IMG/VR virus record: IMGVR_UViG_3300032030_000016
Reading direction: 5' to 3' (one strand)
Source: a virus
Lineage: Duplodnaviria > Caudoviricetes
Length of the DNA: 64,000 nt
Shown here: one piece after another, positions 1 through 64,000 of the stretch
Layout of the letters: each line of letters starts with the position of its first letter
Numbering within the stretch: position 1 is the first letter of the stretch
The notes under the pieces: generated by a model
Database searches by the model: none
What the model saw: the letters and a program-made list of their open reading frames with translations, nothing else
Told to the model about the DNA's origin: nothing
Made by a program: the position numbers and the translations under genes

Positions 1-43
1 TAATTGCTACAACAAGACTCACTATATATTATTCTCCAATTCT

Positions 44-463
44 TCATTTAGATTTTTTTATCCAATATATTCCAATACATTCAGAACTGCAATCCCAGCT
101 ATCCCAAAATTTTTTATTTTTAATTGCTGTTAAATGATGAGTTCCTGCATGACATACAATTATATCTGTTTTTTTAATTTTGTCAAGAAATTCATATCCT
201 CTATATCTTGTATTATTATTTCTTCTCATTTGTTTGCATTTTTCAAAACCAATGTCTTCAAGATATTTCATATAACAATCTTTATTATTTGGTACAGATT
301 TTACTTCATGCGCAATTTTACTTAAATCATCAAGAACATCATCCCATGATTTACCAGTAGCAACAGATAATGCTCGTATTACACAATCACCTGTTTTTTT
401 ATTATCTGGATTAGCATTATAAAAATGCACATATTTAGTATCTTTTTGTTTTTTGTTTTTCAT
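44..463 (-). CDS. Small conserved phage protein, possible papain-like (Cys/His) peptidase fold
   Basis: Likely start ATG at 463 (MKNKKQK), downstream of a minus-strand sigmaA promoter; motifs NPxxxxxGDCVIRA, HLTAI, DSWD. Confidence 0.55.
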   Translation of the reverse strand: MKNKKQKDTKYVHFYNANPDNKKTGDCVIRALSVATGKSWDDVLDDLSKIAHEVKSVPNNKDCYMKYLEDIGFEKCKQMRRNNNTRYRGYEFLDKIKKTDIIVCHAGTHHLTAIKNKKFWDSWDCSSECIGIYWIKKSK

Positions 464-488
464 ATAATTTGCTCCTATTTTTTCTTTT

Positions 489-517
489 ATTATACCACAA
501 CATTTTATAATTGTCAA
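489..517 (-). promoter_or_regulatory. SigmaA-type promoter (minus strand) TTGACA-N17-TATAAT with TGn extended -10
   Basis: tgtcaa 512-517 and attata 489-494 on the + strand, 17-bp spacer. Confidence 0.85.
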
Positions 518-530
518 GAGGTTTTTGTAC

Positions 531-559
531 TTGACAATTAGAGAAATATGTGGTATAAT
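531..559 (+). promoter_or_regulatory. SigmaA-type promoter for the RNA polymerase gene
   Basis: TTGACA 531-536, 17 bp, TG-n-TATAAT 554-559. Confidence 0.88.
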
Positions 560-592
560 ATATATAAATATAATATAAGAAAGGAAAAGAGT

Positions 593-3325
593 ATGAAAAA
601 AAACCAGCAATATTATGTGCTGAAATTAAACACTTCATATCTTAAAAAACATAAATATAAAATTGACGTTTTATTTAATGAAGCTGTCTCATTAAATCAG
701 GTTGTTTCTGTTGGTGATTCTGCTATTTTGAGAGAAATTAGAAGATTAACAAATCATAATATTGATTTAAAAGAAATTGACGAATGGTTTAATTTAAGAA
801 AAAAAATTAAAGCAAGAGCAAAATCAAAAGAAAACGCCAGACAAATTATTGAATTAACTAAAAAAATCAATGATGCATTATATATTCCAGAATATGTCTC
901 AATTGTTGTCGATAATGTCTCACATTATGAATATATTAATCAAAATTCTTTAATAATCAATAATAAAGAATATGTGAGGCTTTTGTGTTCATCTGGTGGT
1001 GCAAGACATAATACCGTAGTATTTATTGATAAAAACTTATATGAATATTTAGATAAATTCATTACTAATGGCTCTCATGACTTTGAACTATCTCCTGCAA
1101 AATACAATGCTTATTATGCTTTATGTTCATCTGCTTCAATACCTGTTTCATGGATAAATTTTTGTGTTGTAAAAGATTGTATTATTACTAGAAAAACAAA
1201 AGTTGAGTATGTTCATGAATCAAATGAAGCAGGTATTGACGATTCTGTTGTTGAAGAAGAAATTGATTGTGAGTTCAACTTATGGGATGGCATGGGAATA
1301 ATTTCACCTGAAGGAGCAAAAAAATGGGCAGAAGATTTAGAATTAGATTATCTTCCGTCCGCTTTTTGTTTAAGAAATTCTTTTCTTAAGGGAATGGTTT
1401 GTGTTTTTGACATTCAAAAATTTTTAAAAGAAAAATCAGAAATTACAACCATTACAGACGTTTGGGGAAATGATGTTGATTTATCTAAAATTGACATGAT
1501 TTTAACAGAATCACAACTAAAACTTTGGAAAGCATATACTTCAATTGATGAATATATAGAATGTTGTTATCAAAATGGATATACTTTTTCAATTACAAAA
1601 GTAACACCAAAGTATGATAGAGATTATGCTTATTTAAATTATCAATTTATTCAGGCAACCCACCAAACAGAATCTTCTATTAAAGAATTATGTAAAGATA
1701 CAATTGAATATTTTAAAAAATTAGTTTATGACGATAATGATTATTTGAGAATTTATTGTCTTGGAAAAAGCACTGAAAATCCAACTATAACAAAAGAATT
1801 TTTTTATTCATTGCAAAATCAAGCAAAAGCTGTTCTTTTATGTGATAAATTTATAGATGATCCATATGTGAGAAATTGGCTTATTCAAAGTTTAAATAAA
1901 AAAATTAAAGATTCGTATATAGGGAATATTCTTGTAAATGGTAATTTCCAAGTGGCAATATCAGACCCATATGCGCTCATGGAATATGTGTGTGGTTTAG
2001 AACCAAAAGGATTATTGCAAGAACATGAAATATTTTGTGATTATTGGGTAAAAAGAAATGTAAATAAAGTTGCTTCTATGAGAGCACCCTTAACTTGGAG
2101 ATCAGAAGTAAATGTTGTAAATATAAAACAAAGTGAAGAAACTAATGAGTGGTATTCATATTTATATTCTGGATTAGTTTATAATATATTTGGTGTTGAT
2201 TGTATGCTTCAAGCAGATTCAGATTTTGATTTTGATATACTTTTAACAACCAACAATCAGCAGATAATTAACGGTGCTTTTGGTGGTTTGCCTATTACAT
2301 ACGATAAACATCCCATCAAAAAAATAAAGATAAATAAAAAAGAATTATATAAATTTGATAAAAGAGCTTTTGATACAAGAATTGGATTTATTACAAATAT
2401 TTCAACATCTTTATATAGTATGTTGAACAATTTTAGTAAAGAAAGTAAAGAATATAAAAAGATTATAGAAAGATTAAAGATTCTTCGTAAGTGTCAGGGC
2501 AATGAAATCGATAAAACAAAAGGAGCTAATCCAAAGCCATTCCCTATTTGGTGGACAAGAAAAACTCCTGACATTATCTTTAACACAACAGAAGATGAAG
2601 AGTTGAATAAAAAAATAATGGTTACAAAAAGACCTTATTTTATGAGATATTTATATACTGATTATAATAAAAAATATCAAAAGCATATTGAAAATTTCAA
2701 TGTATATTGTATATCAAAATATGGATATGACATCAATGAATTAAAAAACTGTAAATATCAAACAGAAGAAACAATTAAATCTTTAAAAGATTTTGAATTG
2801 TTGTCGCCCTTGATAGACAACAATAGTACAATGAACTTACTATGTCATTATATGGAAAACCAAATTCAAGAAATAAAAGCATATAGAAAAAATAAGTTTG
2901 CTTATTATGAACTAATGATGTCTGATATTGATAATGAAAAAATAAAAGAATATATTGAACAAATTATTCCATATTATAATAGATTTTTGCAAATAAGAGC
3001 AAAAGATGTTATTGAACAAGATGAAATAAATTACGATATTTATGGAATGGATATAAGTTCATTAAAATTATCTATGATAAAAAATATTTCATCTAATGAA
3101 AACGAATTATGTAATATCTGTATTCTTTTAGTATATTCAATACATCCAAATTATAAAAAAGATTTTGCATGGGATTTATTTGGTGATATAATTATAAAAA
3201 ATATAATAAATAACACTGATGGCATAGCTCATATGCCAATAAAAGATAAAAATGGTAAAACTGAATATTTATATAGTAAATATAGTTTTATTGATTTAGA
3301 TTTAAAGGAATCTTTAGAAGAATGA
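593..3325 (+). CDS. yonO: YonO-like single-subunit (two-barrel) DNA-dependent RNA polymerase
   Basis: Start ATG 593 after AAGGA; motifs KYNAYYAL, WDGMGIISP, RNSFLKGM, RAPLT, DxDFDFD catalytic loop, QGNEIDKTKG, RPYFMRY; located upstream of the packaging genes as in SPbeta. Confidence 0.85.
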   Translation: MKKNQQYYVLKLNTSYLKKHKYKIDVLFNEAVSLNQVVSVGDSAILREIRRLTNHNIDLKEIDEWFNLRKKIKARAKSKENARQIIELTKKINDALYIPEYVSIVVDNVSHYEYINQNSLIINNKEYVRLLCSSGGARHNTVVFIDKNLYEYLDKFITNGSHDFELSPAKYNAYYALCSSASIPVSWINFCVVKDCIITRKTKVEYVHESNEAGIDDSVVEEEIDCEFNLWDGMGIISPEGAKKWAEDLELDYLPSAFCLRNSFLKGMVCVFDIQKFLKEKSEITTITDVWGNDVDLSKIDMILTESQLKLWKAYTSIDEYIECCYQNGYTFSITKVTPKYDRDYAYLNYQFIQATHQTESSIKELCKDTIEYFKKLVYDDNDYLRIYCLGKSTENPTITKEFFYSLQNQAKAVLLCDKFIDDPYVRNWLIQSLNKKIKDSYIGNILVNGNFQVAISDPYALMEYVCGLEPKGLLQEHEIFCDYWVKRNVNKVASMRAPLTWRSEVNVVNIKQSEETNEWYSYLYSGLVYNIFGVDCMLQADSDFDFDILLTTNNQQIINGAFGGLPITYDKHPIKKIKINKKELYKFDKRAFDTRIGFITNISTSLYSMLNNFSKESKEYKKIIERLKILRKCQGNEIDKTKGANPKPFPIWWTRKTPDIIFNTTEDEELNKKIMVTKRPYFMRYLYTDYNKKYQKHIENFNVYCISKYGYDINELKNCKYQTEETIKSLKDFELLSPLIDNNSTMNLLCHYMENQIQEIKAYRKNKFAYYELMMSDIDNEKIKEYIEQIIPYYNRFLQIRAKDVIEQDEINYDIYGMDISSLKLSMIKNISSNENELCNICILLVYSIHPNYKKDFAWDLFGDIIIKNIINNTDGIAHMPIKDKNGKTEYLYSKYSFIDLDLKESLEE

Positions 3326-4077
3326 AAATGATTTTAGATGAATATGAATATGTTCAAAAAATGATAAAAGAAAAGAGATTCTTAGATAAACCAATGTCAT
3401 CCACGGATATAAATATTTTAGCAAAATATTATCGTTGGCATGAAGGATTGACTGGAATCAAGTTAAGAGACGAAGTGGTAAATTTTTGTAAAAAAGCAAC
3501 AAATATTTATAATAACATATCATATGAATCGAGAATTGATTATGCTTGTAATTTATCAAAAAAATTAAAATTAAGAATTCCGAAATCAATATATTTAACA
3601 TTAACAGAAGTTGATATTATAAGAAATATTGATTTAAATGAAAATGTTAAAAAAACTCTTTTTGGAATGTTATGTTTATCAAAATATTATAAAACAACAT
3701 CCATAAGAATTACAAAAAATGAAAAAGATGTTATTTCTGATAAACTTTTTTATAATAGACCTATATCTGATGTTTTATTATTAATGAAAATAAGGCTGAA
3801 TAAGGCACAAAAATATGGGTTAATGTATGATCTTCAACATAGTAAACTTGTGAATGCCAGATATAATGGTAATTACGAAATTTTATTTCATGATATTATA
3901 GGGGAAGAAAAATATGAAATAAAGTATATAGAAGAAATTCTTATGTATTATGAAATAATTATAAAAAACAAAGAAAATCTTTCTATTTGTTCAAAATGCG
4001 GAAAGCCAATGTTTATATATAATACACACAAAAGTAGACAAGTTGTAGAACCTGTTTGTAAAGATTGTAAAATATAA
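3322..4077 (+). CDS. Hypothetical protein with C-terminal Zn ribbon, coupled to the RNAP gene
   Basis: ATGA overlap with the RNAP stop; CSKC...CKDC at the C-terminus. Confidence 0.6.
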   Translation: MKMILDEYEYVQKMIKEKRFLDKPMSSTDINILAKYYRWHEGLTGIKLRDEVVNFCKKATNIYNNISYESRIDYACNLSKKLKLRIPKSIYLTLTEVDIIRNIDLNENVKKTLFGMLCLSKYYKTTSIRITKNEKDVISDKLFYNRPISDVLLLMKIRLNKAQKYGLMYDLQHSKLVNARYNGNYEILFHDIIGEEKYEIKYIEEILMYYEIIIKNKENLSICSKCGKPMFIYNTHKSRQVVEPVCKDCKI

Positions 4078-4082
4078 AAATA

Positions 4083-4132
4083 AAATCGCAAAAGTGCAGT
4101 ACTTTTGCACTTTTGCGATTTGTTTCTTTAAT
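4083..4132 (+). promoter_or_regulatory. 16-bp inverted repeat containing the AAAAGTGCAGTAC / TGCAC-N16-TnnAAT element (candidate late promoter and/or terminator)
   Basis: aaatcgcaaaagtgca 4083-4098 and tgcacttttgcgattt 4106-4121; the motif recurs at 29244 and 46556. Confidence 0.55.
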
Positions 4133-4181
4133 GAAAGGAACCCCGGGTGGGGCCTACGGAGGAAAGGATGTATAATATTCA

Positions 4182-5381
4182 ATGATTGACAAAACTAAAT
4201 ATTATAACTTATATAATACAGGAATAACAAAAGAAGAATTGATTTTTGAAATGGGAAAAGATAAAGAAACCTATGGATATGATTGGGAATCATGTTCTGA
4301 AATATTAAATCAAATTCTTGAAAAAAATGTAGACCCTGAAAGCTATAGAAAAAGATATGGGGAAATAAAAAGATTCTACGAAATTTTCCAAACAAAAATT
4401 CGTCAAGAAACAAATGAAGATATTCTTAAAGAAATAGAACAAAGACAGGAAGAATTAAAAAAAGAAAAATATAAATTTTTTGATGCAAGAAATGAATATA
4501 ATGCCCTTTTAAGAAAAAGAGCAAGACAGGAAGAAATTAATAATATTATTGTTGATTCAATAAATTCTCTTGATAAAAATAATTTTAAATTAAAAAAATC
4601 TATTCCTGCAACAAAAGAAGAAACGATGATTATCCCATTAAATGACTTACATTGTGGTTATAAAATTGAATCTATTTTGGGTAAATATGATGAAATAATT
4701 TTGAAAGAAAGAATTGAAAAATATTTATCTGAAATTATACAAATTCAAAATCAACATCATTGTGAAAGAGCTGTTGTGCTTGGTGGAGGAGATTTAATTA
4801 GTGGGAATATTCATGCTGAAATTAAAAGAAGTAATAATCTAAACGTTATTGAACAGCTTATTACTGTGTCAGAATATATATCAAATTTTTTGGCAGAATT
4901 GTCTACTATATTTAAAACAGTTTCATTTTTGTCTGTATCTGGTAATCACTCTCGTATTGAAAAATATAAAGATTCTATTAAAGAAGAACGTCTTGATGAT
5001 ATTGTTGAATGGTATTTAAAAGCAAATTTATCAAGATTTAACAATATTGAATTTGATAATTATATTAATGCTGATGCAACAATTAAAATTTTTGAAGTAT
5101 ATGAAAAATCATATATATTGATTCATGGTGATTATGACGATAATAATAATGGGTTAATTTTACAGAAACTTGCAAATAGACCTATTACTGCGATATTTTC
5201 TGGGCATTATCATCATAATGAAGTAGTTACGAAAAATGAAATCAAGTTTATTATGAGCGGTTCATTTATTGGAACTGATAACTTTACAATTCAAAAAAGA
5301 ATTGTTGCTCATCCTGAACAGTTGATAACAATACTTGACAAAAACGGTGTTTGCTGTTATTATGATATTGACTTATTATGA
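4182..5381 (+). CDS. Calcineurin-like metallophosphoesterase with N-terminal coiled coil
   Basis: DLH, GGD, GNH, HGD, GHYH motifs in canonical order. Confidence 0.85.
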   Translation: MIDKTKYYNLYNTGITKEELIFEMGKDKETYGYDWESCSEILNQILEKNVDPESYRKRYGEIKRFYEIFQTKIRQETNEDILKEIEQRQEELKKEKYKFFDARNEYNALLRKRARQEEINNIIVDSINSLDKNNFKLKKSIPATKEETMIIPLNDLHCGYKIESILGKYDEIILKERIEKYLSEIIQIQNQHHCERAVVLGGGDLISGNIHAEIKRSNNLNVIEQLITVSEYISNFLAELSTIFKTVSFLSVSGNHSRIEKYKDSIKEERLDDIVEWYLKANLSRFNNIEFDNYINADATIKIFEVYEKSYILIHGDYDDNNNGLILQKLANRPITAIFSGHYHHNEVVTKNEIKFIMSGSFIGTDNFTIQKRIVAHPEQLITILDKNGVCCYYDIDLL

Positions 5382-5710
5382 GTACAAAAAATGAAGAAAA
5401 ACAAATGCTCGTCAAACAAACAACAATAGATGTTGCAAAAAAAACATCTAAAAGATTCAATGGTATAAATACACCAGAAATTAAAATGATAATTGACGAG
5501 ACTTTTAATGTAATAAAAGAAATGATTCTTGATGGTGATTATGTTGTTATACAAGGATTAGGGGTTTTTTATACAGACTATCTTGATGAAGTTGATATAA
5601 AAGACCCAAGAAATAATGATATAATTCATTTTCAAAGAAGAAAAGTTCCACGCTTTTATTTTTCAAGAAATTTTAAAAAACAAATAAAAACATTTGATGA
5701 AAAGAAATAA
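5378..5710 (+). CDS. HU/IHF-family DNA-binding protein
   Basis: GDYVVIQGLGVF, DPRNND and RRKVPRFYFSRNFK match the HU arm motif. Confidence 0.8.
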   Translation: MSTKNEEKQMLVKQTTIDVAKKTSKRFNGINTPEIKMIIDETFNVIKEMILDGDYVVIQGLGVFYTDYLDEVDIKDPRNNDIIHFQRRKVPRFYFSRNFKKQIKTFDEKK

Positions 5711-6035
5711 AACTATGGGATTAATAGAAAAAAAGGAAAAAATAAAAAAAGAAAAATCTCAATCCATGAAATTGAATAAAAAGAAAATTATTCAATATAT
5801 AGCAGATAAGACATATGATAATGAAGACAAAATTGGTTACTATTTTGATTCCATTTTTTATGGCATATCTTTAGCTTTACAAGAAGGGTATGAGGTTCCT
5901 ATTGCTGATTTTGGTAAGTTTTACACAAAAAAAAGACATGTAAACAATCAAAGTATTGGGTTTGTTGGTGATATAAAGAAGATATTTTTTAAACCAACTA
6001 AAAAATTAAAAAAACTTATAAATAATAATGAATAA
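5694..6035 (+). CDS. Second HU/IHF-like DNA-binding protein
   Basis: EGYEVPIADFGKF and FKPTKKLK. Confidence 0.7.
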   Translation: MMKRNKTMGLIEKKEKIKKEKSQSMKLNKKKIIQYIADKTYDNEDKIGYYFDSIFYGISLALQEGYEVPIADFGKFYTKKRHVNNQSIGFVGDIKKIFFKPTKKLKKLINNNE

Positions 6036-6044
6036 AAAGAAAGA

Positions 6045-6079
6045 AAAAAAGGAGATGAGCATTAATCAACTCCTTTTTT
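6045..6079 (+). terminator. Intrinsic terminator-like hairpin
   Basis: aaaaaaggag...ctcctttttt. Confidence 0.55.
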
Positions 6080-6101
6080 ATTTAAAAGAAAGGAGTGTTA
6101 T

Positions 6102-7349
6102 ATGGCTAGACCAAAAGGTATGGTCATTACAAAAAAAGAAAAAAGTAGTGACAATGCTGAAATGATTCAATCTGAAATAGACGCTCTTTCTCAAAAAATA
6201 CAAGAAAAGGGTAATATAAAAGAAGTTGATGAAAAAATAATTGTTTTTGCTTGCCCTCGATGTGGTGAAACATCTAAAAATAGTTTCTACCCATCGTATA
6301 ATAAAACAAATATAATTTCAAAAAAAACTATTTATTGTAAAAAATGTATTGATGAAATATATAATGAATCACTACAATTATTTAAAAATGATAAAATAGC
6401 TATTACAAATGTTTGTCAAATATTAAATATTCCTTTTGATGAACGAATATATAATTCATGTAAAGAACTTGAAGACGAAGAAATTGACAAGTCATTAATA
6501 AAAACGTATTTTGAAAAAATTTCTGTATATAAATCTATTTATAATATTGGTGATTCATATGCAGATGGTGATACATTTTTTATAAAAGATAGTATTATTT
6601 CTAATGATGAATATAGTCAATATAAAGATAATATTGATAAACAACAAGAATACTTACAGCAAGTAAAAAAAACTGATGAAACAGTAAAAAGGAATAAAGA
6701 AGATGTTATAAGAATTGTTGGAGCTGACCCGTTTGAAAACTATCCTCCTGAAGATGCCACTGAACTATATGCTTCTTTATTAGATTTTTTAGATGAAGAT
6801 GTTGATCCACCAAGATTTTTATTAAACATATATATAGAAATTATAAAGAATTTCTATTTATTAGATAAAATTAATGAAGAAATGCTTATTCAAACATCTG
6901 ATTCCGAAAATTTATTTGCTAATGCAAAACAAATTAAAACATTAAATGATACAAAAACCACAATACAGAATACAATTAATAGGATTGCTTCTGATAATCA
7001 AATTAGTTTAAAAACCGCTAAAGATAAAGGCGATAAGAGTAAAAAGTTTACATATATTATAAGAAAATTAATGGAATATGATGATTTAGATGATGTAAAG
7101 TCAAATGTTTTTGATATAAAAACATCAAAAGCAATGGCTGAAGTTGAAAAACAAAGTTTTGGCAATATGATTTCACAACTTAATATTGAAGAGAACGATT
7201 ATATAAACGTTCTTGCCAATCAAAGAAATAGGATTGCTGAATTAGAAAGTGAACTATTGAAAACAAAAGAAAAAAATCGTGCCAAAACAAAACGAATAAA
7301 TAAACTTGAAGAACGCTTAAAAAGTTTGAGTGAGAAAAATGAAGAATAA
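6102..7349 (+). CDS. Zn-finger / coiled-coil protein, possible terminase small subunit (YonG-like position)
   Basis: CPRC and CKKC motifs; directly upstream of and overlapping the large terminase. Confidence 0.5.
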   Translation: MARPKGMVITKKEKSSDNAEMIQSEIDALSQKIQEKGNIKEVDEKIIVFACPRCGETSKNSFYPSYNKTNIISKKTIYCKKCIDEIYNESLQLFKNDKIAITNVCQILNIPFDERIYNSCKELEDEEIDKSLIKTYFEKISVYKSIYNIGDSYADGDTFFIKDSIISNDEYSQYKDNIDKQQEYLQQVKKTDETVKRNKEDVIRIVGADPFENYPPEDATELYASLLDFLDEDVDPPRFLLNIYIEIIKNFYLLDKINEEMLIQTSDSENLFANAKQIKTLNDTKTTIQNTINRIASDNQISLKTAKDKGDKSKKFTYIIRKLMEYDDLDDVKSNVFDIKTSKAMAEVEKQSFGNMISQLNIEENDYINVLANQRNRIAELESELLKTKEKNRAKTKRINKLEERLKSLSEKNEE

Positions 7350-9186
7350 TATTATTACGTCTAAATCATTTTATAGTTTATCACAAAGAAAACAAGACCA
7401 TTATGAACAATATATTAAACTTTTAAAATGGGGTAGAAAATATCCAATACGTTTTATTGAAACATTTTTCAATGTTGAATTATTAGACTACCAGAAATAT
7501 TTAATTTCAAAAACATGGGTTGCGGATAACTCATTATGGCTAATGTGTCGTAATGGCTCAAAAACAACATGTTTATCTTTTTATACTTTAGCAAGATGTA
7601 TTTTATTTCCAGATACAGAAGCATGGCTTATATCAAGAACTGGTTCGCAATCAAAAGAGTTATACGGCAAAATGGAAAAAATGGCAAAGAAGAGTCTTCC
7701 TTCATTTCCTAATTTAAGTGATTTTATTCTTGATGAGAGTGAAAAGATTCTCCATGATGACCAATCATATGAATGGACTTTCCCAAATAAAAGTTCCATA
7801 CATACGTTAAATGGTATTCCAGATAATGCTCGTGGACATCGTTCCACGTTGAACATTTATGATGAAAGCGCATTTATCACCGAAGAACTCTTTAAAGCAA
7901 CAGAACCTTTCCTACTTCAAGACTCAACATTTGTTACTGGTGTAAATCTTGAAGAAAGACCAGACCCACCGGGGAATCAAAGAATATTTGCCAGTTCTGC
8001 TGGTGATGTTGATAGTTATTTTTATTCTCAATATCGTGATTATTTTTTGAGAATGATGGGTGGAGATAGTAGATATTTTGTTGCTAATATTGATGCAGAT
8101 ATGCTGTTTGATGCCACAATGAATGGCAAAGTATATCCTGTTTCACTAATTAAAAAAGAAGATGTAAAAAGAGATTTACAAAAAGAACCAGCTAAAGCAA
8201 ATAGAGAATACTATAATAAATTCGATTCTGATGGTGGAATTAATCAAGTATTTAGACGGTCTTTATTGATAAAAAATTCAGAACAACGTGCACCTATTCT
8301 TTTTAATAAAGATGGAGATAAGCGTTTTATTCTCGCTTATGATCCTGCAAGAACATATGATAATAGTATTGTTGCTATTGCAGAAATAAAAGAACATCCT
8401 AATGGTGGTTATAAAGCAGAAATATGTAATTGCATATCACTTATTGACACCAGAGTAAAAAAGAAAAAGCCAGAAACCACACCAGATCAAGTACAAGCTA
8501 TAAAAAAAATGCTATTAGATTATAATGGTTGGAATATACCTGATTATGAAAATATAGATAGTTTGTGTGTTGATGCTGGCCCGGGAGGCGGGGGTATGAT
8601 AATAGCAGACCTTTTTATGGAGAATTGGATAGGAGAGGATGGAACAGAGCATAAAGGACTTATTGATCCTCAAATTAGTAGTGATTATGTCTCTCGATTC
8701 CCACAAGCAATCCATAAATTAAAACTTGTTGAACCTACTAAAATGAAACGGATTGCTTTTGATAACCTAAGAGAACTTCTTGCTCAAGGTAGAATTACTT
8801 TTACTGAAGAATTTAAAAAAGGAAATTCTACTATTACTATAGTTGAAAAAACACCAAAAGGGAAAGACAAAACAATAGAGAAGACAGTTTCAACTGAAGA
8901 GGCGTTGGCACTTATCAATATTGAACTAATGAAAGGTGAACTGGTTAATATTTATCGTAAAGATACAACTAATGGGTACACATATGATTTAAATCCTGAA
9001 CTAAAAGGAAGAAATTTCGATGATAGAGCATATGTTTGTGCTTTAATAGCATTAAGATTATCCGAGATAAATAGAGCAAAATTAAATAAAAATCCAAATA
9101 ACTTTAATTATGCAAATTTCATTTATGGAACTTCAAGTGGTTCAAAAAAAACAAATATTTTTGGAAGTTCATTTAATGGATTTTGA
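7339..9186 (+). CDS. terL: Terminase large subunit
   Basis: Walker A-like RNGSKT, ARGHR, Walker B IYDES, ASSA coupling motif, nuclease AYDPAR and DDRAY. Confidence 0.88.
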   Translation: MKNNIITSKSFYSLSQRKQDHYEQYIKLLKWGRKYPIRFIETFFNVELLDYQKYLISKTWVADNSLWLMCRNGSKTTCLSFYTLARCILFPDTEAWLISRTGSQSKELYGKMEKMAKKSLPSFPNLSDFILDESEKILHDDQSYEWTFPNKSSIHTLNGIPDNARGHRSTLNIYDESAFITEELFKATEPFLLQDSTFVTGVNLEERPDPPGNQRIFASSAGDVDSYFYSQYRDYFLRMMGGDSRYFVANIDADMLFDATMNGKVYPVSLIKKEDVKRDLQKEPAKANREYYNKFDSDGGINQVFRRSLLIKNSEQRAPILFNKDGDKRFILAYDPARTYDNSIVAIAEIKEHPNGGYKAEICNCISLIDTRVKKKKPETTPDQVQAIKKMLLDYNGWNIPDYENIDSLCVDAGPGGGGMIIADLFMENWIGEDGTEHKGLIDPQISSDYVSRFPQAIHKLKLVEPTKMKRIAFDNLRELLAQGRITFTEEFKKGNSTITIVEKTPKGKDKTIEKTVSTEEALALINIELMKGELVNIYRKDTTNGYTYDLNPELKGRNFDDRAYVCALIALRLSEINRAKLNKNPNNFNYANFIYGTSSGSKKTNIFGSSFNGF

Positions 9187-9219
9187 TAAAAAATTTTATA
9201 AAGAAAGGAGGGTAAAAAA

Positions 9220-11025
9220 TTGAAAAAATCTTCCGAAAAAAAAGAAAACACAAAAAATAAAGAAGTAATTTTAACAGAATCACAAAAACAATGGGCAAAC
9301 TTATTTTCTCAAATTAAACAATTTCATCCTAATGAAAATTTTCAGCAGAGATATTTAAAAACATATCCAATAAATATCAATGGTATGAGTGAAGCATTTA
9401 TTGGCAATGCTATTATGATGAATGAAAGACTGAAAAAGTTAAATACTTTTCCAGCTAAATACGATAAAGCAAAAATACAAGAAATGTTAGCTAATCCACA
9501 AAACTATGAAATGGATTTACGTGCTTTATCACGTTATGTTTATAATACACTTACACCAATATACAAACAAGTAAATTTATATGCGGATATACTGACATAT
9601 CGAACTTATGTAAATATATCTGAAATTAAAAGTCAATCAAAACTTATTAAAGAATATAATCGAATTTCTAATTTTTTGAGAAATTTTGACCCCGAAAGAA
9701 CATTTAGAAAAACAACATTATGTACTGTATTGGATGGTAAATCTTTTTGGTATTTAAGAACAGACAGAGGAGAAGATAATATTTGTTTGCAACAGTTGCC
9801 ATCTGATTATGTAAAAATAACAGGAATAACAAATAGAGGATTTCAAATTGCTTTTAATATGGTTTATTTCCTTGATCCTGCAAATAGTGTTCTTTTTTTC
9901 CCTCCTGAATTTAAGGAATATTTGAATAAGTTTTATGGATATTATAATAAAAATACCAAAGTGTTTGATTTAGATAAATTTGAAAAAGCTGGAATAGAAG
10001 ATGTCATTGCTTTTCAAGAACAATCTTCTTTATATTTTTGGCAATTTCTTGATATTAATAAATCATTTGTTTTTAGTATAGATGAAAGCACATTTGATAC
10101 AGCCCCAGCTTTAATGGCAAGTTTTGGTTCCGCTATTGAATTAGATAAATATAGAGCACTTGAACAAGAATTATTGAGTTTACCATTACAAGCATTACTT
10201 ACTTCTGAAATAGAAATAAGTGATAAAAATCTTTCTGGAATATATAGTGATGATACTGCCATTACACCTGATATGGTTGCATTATTTACTGAATTATTGC
10301 AACAAAAAATGCCACAAACTGTATCAGCGATTGCAGCACCTTTTAAAAATTTTAAACTTCATGAATTTGAACATGTTGATACAAAAGATTCCGTTTTAGG
10401 TGATGCTTTAAAAAACTATTATATTCAAAGTGGTGTTAATTCCCTAATCTCAACAAGTGAAAAGCCAACTCTTAGCCAAACAAGAGCTTCTGAAAAAATT
10501 GAGGCGCGATATATAGATAAATTATATAATCAATATCAATCTTGTTTGAACAGTATTATAAAAACATTTAAATTAAAAAATGAATTTTCTATTCATATCG
10601 AAGGTGATGTTTTTTCAGATGATTCCGAATATTCTAAAGTGAAAGAAGCAGTACAAAATGGTCAAACAGACCTTATTCCGAAACAACAAAGTTTCTTCTC
10701 TTCACATGTTGATGAAGCATTAGCAACAAGACAATTTATGGAAAAATGTGACTATCAAGGAAGTCTAGCACAAAAAAATATATCTATACAACAAAAACAA
10801 AGTACAGGAAATCCAGTAGGAAGACCATCTTCTAATGTTGATGAAGTTACCTCTGAAAATACAGCAATATCAATAGAACAAGGAACAAACACAGTTGAAG
10901 GCAGAGAAGTAACTAAAACATCTGAAACAACAACAAATACTGAAGAAACTTTTGCTAAATTATTTTCGCAAATGAGCGAAGACGAAATTGAGGACATAAA
11001 GGATTTTTTGAATGAAAATTATTAA
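9220..11025 (+). CDS. Portal protein
   Basis: TTG start after AAGGAGG; follows terL; LQQLPSDYVKI motif typical of SPbeta YonE-like portals; size. Confidence 0.75.
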   Translation: MKKSSEKKENTKNKEVILTESQKQWANLFSQIKQFHPNENFQQRYLKTYPININGMSEAFIGNAIMMNERLKKLNTFPAKYDKAKIQEMLANPQNYEMDLRALSRYVYNTLTPIYKQVNLYADILTYRTYVNISEIKSQSKLIKEYNRISNFLRNFDPERTFRKTTLCTVLDGKSFWYLRTDRGEDNICLQQLPSDYVKITGITNRGFQIAFNMVYFLDPANSVLFFPPEFKEYLNKFYGYYNKNTKVFDLDKFEKAGIEDVIAFQEQSSLYFWQFLDINKSFVFSIDESTFDTAPALMASFGSAIELDKYRALEQELLSLPLQALLTSEIEISDKNLSGIYSDDTAITPDMVALFTELLQQKMPQTVSAIAAPFKNFKLHEFEHVDTKDSVLGDALKNYYIQSGVNSLISTSEKPTLSQTRASEKIEARYIDKLYNQYQSCLNSIIKTFKLKNEFSIHIEGDVFSDDSEYSKVKEAVQNGQTDLIPKQQSFFSSHVDEALATRQFMEKCDYQGSLAQKNISIQQKQSTGNPVGRPSSNVDEVTSENTAISIEQGTNTVEGREVTKTSETTTNTEETFAKLFSQMSEDEIEDIKDFLNENY

Positions 11026-11173
11026 TTTAAAACAATTATTTTGTAAACATGATGATATAGCATGGAGTAAAACAAAAATAATGAGTTATCCTGAAATTTA
11101 TCGTGGTGTTTGTAAAAAATGCGGCAAAAAATGTAGTAAAATCGGTAAAGATGGTGAAATTGTATGGGAATAA
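11012..11173 (+). CDS. Small Cys/His-rich protein (53 aa), not in the ORF track
   Basis: MKIINLKQLFCKHDD...GVCKKCGKKC...WE*; fills the gap between portal and the next gene. Confidence 0.55.
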   Translation: MKIINLKQLFCKHDDIAWSKTKIMSYPEIYRGVCKKCGKKCSKIGKDGEIVWE

Positions 11174-11177
11174 AATA

Positions 11178-11711
11178 ATGAAAGAAGATAAAATTACAAA
11201 AATGAGTTTAATTGATAATGAGCTTGGTAGTTTGATGAATGTTGTTTCACAAAAACTATTTAAAGCAAATGCTGTTATGGATTGTATCTCTTCAAGATTA
11301 GATACAGTTTTTGGAATGCCAAAAGCATCTGAAATCTTACATCATAGAATAGCTCATAAATTTCCACTTCTTGCAGATATTATTACGGAATATTTAGGAA
11401 AAAGAAATTATGCTGTTTACTATGGTCTTATTCCACAGATAGATTATAGATATGATAAACCCTCAGAATATTTTTGGGAATTTGTTAATATAATGGGAGA
11501 AATAAGAGATGATATTAATTTAGCTATTGAAAAAGCTGAATCTATAAAAGACTTTTCAGCATCTGACATTTTGTCATCTTTTTTGTCAGAATATGTTGAT
11601 TTATATACAAAACAATCTTTTATCTTTTATTATCAATCATTACAAGAAGAAGAACACGGGAATTTATCATCTTTTAATTCTCATTTTGAAGACCTTATGA
11701 TAATAGAATAA
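11178..11711 (+). CDS. Ferritin-like four-helix-bundle protein (degenerate ferroxidase site)
   Basis: ADIITEYLGKRNY, AIEKAESIKDFSASDILSSFL and helix spacing resemble ferritin/Dps. Confidence 0.55.
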   Translation: MKEDKITKMSLIDNELGSLMNVVSQKLFKANAVMDCISSRLDTVFGMPKASEILHHRIAHKFPLLADIITEYLGKRNYAVYYGLIPQIDYRYDKPSEYFWEFVNIMGEIRDDINLAIEKAESIKDFSASDILSSFLSEYVDLYTKQSFIFYYQSLQEEEHGNLSSFNSHFEDLMIIE

Positions 11712-11743
11712 TTTCTAATTTAAAAAAGAAATGTGGATTAGAA

Positions 11744-12034
11744 ATGGCAAAAAATGTATGGTTTTTATCTAGGACAATTAATAGATATTTAGGTAATGAT
11801 TTATTTTTAATGAGAGCTAAAAAGCAAAGGAGGCAACAGCGTATGAAGGGAAGTTTTTATCACGATAAAATTGAAGGCCCGCAGAAAGTGAAAGCATATT
11901 TTATAGCTGCTGAAAAAGACAATATTTCAACAACTACAGTTTATGATGAAATTGGGCAAATGGTTCTTTATAACGATGAACTTTATATTTATACAAAAGA
12001 TCTTGAATACAAGAAGATTTCAGTTGCTTCTTAA
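11744..12034 (+). CDS. Hypothetical protein
   Basis: 96-aa ORF in operon context. Confidence 0.55.
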   Translation: MAKNVWFLSRTINRYLGNDLFLMRAKKQRRQQRMKGSFYHDKIEGPQKVKAYFIAAEKDNISTTTVYDEIGQMVLYNDELYIYTKDLEYKKISVAS

Positions 12035-12066
12035 TTGAAAAAATTATATTATGAAAAAAAGGATTT

Positions 12067-12726
12067 ATGAGTAATAAAAGCATTTTAATCGCAATACCGA
12101 ATATTGGAACTGTTTCAACAAATTTTATGTCACAAATGCTTGGAATGAATTATGGTAAATATACCATTGGTTATAGATTTATAAAATCAAATTTATTATA
12201 TTTATCGAGAGATAAACTTGCGTTATCTGCAATAAATAACAATTTTGATTATATATTATTTCTTGATACAGATCAACAAATACCAAATGATACCATATTA
12301 AGAATGGCAAAACATCTTGAGAATGGTGAAGATATTGTTACAGCGTTGATATTTACAAAAGAAAAACCATATAATCCATGTATTTATTCTGAATCAAAAA
12401 TTCTAGAAACAGGACAATTAAGTTTAAAATATTATCCCGTATCTGAAATACCTTTAGAACCTTTTTATGTTGAAAATTGTGGTTCTGGATGTGTTATGTT
12501 AAAAACTGAAGTATTTAAAAAAATTCCACAACCTTGGTTCCATCCATATATTTATTCAGGAGAAGATGTAACTTTTTTTCATGTTGCTACTCATACATAT
12601 GGATATAAAATTTTATGTGACCCAACAATAGATGTTGGTCATTGGGGAATTGAAAATATAAATAGAACAACGAAGTTGCTTTATGACGAAGAAGTTATTA
12701 GAATGAAAAGAGGTAATGTTTTATGA
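12067..12726 (+). CDS. GT-A fold (GT2-like) glycosyltransferase
   Basis: ILIAIP start, RDKLA, FLDTD (DxD), GSGCVML, GEDVTF, VGHWG. Confidence 0.85.
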   Translation: MSNKSILIAIPNIGTVSTNFMSQMLGMNYGKYTIGYRFIKSNLLYLSRDKLALSAINNNFDYILFLDTDQQIPNDTILRMAKHLENGEDIVTALIFTKEKPYNPCIYSESKILETGQLSLKYYPVSEIPLEPFYVENCGSGCVMLKTEVFKKIPQPWFHPYIYSGEDVTFFHVATHTYGYKILCDPTIDVGHWGIENINRTTKLLYDEEVIRMKRGNVL

Positions 12727-13475
12727 AAAAAGTTCTTATAACTGCTCCAGTTCATCAAAGTGTAAATATTTTTAAAGAATATTTATGGTCTTTAAATAGA
12801 TTGATTATTCCAGAGGATGTTGAAATAAAAAAGTTCTTTTATTTACATAACTGTGAAGAATTAAAAGAATTTTTAAATGAAGATGAATATATGATATTAA
12901 ATGATGATTCATCTTTTGAAGTTACAGAAAAAACACATATGTGGAAAAATGAAAATTTTTCTGCTGTTGCTAGAATGAGAACAATGGCTCTTGAAAAAGC
13001 AAAAGAAGAAAATTTTGATTATATATTTTCAATTGATTCAGATGTGTTATTAAATCCAATTACTTTACAATTGTTAATTAATGATAATAAAGACATAGTT
13101 GGGAACATATACTGGACTGATTTTGACGGAAAAGGTTTATTATTACCAAACTGTTATGATTATGAAAATTGTCAATTTAATCAACAAATTGGTGGAGTTG
13201 ATAGATTAAAAATAATGGGAGTTTATAACATAGGAGTTGTTGGAGCTTGCACGTTAATTGGGAAAAGAATTATACAAAATGATTATATAAATTATTTTCC
13301 TATAAAAAATATAAGTTCAACAAAATGGGAAGATCAGGCATTTATTACAAGATCAAGATGTTTAATTCCTGATATAACAGTTTGTGTTGATACAAGATTT
13401 CCTGCTCGTCATTTATATAGGCAATCTGAATATGAATTATGGATGAAAGATAAGAAAGAATGTTATGGGTATTAA
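12723..13475 (+). CDS. GT-A fold glycosyltransferase
   Basis: KVLITAPVHQ, FDYIFSIDSDVLL (DxD), GACTLI, WEDQAF, RHLYR. Confidence 0.85.
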   Translation: MKKVLITAPVHQSVNIFKEYLWSLNRLIIPEDVEIKKFFYLHNCEELKEFLNEDEYMILNDDSSFEVTEKTHMWKNENFSAVARMRTMALEKAKEENFDYIFSIDSDVLLNPITLQLLINDNKDIVGNIYWTDFDGKGLLLPNCYDYENCQFNQQIGGVDRLKIMGVYNIGVVGACTLIGKRIIQNDYINYFPIKNISSTKWEDQAFITRSRCLIPDITVCVDTRFPARHLYRQSEYELWMKDKKECYGY

Positions 13476-14184
13476 TAATCCAAAAATAGTTGTTGGAAGT
13501 CTTGTGTATAATGAAGAACACAGATTTTTAGAGAAATATCTTTTAAATATAAAAAAATATGCAGATAAAATTGTTCTAATAGATGATGGCTCAACGGATA
13601 ATTCTTTAAAAATATGCAAAGAAGTTACAAAAAATGTTTTTAAATCAGATAGATTATTCATAAAAAATGAAGTTGAATTAAGAAATGCTTTGTGGGTGAA
13701 ATGTTCTGAGTTATGTAATAATGGTGATTTTATATTAATTCAAGATTGTGATGAATTTTTACATGATGATTCCATAGAACACTTAAAAGAAGAAATAAAT
13801 ACTTGTGTAACACTTGAAGGCGATGCAATAGCATGGCGTTTATATGATATGTGGAATGAAACACAATATAGAGAAGATTCTTATTGGAGTGCACACAAAA
13901 GATGGTGGATTCATATGGTAAGATATAATAATCAAATTAAATATATGTGGAAAAACACGAGATTACATTGTGGAAGAATTCCAATTAACTCATATTATAA
14001 TGCATTTCCATCAAAATTACAAATCTTGCATATGGGATATTCCAAAGAAGATTTGAGAAAAGAAAAATATAATTTCTATATAACTACAGATGCAGATGGT
14101 CAAAATGGAAATTTATTACAATATAATTCTATTTTAGATATAAATCCAAAGTTATTAGATTTTAAAAGCAATTATATTTTTTAA
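13465..14184 (+). CDS. GT2-family glycosyltransferase
   Basis: VYNEE, IDDGSTDNS, QDCDEF, LHMGY. Confidence 0.88.
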   Translation: MGINNPKIVVGSLVYNEEHRFLEKYLLNIKKYADKIVLIDDGSTDNSLKICKEVTKNVFKSDRLFIKNEVELRNALWVKCSELCNNGDFILIQDCDEFLHDDSIEHLKEEINTCVTLEGDAIAWRLYDMWNETQYREDSYWSAHKRWWIHMVRYNNQIKYMWKNTRLHCGRIPINSYYNAFPSKLQILHMGYSKEDLRKEKYNFYITTDADGQNGNLLQYNSILDINPKLLDFKSNYIF

Positions 14185-14198
14185 AGGAGGAAAAAAAC

Positions 14199-16133
14199 TT
14201 GAAAATTGTAAATCTACCTGTTAAAAATTTTTCCTCCTCAAGAGAAGGAGATAATGCTGATTTTTTAAAAGTTACCTTAATGGCAGTAGCAGAAGGTAAA
14301 AATTTAAATAATTCCATTTTCACTCTTGAAGGGATGAAAACTAATAAAGACACCTTCATAAATAAACCAATACTCTGTGCTTTTCCAAATAAACAAATAG
14401 GAGATAACCATAATTTTGATATTGCTTTTGACCCAGAAACAGGTGAAGAATATCAAACTTTTCTTGATAAAAAAGCAGAAAAACCAGTTGGAATGATTCC
14501 TGAAAGTTCAAACATAAGAATTGAAAATATAGATGGGAAAAACTGGATAGTTTTAGATGGTTATATATGGAAAAAATATAATTATGAATTAGTCAAAGAC
14601 ATCTTAAAAAAGTCTAATGGTTGGTCAATTAGAAATAATAAAAATATTTCTGTTGAAATTATAGTAGATGATGAAACTATGGGATTTTCTGAAGATGGAT
14701 ATGAAATTTTAAATAATTGGACAGGTAATGGAATAACTATTCTTGCTGATAATGTTAATCCAGCAATAGAAGGTGCAAATATGAGTTTAGAAACGAAAGA
14801 AAAGAATTTTAGTAAAACTGATTATGATGAATATAAAAAAGGTTTTATGAAAGATTTCTCTTTATTTGCTAAAAAAGAAAAATATGGAACAGGAAAATCT
14901 TTAAAAATAGACAAAAGTAAAGAATCTGCTTCTAATGACAATTGGGGCGATATTGATAAAACCAAATTAAGAAATGATGTTTTAGAAGCAAAAAATTATA
15001 AATCAATTATAAAAGATGTTTATTTAAAGGTAGAAGATGGCTGGGAAGATGCTCCATCTGAACATTTAAAATATCCTGTTATGCAAATAAAAAATAATAC
15101 TCTTGTTTATAATCTTAATGCTCTTTCAAGTGCATTGGGTTATGCAAAAAAAGAAAATGAAAATGAAGTTGTAAAAAAAGTCGAATCTATTCGCAAAAAG
15201 ATGGGAATTGATGAAGACAAAAATAAGAATTTTGAAGAAAGGAGAAATATTATGAATTTTTCAGAACTTTTTGAAAATAATGACGAATATATTTTTATTG
15301 AAGCAATGGATGAAAATAAAGTTCTCGTTTTTTCCAAATCAGAAAAAATCTTCAAAGCAATTCCTTATGAAGAAAGCGAAGATTCAAATGTTGTTCTTAT
15401 GACAGAACAAGCAAAAGAATGTTCTTTATTTGTTACTGAAAAGGAAGAAATTGTTGAACAAGACAAAAAAGAAGAAAATATGTCATTGGATGAAAATGAA
15501 GAAATAATTGAACAAGATAAAAAAGAAGAAAATTTATGTGAAAAAATGAAATTTGCTTGTGAAAAAGAATTATCTGAAATTTTTGTAAAAATGATGGCAG
15601 ACCAAACAGAAGAACAAAAAATAGTCGAACAAGATAAAATTGATGAAGAAGATGATGAAGATGATGATAAACACGAAGAAGAGCACGAAGAAGATTATCA
15701 AAAACTAAAAGAGGAATGTTGTGCTCTTAAAGAAGAAAAAGAATGTTTGAATTCTCAAATTATCTCTCTTAGTGAAGAATTAGAATCTTGTAAAACAGAA
15801 TGTGAAGAAAAAACAAGGCAACTTTCTGAAGCTCAAGAAAAACTTCAATCTTATGTAGAAAAAGAAAAAGAACAAATGTATTCTGATATGAAAAACGAAT
15901 TGAAAGAATACGCAAAAACTAATCACATGTCTGAAGAAGATTTCAAAGAAGCTGAAGAAAAATGTAAAGAATTTTCATCTATGGATGAATTTATGAAGTT
16001 TGTCGTATTTTCTCAATATGTTAAAAATAAAAACAATAAATCAAATGATTTTGTAAATATGGGTGGTGCTAATTTCGGACAACATGATATTCCATCTAGT
16101 GAAAACGTTTGGGAGAAATTAGCTAAGATTTAA
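14199..16133 (+). CDS. Prohead protease / scaffold protein (YonD-like)
   Basis: GKNLNNSIF, KPILC, GYIWKKY, ISVEI, NPAIEGA; acidic coiled-coil C-terminal half; upstream of the capsid genes. Confidence 0.7.
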   Translation: MKIVNLPVKNFSSSREGDNADFLKVTLMAVAEGKNLNNSIFTLEGMKTNKDTFINKPILCAFPNKQIGDNHNFDIAFDPETGEEYQTFLDKKAEKPVGMIPESSNIRIENIDGKNWIVLDGYIWKKYNYELVKDILKKSNGWSIRNNKNISVEIIVDDETMGFSEDGYEILNNWTGNGITILADNVNPAIEGANMSLETKEKNFSKTDYDEYKKGFMKDFSLFAKKEKYGTGKSLKIDKSKESASNDNWGDIDKTKLRNDVLEAKNYKSIIKDVYLKVEDGWEDAPSEHLKYPVMQIKNNTLVYNLNALSSALGYAKKENENEVVKKVESIRKKMGIDEDKNKNFEERRNIMNFSELFENNDEYIFIEAMDENKVLVFSKSEKIFKAIPYEESEDSNVVLMTEQAKECSLFVTEKEEIVEQDKKEENMSLDENEEIIEQDKKEENLCEKMKFACEKELSEIFVKMMADQTEEQKIVEQDKIDEEDDEDDDKHEEEHEEDYQKLKEECCALKEEKECLNSQIISLSEELESCKTECEEKTRQLSEAQEKLQSYVEKEKEQMYSDMKNELKEYAKTNHMSEEDFKEAEEKCKEFSSMDEFMKFVVFSQYVKNKNNKSNDFVNMGGANFGQHDIPSSENVWEKLAKI

Positions 16134-16158
16134 AAAATAAAAAGGAGTTAAATATATT

Positions 16159-16704
16159 ATGGCATTAGAATATACTCACAATATGTTTGTGTCTCGCAAG
16201 ATGGAAGCTGATTATGTTGGTCCTGATCTTGCGACTGTAAGTTTTTCTACTGAAAAGGACAATGGTGCTCTTTGTATTTTAGGCGCAGCTGTTTCCTCTT
16301 CTGTTTTCAATCAGGTTGTTGATATGAATCATTATAACGGTGAAAATCCTGCTTCTGTTGACACTGATTCTATTTATGTTGTGGATGATCCCGGTGTTTT
16401 TGAATGTTCTGGTCTCCGTGTGGATATTGTTGACCCTCGTGCTTTCTCTGTCTCTGCTGGTACTCCTACTCGTGCAAAAAGACTTGTTGCTGGTGATGAA
16501 GGCTGGTGGAGCACTGGTTGTTTTGCAACTACTAATATTACTGTTGGCTCTAGTTACGTAGCTCCTGAAGCGAATAGCGAACAATGGGCTGTTTCCACTT
16601 CTCTTCCTACAACTCGTGTGTATGGTCAAGTTATTGCTTCTGAAAATGTTGCTGTTGGTAATAGCATTGTTGCTGGTTATCGTGTCCGCATTCTTAAAAA
16701 CTAA
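16159..16704 (+). CDS. Capsid decoration / minor head protein (YonC-like position)
   Basis: Strong RBS, high-expression codon usage, DNG motif; lies between scaffold and major capsid. Confidence 0.6.
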   Translation: MALEYTHNMFVSRKMEADYVGPDLATVSFSTEKDNGALCILGAAVSSSVFNQVVDMNHYNGENPASVDTDSIYVVDDPGVFECSGLRVDIVDPRAFSVSAGTPTRAKRLVAGDEGWWSTGCFATTNITVGSSYVAPEANSEQWAVSTSLPTTRVYGQVIASENVAVGNSIVAGYRVRILKN

Positions 16705-16733
16705 TTATCTTGGAAAGGAGAAAAAAATAAACT

Positions 16734-17852
16734 ATGGCTACTAAATATTTTTCTTTATCTAATCTTTCCAATGGCATGAAAGAACAGGAAAAAACTATTG
16801 CTCAAGCACTTTCTCAGCTTGGTTTATATAAACTGTATAGTGCTATTGGTAAAACCAATACTGTTGAAAATTTTTCTAATTTTGATTATGAACAGAAAAA
16901 TGAACTCGCTCTTAATAGCTTAATGAAATATTGTGCTGAATACGCTGGTTGCGGCACTGATATTGAATCTCTGAAAAGTCCTGCTACTCGCAGAGATAAA
17001 GATTTCTCCAAGAAATTCTTCGGTATTCTTCAAGTTGCAACTGCTCCTGTAATCGCAGAAGTTGTCAATCAGGCTTTCGACCATGTTGCAGAAATTCGTA
17101 ATGCTGGTTGGGGAGATTCTTTCTTGTTCCGTGTGGGTTCTCCTGCTCTGTTCCAAGTCAATATGCTTGCCCGTGGCATTAATCGTGGCGCTGCACAGCG
17201 TATCTATGATGAAAATCTCACTCTTATCCCCACTAATCGTGAAGTAACTGTTTCTATGGATTGGTATCAGATTGCCGCTGGCCGTTACGATATGGGTGAT
17301 TACCTGTTCCGTGTCGGTCGCTCTTTCGCTGCTGACATGTCTCAGATGGCATATAATGCTCTTGATGCCACTTTTGCATCTCTTCCTACTCCTCTGAAAT
17401 ATAGTGGTGCTTTTGATACTGAAACTCTTGATACTATGGTTCAACGTTTACAGGCATTGAATGGTCAGGCTATTTATGGTTTTGGTTCTCTTGGTGCTCT
17501 TTCACAGGTTCTTCCTGCGAATGACTGGTTGAAACTGCCTCTTGCTGAAGAATGGACATCTATGGGGTATGTTGGTCAATACCGTAGAGTTCGTTACGTA
17601 TTGCTCGAACAGAACATGGTTCCTGCTACTATTGGCACTTCTATGGACTTTGGTATTAGTCAGAATCGTATCTATTTGATGCCTATGTCTGCTGAAAAAC
17701 CGATTAAGATCGGCATTGAAGGGAACACTATGGTTTATGAAACTGATGCTGAAACTTCCGCTGATAATACCATTTTTGTCACTACACAGATGAGCTATGG
17801 TGGAGTTCTTGCTACAGCTAATCGCTATGGTATTTACGAAATTTCTGCTTAA
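16734..17852 (+). CDS. Major capsid protein
   Basis: 372 aa, AAAGGAG RBS, strongly biased codon usage, WGD motif, followed by a strong hairpin. Confidence 0.8.
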   Translation: MATKYFSLSNLSNGMKEQEKTIAQALSQLGLYKLYSAIGKTNTVENFSNFDYEQKNELALNSLMKYCAEYAGCGTDIESLKSPATRRDKDFSKKFFGILQVATAPVIAEVVNQAFDHVAEIRNAGWGDSFLFRVGSPALFQVNMLARGINRGAAQRIYDENLTLIPTNREVTVSMDWYQIAAGRYDMGDYLFRVGRSFAADMSQMAYNALDATFASLPTPLKYSGAFDTETLDTMVQRLQALNGQAIYGFGSLGALSQVLPANDWLKLPLAEEWTSMGYVGQYRRVRYVLLEQNMVPATIGTSMDFGISQNRIYLMPMSAEKPIKIGIEGNTMVYETDAETSADNTIFVTTQMSYGGVLATANRYGIYEISA

Positions 17853-17872
17853 TTTTTAATTTAATATATTAT

Positions 17873-17904
17873 AAGATGTATCTCTAATATTAGAGATACA
17901 TCTT
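17873..17904 (+). terminator. Perfect 32-bp palindrome after the major capsid gene (probable terminator)
   Basis: aagatgtatctctaat|attagagatacatctt. Confidence 0.7.
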
Positions 17905-17935
17905 TATATTATTATGAAAAAAAGGAAAAATAATA

Positions 17936-18628
17936 ATGAAAAAAAAAGAATCTTTTGATGAATCTTACGACAATGAACAAAAAGAAATTGAAAATTTTAA
18001 AAGTCAAATTGATGAATTGCAAAAGCAAATAGAATATTTAAAAAATTTGGTTCAAACACAACAAGGAACTATTATTAATCAACAACAACAACAGGCAAGT
18101 AAAGAATATTTGGTTATTAGTATGTTTGATGGGATTCTTGGATTAAAGACAAGACCAGAGCAAAAAACCCCTGCAATTAAGTTACATTTTAAAGAAACAT
18201 ACACTCTTAGAAGTGAAACTGAATTACAAGATTTTTATCTTGCAAATCGTAATGCTTTTGTAAATAAATACCTATTATTTGAAAGTCCTGCTGCAATTGA
18301 AGTTTTGCATATTCAGGATGTAAAAAATGAATTAGATGTTGCAACATATGACAATCTTGGTAATTTATCATTAGATGCATTAGAAAGAGTTTATAAAAGT
18401 TGTAAAGAATGGCAAAAAGACTTAATTCTTGATAAATTCATTACTGAATCAGTAAAAGGTAATTCAAATTACAATAACACTGATAAATTGGCTTTACTTG
18501 AAAAAATGAAAAATGAAGAAATTCCTATGATTATTTGGAATGATAAAAAAAATCAAGAAGAACAATCTTATGTCTATAATATCAATGATAAGATAGCAAA
18601 AACAAGAGAATCTTTATCTTCTAAATAG
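17936..18628 (+). CDS. Hypothetical head-region protein with N-terminal coiled coil
   Basis: ORF with RBS; position after the MCP. Confidence 0.6.
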   Translation: MKKKESFDESYDNEQKEIENFKSQIDELQKQIEYLKNLVQTQQGTIINQQQQQASKEYLVISMFDGILGLKTRPEQKTPAIKLHFKETYTLRSETELQDFYLANRNAFVNKYLLFESPAAIEVLHIQDVKNELDVATYDNLGNLSLDALERVYKSCKEWQKDLILDKFITESVKGNSNYNNTDKLALLEKMKNEEIPMIIWNDKKNQEEQSYVYNINDKIAKTRESLSSK

Positions 18629-18652
18629 TTTAAAATAAAGAAAGGAGATAAT

Positions 18653-19336
18653 TTGGGTACTCCGTTTACAAAAATATATGAAAGAACAATATCTCAATAT
18701 ATTGATGATTTTGCCTTAAAAAAATATAACGGTTCTATTATTTCGATGAATCAGGATTTACAATCTTATCTTCTTTCAGCTATTCCAGAGTTTAATACGC
18801 CTATATCAATTATTAAAAAAATACAAGATTATAATGAAGGAGAAGGGGTTACGGAAGAGTTTACAGGTGATGGCTTACAAACATCTTTTGTACTCTCTAC
18901 TGAACCTCTTGAAAATTCTATAATAGAAATATCTATTGATTCATTAATAGTATCTGATGGATATACATACAATAAACAAACAAAAACAATATTGTTTGAT
19001 ACTCCACCTGAAGAAAATGTTAAAATTTTAATCTCTTGGTATTTTTGTGGTGAATTTACTAATGATTTAAATTTAACAGAACAAAATATTTTATCAGATT
19101 TAATGGTTTGGAAATGGCTGTTAAGGGAAAGAGATAATATCGCTGATATAAGGAGATTGCTTAGAGATACAGATTATGCTCTTTGGAGTGAAGATAAAAC
19201 AATGGTTTCAAAAGCAAAATTAGCTGATATAGCTCGTGAAAAAGCCTCTAAATCAATGAAGCAATATGCTTGGTCTATCTATAATACAAATATGAACAAG
19301 GCATTTGGTTTACCTAATTATGCAAGTATAAAATAG
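18653..19336 (+). CDS. Head-tail adaptor with inserted beta domain
   Basis: MGTPFTKIY start, FTNDLNLTEQNILSDLMVWKWL; insert FTGDGLQTSFVL...FDTPP. Confidence 0.6.
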   Translation: MGTPFTKIYERTISQYIDDFALKKYNGSIISMNQDLQSYLLSAIPEFNTPISIIKKIQDYNEGEGVTEEFTGDGLQTSFVLSTEPLENSIIEISIDSLIVSDGYTYNKQTKTILFDTPPEENVKILISWYFCGEFTNDLNLTEQNILSDLMVWKWLLRERDNIADIRRLLRDTDYALWSEDKTMVSKAKLADIAREKASKSMKQYAWSIYNTNMNKAFGLPNYASIK

Positions 19337-19343
19337 GGGATTT

Positions 19344-19694
19344 ATGAAAGATAAAATTGGGAACATCAAAGATAATGCGCTTGCAGAATATTATAAAATG
19401 CTTATTGGCAGAGTATATAAACTTATGCCAATGAGAGAAAATAGCTCAAATCCCGACAATTGGAAAAAAGAAAAAGATAAACTTGTTTTAGAACTTCATT
19501 CTGGTGAAAAATTATTTAATGATTCAGGATTATATGTAGAAATAATCTATAAATTACAATCCCTCGATGAATTAGAACATATTCCATTTGATAGAAATTC
19601 TCCATTTAAAAAATGTATTATTGAAACAATAGATGTTATAAAACAATTATTAAAAAAGTTTGAGGAAAATTATGGGCAAGATAACCACAATTAA
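19344..19694 (+). CDS. Hypothetical neck-region protein
   Basis: YKLMPMRE motif; synteny. Confidence 0.5.
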   Translation: MKDKIGNIKDNALAEYYKMLIGRVYKLMPMRENSSNPDNWKKEKDKLVLELHSGEKLFNDSGLYVEIIYKLQSLDELEHIPFDRNSPFKKCIIETIDVIKQLLKKFEENYGQDNHN

Positions 19695-20985
19695 TTCACA
19701 AACTAATTATAAAAACAATTTGAAAATTATACCATTTGAAAAAACTATTTTAGATGATTACTTTTGCAAAATTGATCAGGTATGGGAATATGCTCCTGAT
19801 ATTGAAACTGTAGAAATTCAAAAAGAATTTGGTTCTGATGAATATTATCCTTATAAAATGAGAGTTGTAAGAGTTTTTAATGCAAAAACACAAGATACTC
19901 GAAGTGATGATTGGAAAGAATTTTTATCGCCAGAACCAGATTTTGATTTACCATATGGTTTATATCTAAAATGGAAAAACAATTACTGGATAGTTTATAA
20001 TAAAGAAAATTTTGATTATCCAACAAGAGGTGTAATTTGCAGAAGATGTATAACTACTTTCAATTGGATAGACGAATGGGGCAATTTAAAAATATATCCC
20101 GTTGTTATTGGTAAGCCGAAAGAAGCGTCCGATTATGTGAATGTTCAATTTACTAATCCCGGTGGCTTTAATGTATTTTATATGCAATTAGATGAACATA
20201 GTAAATACATACGGCCAAATGATATATTCATGATTGGTAATACTGGATATTGGTCAAGTTATAAAGTTCAAGGTGGTGGTGTTGCAAACTACTTAAGAGA
20301 AGAAACATTAAACTCTACTGAAACTGGATTATTGTCATTGATTTGTTATATTTATGAAGGCAATAATGATACAGATAATCTTGAAATTGGCGTTTCACAA
20401 TATTATGAAAAAATTTTCACAATGGAATTAGACCAATATAATATAGAACAATATTCTGGATTCTCTATTATTATAACCCCAACAATAAAAAGAGGGACTA
20501 CAATAAGAAATGACGTAGAATTGATTTGGCAATCTGCTGATGAAAATGTGGCAACTGTTAACGAATCTGGATTAATAACATTAATTAATAAAGGTGAAAC
20601 AGATATAACATGTACTATGAAAAAAAATTCTTCTGTTTCACAAATTGTTCATATTAATAATCTTGGGCAAAAAGAAGAAGGACAAGACCAACCAGAAGAA
20701 CAGTATGAAGTAAGAATTTATCCCAATATGTCAGAGATAAAACAAGGAACTTCACAAACATATAATGTCGAATATTATATTAATGATATTATAAACACAC
20801 CTCAAAATATTAAAATTGAATTAGATAGAAACAATGTTCCAAAAAAGAACTTTACTTTCACTGTATTGAATAATAGTTTCACTATTGTAAATAAATTAAA
20901 ATATTTTGATTCTCCATTAAAGGTAAATATATATATTGATGATATAATATTAAATAAAGAATACTGGTTAGTTGGTGCATTATGA
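19672..20985 (+). CDS. Head-closure/neck protein with Ig-like (Big_2) domain
   Basis: WQSADENVATVNESGLITLINKGETDIT is an Ig-like signature. Confidence 0.65.
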   Translation: MGKITTINSQTNYKNNLKIIPFEKTILDDYFCKIDQVWEYAPDIETVEIQKEFGSDEYYPYKMRVVRVFNAKTQDTRSDDWKEFLSPEPDFDLPYGLYLKWKNNYWIVYNKENFDYPTRGVICRRCITTFNWIDEWGNLKIYPVVIGKPKEASDYVNVQFTNPGGFNVFYMQLDEHSKYIRPNDIFMIGNTGYWSSYKVQGGGVANYLREETLNSTETGLLSLICYIYEGNNDTDNLEIGVSQYYEKIFTMELDQYNIEQYSGFSIIITPTIKRGTTIRNDVELIWQSADENVATVNESGLITLINKGETDITCTMKKNSSVSQIVHINNLGQKEEGQDQPEEQYEVRIYPNMSEIKQGTSQTYNVEYYINDIINTPQNIKIELDRNNVPKKNFTFTVLNNSFTIVNKLKYFDSPLKVNIYIDDIILNKEYWLVGAL

Positions 20986-21539
20986 AATTAAATGAAGTAA
21001 ATAATTATACTATAAACACTTTCAAACAAATGCCAAATATACCTCAAAATTGTTGTTATAAACTTATTAATGAAAATGAAATGGTTTGGAAGTTATTAAA
21101 ATACAATACGAATGATGCGTGGAAAATGCCAAATTTAACAAAAGAAGAAAAAATAGCATTGATATATCCCGGAACACCAGACTATGAAGAAGATTATAAT
21201 GTTTACTTTGATACCGCACAAGATGATGTTTATACTAAAGTGATGACCATGTTGAGAATAGTTGTATATGAAATTATACCTGATAATAGTGTTTATGGTG
21301 ATATTTTAATGGGATTTGAAATTTTTTCTCATTACAAAACCAATACTATGTCTAATGGAACAACAAAAGTAGATGTTATAACACAACAAATAATACAAGT
21401 TTTTAATGGTCAATTTGTTGAAGGTGTTGGAACATTGATTTTCAATAAACAGAGGTCTGCAAGATGCAGAGCTTTTGAATCTGGTTTAAAACCATATAAA
21501 GGTAAAATCTTGCTTTTTGCAAATAATTGTTTAAGTTAA
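20982..21539 (+). CDS. Tail terminator-like protein
   Basis: Position upstream of the tail tube; WKLLKY and GVGTL motifs. Confidence 0.5.
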   Translation: MKLNEVNNYTINTFKQMPNIPQNCCYKLINENEMVWKLLKYNTNDAWKMPNLTKEEKIALIYPGTPDYEEDYNVYFDTAQDDVYTKVMTMLRIVVYEIIPDNSVYGDILMGFEIFSHYKTNTMSNGTTKVDVITQQIIQVFNGQFVEGVGTLIFNKQRSARCRAFESGLKPYKGKILLFANNCLS

Positions 21540-21540
21540 T

Positions 21541-22314
21541 ATGGAAAAATTTGAATATAATGAAATATTAGACCTTCAAAAACTTCCACAAGAATATAAG
21601 GGTGTAAAGTTTTATCCTTTGCGTATATCAGAAGAAAATATATTTAAAAAGGTAATGCAAACTATAGGTGTTCCAAAATCTTATATCAAAACAGAACCGA
21701 CAATAATGAAAATGTCTTATTTAAAGTTTCTATGTTTAATATTAAGAAAAAGAGATGATATAAAAGAAATGTTATTATATATAACAAAAAGCAAAGAAAT
21801 CAATTTTGAAGTTTCTTTACGAAAAGGTGCTAATCCTGAAAATTTAAAATATGAAGATATGAATATTACTATTCATATTGATAACATTCCTTTTAATGAA
21901 AATGATTTTGATATTATTAGAGAAATTATTTTAAGACAAAATTATTATAGCACTAAATATATTGAAGAATACGATCCAGAATTAGAAGAATTATTATTAT
22001 TGAAACAAAAAGCATTGAAAAAAAGCAACACTTTAATAGATAAAATATTTGTATTATGTTCATTAATGAATAAATTACCTGAAGAAATATCTAATCTTTC
22101 GTATTATCAATTCTATAAATTATATTATGCATCAACTATGAAAGTTGAAACTCAAATATATCAAGGTTGGATATCTGCTGGATTTATTAGTTTTGAAAAA
22201 GGAAAAAATTTTACAACATATCTTGATCCTATGCCAGATAGGGCTGGAAGATATGATGATATTAAAATGTCAAAAGAAAGTTTCTTTGATAAAGTTGGAA
22301 TGAAACCATCTTAA
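21541..22314 (+). CDS. Tail assembly chaperone-like protein
   Basis: FDIIREIILRQN and EEISNLSYYQF motifs; adjacent to the tail tube. Confidence 0.5.
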   Translation: MEKFEYNEILDLQKLPQEYKGVKFYPLRISEENIFKKVMQTIGVPKSYIKTEPTIMKMSYLKFLCLILRKRDDIKEMLLYITKSKEINFEVSLRKGANPENLKYEDMNITIHIDNIPFNENDFDIIREIILRQNYYSTKYIEEYDPELEELLLLKQKALKKSNTLIDKIFVLCSLMNKLPEEISNLSYYQFYKLYYASTMKVETQIYQGWISAGFISFEKGKNFTTYLDPMPDRAGRYDDIKMSKESFFDKVGMKPS

Positions 22315-22426
22315 AGAAATTAAAAAAATAGATAAATATATAAAAAAACATATATTTATCAAATAATATAAAAAGATTTTTATCAAATCATTTATATTTA
22401 ACAACATAATAAAAAAGGAGAAACGT

Positions 22427-23458
22427 ATGGAAAATTTTGTTGTTTCCGTTGCACGTGCAATTTTATTTGAACCTTCTACTAATGAGGTTCTTGCTTATGC
22501 CACTGCTCTTAGTGAATCTGCTTTTACTTTAGCAATGCAGTCTCAGGAAATTAGAGGTGGTATTGGTAACACTCTGAAATTCAACTATAAAAATACTCGT
22601 ACTTTGAATATTTCTTTAACAAATGTTGCTTTCAGTAAATCTTTCTTACCTCTTAACCTTGGTAAAATGAATGCCAACACTGAAATTGCTATCGCTAATG
22701 AACAGTGTATAGTTCTTTCAGAAACTGGTACTGGTACTCTCGAAAAGGTACCTCTTGGCCCTGTTTCTTATGTTTACGCAAATGGTATTATTGAAACAAA
22801 ACAGAATCCTACTCATTCTACTGCTATAGATCTTGGTACCGCTCACGCCAATGAAAAGATTACTGCAATTTATGATTATTCTGATACTATTGATAACTTA
22901 ACCATTGATTCTTCTACACCTCCGAACATTGTTCGACTTGTTATGAATGTTCAGATTCGTAGTAATGAAACTAATGGTATCGTTGAATGGTTACAGTTAG
23001 ATATTCCTTCTTTCCAAATTGACGGTAACTATGAATTATCTATGACAGCCGATGGTGTTTCAAGTGAAACTCTGACTGGTATGGCTCTTTCCGTTGCTGG
23101 ACAACAGTGTACTGATGGTGATATTTATGGTTACATTAAATATGTTCCAGTAGATGAAGCTACATATGCTGTTTCAAACATCGCTGCAACACCTTCACCT
23201 TTAGCTTTAAAGGCTGGCGAAACTGGTTCTATCAATGTGTATGGCTTACGTGGTTCCATGTATGCTCCACTTTTACTTACAGATGAATGTACATATGAAA
23301 TGCAAGAAGGTTCTGATGTTGATATTACTGTAAGTGAAACAGGTATTGTCTCTGTTTCTAGCGCTGCCTCTGCTTCCGACACTGGAACTGTTGTTATTAC
23401 CTACACCTCAGGTGATACTTCATACACTGATACTATTGTCGTCAATGTCGTTGAATAA
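22427..23458 (+). CDS. Major tail tube protein with C-terminal Ig-like domain
   Basis: QEIRGGIGN, high-expression codons, C-terminal beta-sandwich. Confidence 0.75.
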   Translation: MENFVVSVARAILFEPSTNEVLAYATALSESAFTLAMQSQEIRGGIGNTLKFNYKNTRTLNISLTNVAFSKSFLPLNLGKMNANTEIAIANEQCIVLSETGTGTLEKVPLGPVSYVYANGIIETKQNPTHSTAIDLGTAHANEKITAIYDYSDTIDNLTIDSSTPPNIVRLVMNVQIRSNETNGIVEWLQLDIPSFQIDGNYELSMTADGVSSETLTGMALSVAGQQCTDGDIYGYIKYVPVDEATYAVSNIAATPSPLALKAGETGSINVYGLRGSMYAPLLLTDECTYEMQEGSDVDITVSETGIVSVSSAASASDTGTVVITYTSGDTSYTDTIVVNVVE

Positions 23459-23649
23459 TGTGTAAATTTTTAATAAAAGAGAACAAAGAGAAAGAAATAA
23501 ATCCTCTTTGTTCTCTTTCTCATAAAAAATGTCCATATGCTACATATTGCCAACATATAAAAGATATTAAACTAAAATATACTTGGAGAAGTTGTAGTTT
23601 ATATTCTGCTTATTGGAAAGGAAAAATTATTTTTCCTGAATCATCGTAG
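23458..23649 (+). CDS. Small Cys-rich protein
   Basis: Five Cys in 63 aa; overlaps the tail tube stop. Confidence 0.5.
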   Translation: MCKFLIKENKEKEINPLCSLSHKKCPYATYCQHIKDIKLKYTWRSCSLYSAYWKGKIIFPESS

Positions 23650-23681
23650 AGTGGATTTCATTTACATCAACGGAGGATTAT

Positions 23682-23978
23682 ATGACAATAGAAGTCATGA
23701 CCCTAATTACTGGAATATCTGTATCATTAGGAATCATCTCTACAATTTTAAATCTTAGAAGGACAAGTAGAGTTGATGCTAAAAATACAATTATAGAAAC
23801 AGCGAATTTGAATAATAAAATAGATAATGTTTTGATTGGAATCAGTGAACTGAAGGTTAAACTGAATGCAATGGAAACAGATCAGAAAGATTCTAAAGAG
23901 AGAATTATTATTCTTGAACAAAAAGTTAAAACATTATCTGAAACAATTGATAAAATGCAAAATATAGATACGAAATGA
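23682..23978 (+). CDS. Membrane-anchored coiled-coil protein (holin/XhlA-like)
   Basis: N-terminal TM helix then coiled coil; GGAGG RBS. Confidence 0.55.
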   Translation: MTIEVMTLITGISVSLGIISTILNLRRTSRVDAKNTIIETANLNNKIDNVLIGISELKVKLNAMETDQKDSKERIIILEQKVKTLSETIDKMQNIDTK

Positions 23979-23984
23979 GGAAAT

Positions 23985-24170
23985 GTGAAACTACTCGTTG
24001 ATAATTTTCAAATTAAAGCATTATACAAAGACGGTGCTTTTTATAATATGAATAATGAAAAAATTGATGATTCTAAAATAAAAAAAGTTATTTTAGATTT
24101 TAATGATTTTAAAGAAATTTTACAATCACAGCAAGAAAAAAAGATGAAAAAGAAAATAAAGGATGAGTAA
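23985..24170 (+). CDS. Hypothetical protein
   Basis: GTG start after GAGG. Confidence 0.45.
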   Translation: MKLLVDNFQIKALYKDGAFYNMNNEKIDDSKIKKVILDFNDFKEILQSQQEKKMKKKIKDE

Positions 24171-24182
24171 TAGTAATATTGT

Positions 24183-24374
24183 ATGAAAAATATTAATTTA
24201 TTATGTCCTATATGTGGACATCCCTTGATTATAACAAAATTAGATGATATGGAAACCTTGTATTGTCAAAAATGTAAAGAAGAGGTATATGAGGAAGACA
24301 TATATGAAAGTAGAAGAGAACAGACCTATAAAGATAACAATAGACGAAAATCTCTTGAATGCTTATTACAATGA
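24183..24374 (+). CDS. Small Zn-ribbon protein
   Basis: CPICG...CQKC. Confidence 0.5.
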   Translation: MKNINLLCPICGHPLIITKLDDMETLYCQKCKEEVYEEDIYESRREQTYKDNNRRKSLECLLQ

Positions 24375-24771
24375 TTACTATTTTATAAAATATCCAAAAA
24401 GAAAAAAGAAACCAATAAAAGAACCAACTTTTCCGACATTGAATTCTTGGATGATTTTAAAAAGAATGGCTATGAACCATTTAAAACAGCAATGGAAAGA
24501 ATTTGGAGAATGGATTATAAATTATTATGGATATAATGACATGAATATAGATGAATGTTCCATATTGATTGAACATACATTTAAAACAAAAAGAAGAAGA
24601 GACCCGGATAATTATATTCCAAAATTTTTTTTAGATGCAATGGTTTCAAGCAAAATAATAACGGATGATTCAATGAATGTTATAAAACAATTGAGTTTGT
24701 CTTGTATAAATGGTAAGGAAAATAAGATAGAGATAATCATTTTTCCTTACCATTTTTTTAAAATAATATAA
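24304..24771 (+). CDS. rusA: RusA-like Holliday junction resolvase
   Basis: RRRDPDNYIPKFFLDAM...IITDDS signature; likely start 24304 after GAGGA. Confidence 0.8.
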   Translation: MKVEENRPIKITIDENLLNAYYNDYYFIKYPKRKKKPIKEPTFPTLNSWMILKRMAMNHLKQQWKEFGEWIINYYGYNDMNIDECSILIEHTFKTKRRRDPDNYIPKFFLDAMVSSKIITDDSMNVIKQLSLSCINGKENKIEIIIFPYHFFKII

Positions 24772-24803
24772 TTAATAAAACCGTAATTTTATAAAGGAAT
24801 AAA

Positions 24804-26840
24804 ATGGCAAATAGTATAAATTTTTCAGAATATGGATTTTTGGATGAAATTCTTGCCTTAACAGAAGATAACTGGCGCAAATACTTTAAACCCGTCATGT
24901 ATGATAGTGTACAAAGTGGTTTACAAGTTACTGCTGGGTCTGGCATGACATTTAACATCTCATCTGGCGAATGTCGATGTGGTGCTGTCATGGGTATTTT
25001 AAATGGAGCTGCTTCTTTGTCTATTGATGCTGGTAGTTCTAATGCAAGAATTGATTCAATTGTCGCACAATATGAATATGGTGATACATCCATATTATCA
25101 TTAACAGTCGTAAAAGGCACACCGAGTTCTTCTCCTGTTGCGCCTACATTAACAAAAACGTTTAATACATTGTGGCAAATGGAACTTGCTCAAATAGCTG
25201 TTCCTGCAAATGCAACATCTGCCTCACAGTGCACAATCACTGATAAAAGAGTTATTTACACATCTATTGATTCTGTTATCAATCCTATTTTAGAAGACAT
25301 AGATACAATTAATGACGAAATAGTTTCTATTACAACGAATATAGATACAATCAATGATGAAATAATCTCTATTACAGCAAATATAGATACAATTAATAAT
25401 GAAATAGTTTCTATTACAACAAATATTGATACAATTAATGATGAAATAATTTCTATTACAACAAATGTTGATGCAATTAATGATGAAATCACTACAATTA
25501 ATGATAAAATAGATACAGTAATTACAGGAGAGTTTTCAACATCAACCGCATACAACATAGGTGATTATGTTATTTACAATAATACATTATATCGTTTTAC
25601 ATTCACACATCCAGCAGGCGAATGGAATAATAATCATGTTGTTGCAGTAACTATTGGCAGTGAACTTAAAAATATCAATAGAGAATTAAATTTAACATAT
25701 CAACAAATATCTGAAATTGTTAAATCTGGTCTTGCTGACCAGTATTTTAATATTGGAGATCAAATTATTGTCAAGTGGAATAATGGAAGCACAGATTATG
25801 ACCTTCCTTTTGATATTGTGGCTATGAGAGATGTTGTAAATGCCGATGGAAGTACTGTTCCCGGAATGATATTACAAGCACATTGGGTATTACCCGGAGT
25901 GCAGTTTGATGCATCTGAAGCTTCTTATGTTGCCAGTGCTATTATTCCAGCAGGAACACACTATATTGAAATTGGTCAAAATTGGGGTAATAACTGTAAA
26001 GCTAATTATAAATATGAATTTACAACAACACAAGATGTTCCAGTAAATGGTCAAATCGTAATGACAAGAAGTGGAAGTAATCAATACACATGGGGAGCAC
26101 CAGACCAAAATCCGTCAACTTGGGTTGTTTATACATTTGCTTCCAATGCCTCGACAACACCAATAGAAGGGCCTTTGTCTTTAACAGAATATACAAATGA
26201 ACAAACTCCTTCAAGTACGAGTCTTGGTACTTTGCTTCAAAATACAAAATATAGTTTAAATGGAATTAACAATTTACAAAGAGCTGCATATGGTTATAAT
26301 AGATGGTCTCAAAGTGCAATGAGACAATGGTTGAATAGTAATGCTGTTGCTGGTTCATGGTGGGAACCCAAAAATCCCTTTGATAGACAACCACAACAAC
26401 TTTCATCTATGCGCGGATTTATGGCAGGGTTCGACAGTGATTTCCTTAGTGTAATTAAACCAGTTACTGTTACTACTGCATTAAATACGATTAGTGATAC
26501 TGAAATTGGTACATCAGAAACTACAATAGATACATTCTTCTGCGCTTCTCTTGAAGAGGAATATTGTGTACCTCAATTAGCTGGAGTAGAAGGTGCATAT
26601 TGGCCTTATTGGAAAGAAAGACTTGAACTTGATTCTCCACAGGCTTCTGGTGCAGATAATGCTAATGTTAATCATATAAGATATTTAATCAGCAATCATT
26701 CTTCTGCTCAGCACGTTCGTCTGCGTTCAGCCTATCGTGGCACCGCTTATAGCACGTGGTTTGTGTCCACGACTGGCTACGTCATCAGCATCAACGCCAC
26801 GACCTCGTTTGGTTCGTGCCCGGCTTGCGTCATCTGCTAA
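24804..26840 (+). CDS. DGR target protein: tail-fibre/receptor-binding protein with coiled-coil stalk and C-terminal DUF6273/CLec-like domain
   Basis: N-terminal WQMELAQIAV tail-anchor motif, heptad repeats, NRWSQSAMRQWLNS and VRLRSA...CPACVI C-terminus containing the VR. Confidence 0.85.
   Translation: MANSINFSEYGFLDEILALTEDNWRKYFKPVMYDSVQSGLQVTAGSGMTFNISSGECRCGAVMGILNGAASLSIDAGSSNARIDSIVAQYEYGDTSILSLTVVKGTPSSSPVAPTLTKTFNTLWQMELAQIAVPANATSASQCTITDKRVIYTSIDSVINPILEDIDTINDEIVSITTNIDTINDEIISITANIDTINNEIVSITTNIDTINDEIISITTNVDAINDEITTINDKIDTVITGEFSTSTAYNIGDYVIYNNTLYRFTFTHPAGEWNNNHVVAVTIGSELKNINRELNLTYQQISEIVKSGLADQYFNIGDQIIVKWNNGSTDYDLPFDIVAMRDVVNADGSTVPGMILQAHWVLPGVQFDASEASYVASAIIPAGTHYIEIGQNWGNNCKANYKYEFTTTQDVPVNGQIVMTRSGSNQYTWGAPDQNPSTWVVYTFASNASTTPIEGPLSLTEYTNEQTPSSTSLGTLLQNTKYSLNGINNLQRAAYGYNRWSQSAMRQWLNSNAVAGSWWEPKNPFDRQPQQLSSMRGFMAGFDSDFLSVIKPVTVTTALNTISDTEIGTSETTIDTFFCASLEEEYCVPQLAGVEGAYWPYWKERLELDSPQASGADNANVNHIRYLISNHSSAQHVRLRSAYRGTAYSTWFVSTTGYVISINATTSFGSCPACVIC
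25299..25517 (+). repeat. About 5 tandem 42-bp repeats encoding IDTINDEIVSITTN (double heptad)
   Basis: Units start at 25299, 25341, 25383, 25425 and 25467. Confidence 0.9.
26707..26827 (+). repeat. DGR variable repeat (VR)
   Basis: Ungapped 121-bp match to 27335-27455; 17 mismatches, all opposite TR adenines. Confidence 0.97.
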
Positions 26841-26847
26841 TCTAACA

Positions 26848-26873
26848 ATCTGTCGCCTTCAATGGCGACAGAT
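26848..26873 (+). promoter_or_regulatory. DGR homing hairpin/cruciform downstream of the VR
   Basis: atctgtcgcc-ttcaat-ggcgacagat, perfect 10-bp stem 7 nt after the target stop. Confidence 0.85.
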
Positions 26874-26895
26874 AAAAAAGAAAGAAGGATATAAC

Positions 26896-27309
26896 ATGTC
26901 CGTTCCAAAAGATAGAAGAGTAGAAGGTGAATTAACCGTTAACACAATGGCTAGGTCAATATGTGCTTATGTTATTCAAATATTAGGAAATGAAAAAAAT
27001 TTTCCAGTAGAACAAACATGGCTTACAAATCAATTGCGAAACACAGCAGTGCATATAGATGTATGTTGTTGGAAAGCAAACAATATTTATGTAAAACAAT
27101 CTCAATTTCTCTACGAGAAGAGGATGAAACTCGAAGAAGAGGCAGGAGATGCGTGTAATGTAATGTTAGAACTTATTAATATTGCTAAACAAGTATATCA
27201 TATGCCAACAAAAAGATATCGTTATCTTAGCAATCAATATGTGGAATTACGTAAAAAAATTCGCAATTGGTATAAATCAGATAAAGTGCGGTTGAAACCA
27301 ACCGTTTAA
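26896..27309 (+). CDS. avd: DGR accessory variability determinant (Avd-like four-helix bundle)
   Basis: Start MSVP at 26896 after AAGGA; 137 aa, basic, KANNIY and WYKSD motifs; between VR and TR. Confidence 0.85.
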   Translation: MSVPKDRRVEGELTVNTMARSICAYVIQILGNEKNFPVEQTWLTNQLRNTAVHIDVCCWKANNIYVKQSQFLYEKRMKLEEEAGDACNVMLELINIAKQVYHMPTKRYRYLSNQYVELRKKIRNWYKSDKVRLKPTV

Positions 27310-27334
27310 CTTTTATTGGGCTGTAGGTTATCGT

Positions 27335-27455
27335 CTCAGAACGTTCGTCTGCGTTCAGCCAATCGTGGCAACGCTAATAACACGTGGAATGTGAACACGA
27401 CTGGCAACGTCAACAACAACAACGCCACGAACTCGAATGGTTCGTGCCCGGATTG
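27335..27455 (+). ncRNA. DGR template repeat (TR)
   Basis: Non-coding copy of the VR with 14 AAY codons in the VR frame, between avd and RT. Confidence 0.95.
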
Positions 27456-27614
27456 TAATTATTAATGACATTATAAATTGATTTACTCACAGAGCAAATA
27501 GTTATTACAATATTGCAAGGAACCGAATGTCCCAGCCAGAAATGGCAAAACAATATTAATATGACATCAGCGACTTTCGAGCCGGGCTGATTATAAGCAT
27601 ATTAAAAGGATTTT

Positions 27615-28646
27615 ATGGAAAATATAGAAGAAAAAGTAATCGGATTTGATGCGTTATATCAATCAATGTGGAAATGTTTAAAAGGTGTTTTATGGAAAGA
27701 TTCTGTTGCAAGTTTCTATCTTCGTGCTGGCGAAAATGTTTCTAAACTTGCAACAGAATTAGAAAATGGAACATATAAAGCAAGACCACCAATGCATTTT
27801 ACAATAACGTCACCAAAACCACGTGAAATCGCATCTGTAGCATTTCGTGATAGAGTTTATCAAAGAAGTTTAAATGATAATATTGTATATCCAACAATGA
27901 CAAAGAGCTTTATTTATGATAACTTTGCGTGCCAAAAAGGAAAAGGAACAGACGAAGCAAGAAATAGATTGAAAAAATTTATTAGAAAATGCTATAGGAT
28001 GTATGGTACAAATTTATTTGTTTGTCAATTTGACATTCATGGTTACTATCCTAATATGGATCATAAATTAACTGAAGAAATGTTTCAAAAGAAACTTGAC
28101 CCTTGGAGTTATAAACAGGTACAAAAAATTCTTAATGAACAATATGAAGGAGAAAAAGGATATAACCCCGGAAGTCAACTTGTGCAAATAGCTGGAATAT
28201 CCATGCTTGATGGGATGGATCATTTTATCAAAGAAAAATTACATGCAAAATTTTATATTCGATATATGGATGATTTTATTATAATACATAATAATATAGA
28301 AACAATGCAAAAATGGAAAAATGAAATTGAACATTATTTAAATAATTTGAAATTTGAAATAAATCCAAAAAAAACAAAAATTTATTCAATTAGTAAAAAG
28401 ATAAAATTTCTTGGTTTCCAATTTTCAGTGACCGAAACAGGCAAAGTATTGATGCAAATACTTCCTGAAAATGTTAAAAGAGAACGAAAAAAATTATATA
28501 GGCTTGTAAAAAAATGTAAAAAGGGAGGAATCCCAAAATCATCTGTAGATAATTCTTATGAAGCATGGAAAAACCATGCGTCAAAGGGAAATAATTACAA
28601 ACTCCTTTGCCGAATGGATAAATATTATAGATCATTATGGGAATAA
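27615..28646 (+). CDS. DGR reverse transcriptase
   Basis: KPREI, FRDRVYQ, NFACQKGKGT, DIHGYY, PGSQLVQ, YIRYMDDF, FLGF; 343 aa with no maturase or endonuclease domain. Confidence 0.95.
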   Translation: MENIEEKVIGFDALYQSMWKCLKGVLWKDSVASFYLRAGENVSKLATELENGTYKARPPMHFTITSPKPREIASVAFRDRVYQRSLNDNIVYPTMTKSFIYDNFACQKGKGTDEARNRLKKFIRKCYRMYGTNLFVCQFDIHGYYPNMDHKLTEEMFQKKLDPWSYKQVQKILNEQYEGEKGYNPGSQLVQIAGISMLDGMDHFIKEKLHAKFYIRYMDDFIIIHNNIETMQKWKNEIEHYLNNLKFEINPKKTKIYSISKKIKFLGFQFSVTETGKVLMQILPENVKRERKKLYRLVKKCKKGGIPKSSVDNSYEAWKNHASKGNNYKLLCRMDKYYRSLWE

Positions 28647-28825
28647 AAATTATGAGAAAAAGTTTAACTCCATCAGAACAGGCGAAATTAGATAATGCAA
28701 ATGCTGGTGTTTTTTCAAATATTAGCATCGAAGATCTAATGAATGCCTTAATTGAACTTGGTGAAATGGCATCTGAACAAGATGATGCTATTGTCGAGTT
28801 AGCAGAATTAATAGAAGAGGGATAA
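28637..28825 (+). CDS. Small acidic tail-fibre-associated protein
   Basis: DDAIVELAELI motif typical of ORFs that follow phage fibre genes. Confidence 0.55.
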   Translation: MGIKIMRKSLTPSEQAKLDNANAGVFSNISIEDLMNALIELGEMASEQDDAIVELAELIEEG

Positions 28826-28826
28826 T

Positions 28827-28943
28827 ATGGCAAAAATTTACTACAACAGAATTAAAGCAGGTATCATGACCCTTGAAGATGTTCCTGCGCGTTGGCGCGA
28901 AGCTGTGCGAAAGATGTTAGAAGATGAAACAGGAAATGAATAA
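28827..28943 (+). CDS. CD1375/XkdX-like small protein (38 aa), not in the ORF track
   Basis: MAKIYYNRIKAGIMTLEDVPARWREAVRKML; GAGGG RBS. Confidence 0.7.
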   Translation: MAKIYYNRIKAGIMTLEDVPARWREAVRKMLEDETGNE

Positions 28944-29101
28944 TGAAAGATAGTGTTGTTCTTTCTACAAACGAAGTAAGAGAGATACTTTCTGATTATT
29001 TTAATATTCCAATTGAAGATGTTTTTAGAGCAAAATATTCTTTTGTTATTGTTGTTGATGAAGAATTGAAAAAAATGATAAAAGAACATCGGGAATTATA
29101 A
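28943..29101 (+). CDS. Hypothetical protein (52 aa), not in the ORF track
   Basis: TAATG coupling; MKDSVVLSTNEVREILSDYFNIP. Confidence 0.5.
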   Translation: MKDSVVLSTNEVREILSDYFNIPIEDVFRAKYSFVIVVDEELKKMIKEHREL

Positions 29102-29140
29102 AATTCTAATAATATAAATTTAGCAAAATGTTTCAATATT

Positions 29141-29177
29141 AAAATAGCTCTATTAAAAAGCAATAGAGCTATTTTTT
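29141..29177 (+). terminator. Intrinsic terminator
   Basis: aaaatagctctatt / aatagagctatttt stem plus T tract. Confidence 0.75.
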
Positions 29178-29196
29178 ATAAAAAAAGAAACAAAAA

Positions 29197-29283
29197 ATAA
29201 AATACACATTTTATTGAAAAAAATGATAAAAAAAATGCTTGAAGTACTGCACTTTTTTTATGTCATATTCTAATAAAAATGAT
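29197..29283 (+). promoter_or_regulatory. Copy A of an 87-bp repeated regulatory element
   Basis: ATAAAA-N6-TTTTAT, 30 bp, then a 39-mer 36/39 identical to 46569-46607. Confidence 0.7.
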
Positions 29284-29317
29284 ATAAAGAATAGAATATT
29301 ACAGAAAGGAGGTTAAA

Positions 29318-30340
29318 TTGAAACAACCGTATAATAAGTTCTCGAATGAAGAATATAAACAAGTTCCAAAAGAAAATAAAGAAATAGCTGAAGATTTTTT
29401 ATTATCTTTGAAAGGTGAAAAAACTGCACAAACAATTAGGGTATATACTAATAATTGTAAAATTATATTGATTATTATGTATAGGCTTTTTGGAGAGAAA
29501 AAAATAGTTCAACTTGTAAAAAAAGATTTAGTTAAAATGCGTGTTTATATGTTAGAAGATTTAAAATTATCAACAGCAAGAGTAAATATTATTTATTCAA
29601 CATTGAGAATGTTGATGTTATTTGCAGAAGAAGACCCTGAATACAGCAAAGATTTAGAAACACAATTTATTTCATGTGGAAGTAAAGTTAAAGGATTGCC
29701 AAAACAACCTGTAAGAGATGAATCAATGTTTTTTATGTCTTATGATTTAATTATAAAGATAAAAGATAAATTATTAGAAGATAATAATATACAAGGCGCA
29801 CTTATTCATATGATGCTGTATGAATCGGCCTGTAGAAGAAATGAACTTATTCAAATAAAAAAAGACGGATTATTGAAAAGCAATTGGACAAATGAAGTCA
29901 TTGGTAAGGGGAGGAAAAAGTTTAAACTTAGCTATCAGAATGATATAAAGCCATTAATAAAACAATGGTTAGATAGTAGAGATGATGATTGTCCTTATTT
30001 ATTTATAAAAACAAAAAATGATAAAGCAGAACCAATGACAGCAGAAGATGTTTATTGTTTTGTATCAACAAAAATTAGAAATATTGCAACTGATATTGAA
30101 GGAAAAGATAATGGATATACTTGCCATTCATATCGACATTCAAGATTAAACAATCTTCTTCACGGCACAGATTTAAGTTATATTGATAAAAATGGTAATC
30201 CTAAAAAAATGGATATTAATGATTTAAGACTTTTAGCAAATCATAATGACATTTCAACTACATCTGGATATGTACAAACATCAACAACTGAAGTTCTCAA
30301 TGAATTGTTTGGTTTTGATGAGGAAGAAGATAATGACTAA
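29318..30340 (+). CDS. Tyrosine recombinase/integrase (YomM-like position)
   Basis: Catalytic set intact: SACRRNE (R), GKG (K), HSYR (HxxR), NH (H), TSGY (Y). Confidence 0.9.
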   Translation: MKQPYNKFSNEEYKQVPKENKEIAEDFLLSLKGEKTAQTIRVYTNNCKIILIIMYRLFGEKKIVQLVKKDLVKMRVYMLEDLKLSTARVNIIYSTLRMLMLFAEEDPEYSKDLETQFISCGSKVKGLPKQPVRDESMFFMSYDLIIKIKDKLLEDNNIQGALIHMMLYESACRRNELIQIKKDGLLKSNWTNEVIGKGRKKFKLSYQNDIKPLIKQWLDSRDDDCPYLFIKTKNDKAEPMTAEDVYCFVSTKIRNIATDIEGKDNGYTCHSYRHSRLNNLLHGTDLSYIDKNGNPKKMDINDLRLLANHNDISTTSGYVQTSTTEVLNELFGFDEEEDND

Positions 30341-30605
30341 AAGACAAAAACAAGTATTACGTTTTTCAAAAATAATCATAATTATTGTCATTGTAATAGT
30401 TTTTATTTTTACAGGTAGTGTTTTGTATATTTTTAATAATAAAGGAGCTGAACCAACTGCAATTATAGCTGCATTTTTTGCTTTTATGACTGGTGAAATT
30501 TTAGCTTTAGCAAAATTAAAATTGGCTGAAATATCAGCCGAAATATCAAATAAAAAAATAAAAAATAATATAAAAGAAGAGGAAAAAGATGGAGATAGTA
30601 TCTAA
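30333..30605 (+). CDS. Two-TM membrane protein (holin-like)
   Basis: Two hydrophobic helices; likely start 30333. Confidence 0.55.
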   Translation: MTKRQKQVLRFSKIIIIIVIVIVFIFTGSVLYIFNNKGAEPTAIIAAFFAFMTGEILALAKLKLAEISAEISNKKIKNNIKEEEKDGDSI

Positions 30606-30909
30606 CGTTTTACAAATTGTTTTGGATTATTTGTTGCCACTTGGCGTTGCGACACTTGTTGGTTATGTTATTGTAAAAATAAAACCATTCCTTGAAGATA
30701 AAACAACAAAAAATATTGTATCTATTCTTGTAGGAGCAGCTGAACAACTATACGAAGCTGGTCATGGTGAAGAAAAATTGAATTATGTTTTAAGTAAAGC
30801 AGAAGAATGGTTAAGACAATATCGTATTAATATTGATATGCAAAAACTTCGTGCGTTAATTGAAGCAGAGGTTTTAAAAATCAACATTGAGAAGAAATTA
30901 GTTGACTAA
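30589..30909 (+). CDS. Phage holin, LL-H family
   Basis: TM helix then VGAAEQLY..GEEKL..LRALIEAEV. Confidence 0.8.
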   Translation: MEIVSNVLQIVLDYLLPLGVATLVGYVIVKIKPFLEDKTTKNIVSILVGAAEQLYEAGHGEEKLNYVLSKAEEWLRQYRINIDMQKLRALIEAEVLKINIEKKLVD

Positions 30910-30920
30910 ATTATGATAGA

Positions 30921-30960
30921 TATAAAAAATACCATAAAAATTTTTATGGTATTTTTTATA
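30921..30960. terminator. Perfect 40-bp palindrome (probable bidirectional terminator)
   Basis: tataaaaaataccataaaaa|tttttatggtattttttata. Confidence 0.65.
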
Positions 30961-30982
30961 TGGAAGAAAAGGAAAAAATATT

Positions 30983-31552
30983 ATGTTTAATGAAAAAATT
31001 AAATTAAATTTAGATAATTTTGATAATACTGTAACAAAAGAAATAAATGGGCAAGAATTTAAATTCAATAAATATCTTGGACAAGATCTTTGTAAGACCG
31101 TTATAGATGAATGTATAGATAGATTTATTGAAATTAATAATGAGAATCATGATTTTGCATCATCTATAATGTCAGTTTTACAAACTATGAATATTTCTTT
31201 ATGTTATTTAACAACAAATATTGATATTGATAATGTTTCTTATGAGGATTTATGCGCAATTGGAATTTTCAAAGCTATTGAAGAAACATTGATTAATTAT
31301 AAAGAAATCAAAGATAATGTAATGTCTTGCATTGGTCTTATGTTTGACTATATTATTTTTAATGCAATTGAACAACTTCCTTCAAGTAAACAAATGACTG
31401 ATAATTTGCAAGACATAAAAGAAATTTTTGAATCAAATCCAGAAAAAGCTAAAGAATATGCGGATATAGTTATAGCAAATCATCCAGAATTAAAAGGATT
31501 TGGTGAAATATTTGAAAATATTTTAAAAAATTTAAACAATAAAAAAGAATAA
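30983..31552 (+). CDS. Hypothetical protein, possible tail assembly chaperone
   Basis: Immediately upstream of the tape measure; YLTTNI motif. Confidence 0.5.
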   Translation: MFNEKIKLNLDNFDNTVTKEINGQEFKFNKYLGQDLCKTVIDECIDRFIEINNENHDFASSIMSVLQTMNISLCYLTTNIDIDNVSYEDLCAIGIFKAIEETLINYKEIKDNVMSCIGLMFDYIIFNAIEQLPSSKQMTDNLQDIKEIFESNPEKAKEYADIVIANHPELKGFGEIFENILKNLNNKKE

Positions 31553-31600
31553 AAAATTAAAAGGCTTTTTAGCCTTTAATGTATAACTTTGGAGGTTAAA

Positions 31601-34600
31601 ATGGCTAATTATAATATTAATGTAAAAGCAAAAGTAGATGTACAACAAATAAAAAGCAGTATAAGGCAATCACTTGCTGAAACTACAATAAGAGTTGCAC
31701 CAAAATTTGATGTATTTGCTGATGATAATAATATTGCAGAATTTAGAAAAGCAGTTGCTAAAATTCTTAATGCAGAACCTATATCAATTACTTTAGCTGA
31801 ACCAACAAATGACAATATATCAAAAATATTAGGTGAAATCAATAAAAAGTTTATTATTACTCCTACTTTAAAATTTGACACTAATAAAGGTTCTGAATTT
31901 AAAACACAATTAGATGACATAAAACAAGCTATAGATGAATTTGGAAAAAGTTCTAAAGCAAAAATTTCTTTTGATGTAGACTCTGAAAGTCATAATCAAT
32001 TATTAAAAATAATTGATAATATTAATCAAAAGCAAAATATAGAAGTTGGTTTTTCATATAATGAACAACAAGTACAAAAATTATCAGATTTATTTCATGA
32101 TTTAGAAGGTGGAATAAAAGAATTAGATAAAGGTGCTATTGAAATATCATTTGCACCTATTTCTGATACACACTTAGTTCCCATAAAAACAAAAATTGAC
32201 GACTATTTCAAAAATAATCCCATAACATTAACTATTGCTGAGACTACAGGTGGGATTGATTTATCTTCTTTTTCTGAAACATGGAAGCAACTATCTGCTG
32301 AAAAAGAAAAAATATATCAAGAATCTAATATAAAAATTAAAGAGCAAGAAGAAAACATAAATAAAGAACTACAAATTAATTATGAAAAATATCTTGCAGA
32401 AAAAAGAAAAGCTCAAGAAAAAGAAAATCAAGAATCACAGCAAAGACAAAAAGAAGCTTCAGAAAATACAAAAGTTATTCTTCATGATGAAATAGAAGAA
32501 CATAAAAATGTTTTTAATGAAAAAATCAATAATTTAAAAGAATATTTAAATTATTTAAAAGAAGAAAATCAAAATTTAAAAGATAATATTGATATTCAAG
32601 AAGAAGCAGATAAACAATATATAGCATTATCTGAAGAAAAAAAACAACAAATAAAAGATATATCTAAAGCAGAACATGATTATGGAATATCTGTATCATA
32701 TTTAACAGAACTTTATAAAACACAGTCTTATACTTTTGAAGAGTATTCTAAAAGTATAAAAGAGACAATGCAAAAAGCAACAGAAGAAGGATTAGTTTCT
32801 CCAGAATTAATTCAGAAAACATCTTTATTGCTTGATAAATTATATAAAGAAACTCAAGATAAACAAGAAAAAGCAAACCAAAAAGCTCAACAAGAGAGAA
32901 AAAAAGAAGAAGAACGTGTTGCTAAACATCTTGAAAATATAAGAAACAAAACTCTAAAAGAACAAGAGCAAACACAAAAACAGCAAGAACAAGCATGGAA
33001 TAAAGAAACTCAAGACCTTCAAGAAAAATATAATAAACAACTTATATCCACTGAAGAATACATTGAAAAAATGGAAATTCTTGTTAAACAAGGATTTGAT
33101 AACGGATATGATAAAGCTAATCATTATTCTAATTCTCTTGAACAGGTGAAACAAAAACAAGATAAAGCTGGACAAAGTGCTGATAATTTAAGAAATAAAG
33201 TAAATAATCTTGGTTTAAAATTTGATAATGTCTTCAATTCTTTAATGCGTTACTTTGGTGTAACAAAAATATTCGATGCTGTCCAAAGTTCTTTTTCAAA
33301 AATGATTCAAGAAGTTCGAGATTTAGATGTTGAACTTACTGAGTTCTCTAAAGTAACGGACTTATCGGTAAATGAAACCAATAAGTTTGTTGACAGTTGT
33401 TATGAATTAGGTGATGCAGTATCAAGAACAGGAACAGAAGTCATTCAGGCCACTACATTATTTAAAAAAATGGGTTATGAAATTGATGAATCTATGCAAT
33501 TTGCAAAAGATGCATTAATATGGACAAATGTTGCCGATGGAATAGTAACTGTTGAGAATGCATCAACTATGCTTATTTCTACAATGAAAGCATTTGAAGA
33601 GCAAGGCATTTCAAGTACACATATTATTGATGCATTAAACGAAGTATCAAATAAATATTCAACATCTTCTTCTGCTCTTTCTGATAATCTTTCTACTGTA
33701 TCTGCTACTTTAGCTGTTAGTGGGACTAGTTTTGAACAAACAATTGGCCTTTTAACAGCAGGTATTGAAATTATGCCAGATAAGGCATCAAAAGTAGCAA
33801 ATGGCTTAAAGACTATTTCTCAAAGAATTAGACAAATAGACGGAGATACTGCTGATAAACTTGATGAATTTCTAGGTTCAAAAGGAATTTCTCGTTATGA
33901 TGAATTAACAGGACAGCTAAAGGGAACTTATGATCTTTTAGAGGAAATTGCTGGACAATGGAATAAACTATCTATTAACGAAAAACAATATCTTGGCGAA
34001 ACAATGGCTGGTAAAAATCAAATTACTGTTATGAATGCCTTGATGATGAATTTTAAAACCGCAATTGAAGCCACTAATACAGCAATGAATTCATCTGGTT
34101 CAGCATCTAAAGAACTTCAAAGAGTATTAAATAGTATTCAAGGACATCTTCAAAAATTTAAAACAACTTTTGAAAAGCTGTCTTATAAATTAATTGATAC
34201 TAGTGCTATAAAAGAGTTTATTGATCTTGGAACTAATGTATTAAGAGTACTTGGTGAGGTTTCAATATCTATAAAACCAATATTGAAAGCTGTAGAAGCA
34301 ATTGCTTTTATTATAAATATTCCATTTAAAATTATTGATGCTTCAAATAAAAAACTTGAAGAAACAAAAGAAACTCTTATAAGTTTAAAACAAGAAGAAA
34401 AGAATAATCTTGATGATACAATTAAAAAATATGAAGAACTTCAAAATTTATATAATTCAGAAAACTTATCTCAAAAAGAGAAGACTGAAATTTTAAGAGA
34501 AATAATAAAGCTAAATGAAGGAAATTTTCTTGCTAATAATAATATCAATGAAGAGATTCGTTTACAAAATGAAAGATTGTACACTCAAAAAGGTATTTTA

Positions 34601-37600
34601 GCTAGTATTAATGAACAAAATGCAAAAAACGCTTTATTTGATTCTGGATTTTTAGGAATTAAAGATGCAACTCGCTCTCTCTTAGATTTAAATAAAAGTA
34701 TATCTGATATTATTTTTTCTGAATCAGGAAAAATAAAATATACTGATTTGATTGATTCTGAAGACATATCCCTTAATATAAAAAAAGATACACTACAAAG
34801 TATATTGGATGCATTAAATGAGATACCTGTTGAAAGCAGAGGCTTAGATTGGTTAGGTATTTACGATACAGTATCTACTGATTTAAAAGCCATTAATAAT
34901 GTCGTTGATGATGTTAATAAATATGCTGAAGAAGCTGTATCAAGTATGCTTCAAGCGACTGGTAGAAATATAAAAACCATGTCGGATGAAGAACTAAAAA
35001 ATTTAAAAAATCAAATTGATGGAATAACAGACAGAAAAGACATTATCTTTTCTATTAGTGCCGACACAGAGCAAATTGAACAACTTGGCAACATGATTGA
35101 TAATGAGTTATCTGCTAGAGCGGAATCAGGATCAAATAATGTGGTAAACAGTATTGATGAAATTAATTTATCGCTTTCTGGTGCCATAGCAATAATGAGT
35201 GATTATGCTTCTCAGGCTGAAATATTATCTCAAGCTCAAGAAGATATAACTAATTCTGGAGTAATAAGTGCTGAAACATTAAAGAAAATAGCAGATGCAG
35301 GGCTTTTAGCTTATCTTACTATTGATGAAACAACAGGTTCACTCGTTGTAAATACACAAGCATTTCTTGATAATAATGCATCTTTGGAAGATAATACAAT
35401 TGCTGAATATGTAGCAACAGAACAAAAAAAATATGATGCGGACATTACAGATATTTTATCTGGAAATTTAGATACAGCTACATCATCTACAGATAAATTA
35501 ACTTCAGCTACTAAACAAAGCGGAGAAGAAGCTTTAAATGCAGCCTTAAAACATGCTGAAAATGCAGAAGCCCTAATAGCAGAAAAACGGGCAACAGGAG
35601 AACTTACTGATGCACAAGTGGAGGCAATAAGAACAAGAGCTGCCACTTTCAAGTCAGAAGTTCAAACAGGTGTTGCACTTCTTAGAGGCTATTTTTCTAA
35701 TGTTACACAAGCAAGAACGGCAACTTCAAGAGGTGCTTCTCATAGTTCAACACCATCTTCATCATCATCCTCTTCATCTCGTTCCAACAGTTCATCCACA
35801 AAAAGCAGTGAAGACCTTTGGAAAAAAGAATTTGAAAAACAACAAAAGATACTTAAGCATTATCTTGAAATGGAAGAAATTACCGAAAGACAGTATTATG
35901 CTTCCTTGAAGATACTTAATGACCAATTCTTCAAAGATAGAGTTGAATATGAAGAAGAATACTTAAAATATCAAGAAGAGATTTATAAAGGTGAGAAGAA
36001 ATTTGTTCAAAGAATTTTTGAACGAACAGAAGCCATCCTTGAAAATCAACTTGAAGCAAGTATGATTACTTCAAAAGAGTATTTTGATAAACTTGAATCT
36101 TTATACACCACATATTATACCAAACAAGAAGATTTAGAAGACAGATTATTTGAGCTTAAAAAACAAAGATACCAATATGAAAAACAGCAAATTCAAGATC
36201 AAATAAATCTTATGGAATCTCAAATGTCAAAACTTCTTCAAAGAGGCGAAGGATTATTAAAACATCGTCTTGCTATGGACGAAATAACTCAAACTCAATA
36301 TCTTAACGCACTTGAAGCACTTTATCTTTCATATTATGAAGATAGAGAAGAACTTGAAGAAAAGCTTTGGGAAGTTGAAGAAGGTAGATATGAAGAGCGA
36401 AAAAAAAAACTCGATACGGTTATTTCTTATGCTATTAGTGTTATAGATGAAGAAATTGATAAACTTAAAAAAGAAAAAGAATCTATTGATGAAGTAAATG
36501 ATTCAATAGAAGAACAAATAAAACTTCAAGAACTTCAAGATAACTTAGAAAAAGCAAGAAATAGAAAAATAAGAGTATATCGTAAAGGACAAGGCTTTGT
36601 TTACGAACAAGATACGCAAGCCATTAGTGAAGCTCAAACTGCATTAGATGAATACAAAAGAGAATTAAGCCATAAAAAAAAAATCTCAATGATTGATGAA
36701 GAAATTGAAAATCTTGAGAAATATAAGGAAAAATGGCAAAGTATTACAGATAATTATACAAAATCCCAAAATGAAATGGTTGTAAAAGGTATTTTGGGTG
36801 AAAATGCAAGACAAAAAATTCTCGAAGATGAAAAATCTTATGCTGAAAGTCTTGGTAATCAATATGTTGACACCAAAGATAAGGTATCTGATGCTCAAAC
36901 AGGAATGACTTCTGATGCGCAAGAAGGATTATCTGCAAGAGAAGAACTTTACACAACTGAAAAACTTATCGTTGATAGTATAGGTGACAAATATTGGGAG
37001 ACCAGAGGAAAAGCTAAAGATGCAAATGAAGCAATCATAACTGATTTAGGTTTATTTATTGGTAGTGAAGATGATCCTAATTCTTTGAGTGGTAAAATCA
37101 AAATAATTAATGATGAACTTGCTAAAGTTGGTAATGCTACTATCACTGTAGGAATAGATGGCAATAAATACATTCAAACAGTACAAAGTATAGAAGATTT
37201 AGGTTTAGTTATTGATGGTTTAAGAGGAAAAGAATATACTGAATTAACCATTGATATTAATGGCACAGAATATGAATTAAGTAAACAAGAAATTAAAGTT
37301 ATTCATGACGCTATTGATAATTTACAGGGTAAAACGTTAATTATTAAAATTGATGACCAAACTAAAGAATCTCTATCTGACATTCAACACACAGTTGATT
37401 CATTAGAAGGGAAAATCTTACAGATTGGTATTCAAAATAACATATCTGATGATGATATAACTGCAATTCAAGCTTTACTCAATAAACTAAAGAACAAAGT
37501 AATAGAAGTTAGTCTTCAAGATACTATTAGCGATACTGAATTAGATGATATTCAAAATGATATTAATGCATTACAAGGTAAATTAATTGAAGTTGGTATT

Positions 37601-39637
37601 GATACTGGAACTTATAAAGATGATTTAAATACTATCCAAAATGCTATTGATGAAATGACAGGTAAAGCATTACCTATTGATATCAATGACCAAACTCAAA
37701 CACCTTTATCTGATATTCAGACTGCCCTTGACGCTTTAAAAGATGCCGATATAGAAGTAAAAACCAATGATATACAAACAATTCTTGATGATTTAGAGCA
37801 AACAAAAAATGATATTGAAGAATTAAATGGTTCAAAAGCAGAACTTGAAATCGGGTGGAAAAAGGAGAATGGACAGACTCAATTAGAAATTCTCGAAAAT
37901 TCTATGGCCGATTGGCAAACTACATATACAACTTATCTATCTGAAATCATTGATAAATTAAGAACATTAATTGAATCTCAAAAACAGGCTGGTTCTTATG
38001 ATATTACCGGTTCTGGCAGTAGCGCAACATATCAATCTACTTATTCATATACACCACAAGTTGGAGATAAAGTCTCTGTCACCAAAGCATATCAAGATGC
38101 GAATCCTAATTGGCCACTTTTAGGATTAGATCATTGGGTAGTTCAACCTGATTATGAAAACGAAGGATATTGGAAAATATCAAATCAAGGGCCAAATGGA
38201 GGAATAGATTATTCCGTACCTACTTCTGCATTATATAAATCTGGCACTACAGATCCATCTTTATTGAGTTATGGTACAACTAATTCAACAGGTGGTGGTG
38301 GTAGTAGTGGGGGCACTTCATCAGGTGGTGGAGGTACTTCATCTGGTAGTGGTGGTTCTAATAGTAGTACATCGAGCGGAAGCAGTGGAAATACATCATC
38401 TGGTAGTGATACATCATCAACATCCGAGGTGGTATCGTTAAATGGTATCAAAGTGGGAGATACTGTTTATGCTGGTGAAATATATTATACAAGCTTTGGT
38501 GGTAAATATACAAGACATTTTAGACTTTATAATAATTCAGATGAAAATTATAAAGTCACTGATATCGATAAAGAAAATAAAAAATTTTACCTAGAAGGAT
38601 TAGGATGGCGGTCTTGGGAACTTGTTTCTACATCAAAAACATTAAATACTTTTCCCGCTTATAATCAGTCACCTAATTATGAACCAGAAATTGTCATGTC
38701 TGATTCACTAACTTCTTCAGATTTTTCGTCTGGAGAAAAAGTAAAAGTGATAAATAAGTCTATTCCTTATTATGATGACAACTATGTTTGGACTGTTGCA
38801 GATATAGCTAATTCAGATGCATCTGATGGAAGCTATAAAAAAGGAATGGTTAGATTAAAAAATGAAGATGGAACTATAGTAACAGCTGTTTGGCCAAGTA
38901 ATTTGCAAAAAGTCGATGGCACCTCTACTAATCAACAACAATCTTCTTCATCTGATAATAATCAACAACAACAAGACAATACTCCCGCCAATGGCGCTTC
39001 AAGAAACAATAATGGACAATGGGAGTATTATAATGCCGAAAAAGGTGAATGGTGGCCATATGATTACATAACAACAGGGGGGACTAGTTACTTTGAAAAT
39101 CCTGTAACACATGAAAGAATAGAAGATGAATCATCATCAGGAGGCAGTTCATCTAGTGGAGGCAGTTCATCTGGTGGAGGCAGTTCTGGATATTATGATG
39201 GTAGTTATTCTGACTATGTTCAACAAAATGGTACATACGATCCTAGCACTGGTGGATATTATATGGATGGTATATATTTTGGTCCGGGGAATTTTGCTTC
39301 TGGTACTCTCGCCACAAAATCTAAAACATTTATGGTAAATGAAAATGGTATTGAAGCAATGGTTACACCAGATGGTACAGTTATTAGTGCTCCAACACCC
39401 GGATATGGTGTAATTAAAAATGAATACACAGAACGACTTACTGATTTTGCTGCTGATCCATTACAGTTTCTTAATAAAGAATTTTCTGGTTATGTTGGTA
39501 ATTATAAAAATAATCAAAATAATAATCAAGTTATTAATATCAATGGCGATTTAAACCTTCCTAATGTTACCAATGGTGAATCTTTTGTTGATTCCATTAA
39601 AACTCTTGCTTTACAATATACTACGAGGAGAAAATGA
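31601..39637 (+). CDS. Tail tape measure protein
   Basis: About 2680 aa, helical; TP901-type core (ELTEFSKVTD, IIDALNEVSN, VANGLKTI, AGKNQ); C-terminal FASGT...VNENGIE. Confidence 0.92.
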   Translation: MANYNINVKAKVDVQQIKSSIRQSLAETTIRVAPKFDVFADDNNIAEFRKAVAKILNAEPISITLAEPTNDNISKILGEINKKFIITPTLKFDTNKGSEFKTQLDDIKQAIDEFGKSSKAKISFDVDSESHNQLLKIIDNINQKQNIEVGFSYNEQQVQKLSDLFHDLEGGIKELDKGAIEISFAPISDTHLVPIKTKIDDYFKNNPITLTIAETTGGIDLSSFSETWKQLSAEKEKIYQESNIKIKEQEENINKELQINYEKYLAEKRKAQEKENQESQQRQKEASENTKVILHDEIEEHKNVFNEKINNLKEYLNYLKEENQNLKDNIDIQEEADKQYIALSEEKKQQIKDISKAEHDYGISVSYLTELYKTQSYTFEEYSKSIKETMQKATEEGLVSPELIQKTSLLLDKLYKETQDKQEKANQKAQQERKKEEERVAKHLENIRNKTLKEQEQTQKQQEQAWNKETQDLQEKYNKQLISTEEYIEKMEILVKQGFDNGYDKANHYSNSLEQVKQKQDKAGQSADNLRNKVNNLGLKFDNVFNSLMRYFGVTKIFDAVQSSFSKMIQEVRDLDVELTEFSKVTDLSVNETNKFVDSCYELGDAVSRTGTEVIQATTLFKKMGYEIDESMQFAKDALIWTNVADGIVTVENASTMLISTMKAFEEQGISSTHIIDALNEVSNKYSTSSSALSDNLSTVSATLAVSGTSFEQTIGLLTAGIEIMPDKASKVANGLKTISQRIRQIDGDTADKLDEFLGSKGISRYDELTGQLKGTYDLLEEIAGQWNKLSINEKQYLGETMAGKNQITVMNALMMNFKTAIEATNTAMNSSGSASKELQRVLNSIQGHLQKFKTTFEKLSYKLIDTSAIKEFIDLGTNVLRVLGEVSISIKPILKAVEAIAFIINIPFKIIDASNKKLEETKETLISLKQEEKNNLDDTIKKYEELQNLYNSENLSQKEKTEILREIIKLNEGNFLANNNINEEIRLQNERLYTQKGILASINEQNAKNALFDSGFLGIKDATRSLLDLNKSISDIIFSESGKIKYTDLIDSEDISLNIKKDTLQSILDALNEIPVESRGLDWLGIYDTVSTDLKAINNVVDDVNKYAEEAVSSMLQATGRNIKTMSDEELKNLKNQIDGITDRKDIIFSISADTEQIEQLGNMIDNELSARAESGSNNVVNSIDEINLSLSGAIAIMSDYASQAEILSQAQEDITNSGVISAETLKKIADAGLLAYLTIDETTGSLVVNTQAFLDNNASLEDNTIAEYVATEQKKYDADITDILSGNLDTATSSTDKLTSATKQSGEEALNAALKHAENAEALIAEKRATGELTDAQVEAIRTRAATFKSEVQTGVALLRGYFSNVTQARTATSRGASHSSTPSSSSSSSSRSNSSSTKSSEDLWKKEFEKQQKILKHYLEMEEITERQYYASLKILNDQFFKDRVEYEEEYLKYQEEIYKGEKKFVQRIFERTEAILENQLEASMITSKEYFDKLESLYTTYYTKQEDLEDRLFELKKQRYQYEKQQIQDQINLMESQMSKLLQRGEGLLKHRLAMDEITQTQYLNALEALYLSYYEDREELEEKLWEVEEGRYEERKKKLDTVISYAISVIDEEIDKLKKEKESIDEVNDSIEEQIKLQELQDNLEKARNRKIRVYRKGQGFVYEQDTQAISEAQTALDEYKRELSHKKKISMIDEEIENLEKYKEKWQSITDNYTKSQNEMVVKGILGENARQKILEDEKSYAESLGNQYVDTKDKVSDAQTGMTSDAQEGLSAREELYTTEKLIVDSIGDKYWETRGKAKDANEAIITDLGLFIGSEDDPNSLSGKIKIINDELAKVGNATITVGIDGNKYIQTVQSIEDLGLVIDGLRGKEYTELTIDINGTEYELSKQEIKVIHDAIDNLQGKTLIIKIDDQTKESLSDIQHTVDSLEGKILQIGIQNNISDDDITAIQALLNKLKNKVIEVSLQDTISDTELDDIQNDINALQGKLIEVGIDTGTYKDDLNTIQNAIDEMTGKALPIDINDQTQTPLSDIQTALDALKDADIEVKTNDIQTILDDLEQTKNDIEELNGSKAELEIGWKKENGQTQLEILENSMADWQTTYTTYLSEIIDKLRTLIESQKQAGSYDITGSGSSATYQSTYSYTPQVGDKVSVTKAYQDANPNWPLLGLDHWVVQPDYENEGYWKISNQGPNGGIDYSVPTSALYKSGTTDPSLLSYGTTNSTGGGGSSGGTSSGGGGTSSGSGGSNSSTSSGSSGNTSSGSDTSSTSEVVSLNGIKVGDTVYAGEIYYTSFGGKYTRHFRLYNNSDENYKVTDIDKENKKFYLEGLGWRSWELVSTSKTLNTFPAYNQSPNYEPEIVMSDSLTSSDFSSGEKVKVINKSIPYYDDNYVWTVADIANSDASDGSYKKGMVRLKNEDGTIVTAVWPSNLQKVDGTSTNQQQSSSSDNNQQQQDNTPANGASRNNNGQWEYYNAEKGEWWPYDYITTGGTSYFENPVTHERIEDESSSGGSSSSGGSSSGGGSSGYYDGSYSDYVQQNGTYDPSTGGYYMDGIYFGPGNFASGTLATKSKTFMVNENGIEAMVTPDGTVISAPTPGYGVIKNEYTERLTDFAADPLQFLNKEFSGYVGNYKNNQNNNQVININGDLNLPNVTNGESFVDSIKTLALQYTTRRK
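39140..39190 (+). repeat. 18-bp tandem repeat encoding GGSSS(S/G)
   Basis: ggaggcagttcatct[a/g]gt, about 3 copies. Confidence 0.85.
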
Positions 39638-40182
39638 ATAATCCTGCACAACAAATAATTGAAGCCATACAAATACTTGTTGACAATGCTATGAAAAAAA
39701 CCACAAATATTAATGGAGGTATTATTACCTCCATTAATAATGATGGCAGATATTCTGTTTTAGTAAAAGGTAAAACAAATATTCTAAAAGCATATCCAAG
39801 AACAAGATCACTTTCTGTGGGCGACACAGTACAAGTTGTTACTCCGCAAGGTCAAAATAGTCAAGCTTTCATTCTTCCATGTTCATTTAATGTTATAAAA
39901 GAAAATTTAAATATAGTTGATGAAACTATAAATTCAACATCAACTCCACAAAACGATATTTATGGAATTGGTCTTTGCATAAATGATGTAAATAATGAAC
40001 AAGTTGGATATATTAGAGCGGTTTCTTTATCAACAGGATATGATGGCATAGAAATTTTAACAACTAAAAATATAAATAATACAAATTATGAAAATAAGAT
40101 AGGTCTATTCATAGATAAATCTGGAAATAATTTAATTGAAATTAGTGATCCTAGTGCTTGGAGAACAGCATTGGGAATTTAA
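39634..40182 (+). CDS. Tail tip protein with N-terminal OB-like domain
   Basis: GIITSINNDGRYSV..VGDTVQVVTPQG. Confidence 0.5.
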   Translation: MNNPAQQIIEAIQILVDNAMKKTTNINGGIITSINNDGRYSVLVKGKTNILKAYPRTRSLSVGDTVQVVTPQGQNSQAFILPCSFNVIKENLNIVDETINSTSTPQNDIYGIGLCINDVNNEQVGYIRAVSLSTGYDGIEILTTKNINNTNYENKIGLFIDKSGNNLIEISDPSAWRTALGI

Positions 40183-40208
40183 ATAAAAAAGAAAGGGGGA
40201 TAAGATAG

Positions 40209-41315
40209 ATGGCTTTATCTACACCTTCACTATATGCTATTCCAGCATTTGATGCAACGTTAGATTATACTGTTGCATTTTCCGTTTCTGGTGGTGATCA
40301 AGTTGTGGCAAACAGGTTGATAGTATATAGGAATAATGATATTACAACACCCATTTATAATAATGTAGTGGAATCATATAATTTTAATCATACTATTCCA
40401 GCAAATACATTAACAAATGGGATTTACTATGTTGCATACGTAAAAACATATGGAGTTAATGATGATATAACAGATGAAAGTGCTGGAAGTGCATTAAGTT
40501 CTGGTGCACCATTTTATTGTTATACCACTCCTATTCTTTTATGGGATAATGAACCAGAGGGTTCTGTAATAGATACATCCTCTTTCGTTTTTCATTTTTC
40601 ATATAGTCAAATTGAAAATGAAAGATTATATAGCTATATTATTAATTTATATGACCAAACTCAAACACTAATCAGTAGTAGTGGCACACAATATATTGCT
40701 TCTGCAACTGTAAATATTAGGTATGAAGTCACTGGTTTATTAAATTCAAATGATTATTATATAGAAGCGAATGGCGTTACTGTAAACAACACACAAATAA
40801 CAACAGGTAAAAAACATTTTTCTGTTAATTATTATGAACCATATTCAAAACAAGGCTTTCTTGCGACAAATGACCCGTGCAATGGTTGGATTACACTGAC
40901 AAATAATGTTGTTATTATAGATTCAAGTTCTTATCCTGATCCACCGAATTATGTTTATGGAAATACAGCCGTTGATATAACTGAAACGGGAAGTTATGTT
41001 AGATGGACTGGATTTACTCAATCAGATGATTTTTGCATAAGAATCTGGGGATATAATTTTACTTCTAATGAAAGAGTATTTTTCTATACGCAAGATAATA
41101 TTGCATATAATATGTCTCTGATAAGAAGAGATGGCTATGATTACGGGTCAACTGTGTTACAAAATTATTATGAATTACAAGTACAAGTAAACGATAGTCA
41201 ACCATTATTTATTTATAGTAATTATATCAATCAACCAGACGAGGGCGACCAAGTATTTATTTGCATAAAAAGAATCAGCAATATGTATAGTTTATATATA
41301 GAAAATTTGGGGTAA
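40209..41315 (+). CDS. Tail/baseplate protein (FN3-like beta domains)
   Basis: Beta-rich, VTGLLNSNDYYIE; position after the TMP. Confidence 0.55.
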   Translation: MALSTPSLYAIPAFDATLDYTVAFSVSGGDQVVANRLIVYRNNDITTPIYNNVVESYNFNHTIPANTLTNGIYYVAYVKTYGVNDDITDESAGSALSSGAPFYCYTTPILLWDNEPEGSVIDTSSFVFHFSYSQIENERLYSYIINLYDQTQTLISSSGTQYIASATVNIRYEVTGLLNSNDYYIEANGVTVNNTQITTGKKHFSVNYYEPYSKQGFLATNDPCNGWITLTNNVVIIDSSSYPDPPNYVYGNTAVDITETGSYVRWTGFTQSDDFCIRIWGYNFTSNERVFFYTQDNIAYNMSLIRRDGYDYGSTVLQNYYELQVQVNDSQPLFIYSNYINQPDEGDQVFICIKRISNMYSLYIENLG

Positions 41316-41318
41316 AAT

Positions 41319-42227
41319 ATGTTTAATATATTAGGATTTAATTTTTTATTTGATGCATATGCTCTTGATTCTCGTCCTACAAATGTTGAACCATTGACAA
41401 CTTCCGTTGTTTCAAATGGTATTTTTAATGAAGTACAAATATCTTCTCAAGTAGATGAAACAACTATTGATACTACAATTCCTACCGCTTTTGGCGCATA
41501 TGACATTTTATTATGTAACTTTAATGGAAACATTGAAGGTGGTAGTTTGGACTATTATGATTTTGATTTAATTAAAATAAAAAGAAGAATATATGGAACA
41601 TTCAATTGGATAACATTATTTGAAATTTCTGTTTCTGAAATCTCTGACATGTATTTTACAAAATATGATTGGTTTGCAAAAACAAATACAACATATGAAT
41701 ATGCTTTTGTTCCTGTAACTGGTGGAGTTGAAGGTAACTACTCAATTGTTTCTGTAGATAGTGAATTTTATAAAATATATTTATGTGATTCCACAACAAT
41801 CTATGCTCTTGATGCAGGAATTGTTTTTGGCAATATTTCAAAATCAAATAAAACAAATATTTTTGAACCTCTAATGGGTAAATATCCTATTGTTGTTTCT
41901 AATGCTGAACTCGATTATAAGAGTGGAACATTAAGCGGAACAGTTATCACACCTTCTGAAGATACGACAAAAGTATGGAATTTACAAGAGAACATTAAAT
42001 TACAAAACAATATTTTAAATTTTTTAGTAAACAAAAAAGCAAAAATTTATAAAGACTGGATGGGAAATTCATATTTAATTCTCATTGTAGAAGACGTGAA
42101 TCTTGTACCAAACAACAATATTGGTGGCAGATTAGCCGATATTGCTTTTAGTTTTGTTGAAATAGGTGATTCTGAAAATCAAGATGACCTTTATGAAAAT
42201 GGTCTTATTGATGTTCAAATAACATAA
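41319..42227 (+). CDS. Distal tail (Dit-like) protein
   Basis: IKRR, YEYAFVP, KYPIV, KAKIYKD, FVEIGD motifs. Confidence 0.6.
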   Translation: MFNILGFNFLFDAYALDSRPTNVEPLTTSVVSNGIFNEVQISSQVDETTIDTTIPTAFGAYDILLCNFNGNIEGGSLDYYDFDLIKIKRRIYGTFNWITLFEISVSEISDMYFTKYDWFAKTNTTYEYAFVPVTGGVEGNYSIVSVDSEFYKIYLCDSTTIYALDAGIVFGNISKSNKTNIFEPLMGKYPIVVSNAELDYKSGTLSGTVITPSEDTTKVWNLQENIKLQNNILNFLVNKKAKIYKDWMGNSYLILIVEDVNLVPNNNIGGRLADIAFSFVEIGDSENQDDLYENGLIDVQIT

Positions 42228-42237
42228 AGGATATAAG

Positions 42238-43746
42238 ATGGCAATAATTTCACAAGACCAATACAATGTTGTCAAACAAAGATATAGAAAAATATTAATA
42301 AAAATTAATTTACTGAATTTTAATTTTCAAGTTGTTGATTCTATTGAGGGGAATTTAACAACTGGTAGTATTACGATAAATGCCAATAGTGATATTAGAC
42401 GTTCGTGTAATATCACTATGGTTGTAAAAAATCATACATTTCAAATTAGTGCTGGTGGTCAAATTTGGCTTGATAAGTATATCCAGATTTATTATGGAAT
42501 AGTAAATAATGTAAATAATGAAGTCGTTTGGACAAATATGGGAATATTTTTAATTAATAACCCTAATCATGTTTATGATTCTGTCAACAACACAATAACA
42601 TTTCAAGGCGTTGACTTGATGGCTAAACTTACTGGCATTAGAAATGGATATTTTGAATGGTTAAATGGTGTTATTCCTCAACAAACAGATGAAGAAAATG
42701 GAACATTGAGAGATATTTTTATTGATTTGTTAGAACAAGCAGGTTTTACAAAATATAATATTGAAAATTTGGTTTATATAAATGGAGAAGTTATAAAACT
42801 TCCATATGATGTGGAAATTTCAGCGACAAGTACATTATATGACGTTTTTAATGAAATTAGAAATAATGTCCTACCAAATTATGAAATGTTTTTTGATATA
42901 GATGGTGTTTTCAATTTAAAGAAAATTTATAACTCGGCATCAGACCCAATAATTATTGATAATGATGTTTTTAATAAAACTGTCATGAATATTACGAATG
43001 ACATTAATTTTGAAAATGTTAAAAATGCTATTGAAATCTGGGGACAAACTTTAGAGCCTGTATATGGTAATCCAGTGTGCACTATTGACAGCGATTCTCA
43101 GCTTGGAGATGTTTGGTTTTGTGAAATAACAGAAATAAAAGCATTTGAAACTATACCTGAAAACAGTTATATAGGTTTTGGTATTCGTTCAAGTGTTTAT
43201 ACACAAACATCTTATCTGCATATTGATGGTTTTCAACCCTATCAAATAGTTGATGAAAATAATGATCCCGTTTATTTTGATCAACCAGAAACTGGAAGTA
43301 TTGATTATTATATAGTTGTTTTTGAATCAGAAGAAAATGGGGGGCATTTTAAATTAATTGGTAATCAACAAGTCTATTGTTACATAGAAGATGATATTCC
43401 AGAATCACCATTTTATGTAAATGGTAGCATTGGCAAAATTTTATTGCCCTTATCTGGTGGAGAATATGAAATTATACAAACAAAACAACAAGCATATGAA
43501 AGAGCTTTATATGAACTCTATAATTATGCACGAATGAATGATAGTATAAGATTAACTAGTGTAATAATACCTTGGGCTGATGTTAATCAAAAAATAGAAT
43601 ACATTAATGAAGATGCTGAAATATCTGGAATATTTATTATAAAAAACATATCAATGAATCTGGATGTTGGTGGTGTAATGACTTTAGAATGTATGAGATG
43701 GTATGATTATGAACCAGACAAATATCCATGGGAACACGATTCTTAA
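42238..43746 (+). CDS. Tail hub / baseplate (Tal-like) protein
   Basis: SDIRRSCNITM, MGIFLI, YEMFFDIDG, IPWADVNQKI. Confidence 0.65.
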   Translation: MAIISQDQYNVVKQRYRKILIKINLLNFNFQVVDSIEGNLTTGSITINANSDIRRSCNITMVVKNHTFQISAGGQIWLDKYIQIYYGIVNNVNNEVVWTNMGIFLINNPNHVYDSVNNTITFQGVDLMAKLTGIRNGYFEWLNGVIPQQTDEENGTLRDIFIDLLEQAGFTKYNIENLVYINGEVIKLPYDVEISATSTLYDVFNEIRNNVLPNYEMFFDIDGVFNLKKIYNSASDPIIIDNDVFNKTVMNITNDINFENVKNAIEIWGQTLEPVYGNPVCTIDSDSQLGDVWFCEITEIKAFETIPENSYIGFGIRSSVYTQTSYLHIDGFQPYQIVDENNDPVYFDQPETGSIDYYIVVFESEENGGHFKLIGNQQVYCYIEDDIPESPFYVNGSIGKILLPLSGGEYEIIQTKQQAYERALYELYNYARMNDSIRLTSVIIPWADVNQKIEYINEDAEISGIFIIKNISMNLDVGGVMTLECMRWYDYEPDKYPWEHDS

Positions 43747-43763
43747 AAAAAGAAAGGAAAAAA

Positions 43764-44504
43764 ATGAGTGCAACATATCCACAATATCCGCATAGCAATT
43801 TTCCAGATGATTTAGATTCTTGGGAAGATTTTCTTGATGTAGAAGCATCTGATGCAACTCTACTTACTCAATATCAGCAATATATTCTCGCTGGCGATAT
43901 GGAAAATGCTTATAATATCTATCAACAAATTAGTAATGCTGATAGAAAATTTATTGGAGCATTGGTAATGAATCAATTTGCTGATGCGATCATGTCCCTA
44001 GAACAGTTTTATAGCAATAGCGGATTTATAAATTATGTAACAGAAAAACAAGCCGAATGGCAAGTAATTATAGACAAATTTTCATATATCGGTATTTATA
44101 ATGATACAACCCAATATTATAAAAACAATATTGTTTTATATAATGCAAATGGTCAAAATTATTTATATATTAATACCTACAATGGAACAACGCCTGTTGG
44201 AACAATTCCAACTCAACCTAGTTATTGGAGAATATTGACGATTCAAGGAAATCAAGGAGAAGCAGGAAGTTCAACCACTTTTTACTTCTCTTGGGATTCT
44301 GCGACAAACTATAAAACAAATAATGTTGTTGCAGTTGGATCGTCTTTATATGTAGCTTTACAGGATAATGTTAATATATCGCCTACAGCTAATTCTACTT
44401 ATTGGCAGAGAATTTTTACAACACCACAAAAACATTATCCAATACAAGAAACACAACCACAAGATGCTTTGGTTGGAGATTTATGGTTTAGGATTGTGAC
44501 ATGA
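43764..44504 (+). CDS. Tail tip protein with carbohydrate-binding-like repeats
   Basis: YxxxxxYYKNNIVxY and WDSATNYKTNNVV modules; start 43764 after AAAGGA. Confidence 0.6.
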   Translation: MSATYPQYPHSNFPDDLDSWEDFLDVEASDATLLTQYQQYILAGDMENAYNIYQQISNADRKFIGALVMNQFADAIMSLEQFYSNSGFINYVTEKQAEWQVIIDKFSYIGIYNDTTQYYKNNIVLYNANGQNYLYINTYNGTTPVGTIPTQPSYWRILTIQGNQGEAGSSTTFYFSWDSATNYKTNNVVAVGSSLYVALQDNVNISPTANSTYWQRIFTTPQKHYPIQETQPQDALVGDLWFRIVT

Positions 44505-45226
44505 CAGATTTAAGAAGATTACAAGATGTTCAGCTCGGAGACGAGAATTTAATAGAGAATTATAGGAACTATTTTAATGATAGACAAATTGATAATGCTC
44601 ATAATTTAATAAACACAAATAAATATAAATCTTATGTTCTTCAAGCTGAATGGATGAATAATATAAAAACAAAGATAGAACAAGTTGAAGAATATAGTGA
44701 TATTGAAATAACACAAAATTTAAATAATAAAAATACAGAGTTTCAAACAAATATTGATAGATTATTATATATTCAAGAATATAATAATGTAACACAATAT
44801 TATGAAAACAATCTTGTTTCATATAATAATAACATTTATTTTTGTATAAATGATTCTTTAGGAAATCTACCAACTAATACAAACTATTGGTTAAAAATAG
44901 GATTAATAGGCGAAAAGGGTCAATATGGATTAGGAATCAATTATAGAGGATTCTGGAACTCAACTACGTCATACAATAAATATGATTTAGTTTCTTATGA
45001 AAATAATTTATATGTTGCAACCAAAAACAATGTTGGAACAACACCATCTTTTGGTAAATATCTTAATGATTCTTTATATTTAAACAGTAATTTATATTTA
45101 GGACTTGAGGATAAAACAGCAACATGGTTCTTATTGACAAGAATAGAAATTCAACCAATCTATGTTTTCCCCGCCGACTATAAACAACTTCAATTAGATT
45201 CTATCTTTTTTGCAGAGGTTCAATGA
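44501..45226 (+). CDS. Tail tip protein with carbohydrate-binding-like repeats
   Basis: YYENNLVSY, WNSTTSYNKYDLVSY modules. Confidence 0.6.
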   Translation: MTDLRRLQDVQLGDENLIENYRNYFNDRQIDNAHNLINTNKYKSYVLQAEWMNNIKTKIEQVEEYSDIEITQNLNNKNTEFQTNIDRLLYIQEYNNVTQYYENNLVSYNNNIYFCINDSLGNLPTNTNYWLKIGLIGEKGQYGLGINYRGFWNSTTSYNKYDLVSYENNLYVATKNNVGTTPSFGKYLNDSLYLNSNLYLGLEDKTATWFLLTRIEIQPIYVFPADYKQLQLDSIFFAEVQ

Positions 45227-45621
45227 CAAACTATAATATAGAAATAAGACAATTTAATGGTACCGATTATGATGTTCTTTATCCAGTAACAACAATCGGA
45301 AATATAATTGATTTAGAAAATCAATTAAATAATAGACCTATACTGACAACAACACAAGTTACTTTAACCGCTAGCGGATGGTCTGGTAATGGTTCAACAA
45401 CACCATATACACAAGATATCACAATATCTGGTGTTACAACAAGTAGTAATATAATTATCAATATTGTCCCATTATCTACAAGTTACACAGGTATTGCAAA
45501 TGAAGTAAACAATTTTCAATACATAAATTTCACAACTCCACTAAATGGCAAAGTGAGATTTACTTGTGTTGGTAGTAAGCCAACAATTGCATTAACTGTA
45601 AAAGTTTTATGTTTTCAATAA
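45223..45621 (+). CDS. Small tail fibre-like protein
   Basis: NGTDYDVLYPVT; VTLTASGWSG..PYTQDITISGVT. Confidence 0.55.
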   Translation: MTNYNIEIRQFNGTDYDVLYPVTTIGNIIDLENQLNNRPILTTTQVTLTASGWSGNGSTTPYTQDITISGVTTSSNIIINIVPLSTSYTGIANEVNNFQYINFTTPLNGKVRFTCVGSKPTIALTVKVLCFQ

Positions 45622-45638
45622 CATAAAGGAGGAATAAT

Positions 45639-46529
45639 ATGAAGTTAGCATTAATACGACCAGTAAAAAAAAGTTATGTTGTTACTTTTTCGTATAGTGA
45701 GCATGTTGCTTATGCTATTCAAAATAATCTTGGTAACACTTATCGTGGTGGTATAGATTATGTTGGATATAATGCTGATTCTAATGGAAACATACCTCTG
45801 TATTGTGCAGATAAAGGCATTGTAAACAAAATTGTTTATGATGAAAAAGGATATGGGAATTGTATAAAAGTTAAACATCAATGGGGTTATTCTATATATG
45901 CACATATGAAATATCCCCCAACTTTAGCTATTGGAACGACAGTGGATGAATTTACAATTCTTGGTTATCAGGGTCATAGTGGAAATTGTAGAGATGCAAA
46001 TGGGAATAATACAGAAGCCGCCTCACATCTCCATTTTGAAATCAGGGATTTGAATAATAATACATTTGATCCAACTCCTTACATCATAGATAGAGAAGAT
46101 TATATATTATCTCAACAAAATTTAAATTTTAATGACAACTCTATTCATGTTGGTTCTGTTGTTTGCATAAAGGATGGTGCAAAATCATACACTGGTCAAT
46201 CTTTATGGAATGGTGTATATGGTCAACCATATACCGTTGACGAGATTTATAATAACAGAGTATTATTAGATAGAGCTGGAATTTGTACACCTGTAAATAT
46301 TGATGATATTTATCTTTACGAAGCACCTAATGAACAGCATAATAATAATGGTAATAACAATCAAGTAAATAATAATGATGAATCAAATTATTACACTGTT
46401 CAAGCTGGAGATAGTTTATGGTCTATTTCGCAAAAATTTAATACAACAATTGACAATATTATGAAACTGAATCCAGAAATTACAAATGCTAATCTTATTT
46501 ATGTTGGACAAACTCTAAAAATAAAATGA
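45639..46529 (+). CDS. Endolysin: M23 peptidase plus LysM
   Basis: GIDY, GYGN, YAHM, HLHFE; C-terminal YTVQAGDSLWSISQKF...LIYVGQTLKI. Confidence 0.9.
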   Translation: MKLALIRPVKKSYVVTFSYSEHVAYAIQNNLGNTYRGGIDYVGYNADSNGNIPLYCADKGIVNKIVYDEKGYGNCIKVKHQWGYSIYAHMKYPPTLAIGTTVDEFTILGYQGHSGNCRDANGNNTEAASHLHFEIRDLNNNTFDPTPYIIDREDYILSQQNLNFNDNSIHVGSVVCIKDGAKSYTGQSLWNGVYGQPYTVDEIYNNRVLLDRAGICTPVNIDDIYLYEAPNEQHNNNGNNNQVNNNDESNYYTVQAGDSLWSISQKFNTTIDNIMKLNPEITNANLIYVGQTLKIK

Positions 46530-46607
46530 TACTTTTATTTAAAATATTGCATTTTAAAAGTGCAGTACTACTGCACTTTTTTTATGTAATATTACAATAA
46601 AAATGAT
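46521..46607 (+). promoter_or_regulatory. Copy B of the 87-bp repeated regulatory element, with 12-bp inverted repeat
   Basis: ATAAAA-N6-TTTTAT 46521-46538; aaaagtgcagta-c-tactgcactttt 46556-46580. Confidence 0.7.
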
Positions 46608-46660
46608 GTTTTTAGGTATTTTTTGTATTTTTACATAAAAAGAACAAAAAATGAGGTTTT

Positions 46661-47215
46661 ATGAAATATTTTGATGATATTATCCCCGATATTCAAAAAG
46701 ATTGTGATAAAATAGCAAAAGCATTTGATGAAACAGTTGCAAATGATTTTTATAAAAGATTAAAAGAAGAAGCGAGAAACTGGTATAAATCTCACTCTCC
46801 TGCAACAAATATGTATAAAAGAACTATGCAGTTGTTAGATAGAGCACCATATCTTGAAAAATTAAGTGACTATGAATACCGTGTTTCTTTATCTCCAGAA
46901 AAACTGTGGCAACATCCTTGGGTTCATGGTAAAAACACAAGAATTGGTTCATATGAAAGTGTAGATGGGGATGATATGAGAAATCAAGTTCTAATATGGG
47001 AAGAAGAAGGAAGAAGCCCATTTGCACAATATGGATATAAAAAAGGTGAAGGAATTTTTGGTACTGCTATCTATTATTTTTTTGAAGATATTGATGGATT
47101 AGAAATTCGTGTTCCGAAAATTTCTTTACCTGATGAAATAAAAAACGATTTAATTACTTTAATGAAAAAAAATCTAAAAACAGAAATAGAAAAACAATAT
47201 AAAGACTTTTTATAA
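46661..47215 (+). CDS. Putative virion neck/tail component (HK97 gp10-like)
   Basis: YKRTMQL motif; weak call. Confidence 0.4.
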   Translation: MKYFDDIIPDIQKDCDKIAKAFDETVANDFYKRLKEEARNWYKSHSPATNMYKRTMQLLDRAPYLEKLSDYEYRVSLSPEKLWQHPWVHGKNTRIGSYESVDGDDMRNQVLIWEEEGRSPFAQYGYKKGEGIFGTAIYYFFEDIDGLEIRVPKISLPDEIKNDLITLMKKNLKTEIEKQYKDFL

Positions 47216-47290
47216 TAAGTGTAAATATAAAATTACACTTATTTTTTTTCGTTTTATAAAAATATTGATAAAAATAATTTTTAAAAACCC

Positions 47291-47318
47291 TTGACAATTC
47301 GTTAATTAATGATATAAT
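47291..47318 (+). promoter_or_regulatory. SigmaA-type promoter with extended -10
   Basis: TTGACA-N16-TATAAT, TGn before -10. Confidence 0.7.
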
Positions 47319-47633
47319 ACTTGACATGATACAGTATAATCCTGCTGGTCTAGCGAAAAAAAATAATAAATAAAAATTATTTTCTTTCAAAGATATAAAA
47401 AATATTATATGATTTATAAAAACAAAAAAACTTATATTAGGTAATAAGTCATAAAGATAATATAAGAGTTTAAACAAAACATATAATATATCCTTTTTTG
47501 AACAATAAATCATAAAATCAAAAATGAGACCAAAAGAAAATCTCGCCCGCAAGGGCGAAAAAATCATCCTTGGGGGAGATTTTGAGGGGGCCTCAACACT
47601 TTCTTTATGAAAAATATAAAAACTTGGTGATAT

Positions 47634-48158
47634 ATGGAAATAAAAATTATAAGATACCCAAAAGAAGAAGATTGGAAAAGAGCTTTGCTTTTAGCTCGTG
47701 AAACTCAAGGAAAAGAGGGTGAATTAACCCCCTCTTTTGAATGGAGAAAAAAACTTATTAATAGTGAACATTCCCCATTAAGAACAATAATGTTTACTAT
47801 TGAAATGAAAGACATACCTTATTATAACAGTGTTCATTTTGTGAGACACAAATTTGGCGTTGAACATTATGTAAAAAGTCAACGTTCTAACATTGATAGA
47901 GGTCTTGAACCACAAAATGCTCTTGTGAATCATATTATGGATATTAATGCACAAGCATTAATATTTATGGCAAGAAAAAGAATGTGCTATAAGGCAGATG
48001 AAACAACAAGACATATCATGAATATGATTGTTGCTGAAATTATAAAACTTTGTCCAGAATTTTCTCAATTTCTTGTTCCTGAATGTGTTTATAGAGGTGG
48101 TATTTGTCATGAATTTAAACCTTGTGGAAAAATGAAATTAAAATCTATTGACAATTAA
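47634..48158 (+). CDS. thyX: ThyX-like flavin-dependent thymidylate synthase family protein (short form)
   Basis: EHSPLR, HFVRH, SQR, PECVYRG motifs. Confidence 0.7.
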   Translation: MEIKIIRYPKEEDWKRALLLARETQGKEGELTPSFEWRKKLINSEHSPLRTIMFTIEMKDIPYYNSVHFVRHKFGVEHYVKSQRSNIDRGLEPQNALVNHIMDINAQALIFMARKRMCYKADETTRHIMNMIVAEIIKLCPEFSQFLVPECVYRGGICHEFKPCGKMKLKSIDN

Positions 48159-48176
48159 TAAAAAATAATGTATAAT
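48148..48176 (+). promoter_or_regulatory. SigmaA-type promoter
   Basis: TTGACA-N17-TATAAT. Confidence 0.85.
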
Positions 48177-48230
48177 AATTATAAAAATAAAGTCAAATCA
48201 AAATTTGTATGAAAGGAAATATAATTATAA

Positions 48231-49358
48231 ATGAATACTTTTAATGCCATTGGTTATTTTAAAGGTTCAAATAATGCAAGTTTAGTTCAGCATTATCCAT
48301 CTAAAACTGGTAATGGTGAATTTTTAAAACTTAGCTTTGGTGTATCTATTCCTGAAAAAAATCAAACAACATTTGTAACTCTTTTGGGAAATGTTCAACC
48401 AGTAATTCACGCTCAATCTGCCGTATCAAAAGGTGAACAAATTGAGATAAAGTGGGAAGATAGAATGAAAAAAGAATCACTTGATTCTGTTGCTCAATTT
48501 GCTAAATATACATTCTCATATCCATCAGAAAACGGAAGAGTTTATGAAGAATTTATTTCTGCTTATGATATGATTCTTTTTGCAGAAAAATACTTCGATA
48601 AATATGTTTTAGAAAAGAAAATGCCAATGCGTGTTTATGGTCGTTTTACACGCAATCCTTATGATAATGGAACAACTGTTAAAACATACAATCAATTTAA
48701 TATTCAAAGTATTTATATTTATGATGAAGATGCAAAAATTGATTGTGGTACAATTGTAAAAGCTGAAATTATTTATAATAAAGATTCTTTGATAATGGAT
48801 AAAGAAAAAAATCGTTATCTTATTTCGGCTTATACAAATGAATACATTAATAAAGCTATTGGACAAAAATATGTGCCATTTTGTCCTGTTTATGACGCAA
48901 GAAAAATTATGGATTACATCTCAAAAGGTGGAGAAAATATTGAACAACTTAAGCGCATTCATGAATCTATGATGAATTATCTGCATGATAAACTTCCTGA
49001 TGATGGTACATTTGTGACAATGATGTATGAATTTCTTTACATTCGTTGTGCAGAGGAAGTTGAAATTGATGAAAGTATGCTTACTGCGGCTCAACTTGAA
49101 GAAATTGCTCTTGGCGAACGAACTATTGAAGACTATAAAACTCGTGCTGTTGGCGAAACAGTTGAAGAACTGCGTTTCTATAAAAAGGTTTTAAATGGAA
49201 AATATTCTAATGGTATTGTTATGACAGCAGTTTCGCCACATGATATTGAGAACGAAATTTATCTTGGCAAAAATGTCGCAACTGAACGTCAATATCTTAA
49301 TGATGATGAAAAGACAACTAAAGAGAATAATTTGTTAGATGAATTATTTAATATCTAA
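48231..49358 (+). CDS. Putative single-stranded DNA-binding protein (YorF-like position)
   Basis: FISAYD motif, acidic LDELF tail; first gene of the replication operon. Confidence 0.55.
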   Translation: MNTFNAIGYFKGSNNASLVQHYPSKTGNGEFLKLSFGVSIPEKNQTTFVTLLGNVQPVIHAQSAVSKGEQIEIKWEDRMKKESLDSVAQFAKYTFSYPSENGRVYEEFISAYDMILFAEKYFDKYVLEKKMPMRVYGRFTRNPYDNGTTVKTYNQFNIQSIYIYDEDAKIDCGTIVKAEIIYNKDSLIMDKEKNRYLISAYTNEYINKAIGQKYVPFCPVYDARKIMDYISKGGENIEQLKRIHESMMNYLHDKLPDDGTFVTMMYEFLYIRCAEEVEIDESMLTAAQLEEIALGERTIEDYKTRAVGETVEELRFYKKVLNGKYSNGIVMTAVSPHDIENEIYLGKNVATERQYLNDDEKTTKENNLLDELFNI

Positions 49359-49370
49359 AAAGGAAATTTT

Positions 49371-50495
49371 ATGCTTAAAATTCAAACAAATGAAATTAGT
49401 TTTAATATTAAAGATTATGTACATCTTATAATGGGTTCAAAAAAAATTGGTAAGTCCACGTTGTTTTCTGAAATTGGAAGAGCAGAATATGGTCTTGACA
49501 AAACACTCTGTATCTCTATGGGGGATGAAGATGGTCATCAAGTTTTAAAAGGATTACCTTATGTTAACCCTAAAAATTGGGATGAATTTCATGAATTTGT
49601 TCATGATATGGTTACACATCCAGAAAACTATCCTTTTGAAATTGTATCAATTGATACAATTGATGTAATGGTGGATATGGCAATTGATAAGATTTTGAAA
49701 GAGCATTTTATCAAATATAAAGAACAATGCAAAAGTATTAATGATGCTTTTGGAGGTTATAATAGAGGTAGAGAAGCTGTTTGTCGGCTTATTTCAAATG
49801 AAATTGAACTCATTAAACAGAGTAAATATGGTTTATTTTTAATCGGCCATAATAAAGTTAAACCACAAGAAGATAAGGATGGCATTAAATTCTTGCAATT
49901 GACAAGTAATCTTGAAAGTCAATATTATAATGCTTTTGCATATAAAGCTGCTATTATTTGTAATATTGATATTGAGCAAAATATTGGAGATGCTATTCTT
50001 GATTCAAATGGTAAAACTCGTAAAGCTGGTAAACTACAGAACAGTGAACGATATATGTATTTTCGTTCAGACGGATATGTTGATGCTGGAAGTCGTTTTC
50101 GTAACATTCCTAACCGTGTTCCATTTACTGATGACCCTAAAATTGCTGCTCAAAATTATATCAATGCAGTAAAAGAAGGTATTAAAGACGCTGATGAGTT
50201 TTCAGGTAGCGATGAAGATTTTTCTAAATTAGCTAAAAAAGCTAATGAAGTAAAAGAAGAAAAAGCAAAAAAAGCAGCGGTAGCTAATATTAAAGCAGAT
50301 GAAGAAGAAGAAAGGACTATTTTGTTTGAAAAGTTCAAAAATCTTCTTATGAGTGCAAATACAAAACAAAAGAATGAAGCTGTAAATCTTGTGAAAGAAT
50401 TGGGATATTCAACAAAAGATTTAGAAACAAAATCTTCTATTGAAGAATTGAATCAACTCATTAAAATCCTTGAACAAGATAATTTCATTTCTTAA
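49371..50495 (+). CDS. AAA/RecA-fold ATPase (Sak4/YorG-like)
   Basis: GSKKIGKST Walker A, SIDTID Walker B, GGYNRG, IGH, AGSRF. Confidence 0.8.
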   Translation: MLKIQTNEISFNIKDYVHLIMGSKKIGKSTLFSEIGRAEYGLDKTLCISMGDEDGHQVLKGLPYVNPKNWDEFHEFVHDMVTHPENYPFEIVSIDTIDVMVDMAIDKILKEHFIKYKEQCKSINDAFGGYNRGREAVCRLISNEIELIKQSKYGLFLIGHNKVKPQEDKDGIKFLQLTSNLESQYYNAFAYKAAIICNIDIEQNIGDAILDSNGKTRKAGKLQNSERYMYFRSDGYVDAGSRFRNIPNRVPFTDDPKIAAQNYINAVKEGIKDADEFSGSDEDFSKLAKKANEVKEEKAKKAAVANIKADEEEERTILFEKFKNLLMSANTKQKNEAVNLVKELGYSTKDLETKSSIEELNQLIKILEQDNFIS

Positions 50496-50502
50496 TTTTG
50501 GT

Positions 50503-50530
50503 TTGACTTTTGTAAAAATGATGGTATAAT
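50503..50530 (+). promoter_or_regulatory. SigmaA-type promoter overlapped by an inverted repeat
   Basis: TTGACT-N16-TATAAT with TGn; aaaaatgatggtata / tataccatcattttt arms. Confidence 0.6.
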
Positions 50531-50581
50531 AATTTTTAATGGTTATATACCATCATTTTTTATTATAAGGAGATATATAAA

Positions 50582-50992
50582 ATGGCAAAAGAAACATATA
50601 ATCACTCATATAGAGAGGTTATTGACTTGATCTCAGAAGATCTTGGGTATCAAAAAGGTGATAAATTTAATACATTTATAGTTAAAAAATTAAAATCTCT
50701 CCGAGAAGATTATGCAGATGAAGTTATCGCTGAAGTGGTTAAAAATGAAGGATGGAAAATTCGCGGAAAACATTTTGATAAACAATATAACAAAATAGCA
50801 TATTATTTTGCCATCATAAAAAATAATATATCTTATTATAATAAAAAATATAATGAAAAAAAATCTTTTAATGAAAAAATTAAATTACAAAATGAAAATA
50901 ATTTCATAGAAGAAGATATTTTTTCTAATAGCAATAATAAAGGAAATTCTAAAAATAAACGTGATATAAGCTCTATTTTGGAGGATTTTTAA
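50582..50992 (+). CDS. Replication-associated small protein (YorH-like position)
   Basis: YYFAIIKNNI motif; upstream of the helicase. Confidence 0.5.
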   Translation: MAKETYNHSYREVIDLISEDLGYQKGDKFNTFIVKKLKSLREDYADEVIAEVVKNEGWKIRGKHFDKQYNKIAYYFAIIKNNISYYNKKYNEKKSFNEKIKLQNENNFIEEDIFSNSNNKGNSKNKRDISSILEDF

Positions 50993-52458
50993 TGATTAGA
51001 AAAAGCATTGCCCCTGTTTTATTGAAAAATAGAGATATTATAGAAGGAAACTTTGTATTGTCTTTATGGAGGTCTCCTGAACTTTTTCTTGAATATGATA
51101 TAAAACCAGATATTGATTTCAAAACAGAGGCGGGAAAGATATATTATGAAATTGGTAATGGAATGACAAAAAGAGGAATTTACACTTTTGATGAAATTTC
51201 AGTTGAAACATTTCTTAGCAGTTTCCCAGAATATAAGAAAAAGTTTGATGAATTTGGTGGTTATGAATCATATAAAGATAGCGTTAGACTTATTGACCCT
51301 GAAAATATAGAATACTATTATGATGAATTACAAAAAAGTAATTTATTAATATCTTTATACAAAGCTGGCTTTAATACGGATGAAGATTATGAACTTTTTT
51401 CAAAAGTAAAATGTCAAAATGTATATGATTACTATATCGACAAAATTGAAACAGCTTCAATTAGACAATCAAATAGTGGTATTTCTATTGATGATTTAGT
51501 TTTAACAAAGAAATTTATTGATGAATGTGATACTGGCGAAGAAATGGGCTTAAGTTATGGAAAAACTTGTCCAATTCTCAATAGTATTACAATGGGAATA
51601 ATGTCAAAAGAAGTTATGTTTTTTTGCGGTCAGAGTGGAACATTTAAAACATCGTTTTCTTTTGCAAATTTTTTAATGCCATTAGTTGATAATGGTAATA
51701 AAGTTTGTATTATATCCAACGAACAAAGCATTAGGGAATTTATCAGAATTTTAGCAGTTATGACATTGACAAAAAAATTTAATTACTTTAAAATAAATAG
51801 AAAAAAACTAATTGCTGGTGGATTTACTGATGAGCAAAAGGAATACCTATATAGGGCTTCTGATTTTACGGAAGAAAATTATAAAGGAAATTTATTCTTC
51901 AGTAGTATTGGAGATTATGATATTAATACAGTTTCTAAAATTATTAGAAAAAAATCAAGAGAAGGTGTAAAAGTATTTCTCTATGATACTTTTAAATCAG
52001 ACAACTTATCTGATGAACAATTTTGGGGAAAGCTCATGCAAGATAGTCAAGATTTACTTCAAATTGCAAGAAAAGAAGATGTAAGTATTATTTTAACATA
52101 TCAGTTAGCAACAGGAAAGCAGAGAGAAAGATACTTGGATGCGACTTGTCTTGGTGCCTCAAAAGGTGTAAAAAATATTTGTTCTCAAATGATTCTTTCG
52201 AGACCATTGTTTCCCGATGAGTTCACAGGAGAGAAGAATGAAATTGAAGCATATAGAATAAATTATAAAGAAAAAGATGAAGCTGGGAATCCTAAGAAAG
52301 AAAGAATAACAATTATTCCTGATCAAGATTCAGTTTATATAGTTGTTTTTATTGAAAAATCAAGAACAGACAAAGGTAGAAAACAAATTCTTTATAAAGT
52401 TAATGGTGATTTTAATTTATGGCAAGAAATGGGTTATTGTAATGTGAAATATGTATAA
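50992..52458 (+). CDS. dnaB: Replicative DNA helicase (DnaB family)
   Basis: GQSGTFKTS, ISNEQ, YDTFK, YQLA, EKSR. Confidence 0.85.
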   Translation: MIRKSIAPVLLKNRDIIEGNFVLSLWRSPELFLEYDIKPDIDFKTEAGKIYYEIGNGMTKRGIYTFDEISVETFLSSFPEYKKKFDEFGGYESYKDSVRLIDPENIEYYYDELQKSNLLISLYKAGFNTDEDYELFSKVKCQNVYDYYIDKIETASIRQSNSGISIDDLVLTKKFIDECDTGEEMGLSYGKTCPILNSITMGIMSKEVMFFCGQSGTFKTSFSFANFLMPLVDNGNKVCIISNEQSIREFIRILAVMTLTKKFNYFKINRKKLIAGGFTDEQKEYLYRASDFTEENYKGNLFFSSIGDYDINTVSKIIRKKSREGVKVFLYDTFKSDNLSDEQFWGKLMQDSQDLLQIARKEDVSIILTYQLATGKQRERYLDATCLGASKGVKNICSQMILSRPLFPDEFTGEKNEIEAYRINYKEKDEAGNPKKERITIIPDQDSVYIVVFIEKSRTDKGRKQILYKVNGDFNLWQEMGYCNVKYV

Positions 52459-53494
52459 TTCTGTTGATGATATAAAGGATTTTTTGATAAACAATCCAGA
52501 AAAAATTGTTGAATTATTAGAAAACATGAATTTTTATAATGTCACATACAGAAGATATTGTAATCAAATTCGATGTTCTAAAACACCAGAAAGCAATAAA
52601 AACGGTGTAGAAATTTATTGTGATAGTTTATTTGGAGTTATATATTCTACAGGAATTCGGGGAGATATCTTTCAAATAATCATGGAGCACAATAATATAT
52701 CTTTTTCTGAATTAATTAAATTTATTGAAAATTTTTTTAATTTAGAAAGGAAATTTTATTCAAATAAAAAACCTCTTTTTGGTGGTGTTTATGCAAAATA
52801 TTCTAAAAAACAGGATTATAAAGAGATAGAGATAGAAGAAAAGGAAGAAGAGTATGATATTTCTATTTTAAATAATTACAGAAACTTGCCTTCAATGTTA
52901 TTTTATAATGATGGAATAGACATTAACACTCAAAAGAAGTTTCATATATGTTATGATGATAACAGTTCGAGAATTTGTGTTCCTTGGTTTAATGAAAAAG
53001 GTAAAATTGTTGGAATAGAAGGAAGAATAAATCAAGCAGAAGTAGATGAAGATACTCCAAAATGGTTTCCTGTTATACCTTTTAAAAAAACAAATCATTT
53101 ATATGGTTTTTTTGAAAATTATTCTGATATAATATATAACAATGATTTATATATATTTGAAAGTACAAAAAGTGTTATGAAATGTTCTGCATTAGGAATA
53201 AATAATGCCTGTGCTTGCGGTGGGAATTCATTGTCTAAAAATCAAGTGTCAAAAATATTAAAAACATATGTTGAAAATGTGATTATTTGTTTAGATGAAG
53301 ATATAACTGAAACACATATGATTCGACAATGTGAGAAATTTAAAAAATTATATTTTTATAAAAAGAATGTTTTTTATATTTTTGATGAAAATAGAAAATA
53401 TTTAAAATATGGAAGTAAAACATCACCTATTGATTATGGATTGGATGTTTTTAATCAATTACTAAATGAATGTAAAAAAGAATATAAGGAATGA
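52451..53494 (+). CDS. DNA primase (TOPRIM)
   Basis: RICVPW..GKIVGIEGR, LYG, FES, CLDED. Confidence 0.75.
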   Translation: MYNSVDDIKDFLINNPEKIVELLENMNFYNVTYRRYCNQIRCSKTPESNKNGVEIYCDSLFGVIYSTGIRGDIFQIIMEHNNISFSELIKFIENFFNLERKFYSNKKPLFGGVYAKYSKKQDYKEIEIEEKEEEYDISILNNYRNLPSMLFYNDGIDINTQKKFHICYDDNSSRICVPWFNEKGKIVGIEGRINQAEVDEDTPKWFPVIPFKKTNHLYGFFENYSDIIYNNDLYIFESTKSVMKCSALGINNACACGGNSLSKNQVSKILKTYVENVIICLDEDITETHMIRQCEKFKKLYFYKKNVFYIFDENRKYLKYGSKTSPIDYGLDVFNQLLNECKKEYKE

Positions 53495-53742
53495 ATAAAA
53501 TGGATATTTTAAAAGACAATAAAATAGTTGATGTTAATGAAAAAATAAGACTGGAAATGACAGTCGGTGATTTTTTAAGTATGTATATAGCAAAAATGAC
53601 TTGTTTACCACATGAATTTGAATCATGCCAAAAACAATTTTTTCCAGAAGTAGATGAAGATTTGTATTTGGAATCTGTAGATACATCAGAAATGGAATGG
53701 ATAATAGATGAAATTAGATTCCCCCATAAAGAATGGCTGTAA
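53491..53742 (+). CDS. Hypothetical protein
   Basis: Coupled ORF. Confidence 0.5.
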   Translation: MNKMDILKDNKIVDVNEKIRLEMTVGDFLSMYIAKMTCLPHEFESCQKQFFPEVDEDLYLESVDTSEMEWIIDEIRFPHKEWL

Positions 53743-54836
53743 TAATGATAACATATATAAGAGAAGACGCAGATAATAAATTATTTGAATTGAAAGAAAA
53801 AAATATTCCAGTCTACTCTGTTAGTAGATTGGAAACTTATAATACTTGTAAATACAAATATTATAAAACATATGTGATGCAAAGCAAAGAAAAATCAGAA
53901 AACATATATTCTGTACTTGGAAGTAAAGTTCATTCTTTGTTAGAAAAACAATTTATATTAAAAAGAAACAACTCAAAAGAAGAAATTGATTTTAGTAAAG
54001 AAATTTTAAGTGAATTACAAAATGCTGAACTAAAAGGATATTCGTTTTCATCTGAAAAAGTAAAAGAGAAGTGGATATATGATATTATCCATTTTTGTAA
54101 TAACTCTAAATTTTATGAAATGAATATTATAGAAAACGAATTACATTTTTTATTAGATTTTGATGGTTTGTGGTTTCAAGGATATATAGATGCTGTTGTA
54201 GATAACGGAGATAACACTGTTTCTGTTATAGACTGGAAAACATCATCAGCATTTAAAGCATCCGAATTAGACAAAAAAGCAAGACAATTACTTTTATATA
54301 AAATAGCTCTTGAAGAAGCTGGAACGACTGTATCACATGTATATTGGGATATGCTTAAATATGCCGATATTTCATGGATAAATAAATCTAAAAAAATATC
54401 TCACAGAATTTGTGAAAGAAATGAAATTCTTGATAAGATGAAAAATGAGTTTACAAAATATCTATATGAATTAGGATATAATGATAATGAAATAAATGAA
54501 ATGTTTTCATCTTGCGAAACAATGAACACTTTAGATTTTTTTCCTGAAGAATTAATTAATAAATATAAGATAAATGATTATTTATTAGAATATGATACAA
54601 ATATTGAAAAGGAAAATGAGTTTTTGAGTTATGTTGATGATACAGTTTATGAAATAGAAAGTAATATAAATAATGAATCTTTTTGGGTTCCTGAGATTAT
54701 TGATGAAAAAAATTCCTTTTTTTGTAATATGTTGTGTGATGTTTCAAAATTATGTGATGCATTTAAAAAATACCAATCAGGAATTACAAATTTTCAAAAA
54801 TTAGAAGATTCTTTTTTGAAAGATTTATTTGGATAA
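53733..54836 (+). CDS. PD-(D/E)XK nuclease, Cas4/AddB-like with four Cys
   Basis: YSVSRL..C, GSKVHSLLE, GYIDAV, IDWKT, QLLLY, FCNMLC..C. Confidence 0.82.
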   Translation: MAVIMITYIREDADNKLFELKEKNIPVYSVSRLETYNTCKYKYYKTYVMQSKEKSENIYSVLGSKVHSLLEKQFILKRNNSKEEIDFSKEILSELQNAELKGYSFSSEKVKEKWIYDIIHFCNNSKFYEMNIIENELHFLLDFDGLWFQGYIDAVVDNGDNTVSVIDWKTSSAFKASELDKKARQLLLYKIALEEAGTTVSHVYWDMLKYADISWINKSKKISHRICERNEILDKMKNEFTKYLYELGYNDNEINEMFSSCETMNTLDFFPEELINKYKINDYLLEYDTNIEKENEFLSYVDDTVYEIESNINNESFWVPEIIDEKNSFFCNMLCDVSKLCDAFKKYQSGITNFQKLEDSFLKDLFG

Positions 54837-54838
54837 TA

Positions 54839-54867
54839 TTGATTTTTTTATTTTTTAATGATATAAT
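54839..54867 (+). promoter_or_regulatory. SigmaA-type promoter for dnaE
   Basis: TTGATT-N17-TATAAT with TGn. Confidence 0.65.
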
Positions 54868-54887
54868 CTAAATAGAGGATTTAAAAT

Positions 54888-57800
54888 ATGGCTTTTGTAA
54901 ATTATCATAAACATAGTATGTGGACAAATATTAGACAAGCAGATTCCTCAACTTTTGTTGAGGAATATGTTGATAGGATTAAACAATTAAATCAAAATGT
55001 TTTGTCAACTGTGGAACACGGATGGCAAGGCAATGTTATAAACTATTATGAGTTAGCAAAGGCTAATAATTTAAAACTTTTAATTGGTGCTGAAGCATAT
55101 TGGGTAAAAGATAGAAAAGAAAAAGATTCTACAAATTGTCATATTTGTTTACTTGCAAAAAATGAAAATGGTAGGAGAGCTTTAAATAAAGCTCTTACAA
55201 TTGCAAATGTTGAGGGTTTTTATTATAAACCTCGTCTTGATGTTGAGACTATATTGTCATTACCAAAAGATGATATTTGGTGCACTTCAGCTTGCCTTGC
55301 TTTTTATAAATATGGTTTTGAATATTCTAAAGAATTTGTATTAAAATTACATGAACATTTTGGAGATAATTTTTATTTAGAAGTACAAAATCATAATGTT
55401 GATATCCAAAAAGAAATCAACTCCAATATTTTAAATTGGTCTAAAGAATATGATATAGAATATATATGCGGTCTTGATTCTCATTATATTTATCCAGAAG
55501 ACGCAAAAAAAAGAAATGCTTATATTGAAAGTAGAAACATTCGTTATCCTGAAGAAGAGCAATTTATTCTTGATTTTCCAGATGAAAAAACTATTTTTGA
55601 TAGATTTAAAATTCAAGGTGTTTTATCTGAAGATGAAATAGAAAAATCAATAAAAAATACATATGTATTTGAAAATGTTGAACAATATACAGGAGAATGT
55701 TTTACAAAAGAAATTAAAATGCCTGTTGCTTTAAAATATAAAGAAATGACAACAGAGCAAAAAGAAGATGAATTAAGAAAAATTGTTTACACTGGATTTA
55801 ATGAATATAGTAAAGATTTTGATGAAAAAAAGAAACAAGAATATAAAAATGAAATTGAAAGAAATTTAGCAGTTATTCATGAAATCAATCATGCTGATTA
55901 TTTCTTAGGAAATTATGAATTTATCAAGAAAGGAAAAGAACTTGGATGTATGTTAAGTCCAACAGGAAGAGGCTCTTCAGTTTCTTTTCTTGTAAATTTC
56001 TTTCTTGGATTTACCAAAGTTGATAAAATGCAATCAGCTATCCCTCTTTATGCTGAAAGATTTTTGTCTGCAAAAAGAGTTCTTGAAGCGAAAAGCCTTG
56101 CGGATATTGATCATAATTCAGGATATCCTGATAAATTACAGCTAGCAATGGAAGATGTATATGGAAAAGGACATTGTTACCCCTTAATTGCTTATGGAAC
56201 AATGAAGGCTAAAGGGGCTTGGAAAATGTATGCAAGAGTTAATAATGTTGATTTCGATATTGCAAATAAAATTTCTGAGCAAATTGACCAATATGAACTT
56301 GATGTAAAACATGCTTCTGAGGATGAAAAAGATAATATAAATATTCAAGATTATATTTCTCCTGAATATTATGAGATATACAAAGAAAGCACAAGTTATT
56401 TGAAACTTGTTAATAGTTTATCTGTACACCCTTGTGCGAATCTTCTTTATTCGGAAGATATTATTGAAGAATTTGGTCTAATTCTTGTAAAAAGTGATAC
56501 AAATAAAAAAGAAACTCTTTGTGTTTGCGCTGACGGTGCTTGGATTGAAAATTATAAGTTTTTAAAAGCAGACTTATTAAAAGTAGATGTTTCTAAATTA
56601 ATATATCGCTTATATGACAGAATTGGTGGTGATGTAATTTCTATTGAAGATTTATTGACGTTAGCAGAAAAACATAATGCTTGGGATATTTATGCTCGTG
56701 GAATCACAATGGGAATTAATCAGGTTGAACAAGAAGGCTCAAGACAAAAAGTAATGAGATATAAACCACGTAATATTGCCGAATTAGCTGCTTTTGTAGC
56801 TGCTGTTAGGCCCGGTTTTAAATCTCTTTACAAAAAATTTGAAGATAGAGAAACTTTATCATATGGAGTGCAAGGAATTGATAAACTACTTGTTTCTACA
56901 CATGGAATGATGATGTATCAAGAAAACGTTATGGCAATATTGAACTACGCTGGCTATGATATGTCTGACTGTTATACAATGCTTAAAGCAATTGCAAAAA
57001 AGAAACCAGAAGTTGTTCAAAAATGCAAAACAGAATTTCATGAAATGATGTTTAAAAAATTAACAACCGTAGAAAACATAGAATCAAATAGAGCGAAACA
57101 AATTATTGAAGATATTTGGCAAGTTATTAGTGATTGTTGTGGGTATGCATTCAATTCGTCACATGCCATGTGTGTAGCTCTTGATGGCTTATATTGTGCA
57201 TTAATTAAAAAAACATATCCATTGCTTTTTTATGAAGTATATTTAAATCTTCTCGAAGAGAACCAAGATAAGGACAAAATTGTATTAGCCAAAGAAGAAG
57301 CAACCAAATATTTCGACATCTCATTTCCAAAACCAAAATTTGGGGATGATAATAGAAAATCTATCGCAAATATAAAAAATAATAGCATTGCAACTTCTCT
57401 AAAATCAATTAAAGGTTTTTCTGCAACAACATCTGAAGATTTATATAAACTTGGTTTAATTTTTAGTAATAAAAAAGCAACTTTTTATGATATACTTAAA
57501 AAGATAGAAGATAAGAAACTAAAAATAAATACTGCACATATAGAAAAACTTATTGCTATTGGATATTTTTCTAATTATGGGTCAATATCTTGTTTGATAA
57601 AGTTTTATTCTTGTTATCAAAAAATACATGGGAGAAAGGAATTTAAAATATCTAATGAAGAAAAAATTCCTATAAAAATAGATGTATTGAGAAATTTTTG
57701 TGAAGTAGAGACATCGAAGACATTAAAAGGATTTAATGAAGTAGGATTTTTCAATTTTCTTCTACAAAAATTAAATTCATTACAAGATAATATAAAAGAC

Positions 57801-58133
57801 GTGCTTTTTTACGAAAATGAATATCTTGGTCAGATATATACTAAAGATGAAAATGCTCCAGACAATCTTTATTATGTAGAAGAAATGATGTTTAAAAAAA
57901 CAATTCGGTCTGTTTTATATCACATAAAAGATGGTACATATAAAACAGTAAAAATAAGAAAAAAAGTTTTTGATGAATCTCCGTTTACAAGTAATGAAAT
58001 GATAAAAGTATATGAAATAAAACAAGAACCAAGATATGTGTATCAAGGTGAAGATGAAAATGGAAAACCAAAATTCATAAAAGATTATGAAAATATGGAA
58101 GACATTTTAAAAGATTATTATATTGTAGAATAA
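54888..58133 (+). CDS. dnaE: DNA polymerase III alpha subunit (DnaE family)
   Basis: PHP HKH/EHG/DSHY; GRGS, ERFLS, DID, SVHP, KADLL, YQE, YAFNSSHA. Confidence 0.93.
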   Translation: MAFVNYHKHSMWTNIRQADSSTFVEEYVDRIKQLNQNVLSTVEHGWQGNVINYYELAKANNLKLLIGAEAYWVKDRKEKDSTNCHICLLAKNENGRRALNKALTIANVEGFYYKPRLDVETILSLPKDDIWCTSACLAFYKYGFEYSKEFVLKLHEHFGDNFYLEVQNHNVDIQKEINSNILNWSKEYDIEYICGLDSHYIYPEDAKKRNAYIESRNIRYPEEEQFILDFPDEKTIFDRFKIQGVLSEDEIEKSIKNTYVFENVEQYTGECFTKEIKMPVALKYKEMTTEQKEDELRKIVYTGFNEYSKDFDEKKKQEYKNEIERNLAVIHEINHADYFLGNYEFIKKGKELGCMLSPTGRGSSVSFLVNFFLGFTKVDKMQSAIPLYAERFLSAKRVLEAKSLADIDHNSGYPDKLQLAMEDVYGKGHCYPLIAYGTMKAKGAWKMYARVNNVDFDIANKISEQIDQYELDVKHASEDEKDNINIQDYISPEYYEIYKESTSYLKLVNSLSVHPCANLLYSEDIIEEFGLILVKSDTNKKETLCVCADGAWIENYKFLKADLLKVDVSKLIYRLYDRIGGDVISIEDLLTLAEKHNAWDIYARGITMGINQVEQEGSRQKVMRYKPRNIAELAAFVAAVRPGFKSLYKKFEDRETLSYGVQGIDKLLVSTHGMMMYQENVMAILNYAGYDMSDCYTMLKAIAKKKPEVVQKCKTEFHEMMFKKLTTVENIESNRAKQIIEDIWQVISDCCGYAFNSSHAMCVALDGLYCALIKKTYPLLFYEVYLNLLEENQDKDKIVLAKEEATKYFDISFPKPKFGDDNRKSIANIKNNSIATSLKSIKGFSATTSEDLYKLGLIFSNKKATFYDILKKIEDKKLKINTAHIEKLIAIGYFSNYGSISCLIKFYSCYQKIHGRKEFKISNEEKIPIKIDVLRNFCEVETSKTLKGFNEVGFFNFLLQKLNSLQDNIKDVLFYENEYLGQIYTKDENAPDNLYYVEEMMFKKTIRSVLYHIKDGTYKTVKIRKKVFDESPFTSNEMIKVYEIKQEPRYVYQGEDENGKPKFIKDYENMEDILKDYYIVE

Positions 58134-58143
58134 GAGGTAATAT

Positions 58144-58932
58144 ATGATGTGCTGTGAAGATTGTGATGGTAATACTTATTTTTGTGATGATAATACTTAT
58201 TTTGTTGTAAAAACAAATAGTACCAGTTCAGACTATGTATGGAATAGTTGGGATAGTTGGAATGACTGGAATGACTTTTTGAATAAATATATGTCCAGAA
58301 ACGATTTTAATTCTCAAAAAGAGAAAACAGAAATGGTTTTGCCAGAAATTATTCATGAAACTAAAAACGATGTATATGTGGCAAAATTTCCTGATGGGAC
58401 AAAAGAAGTCGATATTTTAAAACCAAATCATGGTGATGAATATGATTTAGAAAAAGGTCTTTTGTATTATGTTATTAAACATAACCTTAATTTAGGAAAA
58501 GTTCTTGATTGGATGAGACCCATACTCGATGAGACAAAGCGGCCTGAAAATATAGAAAAACATAATAAAAAGCTTGAGGCAAAAATCAATAAATGGTTCA
58601 TGGAAAAAAATGATAAACCAATTGATGATAAAGAATGTCAAAAAATTATTGATAATAAAGTTTTTAATATTAATAGTTTAAAATATGAAATTGAAGTATC
58701 TATTAAAGATGGTGGTATTATTGGAATTTACGATAAGGAAAAAGAAGATTTTGTTGATATGATAAAACCCGGATTCCCACGTAAAGGATTTTTAAGACAT
58801 CTTATTTATAGACTTTATGATGAAGGATATACAACTCTTGAATATTTTCAATTGAAGAAATTGACTTATAAATTCTATAAAGGTTGTTTTGATTCAGTTG
58901 AAAAAGAATGTAAAAATGAAGAACATTGGTAA
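58144..58932 (+). CDS. Hypothetical protein
   Basis: 262-aa ORF with GAGG RBS. Confidence 0.55.
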   Translation: MMCCEDCDGNTYFCDDNTYFVVKTNSTSSDYVWNSWDSWNDWNDFLNKYMSRNDFNSQKEKTEMVLPEIIHETKNDVYVAKFPDGTKEVDILKPNHGDEYDLEKGLLYYVIKHNLNLGKVLDWMRPILDETKRPENIEKHNKKLEAKINKWFMEKNDKPIDDKECQKIIDNKVFNINSLKYEIEVSIKDGGIIGIYDKEKEDFVDMIKPGFPRKGFLRHLIYRLYDEGYTTLEYFQLKKLTYKFYKGCFDSVEKECKNEEHW

Positions 58933-58940
58933 TTTTATTG

Positions 58941-59000
58941 TTGACAAAAAATTATAAAGATAGTATAATAATAAGTGGATTATAATCCACTTATTATTAT
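58941..59000 (+). promoter_or_regulatory. SigmaA promoter overlapped by a perfect 36-bp palindrome
   Basis: TTGACA 58941-N17-TATAAT 58964; palindrome 58965-59000. Confidence 0.8.
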
Positions 59001-59016
59001 TTAAAGGATTTTTTTT

Positions 59017-60342
59017 ATGACTTCATATGGACGAACAACTATAGCTGAATCAAAAATGATGTTTTATCCAACTGATAGAATAGAACAATATAGATTGTTT
59101 TTCTTTTTAACTAATCTTGGAAGAACTGAACTTACAACAAAAAAGCTGGTCGAACATTTTTATGGACAACAATATCAAATTGACCAAATAAATAAATTAT
59201 ATGTACCTAAATTATATTTAAATTCATATAGATTTGATTATTATTACCCTTGGTTTTATCTTCTTGAAAAGGGAGATGTTACAACACTAGATATGATTTT
59301 TTCTGATAGAAATAAGGAATGTCAATCTTATACAAAAAAAACGTCAAAAGAAATGAAATATGAAGTGGTTTGTGACTTATTTTGCGGTGAAGGAGAATGG
59401 TTAAGTCTATTTGGACTTTGGAATGATGTTATCACCATTGGAAATGAAATAGAACAAAATCGGTATGAAAAAAGTAAGGAAAGAAATATTGACATATTAT
59501 TTAATAATGCATATGAAGAAATAATTCTTCCTAAAAATACAATTGATATTATGTTATTTAATCCACCTTATGGACAACTTAATGGTGTAAGAAATTCATA
59601 TTATTATTTAAAAGATATTATTGAAAAACAATATGTGAAAGAAGGTGGGTATATTGTTTGTGTATTACGCAAACAAGATATGGAAGATTGCATTGAATTA
59701 ATGCTTTCTGCTGGTTCAATTCATCTATTGTATAAATTCAATGATACTGAATATGAAAAATACCAACAATTTGGAGCTATTTTAAAAATAGAAGATAGAA
59801 ATTTGGGACAAGATTATGTATTAAGGCGATTAAGTGAAAAATTTAGATATTTATCTGCACTAAAAGAAGAATATAATTTTCAAAACACCACAGTTATGAA
59901 TAGCATGAGGTTTTTTACTCAAACTATAAATATAAAAAAATCAGAATTTAAAGAATATATATTAAAAAACATAGAATATCAAAATAAAAAAATAAAATCC
60001 AATATTAATGATGTTTTATGGAAAAACATAAAAAAAGAAACATCTGCACCAAATATAGAAGTTTCTAAAATAACAATGCCGAAACAGCCAAAATATAACG
60101 AACTCTCAAATATTATTGCTGCTGGATATATTAATAGTGATTTTGATGATAGAGATGAAATTCCTCATGTTGCCGTAGGTGGTGTAAAGCAAGTTGTCGA
60201 TAATATGGAAATTTATGATGATTCTAAACAAAAGAAAGAACTTGTATATAAAAAAGCAGTACCTTATTTACGATTGTTGTATGTTGATAAAGAAAATGAA
60301 AAATACAAATATTGCTTAAAGGATATACAAACGAATGAATGA
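59017..60342 (+). CDS. N6-adenine DNA methyltransferase-like protein (DUF6094-type)
   Basis: FYPT, DLFCGEG (motif I), NPPYG (motif IV). Confidence 0.8.
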   Translation: MTSYGRTTIAESKMMFYPTDRIEQYRLFFFLTNLGRTELTTKKLVEHFYGQQYQIDQINKLYVPKLYLNSYRFDYYYPWFYLLEKGDVTTLDMIFSDRNKECQSYTKKTSKEMKYEVVCDLFCGEGEWLSLFGLWNDVITIGNEIEQNRYEKSKERNIDILFNNAYEEIILPKNTIDIMLFNPPYGQLNGVRNSYYYLKDIIEKQYVKEGGYIVCVLRKQDMEDCIELMLSAGSIHLLYKFNDTEYEKYQQFGAILKIEDRNLGQDYVLRRLSEKFRYLSALKEEYNFQNTTVMNSMRFFTQTINIKKSEFKEYILKNIEYQNKKIKSNINDVLWKNIKKETSAPNIEVSKITMPKQPKYNELSNIIAAGYINSDFDDRDEIPHVAVGGVKQVVDNMEIYDDSKQKKELVYKKAVPYLRLLYVDKENEKYKYCLKDIQTNE

Positions 60343-62950
60343 AATTAGTATTGAAAAATATATAAATTTTGACAAAAATGCTCGTTATTATATAGAAACA
60401 GAAGAAAATAATTCAATTTCAAGGTGTAATGTTGAATTATTTGCTGTTAATTATAATAATTTTATTATATCATTATATGATGTTTCTTCAAGAGTTAAGA
60501 AAGTTTTAGCTGATATTCGTATTATATCAAAATTATCTTATGGTGGCTCTATTACTATTAAAGATTATAATGACATTACGACAAACATAAAAATATATTT
60601 TTACATTGGAAGTGAAAATAAAGTACAGACAAAAACGTGTGCTGATGGAACATATCTTCACGCACTTATTTGTCGTTTTGGAACAAATAATACAGAAAAA
60701 GATACAGGTATTTGGTGGGGAAATAATAGCTTTGAGGATGAATTATTAAATTTTGTAAAAAATGTTAAATATATACCAGCAACAAAAGATAATCTTAAGA
60801 CATTGATATATAAATTTGATATTGGTAAAACATATACAAACAGGGAAGAGTTCTCAAGAACTTTATTATATACATACCAACATTACGGTAGAATAAGTAA
60901 TAGTGAAGAAGAGATTTTTGAAACAGAACCGAGTGATGATTATAAAAAATATTATACCAACTTTTATTGGGATGGGTTTGAAGATATAGAATCTTATATA
61001 AATTTCTTTTATAAAGAAATTAAAAGAAAACTCGATGAAAACATAAAATCTCTTTATAATCCAAATATTATTAGTAAGTATATGTTTGAAGGTGAACTTC
61101 AACCTTATAAAGGACAAATACCATTAATACAATCTGGAATTGAGGTGCTTAATCATAATAAAGCTCTTTATTTGTCTGCTGAAATGGGAATTGGCAAAAC
61201 TCCTATTACTACATGGATAATTAATTCTTATTTTAAAGAAAGAAATAAAAATAATTATTCTATTTTGATTGTAGCTCCTGCTATTACATTAACACAATGG
61301 GAAAGTGAAATTCAATCTTGTATTAGAGATAAATGTGATATACATATTATCAGAACAACAGATGATTTTATAAACATATATAAAAAGAAAGTTGAAAAAC
61401 CAACATTTTATATTGTAGGAAAAGAAACATTTAAACTTGATAGCAAAAGAACTGCTTCTGTTTCTTATAAAGAGATTGAATTTCAATACGATGAAGATAT
61501 TGGTTATAGAACTTATCATAAAAAAGCAAAGGGAATATTTGCTATTTGTCCCATTTGTGGTAAACCAATTAAAAATACTTTATCAAATAAAAAGACAGCT
61601 TTTTTGAAAAAGGAAGATTTTGTTGATAATAAACCAAAAAAATCAAATTATAAATGTTCTGAGTGTGGTTCTGTTTTATGGCAAAATACATATGATAAAA
61701 CTAAAAAGACATCTTTGATAAACTATATTAAAGTAAAAAAGATAAATTTCGATTTAGTTGTTGTTGATGAAGCACATGAGGGAAATAAAAGCTCTTCCAT
61801 TATTGGCAATGCCACAAAAACAATTTTGAGAAATTCTAAGAAATGTATTTTATTATCTGGAACAATGAATAATGGATATGCTTCCTCTTTACATAATATT
61901 CTTATGGCTATAGTTCCGAGAAAATTGGAGCAAGATGAATGTTTAAATGTTAGAAATTTTATTTTGAAATATGGAACATTAAAGGCCTCTTTAAATGATG
62001 ATGATGTTAAATATATGACAAGTGGTAAAATTGAATTACCAGAAAGCAGATTTAGCGAAGCTGAAGGTATAAATCCAGTAGTTTTTACTAAATATTTGGC
62101 AGAAAACTTTATTTTTGCCACATTGAAAGATTTGGAAAAAGATTTGCCAGAAGTTGAAACCATTTATGTTCCATTACAACAGGATAGTGATATTGTCGCA
62201 AATACAAATAATTTAATATCACAAATAAAAAGTGTTGACCCTTTTATGTATAAGTTTTATGAAGATTCTGTTATTAAACATTATCTTAATAATCCGTACA
62301 ATTGGGATGTTATAGAAATTAGAAAAAAAGATGATATAAGATGTGTTTATCCAATAAATAGAGAAGTTTATAAACCATCTCCAAAAGAAGAAAAAATTAT
62401 TGAAATATGTAAAAAAGAGAAAGAAGAGAATAGAAAATGTTGGATATATACTGATTTTACAGGTGAGAGTGGTAGTGGTCAATATATGAAAGGAAACAAC
62501 ATCGTTTTTTATTTGAAAAATTCTCTTGAACAAGCTGGATTAAAAGTATTTTGGTTGAAACCAAATGTTCCACCAATTGATAGGAAAGAACTTATTGAAA
62601 AAAATAAAGATAAGTACGATGTATTTATTTCTAATCCAAAACTTGTTAATGTTGGTATTAATATGGCTTGGTGTGGAACTTATATTGTATATATGCCATC
62701 CTATCGTGTTGATGTAATTACACAGGCTACACATAGAGGATATAGAGCCAATTCGCAAATATCTAATAGAATTTACATGTTATTTTATGAAAATACTATT
62801 GAAAATCAAATTAATACAAGATACCAAATGAAATTGGCTGAAAGTTATGCTATTGAAGGAAAATTTGATGTTGAATTGCAAGATGAAAACATCAGGACAG
62901 CATCTGCTTTAAGCAAAAAATTGAACGATATTTTGACACCAATATCTTGA
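60335..62950 (+). CDS. SNF2-like SF2 helicase with Zn-finger insert
   Basis: EMGIGKT, DEAH, LSGT, QATHRGYR; CPIC...CSEC. Confidence 0.85.
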   Translation: MNEISIEKYINFDKNARYYIETEENNSISRCNVELFAVNYNNFIISLYDVSSRVKKVLADIRIISKLSYGGSITIKDYNDITTNIKIYFYIGSENKVQTKTCADGTYLHALICRFGTNNTEKDTGIWWGNNSFEDELLNFVKNVKYIPATKDNLKTLIYKFDIGKTYTNREEFSRTLLYTYQHYGRISNSEEEIFETEPSDDYKKYYTNFYWDGFEDIESYINFFYKEIKRKLDENIKSLYNPNIISKYMFEGELQPYKGQIPLIQSGIEVLNHNKALYLSAEMGIGKTPITTWIINSYFKERNKNNYSILIVAPAITLTQWESEIQSCIRDKCDIHIIRTTDDFINIYKKKVEKPTFYIVGKETFKLDSKRTASVSYKEIEFQYDEDIGYRTYHKKAKGIFAICPICGKPIKNTLSNKKTAFLKKEDFVDNKPKKSNYKCSECGSVLWQNTYDKTKKTSLINYIKVKKINFDLVVVDEAHEGNKSSSIIGNATKTILRNSKKCILLSGTMNNGYASSLHNILMAIVPRKLEQDECLNVRNFILKYGTLKASLNDDDVKYMTSGKIELPESRFSEAEGINPVVFTKYLAENFIFATLKDLEKDLPEVETIYVPLQQDSDIVANTNNLISQIKSVDPFMYKFYEDSVIKHYLNNPYNWDVIEIRKKDDIRCVYPINREVYKPSPKEEKIIEICKKEKEENRKCWIYTDFTGESGSGQYMKGNNIVFYLKNSLEQAGLKVFWLKPNVPPIDRKELIEKNKDKYDVFISNPKLVNVGINMAWCGTYIVYMPSYRVDVITQATHRGYRANSQISNRIYMLFYENTIENQINTRYQMKLAESYAIEGKFDVELQDENIRTASALSKKLNDILTPIS

Positions 62951-62975
62951 CAATTTCTAAAAAATTAGTTATAAT
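62947..62975 (+). promoter_or_regulatory. SigmaA-type promoter
   Basis: TTGACA-N17-TATAAT. Confidence 0.8.
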
Positions 62976-63072
62976 AAATATATATAAAAATTTTATAAAA
63001 GGCAATAAATATATGATATGGATATGACTTAAATAATTTAAAAAAATAAATTTATAAAAAATAAAGGAATGA

Positions 63073-63453
63073 ATGATGAAAAAAATAATAATCATATTTG
63101 TTGTTTTTGCGTTATTATTAACTGGATGTGTACAGGCCGATAGGGTATCTGAAAATATTAGCAAACAAGCGGATAATTTTAATGTTACACCTAGAGTTAC
63201 GGTGTTTAATACACGAACTGATAAAGTCTTGTTGGAAATAATAGGAAATTTTTCAATTAAGCACAGTTCTGGAGATGTTGATATTATTGTAGAAACTGCT
63301 CCCGGTGTTTATAAAAAACATTTCGTGTCATTGAATGACTGGACAACTTATGTTGTAGAAGATATTTCTGGTGCATTTGTAGACAAATATCATTATGAGG
63401 TTAATTTTTTGCCAGAAATGATTGTACCGATAACATTTACACAAAACAGATAA
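63073..63453 (+). CDS. Phage lipoprotein
   Basis: Signal peptide with lipobox LLTGC; ADRVSENISKQADNF and YKKHFV motifs. Confidence 0.8.
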   Translation: MMKKIIIIFVVFALLLTGCVQADRVSENISKQADNFNVTPRVTVFNTRTDKVLLEIIGNFSIKHSSGDVDIIVETAPGVYKKHFVSLNDWTTYVVEDISGAFVDKYHYEVNFLPEMIVPITFTQNR

Positions 63454-63526
63454 AAAAATAATTTGTAAAAAGGTTTAATAAAATTTTGACAATAAATAAA
63501 TAAATAAATAAATGTGAAGGGATATA

Positions 63527-63760
63527 ATGGGAATATTTAGCAAAATAAAAGAAATTACAAAAAGTTCCCATTTTTCTATATGCAAAATTGAAGAAAGTGA
63601 AATAGCAATAGATTTATGGGATTTAAACCAAACATATATAATTGATTTGAATAATAATAATATATATTTTGATACGGTTCATAGTGATACATGTGATGAT
63701 TTTAAATTTATTCAAAAATTTTTATGTTTTTTAGAAGAAAATAAAGGTGATATCATATAA
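63527..63760 (+). CDS. Hypothetical protein
   Basis: 77-aa ORF with AAGGG RBS. Confidence 0.5.
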   Translation: MGIFSKIKEITKSSHFSICKIEESEIAIDLWDLNQTYIIDLNNNNIYFDTVHSDTCDDFKFIQKFLCFLEENKGDII

Positions 63761-64000
63761 TGTTTAAAGAAGGCACTCTTGTTCCAACAAATAGAGGAGT
63801 AATTCCTATTGAGCAATTTGGATTTGCCAGAAAAGAAAGTGAACAATTTGAATGTAAATCAGATATAATGTTAAAAACCTACGAGGGAGATTGGAATAAG
63901 TGTGTTTTTCAAACATATAAAAAAACAAAAGGTATTAAATTTAAAACATCTTCTCATTTTTACATAGAATGTTCAGAAGATCAAAAAGTTCTTACACCAA
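63760..64000 (+). CDS. Partial ORF with intein/Hint-like N-terminus (runs off the window)
   Basis: MFKEGTLVPTNRGVIPIEQ (block A-like) and IECSEDQKVLT (block B-like); not in the ORF track. Confidence 0.6.
   Translation, partial: MFKEGTLVPTNRGVIPIEQFGFARKESEQFECKSDIMLKTYEGDWNKCVFQTYKKTKGIKFKTSSHFYIECSEDQKVLTP

Follow-up and report, generated by a model that had tools for sequence, protein, structure and literature searches.

Occurrence and extent of the repeat

A thirteen-nucleotide word recurs at three gene boundaries in a 144,664-bp (~145-kb) SPbeta-like phage, and the question it raises is whether it marks the late promoter of the phage's own YonO-like RNA polymerase, as a first-pass annotation proposed, or an element of another kind. 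The 13-mer AAAAGTGCAGTAC has exactly three exact copies, at 4090 (+), 29244 (-) and 46556 (+), here called S1, S2 and S3, and a copy with one mismatch at 46568 (-) forms the opposite arm of S3. Their reported presence at gene boundaries was confirmed, as all three sites are intergenic, and both the count and shuffling set them apart from chance (expected count 0.09; four copies reached in 0 of 100 shuffles). The sites also share TGCACTTTT-N12-TnnAAT (at 4106, 29248 and 46572) and the previously described TGCAC-N16-TnnAAT, whose only intergenic matches in the whole genome are S1, S2 and S3, with one further match inside a gene.

The motif therefore stands, yet it does not describe the whole repeat. 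The similarity between S2 and S3 spans ~87-90 nt, and the 13-mer itself is the 5' arm and loop of palindromic hairpins that are followed by T-runs. Outside the stem, S1 is only about 50% identical to S2 and S3, in DNA of 72% AT, and has only the low-information TnnAAT in common with them. Inverted arms of 9-12 bp surround a 6-7-bp centre at every site, the centres being different (GTACTT, GAAGTAC and GTACTAC), and S3 has the look of a chimera whose left arm resembles S1 and whose right half resembles S2.

Relatives were gathered as contigs encoding homologues (labelled L0xx and scaffold_25), where the contig pairs L002/L010 and L049/L065 were each presumed, not proven, to represent one phage. 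When 20 kb were compared with the phage collection by megablast, no match was found, and the closest isolate matches of the polymerase protein are only 25-33% identical. Searches of IMG/VR found neither matches to the exact pattern ACTGCACTTTTTTTATGT nor relatives of ORF251, the gene behind the polymerase gene, and a search of the entire window (the whole stretch of 64,000 nucleotides that was analysed) against Rfam at gathering thresholds found nothing.

The polymerase operon and the late block

The following features delimit the polymerase operon and the end of the late genes.
531-559, + strand: perfect sigmaA promoter (TTGACA-17-TGnTATAAT), predicted from the sequence to drive the RNAP operon
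593-3325, + strand: YonO-like two-barrel RNA polymerase (PF05183, E 3e-16; relatives 911 aa)
3322-4077, + strand: ORF251, with a probable winged-helix domain and a C-terminal CxxC..CxxC Zn ribbon
47214-47243, + strand: hairpin and T-run closing the sigmaA-free block, behind ORF184
47291-47318, + strand: first perfect sigmaA promoter past the late block

The polymerase probably starts at the ATG at 593 rather than at 548, because 548 falls within the promoter. The start of ORF251 overlaps the polymerase stop codon and the two genes are translationally coupled. Both were correctly recognized in the first-pass annotation as the context of the repeat. The polymerase matches PF05183 and its partner ends in a Zn ribbon that is invariant, and an ORF251 homologue is retained behind the polymerase gene in relatives with 35-87% RNAP identity. 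The ORF251 model gave zero Foldseek matches at E <= 0.001 and only winged-helix-type matches in VIA-align (Z 5-7.3), which are to be read as a common arrangement and not as a family assignment; a DNA-binding fold is probable. The combination of winged helix and Zn ribbon recalls initiation factors of the archaeal/eukaryotic TFE/TFIIE type.

Strong intergenic sigmaA-type promoters on the + strand were found at 531, 47291, 48148, 50503, 54839, 58941, 62947 and beyond, and an intergenic + strand scan found no consensus sigmaA promoter between 4.2 and 47.2 kb, which upholds the earlier observation that such promoters lie only outside this 43-kb late block. A whole-genome domain search found no sigma-70 r2/r4 domain. 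The S sites do not qualify as sigmaA (sigma70-type) promoters: their -10-like hexamers (TTTAAT, TCTAAT and TACAAT) match at 5 of 6 positions, but the -35 positions (TTGCAC or CTGCAC) match at only 2-3 of 6 and no TG extension is present. The real sigmaA promoters of the phage match at 11-12 of 12.

Hairpins at the three sites

The elements annotated at and around the three sites are as follows.
4083-4121, + strand: S1, 17-bp hairpin with a T-rich tail; putative RNAP-operon terminator
4109-4133, + strand: invariant block ACTTTTGCGATTTGTTTCTTTAATG (3' arm, T tract, TTTAAT, G), identical in four lineages except for TTTAAT/TATAAT
4139-4154, + strand: a further small hairpin within the 5' leader that precedes the yonJ-like gene; relatives retain a hairpin of unrelated sequence at this place
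29141-29175, + strand: 14-bp terminator hairpin with T-run, behind a retroelement cassette and two small + strand ORFs
29223-29266, + strand: S2, weakened two-tier hairpin (-9.4 kcal/mol)
29243-29283, + strand: right half of S2, AGTACTGCAC-N16-TCTAATAAAAATGAT, conserved with S3
46540-46608, + strand: 69-nt stretch bearing S3, absent from the related lineages L027/L029 and L030/L031
46543-46593, + strand: S3, two-tier palindrome with an inner hairpin at 46556-46580 and T7 (-23.3 kcal/mol)

S1 comes last in the unit driven from 531, beginning 5 nt past the ORF251 stop, and lies between the polymerase gene and the first late gene, inside the block without host-type promoters. Its hairpin (-24.5 kcal/mol, z -7.5 against shuffles; 6 GC; tail TTTGTTTCTTT) is strong in four close lineages as well (-17 to -25 kcal/mol, z -5 to -7.8), and the N16 spacing is intact in all four. 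The pentamer varies (TGCAC, TGTAC, TATAC) among phages whose polymerases are 85-93% identical to this one. The invariant block reads ACTTTTGCGATTTGTTTCT(T/A)TAATG, with TATAAT in L049, and conservation ends sharply directly after TTTAAT-G; the 14 nt behind the stem (TTGTTTCTTTAATG) do not vary at all, a degree of conservation beyond the needs of a U-tract. Among distant relatives (35-48% RNAP identity), most gaps behind the ORF251 homologue hold a strong hairpin and T-run of unrelated sequence, clearest in L017, L018, L022, L023, L025 and L019. A cross-family motif search of ten post-RNAP gaps gave TTTTGCA as its top word, present in four gaps against 0.27 expected and not significant after correction, and TTTGYAY showed no clear enrichment between genes.

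S2, a weakened copy 70 nt past the terminator at 29141, separates the retroelement cassette from the recombinase-holin-tape-measure genes. It makes a poor terminator both here and in L065, with a 3-bp G/C top and -9 to -11 kcal/mol. In all lineages it is found 70-120 nt upstream of a tyrosine recombinase gene, and in L010 and L065 it sits between two recombinase genes. Its right half together with N16-TnnAAT is conserved in three of five lineages, where conservation ends abruptly on the 3' side at AATAAAAAT, while in the other two (L010 and L007) the spacing is broken by 12-13 extra nt, the hairpin and a T8 run being retained. A 10-nt direct repeat, AAAAATGATA, was observed on both sides of the S2 core. 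The - strand ORF at 28841-29089 was discarded as spurious, since two small + strand ORFs occupy that stretch.

S3 (z -7.4 against shuffles; 11 bp, 4 GC) begins ~14 nt past the stop of the M23/LysM gene, and S1 and S3 are the top + strand terminator calls of their regions. The two lineages without S3 keep the downstream gene, and at the same junction L027 and L030 carry unrelated strong hairpins of -23.5 and -21.6 kcal/mol. The stretch of this phage homologous to those hairpins folds like shuffles (z -0.6); the older hairpin has decayed here and the 69-nt S3 stretch supplies a hairpin instead. The downstream gene, ORF184 (46661-47215), holds the same position in relatives, and its earlier description as a displaced virion-like gene was not borne out.

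A probable copied terminator module

From these structures we lean towards reading S1, S2 and S3 as copies of one intrinsic-terminator hairpin module at operon boundaries. A stable G/C stem-loop followed by a U-rich tract is present at S1 and S3 and weak at S2, and S1 and S3 stand at the 3' end of a unit behind a stop codon. Structure is conserved over sequence: the stem pair that is G-C here is A-T in scaffold_25 and L007 and G·T in L049 and L010, so that the changes are compensatory or wobble, thirteen G·U pairs occur across ten hairpins, and unrelated hairpins occupy the same junctions. The + strand RNA folds better than the - strand by 2.5 kcal/mol on average and by 10.8 at most. We observed these structures, their positions, their conservation and their turnover directly in the genomes compared. 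The late operons of distant relatives likewise contain many diverse hairpin and T-run elements, which lie 10-25 nt before the next start codon and therefore leave no room for promoters.

The three sites would accordingly act at transcription-unit edges, as factor-independent terminators or RNA 3'-end hairpins in + strand transcripts. S1 would halt host-RNAP transcription that begins at 531 and crosses the polymerase and ORF251 genes, and would in this way insulate the late genes from early transcription. S2 would be an additional hairpin that follows the 29141 terminator and has since lost strength, and S3 a later copy that replaced the older unrelated hairpin at the M23-lysin/ORF184 junction. 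Termination by these hairpins, and the polymerase that they stop, are what we infer from sequence and folding. The shared 13-mer would then reflect common descent or copying of the module and not a promoter word; copying must be assumed, because independent terminators need not have a 13-mer in common.

The sites resemble known intrinsic terminators, including bidirectional ones with A-tract, stem and T-tract, in the stem-loop followed by a T-run a few nucleotides past a stop codon, in their place at the end of a promoter-defined unit, in the upkeep of structure by compensatory and G·U changes and in the replaceability of the sequence through hairpin turnover. They differ in that one stem word occurs at three sites, the stems are A/T-rich and two-tiered, and S2 is too weak for efficient termination. 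Being mostly terminator stem, the repeat is poor evidence for a YonO-type promoter, and the locus clearly illustrates how hairpins turn over and how terminator modules are copied within a phage genome.

A possible promoter overlapping the hairpins

The proposal that the repeat is the late promoter of the phage polymerase stood in its context, namely the YonO-like polymerase, the 43-kb block without sigmaA promoters and the synteny of S1, and was not supported for the repeated core, which is a terminator-type stem. What survives of it is a double role, in which the hairpin would end the upstream unit while its 3' arm and the ~25 nt that follow (TRYAC-N16-TnnAAT-purine) would serve as promoter of the YonO-like polymerase, perhaps with ORF251, and three late units would start from S1, S2 and S3. 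We consider this doubtful. Its explicit form, where ACTTTT-N12-TnTAAT-purine (3' arm plus the ~25 nt that follow) would be the first defined promoter of a YonO-type single-chain two-barrel RNA polymerase, read with the help of ORF251, is unlikely.

Such a role is consistent with a late block free of intergenic sigmaA promoters in a genome without a sigma-70 r2/r4 domain, and with the N16 spacing, which holds at S1 in four of four lineages, at S2 in three of five and at S3. The abrupt end of conservation after TTTAAT-G at S1 and at AATAAAAAT at S2, the TATAAT of L049, and the probable DNA-binding fold of a protein whose gene always accompanies the polymerase gene point the same way, and a restart at S2 would be sensible since a separate terminator at 29141 precedes it. 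Against it, the -35-like pentamer at S1 varies while the polymerase and ORF251 are nearly identical, and the spacing at S2 is broken in two of the five lineages. Within lineages, the S1 and S2 pentamers are concordant in two cases (this phage and scaffold_25) and discordant in two (L002/L010 and L049/L065, if each pair is indeed one phage), and they thus lend no support to a co-evolving reader. S3 is missing from two lineages that keep the downstream gene, and beyond the stem the ~50% match of S1 to the other sites leaves only the low-information TnnAAT. In five distant relatives, too, the 10-mers common between gaps revealed no repeated module.

SPbeta offers the closest comparison. The start site of its P_YonO has been mapped while the promoter sequence is undefined, and one YonO start serves all its late genes as a single operon (Forrest et al. 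2017, PMC5467207). On the phage record, the primer pair narrows this start site, 168 coordinate 2225998, to a stretch of ~200 nt. S1 corresponds to P_YonO in position: the YonO-like gene and its terminator precede it, and yonJ/HU/yonG/terminase/portal genes follow; yonJ/yonK-type genes downstream and a late block without sigmaA promoters are likewise common to both contexts. The two phages differ in that the polymerases are only ~25% identical, no ORF251-type gene lies behind yonO in SPbeta, and one late start there contrasts with the three proposed here, which also speaks against promoters at all three sites.

A promoter may overlap the hairpins, most plausibly at S1, the copy just behind the phage polymerase genes and the only one that reasonably is a candidate for also holding the late promoter. 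The late promoter is expected in the 60 nt that separate S1 from the yonJ-like gene, perhaps with some overlap of the S1 3' arm, and the 4109-4133 block is a candidate by position only. As a late promoter must exist near S1, a double role there is not separable from termination alone. The promoter of YonO-type polymerases has been a question since 2017, and the search is now narrowed to this 25-nt invariant block, adjoined by the conserved candidate cofactor gene ORF251; both are directly testable in vitro.

Less probable readings: protein-binding sites or a mobile repeat

The palindromes might instead act at the DNA level, as tyrosine recombinase cores of the lox/dif type that would serve module exchange or dimer resolution, or as operators bound by a winged-helix dimer, of ORF251 for example, which we consider improbable. 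The inverted arms and short centre at every site, and one copy upstream of a tyrosine recombinase gene, are indeed shared with lox/dif cores such as P1 loxP beside cre (arms of 9-13 bp, centre of 6-8 bp), and the recombinase-tail-lysis module is enclosed by S2 and S3, which form direct repeats. However, the centres differ among the sites, by which mutual recombination is not possible and a recombinase core was rejected, and direct repeats flanking essential head or tail genes would delete these. The stems tolerate G·T and not A·C mismatches, which favours pairing in one strand as RNA, while T-runs and adjacency to stop codons are typical of terminators. S1, moreover, is distant from the recombinase and immediately adjacent to a stop codon and T-run, and the hairpins at its position in distant relatives are unrelated.

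A small selfish or neutral palindromic repeat, copied into AT-rich intergenic gaps without regulatory role, is very improbable. In its favour, close lineages differ by the presence or absence of the 69-nt S3 stretch, S3 looks chimeric, and a direct repeat flanks the S2 core. Against it, the 144.6 kb contain just three copies, which share one orientation and each mark an operon boundary; S1 and S2 keep their positions in every lineage examined, with changes that preserve structure; and the exact pattern has no copies in IMG/VR.

The promoter-early stem-loop cassettes (PeSLs) of T4-type phages include strong sigma70 promoters, number in the dozens within hyperplastic early regions, and their promoter and terminator activity has been tested (Arbiol et al. 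2010, PMC2839356). A PeSL-type cassette was rejected here, as there are three late-region copies, only one of them an indel copy (S3), with no sigma70-type -35 and with the hairpin preceding the promoter-like box. Common to both are a small repeated cassette in which a terminator stem-loop is combined with a promoter-like element where gene units meet, and insertion/deletion differences among close relatives, as seen at S3.

Genomic context of the repeated element

The sequence of the window is that of the minus strand in a complete virus record of 144,664 bp, whose G+C content is 28%. As the first-pass annotation had reported, the 13-mer AAAAGTGCAGTAC occurs at 4090 (+), 46556 (+) and 29244 (-), and the element TGCAC-N16-TnnAAT is common to these three sites (S1, S2 and S3). 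The number of 13-mer occurrences expected is 0.09; in our whole-genome search for the element the three sites were the only intergenic matches, with one further match inside a gene.

Sites and upstream features in the window
531-559, perfect sigmaA promoter driving the YonO-like RNA polymerase (RNAP) gene
593, ATG, probable true start of the YonO-like RNAP (PF05183)
4083-4133, S1
29223-29283, S2
46543-46609, S3

The RNAP probably starts at ATG 593 because ATG 548 falls within the sigmaA promoter. Its gene is directly followed by that of ORF251 (3322-4077), which overlaps the RNAP stop codon. Downstream of S1 lie, in order, a yonJ-like exonuclease, two HU genes, a yonG-like gene, the large terminase and the portal, after which come head genes, tail tube genes and a diversity-generating retroelement. 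S2 precedes a tyrosine recombinase, a holin, a 2,682-aa tape measure protein, tail genes and an M23/LysM lysin, and S3 is followed by ORF184, with a hairpin (47214) and a perfect sigmaA promoter (47291) further on.

Outside 4.2-47.2 kb, almost all intergenic gaps contain a strong sigmaA promoter; inside this stretch no + strand intergenic gap does, and a search of the genome found no encoded sigma factor domain. The context first described, a late block devoid of such promoters with a YonO-like RNAP gene upstream, therefore holds, and by analogy with SPbeta the phage RNAP probably transcribes this block. The late cluster of SPbeta is a single operon that YonO transcribes from a start upstream of yonK, only the start site being mapped (PMC5467207).

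Several smaller features were noted in the window and at the record ends. The Shine-Dalgarno sequence and the yonJ-like start are separated by a five-codon mini-ORF (ATG TAT AAT ATT CAA TGA; 4168-4185), which overlaps that start as ATGA; relatives lack it and have a 13-15-nt gap from Shine-Dalgarno to ATG instead. The - strand ORF called at 28841-29089 as the longest is spurious, as two small + strand ORFs of 39 aa (28828-28947) and 52 aa (28943-29101) occupy its place, the former presumably XkdX-like. With this call dropped, all coding in the window from 593 to its end would be on one strand. Near both record ends (63-106 and 144596-144639 of the reverse-complemented genome) there is one and the same A/T-rich hairpin of 44 nt and 20 bp, with flanks identical as far as shown. 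A terminal repeat or an overlap from a circular assembly would account for it, though the record is classed as linear.

Conservation of the three hairpins

The repeated element is best read, with modest confidence, as a small family of intrinsic-terminator modules placed where transcription units meet. The 13-mer corresponds to the 5' arm and the start of the loop. At S1, a perfect 17-bp hairpin (-24.5 kcal/mol, z -7.5) starts 5 nt past the stop codon of ORF251, and TTTGTTTCTTT follows it. The RNAP shares 85-93% identity with some metagenomic relatives and 35-48% with many others. Over four lineages (this phage, scaffold_25 (L001), L002-L005 and L049), the S1 stem bottom and 3' flank ACTTTTGCGATTTGTTTCT(T/A)TAATG are invariant in all four, whereas the stem top varies (GTGCA/TGCAC, GTATA/TGTAC, GTTCA/TGCAC, GTGCA/TATAC). 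Divergence begins directly past AATG, where each lineage has a small hairpin of its own. In distant relatives an overlapping 240-320-aa Zn-ribbon ORF again lies 3' of the RNAP gene, and in most of them it is followed by a strong hairpin and T-run unrelated in sequence to S1. A terminator after the RNAP and Zn-ribbon genes is therefore a family trait, and the particular sequence of S1 is not. By-eye reading of fold output showed tRNA-like sequences in two distant relatives (L023:13870-13950 and L025:12280-12420), between the RNAP-operon terminator and the first late gene.

S3 is an 11-bp hairpin with a T7 run, nested within a second 10-bp stem (-23.3 kcal/mol, z -7.4). It is chimeric: the left arm equals the one in S1, and the right 41 nt match S2 except for three changes. 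The 69 nt at 46540-46608 are missing from L027/L029 and L030/L031, which carry strong hairpins a few nt further on (-23.5 and -21.6 kcal/mol) that co-vary with each other; the homologous stretch of this phage folds no better than shuffled sequences (z -0.6). The junction thus keeps a hairpin of some kind, not the sequence of S3.

S2 is a weakened form (-9.4 kcal/mol) of the two-tier palindrome of S3, and a separate 14-bp terminator (29141-29175) lies 70 nt upstream of it, downstream of the two small + strand ORFs. Among the five lineages compared (this phage, L065, scaffold_25, L010 and L007), TG(C/T)AC-N16-TC(T/C)AAT-AAAAAT is kept in the first three; L010 and L007 have 12-13 extra nt, with the hairpin kept or improved and the T8 run kept. 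The pentamer (TGCAC and its variants) does not co-vary between S1 and S2 of the same lineage, being concordant in this phage and scaffold_25 and discordant in L002/L010 and L049/L065, each pair being contigs only presumed to be one phage.

That the repeat is the late promoter of the phage RNAP, as originally proposed, appears doubtful. In its favour are the place of S1, the abrupt end of conservation past TTTAAT-G at S1 and past AATAAAAAT at S2, and the N16 spacing kept in most copies. Against it, the pentamer varies, the spacing does not hold in two lineages, S3 is dispensable, S1 is only ~50% like S2 and S3 outside the stem, and TnnAAT is of low information content in DNA that is 72% AT. The S-sites resemble the promoter-early stem-loop cassettes of T4-type phages (PMC2839356) in architecture only.

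Differences in the stems among the S-site hairpins are compensatory (G-C to A-T) or G·T, and ten hairpins contain 13 G·U pairs and one each of C·A, T·C and A·A. Folding is stronger for the + strand RNA than for the - strand, with a mean difference of 2.5 kcal/mol and a largest one of 10.8. In this small sample, the stem changes and the better + strand folding favour pairing in sense transcripts rather than a symmetric protein site on DNA. Recombinase or operator sites are improbable, the arm and spacer geometry and the recombinase gene adjoining S2 being set against non-identical centres and strand asymmetry.

A single tyrosine recombinase gene is found in this phage and scaffold_25. Two in tandem (324-326 aa and 339 aa) occur in L010:3368-5512, L012, L013 and L065:12814-14493, with the S2 hairpin between them.

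ORF251, a candidate RNAP cofactor

Homologues of ORF251 (240-320 aa; L001, L002, L014-L025 and L049) always overlap the RNAP stop, over RNAP identities of 35-93%, and the C-terminal CxxC...CxxC Zn ribbon is invariant. SPbeta, in contrast to this phage, is without such a gene after yonO. Structural comparison of the AlphaFold model (mean pLDDT 84.5) gave winged-helix likeness at residues ~90-216 with Z of 5-7.3, which indicates a common arrangement only, the matches including ORC/Cdc6, MCM8, TFIIE alpha and beta, and RPC62. On this model ORF251 probably holds a winged-helix domain and could plausibly be a DNA-binding partner of the RNAP, nothing more being claimed; the family is a candidate RNAP cofactor.

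Retroelement and insertions in relatives

The diversity-generating retroelement has a 121-nt repeat pair of 86% identity (26707-26827 and 27335-27455) upstream of the reverse transcriptase (27615-28646). The first copy lies at the 3' end of a 678-aa head-decoration/virion-like gene (24804-26840), and a 10-bp G/C-rich hairpin (26848-26873) lies just past it. Target genes differ in relatives (615-1177 aa, DUF6273), with none at this place in the L049 lineage.

In L049, the closest relative (93% RNAP identity), ~375 nt split the RNAP gene into ORFs of 640 aa and 235 aa; this stretch aligns to the whole of the group I intron model RF00028 (L049:11911-12176; 35.9 bits, E 2e-7), with a score under the gathering threshold. 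The same lineage carries a TnpB/IS605 OrfB gene of 367 aa (L049:19410-20513, equal to L058:10001-11104), with an extra 131-aa ORF ahead, between the terminase region and the portal gene, and its terminase call is 412 aa, compared with 618 aa in this phage.

Follow-up and report, generated by a model that had tools for sequence, protein, structure and literature searches.

A large SPbeta-like phage carries three overlapping glycosyltransferase (GT) genes, GT1, GT2 and GT3, between its portal gene and a YonD-like head gene (Table 1; positions refer to the window, the whole 64,000-nucleotide stretch of DNA analysed). Cytoplasmic glycosylation of virion proteins appears to be the single most likely function of the three enzymes, a reading that we favour tentatively and with less than even confidence. 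Virion glycosylation, which the earlier note had proposed, is backed by the operon, the soluble GT-A enzymes, the gene contexts of relatives and the lack of a hydroxylated-base route. It is set back by a weakened argument from head position and by the lack of an acceptor tag.

Layout and expression of the cassette

Six open reading frames on the + strand are confirmed at 11012-14184 and encode Cys53, a ferritin-like protein, orf96, GT1, GT2 and GT3. GT1 and GT2 overlap by 4 nt (ATGA), and GT2 and GT3 overlap by 11 nt. The DxD motifs that the earlier note had read in the three GT genes are intact (DTD in GT1, DSD in GT2 and DCD in GT3).

The GT genes share one operon with the terminase (TerL), portal and capsid (MCP) genes. 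Terminator-like sites on the + strand bracket the unit, and none lies inside or adjoining the GT cassette, indicating that co-transcription of the GTs with the head genes is likely. In addition, the GT genes have no promoter, terminator or intergenic space of their own. A sigma-70-like promoter at 12346-12375 is attributed to chance, as shuffled sequence contains more matches of this kind than the region does. The claim that the genes are co-expressed late is thus supported as to co-expression, by a single operon free of internal terminator-like sites; as to timing, we infer late expression alongside the structural genes solely from the gene content of the operon.

The flanking genes are assigned by comparison with other phages. 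By tblastn, the portal protein resembles those annotated in SPbeta-like, Lactococcus 949-like and TR-TP1 phages, and the capsid protein resembles one annotated as major capsid protein in SPbeta-like Bacillus phages. Language-model look-alikes of the 644-aa protein carry PF27290 YonD_N (score 0.97). This gene had been taken for a prohead protease, an assignment with language-model hints only and no Pfam or PDB sequence support.

The GT genes do interrupt the head-gene order, as had been claimed, because GT-less relatives run from portal to YonD without them. In GT-less Staphylococcus SPbeta-like phages YonD directly follows the portal gene, and in the GT-less Thomasclavelia phage TR-TP1 the order is portal, ferritin, DUF5659, YonD. 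An interruption by all six genes does not hold up. TR-TP1, which has no GTs, carries its ferritin homologue at the corresponding site between portal and YonD, and the ferritin-like gene (dN/dS 0.05-0.11) is therefore native to the head module. Orf96 sits where TR-TP1 has DUF5659, with no detectable similarity between the two; it is 61-64% identical in three related contigs (L010, L004 and L018) and conserved only in this lineage. Cys53 is intact in the same three contigs (77-85% identity, all four cysteines kept) and was not found on contigs of the second lineage described below or on L024; it appears to be lineage-specific and outside the mobile GT unit. Neither Cys53 nor orf96 accompanies the cassette in other lineages. 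The ferritin-like gene, Cys53 and orf96, which the earlier note had counted with the cassette, are thus all outside the portable unit.

Cys53 was also considered as a glycocin-like (sublancin-type) peptide and rejected: its C-x22-C-x2-C-x3-C pattern and lack of a leader peptide do not match those of glycocins. No transporter gene for such a system is present among the six open reading frames. Likewise, a defence system was considered and set aside, with no PADLOC match for any of the six cassette-region proteins.

Table 1 Features referred to in the text, with their positions in the window
Feature	Position	Strand	Support
Terminator-like site, upstream end of the unit	4083-4121	+	
Portal protein, upstream boundary of the cassette region	9220-11025	+	phrog_2739, E 6.8e-46
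Cys53, conserved 53-aa four-cysteine protein overlapping the portal stop	11012-11173	+	weak phrog_4188 match
Ferritin-like protein	11187-11711	+	27% identity, E 5e-10 to TR-TP1 'ferritin domain-containing protein'
orf96, basic 96-aa protein, no family match	11744-12034	+	lineage-restricted conservation
GT1, A197-like minimal GT-A glycosyltransferase	12067-12726	+	phrog_1574, E 2.7e-15
GT2, GT-A glycosyltransferase resembling Anp1 and GT25 enzymes	12723-13475	+	model; Anp1 match just below cut-off
GT3, family-2 GT-A glycosyltransferase, DDGSTD and DCD motifs	13465-14184	+	PF00535
YonD-like head protein, 644 aa, coiled-coil C-terminus, downstream boundary	14199-16133	+	phrog_3313, E 2.7e-29
Major capsid protein	16734-17852	+	tblastn
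Terminator-like hairpin of the operon	17873-17904	+	
343-aa protein, putative tail tube	22427-23458		
Putative tyrosine recombinase	29318-30340		sequence-only reading
Short ThyX-like gene	47634-48158		

The three glycosyltransferases

GT1 scores 22.8 bits against PF00535, just below the gathering threshold of 23.3. Its AlphaFold model (pLDDT 89.6) has a clear GT-A fold, and residues D67xD69, E166-D167 and H192 are invariant across homologues. The best PDB match of the model is A197 of the archaeal virus STIV (E 2e-11, TM 0.63/0.71). A197 (PDB 2C0N) is also the best sequence-profile match and, like GT1, is a bare catalytic domain of ~200 aa with a DxD motif. However, the identity is only 20%, and A197 is a lone enzyme, whereas GT1 belongs to a three-gene cassette. 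The major capsid protein of STIV is glycosylated; a role of A197 in this has been proposed, and its own acceptor was never shown.

GT2 scores 26.7 bits against the Anp1 Pfam family, just below the cut-off of 28.8, and has no PF00535 match. Its family comprises 619 representative homologues, across which D105xD107, E203-D204 and H230 are invariant. The AlphaFold model (pLDDT 94.9) has a clear GT-A fold, with COLGALT1 as its best PDB match (E 4.7e-14, TMq 0.69). Structural neighbours include the LH3 GT domain, Mimivirus R699, TarP and the Listeria WTA rhamnosyltransferase RmlT. COLGALT1 (GT25), LH3 and R699 are the best of these (TMq 0.6-0.7), at an identity of only 12-20%. COLGALT1 and LH3, GT-A enzymes that depend on a metal, modify protein as Hyl galactosyl- and glucosyltransferases of collagen. 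A collagen-type acceptor, prompted by these matches, was rejected: none of the frames of the genome contains G-x-y repeats. In addition, no lysyl hydroxylase is present among the Pfam families listed for the genome (25 of 33 in one survey). GT2 aligns with GT1 in hhalign (98.6%, E 1e-15) and is a distant paralogue of it. Both models have hundreds of matches (E < 1e-3) among solved GT-A structures.

GT3 passes PF00535 at 39.8 bits (cut-off 23.3) and PF13704 at 30.9 bits. The PDB entries closest to it in sequence are GalT1 of the Fap1 pathway (5e-5) and, at 2e-4, GmaR, a flagellin O-GlcNAc transferase. Among the three GTs, it alone has a weak GtrB-like PHROG similarity. Homologues of GT3 were found only on metagenomic contigs, several of them phage-sized and up to 149 kb. 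The GT-A assignment of GT3 is made from its Pfam sequence match, and those of GT1 and GT2 also from models.

None of the three enzymes has a transmembrane segment, and with pI values of 5.2-6.2 all are predicted to be soluble. The dN/dS of the cassette is 0.05-0.18, as it is for GT1 taken singly, and resembles that of YonD; by this measure, the GTs evolve under purifying selection. Most of the closest solved relatives of the GTs either have protein acceptors or come from viruses. The GT-A fold does not identify the acceptor, because DNA-modifying phage GT-A enzymes likewise best match TarP and a PBCV-1 capsid glycosyltransferase.

Relatives and mobility of the cassette

The cassette occupies the same site in four related contigs, with 75-95% protein identity for GT and head genes. 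A second lineage (L011/L019, L012, L013, L014 and L022) carries the same cassette plus one extra GT between primase and RecJ, where it would be expressed with replication genes. The expected conservation of the GT cluster in the head module of related phages is therefore seen in the four contigs and not in the second lineage. Identity to this phage is 43-54% for the cassette of the second lineage but only 21-28% for the replication proteins on either side of it. Judged from these comparisons, the GT trio is a portable unit, and of the six genes only the GTs are portable. Since the same cassette occurs in head and replication operons, position says little about the target, and this shift is a caution against inferring virion glycosylation from a place in the head module.

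Genes for distant relatives of GT1 have capsid or tail genes as neighbours in no fewer than three unrelated phages. On L024 the order is portal, S78 protease, HK97 capsid, GT1, GT2; in a Methanobacteriales virus a GT1-family gene lies between head and tail genes; and in a podovirus a GT1-family gene lies between MCP and tail tubular A, separated from MCP by one gene. This recurrence favours virion glycosylation.

A survey of 185,579 species genomes of bacteria and archaea gave no close homologue of the cassette. Among cultured phages there is no near DNA match, and no cultured relative carries the cassette.

TerL, portal and MCP are split in L010, and a GIY-YIG gene lies inside gyrB in L011. 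Phages of this kind are, by their sequences, rich in mobile insertions.

Possible targets of the enzymes

In the reading that we favour, the soluble, metal-dependent GT-A enzymes GT1, GT2 and GT3 would be made alongside head proteins late in infection, with host nucleotide sugars as donors. They would assemble a short glycan of up to about three sugars straight onto an acceptor in the cytoplasm; the likeliest acceptors are one or more virion proteins, modified ahead of assembly or in its course. Virion glycosylation in mycobacteriophages and the role proposed for STIV A197 would be counterparts. As a guess, the glycan may be started by the GmaR/GalT1-like GT3 and lengthened by the two paralogues, GT1 and GT2. 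The acceptor, the sugars and the order of enzyme action are all inferred. The Ser/Thr-rich virion acceptors suggested in the earlier note carry no tag that would mark them for glycosylation: there are no Ser/Thr or poly-Thr C-terminal tails on MCP, the putative tail tube or other structural proteins, and no collagen repeats. The strongest Ser-rich tracts are internal linkers of TMP. The same tails and repeats are also absent next to the distant GT1 relatives, and poly-Thr tails were rejected as acceptors in both settings.

The lack of a tag on virion proteins would suit another cytoplasmic acceptor, such as a non-virion phage protein, a host protein (for takeover or counter-defence), RNA or a small molecule. 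The position in either module would then be where a mobile unit happened to land, in line with the movement of the cassette as a unit between unrelated modules and with the abundance of mobile insertions in these phages. However, no specific candidate emerges, and it would not explain why GT1-family genes recur next to those for capsid and tail in unrelated phages; we consider this alternative unlikely, if a serious one. Decidedly less probable is conversion of the host envelope, in which teichoic acid or another wall polymer would be glycosylated at the cytoplasmic face, as by prophage TarP, and altered receptor availability would lead to superinfection exclusion or to avoidance of adsorption to debris. 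TarP, a phage-borne soluble GT-A enzyme, and RmlT are structural neighbours of GT2, and the putative tyrosine recombinase suggests that the phage may be temperate. Bacterial members of the GT2 family are fused to TagF-like glycerophosphotransferase domains, which points to the envelope, and also to TPR, methyltransferase and other GT domains. TPR/methyltransferase/GT fusions are known from cytoplasmic protein-glycosylation systems and would speak for the reading that we favour. Unlike the three minimal enzymes here, which lie in lytic-cycle operons, TarP stands alone, is longer and trimeric, and is expressed from a prophage; we take the three to be bare catalytic domains that lack the regions by which TarP, TarS and RmlT oligomerise and bind polymer. 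The GTs are locked in a late head operon (a replication operon in the second lineage), and neither moron-type separate expression nor a membrane-linked Gtr module was found, the genes having no promoter or terminator of their own and the proteins no transmembrane segments. Late lytic expression would presumably leave no time for new polymer to reach the surface, and the absence of close homologues from the bacterial and archaeal genomes also speaks against conversion.

Least probable of all, and in our view very unlikely, is DNA hypermodification, in which a modified base would receive a sugar chain from the three enzymes ahead of packaging, shielding the genome from restriction. Phage DNA can be poly-glycosylated by several enzymes, with group transfer late and up to packaging, some GT-A enzymes act on DNA, and the cassette of the second lineage is embedded between replication genes. 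The known pathways (T-even glucosylation, arabinosyl-5-hydroxycytosine and MT/TET/GT clusters) likewise use serial phage GTs, some of them GT-A and some in replication-gene neighbourhoods as in the second lineage. However, the known routes depend either on a hydroxylase or hydroxymethylase homologous to ThyA or on a C5-methyltransferase with TET, and this defining base-hydroxylating partner is absent here. The earlier note had seen no nucleotide-modification genes adjoining the cassette, and this extends to the whole genome for the known hydroxylating kinds: PF00303, PF12851 and PF00145 (ThyA-type, TET/JBP and C5-methyltransferase) are all absent from the complete 144.7-kb genome, which argues against DNA glycosylation. 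No base-hydroxylating enzyme is present among the Pfam matches listed for the remaining open reading frames, or on a 13-kb contig of the second lineage. The genes of nucleotide metabolism (dCTP deaminase-like, dUTPase, ThyX and thymidylate kinase) serve an ordinary supply of dTTP, with the short ThyX-like gene as the only loophole for a hydroxylated-base route, and the DNA methyltransferases belong to the D12 N6-adenine and N6_N4 classes. The acidic to neutral character of GT1, GT2 and GT3 also weighs against action on DNA.

The closest known systems for virion glycosylation are those of mycobacteriophages Che8, Corndog and Myrna, with glycans reportedly on C-terminal extensions of capsid and tail-tube subunits (Freeman et al. 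2023). These phages reportedly share with ours phage-encoded GTs that would act on structural proteins in the cytoplasm and the lack of a lipid carrier, flippase or ligase encoded nearby. They differ in that our phage has no such C-terminal extension and has three enzymes inside the head operon. In addition, the host here would be an organism with low-GC DNA, not an actinobacterium.

A broader reading is possible but rather doubtful. The three enzymes would form a portable 'glycan-coat' cassette that spreads horizontally among large phages, glycosylating folded virion surfaces without a Ser/Thr tag; in the same joint reading, the hosts would be uncultured organisms with low-GC DNA, and the cassette would land in different operons.

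The cassette represents uncharacterised GT-A families: the A197-like phrog_1574, a COLGALT1-like family below Pfam thresholds and a family-2 glycosyltransferase. Glycans displayed on phage particles alter how these are recognised by the immune system, and may also affect stability and interaction with the host. To our knowledge, mycobacteriophages are the only phages in which virion glycosylation has been demonstrated so far. If the virions of this phage are indeed coated, the phenomenon would occur outside mycobacteriophages, in a phage that also diversifies its tail fibre via a retroelement. It would then extend to large phages known only from metagenomes and would offer a three-gene unit for engineering.

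Layout and enzymes of the cassette

The window (G+C content ~27%) covers positions 38050-102049, reverse-complemented, of an IMG/VR virus record that is 144,664 bp long and rated complete. The phage is an SPbeta-like siphovirus. Its capsid protein has matches among the capsid genes of SPbeta-like phages of Bacillus, Staphylococcus, and Clostridioides, and the 644-aa protein encoded 3′ of the cassette, which the earlier note took for a prohead protease, resembles YonD. Six ORFs lie between the portal and YonD-like genes. GT1 and GT2 overlap by ATGA and GT2 and GT3 by 11 nt, and the remaining gaps among the six ORFs are 13-33 nt. No + strand terminator-like hairpin lies inside or adjoining the cassette, such hairpins flank it at a distance, and promoter-like matches are rarer than in shuffled sequence, indicating that the cassette belongs to the terminase/portal/capsid operon.

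Coordinates of the cassette, its surroundings, and features of related or adjoining sequences (window positions unless a contig is named)
Feature	Position	Strand	Remarks
Terminator-like hairpin	4083-4121	+	
Portal	9220-11025	+	phrog_2739
Cys53	11012-11173	+	overlaps portal stop codon
Ferritin-like gene	11187-11711	+	
orf96		+	
GT1	12067-12726	+	
GT2	12723-13475	+	
GT3	13465-14184	+	
YonD-like gene	14199-16133		
Major capsid protein	16734-17852		
Terminator-like hairpin	17873-17904	+	directly 3′ of capsid gene
ThyX-like gene	47634-48158		174 aa
ORF directly upstream of window	L113:129-983 (G000:C1:102028-102882)		284 aa
TR-TP1 ferritin-domain gene	L008:3199-3714		
Split head genes	L010:2132-5423, 5455-7619, 13289-14819; L018:221-2604		
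Interrupted gyrB	L011:143-2176		
GX15bay block	L110:1-10153		MK557849

GT3 clearly belongs to family 2 (PF00535, 39.8 bits; PF13704, 30.9 bits). By sequence, its nearest relatives of solved structure are GalT1, from the Fap1 glycoprotein pathway, and GmaR, which transfers O-GlcNAc to Listeria flagellin. The Pfam scores of GT1 and GT2 are slightly below the thresholds, and both were therefore checked further. Residues D67xD69, E166-D167, and H192 are invariant among GT1 homologues, as are D105xD107, E203-D204, and H230 among GT2 homologues, and an hhalign comparison (98.6%, E 1e-15) shows the families to be distantly paralogous. The AlphaFold models are confident (pLDDT 89.6 for GT1 and 94.9 for GT2). 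The top match of the GT1 model is the STIV A197 glycosyltransferase (E 2e-11; TM 0.63/0.71); that of the GT2 model is human COLGALT1, a collagen galactosyltransferase (E 4.7e-14), with LH3, Mimivirus R699, TarP, and A197 next in order. Hydrophobic segments are absent from all three proteins, which have pI values of 5.2-6.2 and are soluble minimal GT-A enzymes. No other glycosyltransferase is found in the complete genome. The earlier note's observation of a glycosyltransferase trio in the head region is confirmed, save for a correction on the ferritin gene (below) and with prohead protease as a merely putative label of the YonD-like protein.

Conservation and mobility

The arrangement is kept, wherever covered, in four related contigs (L018, L010, L004, and L026), across which glycosyltransferase and head genes share 75-95% protein identity. 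The dN/dS of the glycosyltransferases (0.05-0.18) is in the same range as that of YonD and further head genes, and the cassette has the G+C content of its flanks. Cys53 and orf96 are likewise conserved in this lineage; all four cysteines of the 53-aa Cys53 are kept in three relatives. In close relatives (three regions of L010 and one of L018), insertions of 0.3-1.5 kb divide the genes for the terminase large subunit, portal, and major capsid protein into two ORFs apiece. The inserts may represent introns, inteins, or homing-endonuclease genes, and the window copies carry none of them.

Relatives without the glycosyltransferases indicate what was inserted. The YonD homologue lies directly 3′ of the portal gene in a Staphylococcus SPbeta-like phage, and the portal and YonD sequence matches are at most ~0.4 kb apart in Brevibacillus phage Sundance. 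In Thomasclavelia phage TR-TP1, the order is portal, ferritin-domain protein, DUF5659, YonD, one further gene, and capsid. The window ferritin-like protein is homologous to that of TR-TP1 (E 5e-10), indicating that the ferritin gene, which had been counted as part of the insert, is native to the head module and that the trio is the addition. The ferritin gene directly follows the portal gene in both phages and is under strong purifying selection (dN/dS 0.05-0.11).

A GT1 profile search detected a second lineage, represented by no fewer than five different contigs (L011/L019, L012, L013, L014, and L022). There, the GT1, GT2, and GT3 genes keep the window's order, with an additional GT2 copy ahead of GT3, and overlap one another; they lie between primase and RecJ-like exonuclease genes, 3′ of the genes for gyrase, a Sak4-like protein, and DnaB. 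The second-lineage glycosyltransferases are 43-54% identical to those of the window, except the second GT2 copy (down to 37% in L013), whereas Sak4, DnaB, and primase are just 21-28% identical; the cassette has thus been transferred horizontally as a unit. It would work from the replication operon as well as from the head operon. The same division in two is seen among GT3 homologues, with contigs of at most 149 kb and 130 kb. Close relatives of the cassette were found neither in cultured phages nor in 185,579 prokaryote species genomes.

A GIY-YIG endonuclease ORF interrupts gyrB in L011, which again points to mobile elements moving frequently through these large phages. The mangrove-soil phage Caudovirales GX15bay, found via GT3, carries ~8 annotated glycosyltransferases and a methyltransferase in one block ending ~1.6 kb upstream of the large terminase gene, a much larger glycosylation island. 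Outside the window, the record encodes a Thg1-like tRNA-His guanylyltransferase, an RNA ligase, an anaerobic ribonucleotide reductase, a xanthine/uracil permease, and two Lar-like restriction-alleviation proteins. The ORF directly upstream of the window has a weak proteasome-subunit match (PF00227, E 2.7e-7), unusual in a phage.

Candidate acceptors

Known routes of phage DNA glycosylation are defined by partners such as a ThyA-type hydroxylase or hydroxymethylase, TET/JBP, or a C5-methyltransferase. The complete genome encodes no thymidylate-synthase-type hydroxylase or hydroxymethylase, no TET/JBP enzyme, and no C5-methyltransferase, and modification of DNA by the cassette is thus very improbable. 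A Pfam survey of the remaining ORFs found an ordinary dTTP supply (dCTP deaminase-like protein, dUTPase, ThyX-like protein, and thymidylate kinase), an anaerobic ribonucleotide reductase, Pol III alpha, and two DNA methyltransferases, of the D12 N6-adenine and N6_N4 classes. The genome lacks ThyA; the ThyX-like protein is short, and its Pfam matches cover just parts of the Thy1 model. Among bacterial GT2-family members, fusions occur with other GT2 domains, TPR repeats, methyltransferases, radical-SAM domains, and TagF-like domains, compatible with enzymes that decorate proteins or teichoic-acid-like polymers directly in the cytoplasm. Conversion of a host wall polymer seems improbable, and some other cytoplasmic acceptor is unlikely, if less so.

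Glycosylation of virion proteins is the best single explanation of the cassette, one that we favor tentatively; it rests on association and exclusion, without a recognizable acceptor. Distant GT1 relatives (25-31% identity) sit in structural modules of unrelated phages: after portal, S78 protease, and HK97-type capsid genes and followed by a GT2-like gene (L024); between head and tail genes (a Methanobacteriales virus); between capsid and tail tubular protein A genes, one gene after the capsid (a podovirus); and ~1 kb upstream of baseplate genes (a T4-like cyanophage). The Pfam matches listed for 99 neighbors of these relatives are mostly to structural families, a raw tally without background expectation. 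The sequences speak against the specific Ser/Thr-rich virion acceptors proposed in the earlier note: poly-Thr or Ser/Thr-rich tails are absent from the termini of all structural proteins, collagen repeats are lacking, and Ser/Gly tracts are strongest in internal linkers of the tape-measure protein. Capsid-side neighbors of the distant GT1 relatives likewise lack such tails. In addition, the alternative site in the replication operon takes much of the force from the positional argument for a virion target. What is specific here is a portable trio of an A197-like, a COLGALT1-like, and a GT2 enzyme, with two alternative insertion sites.
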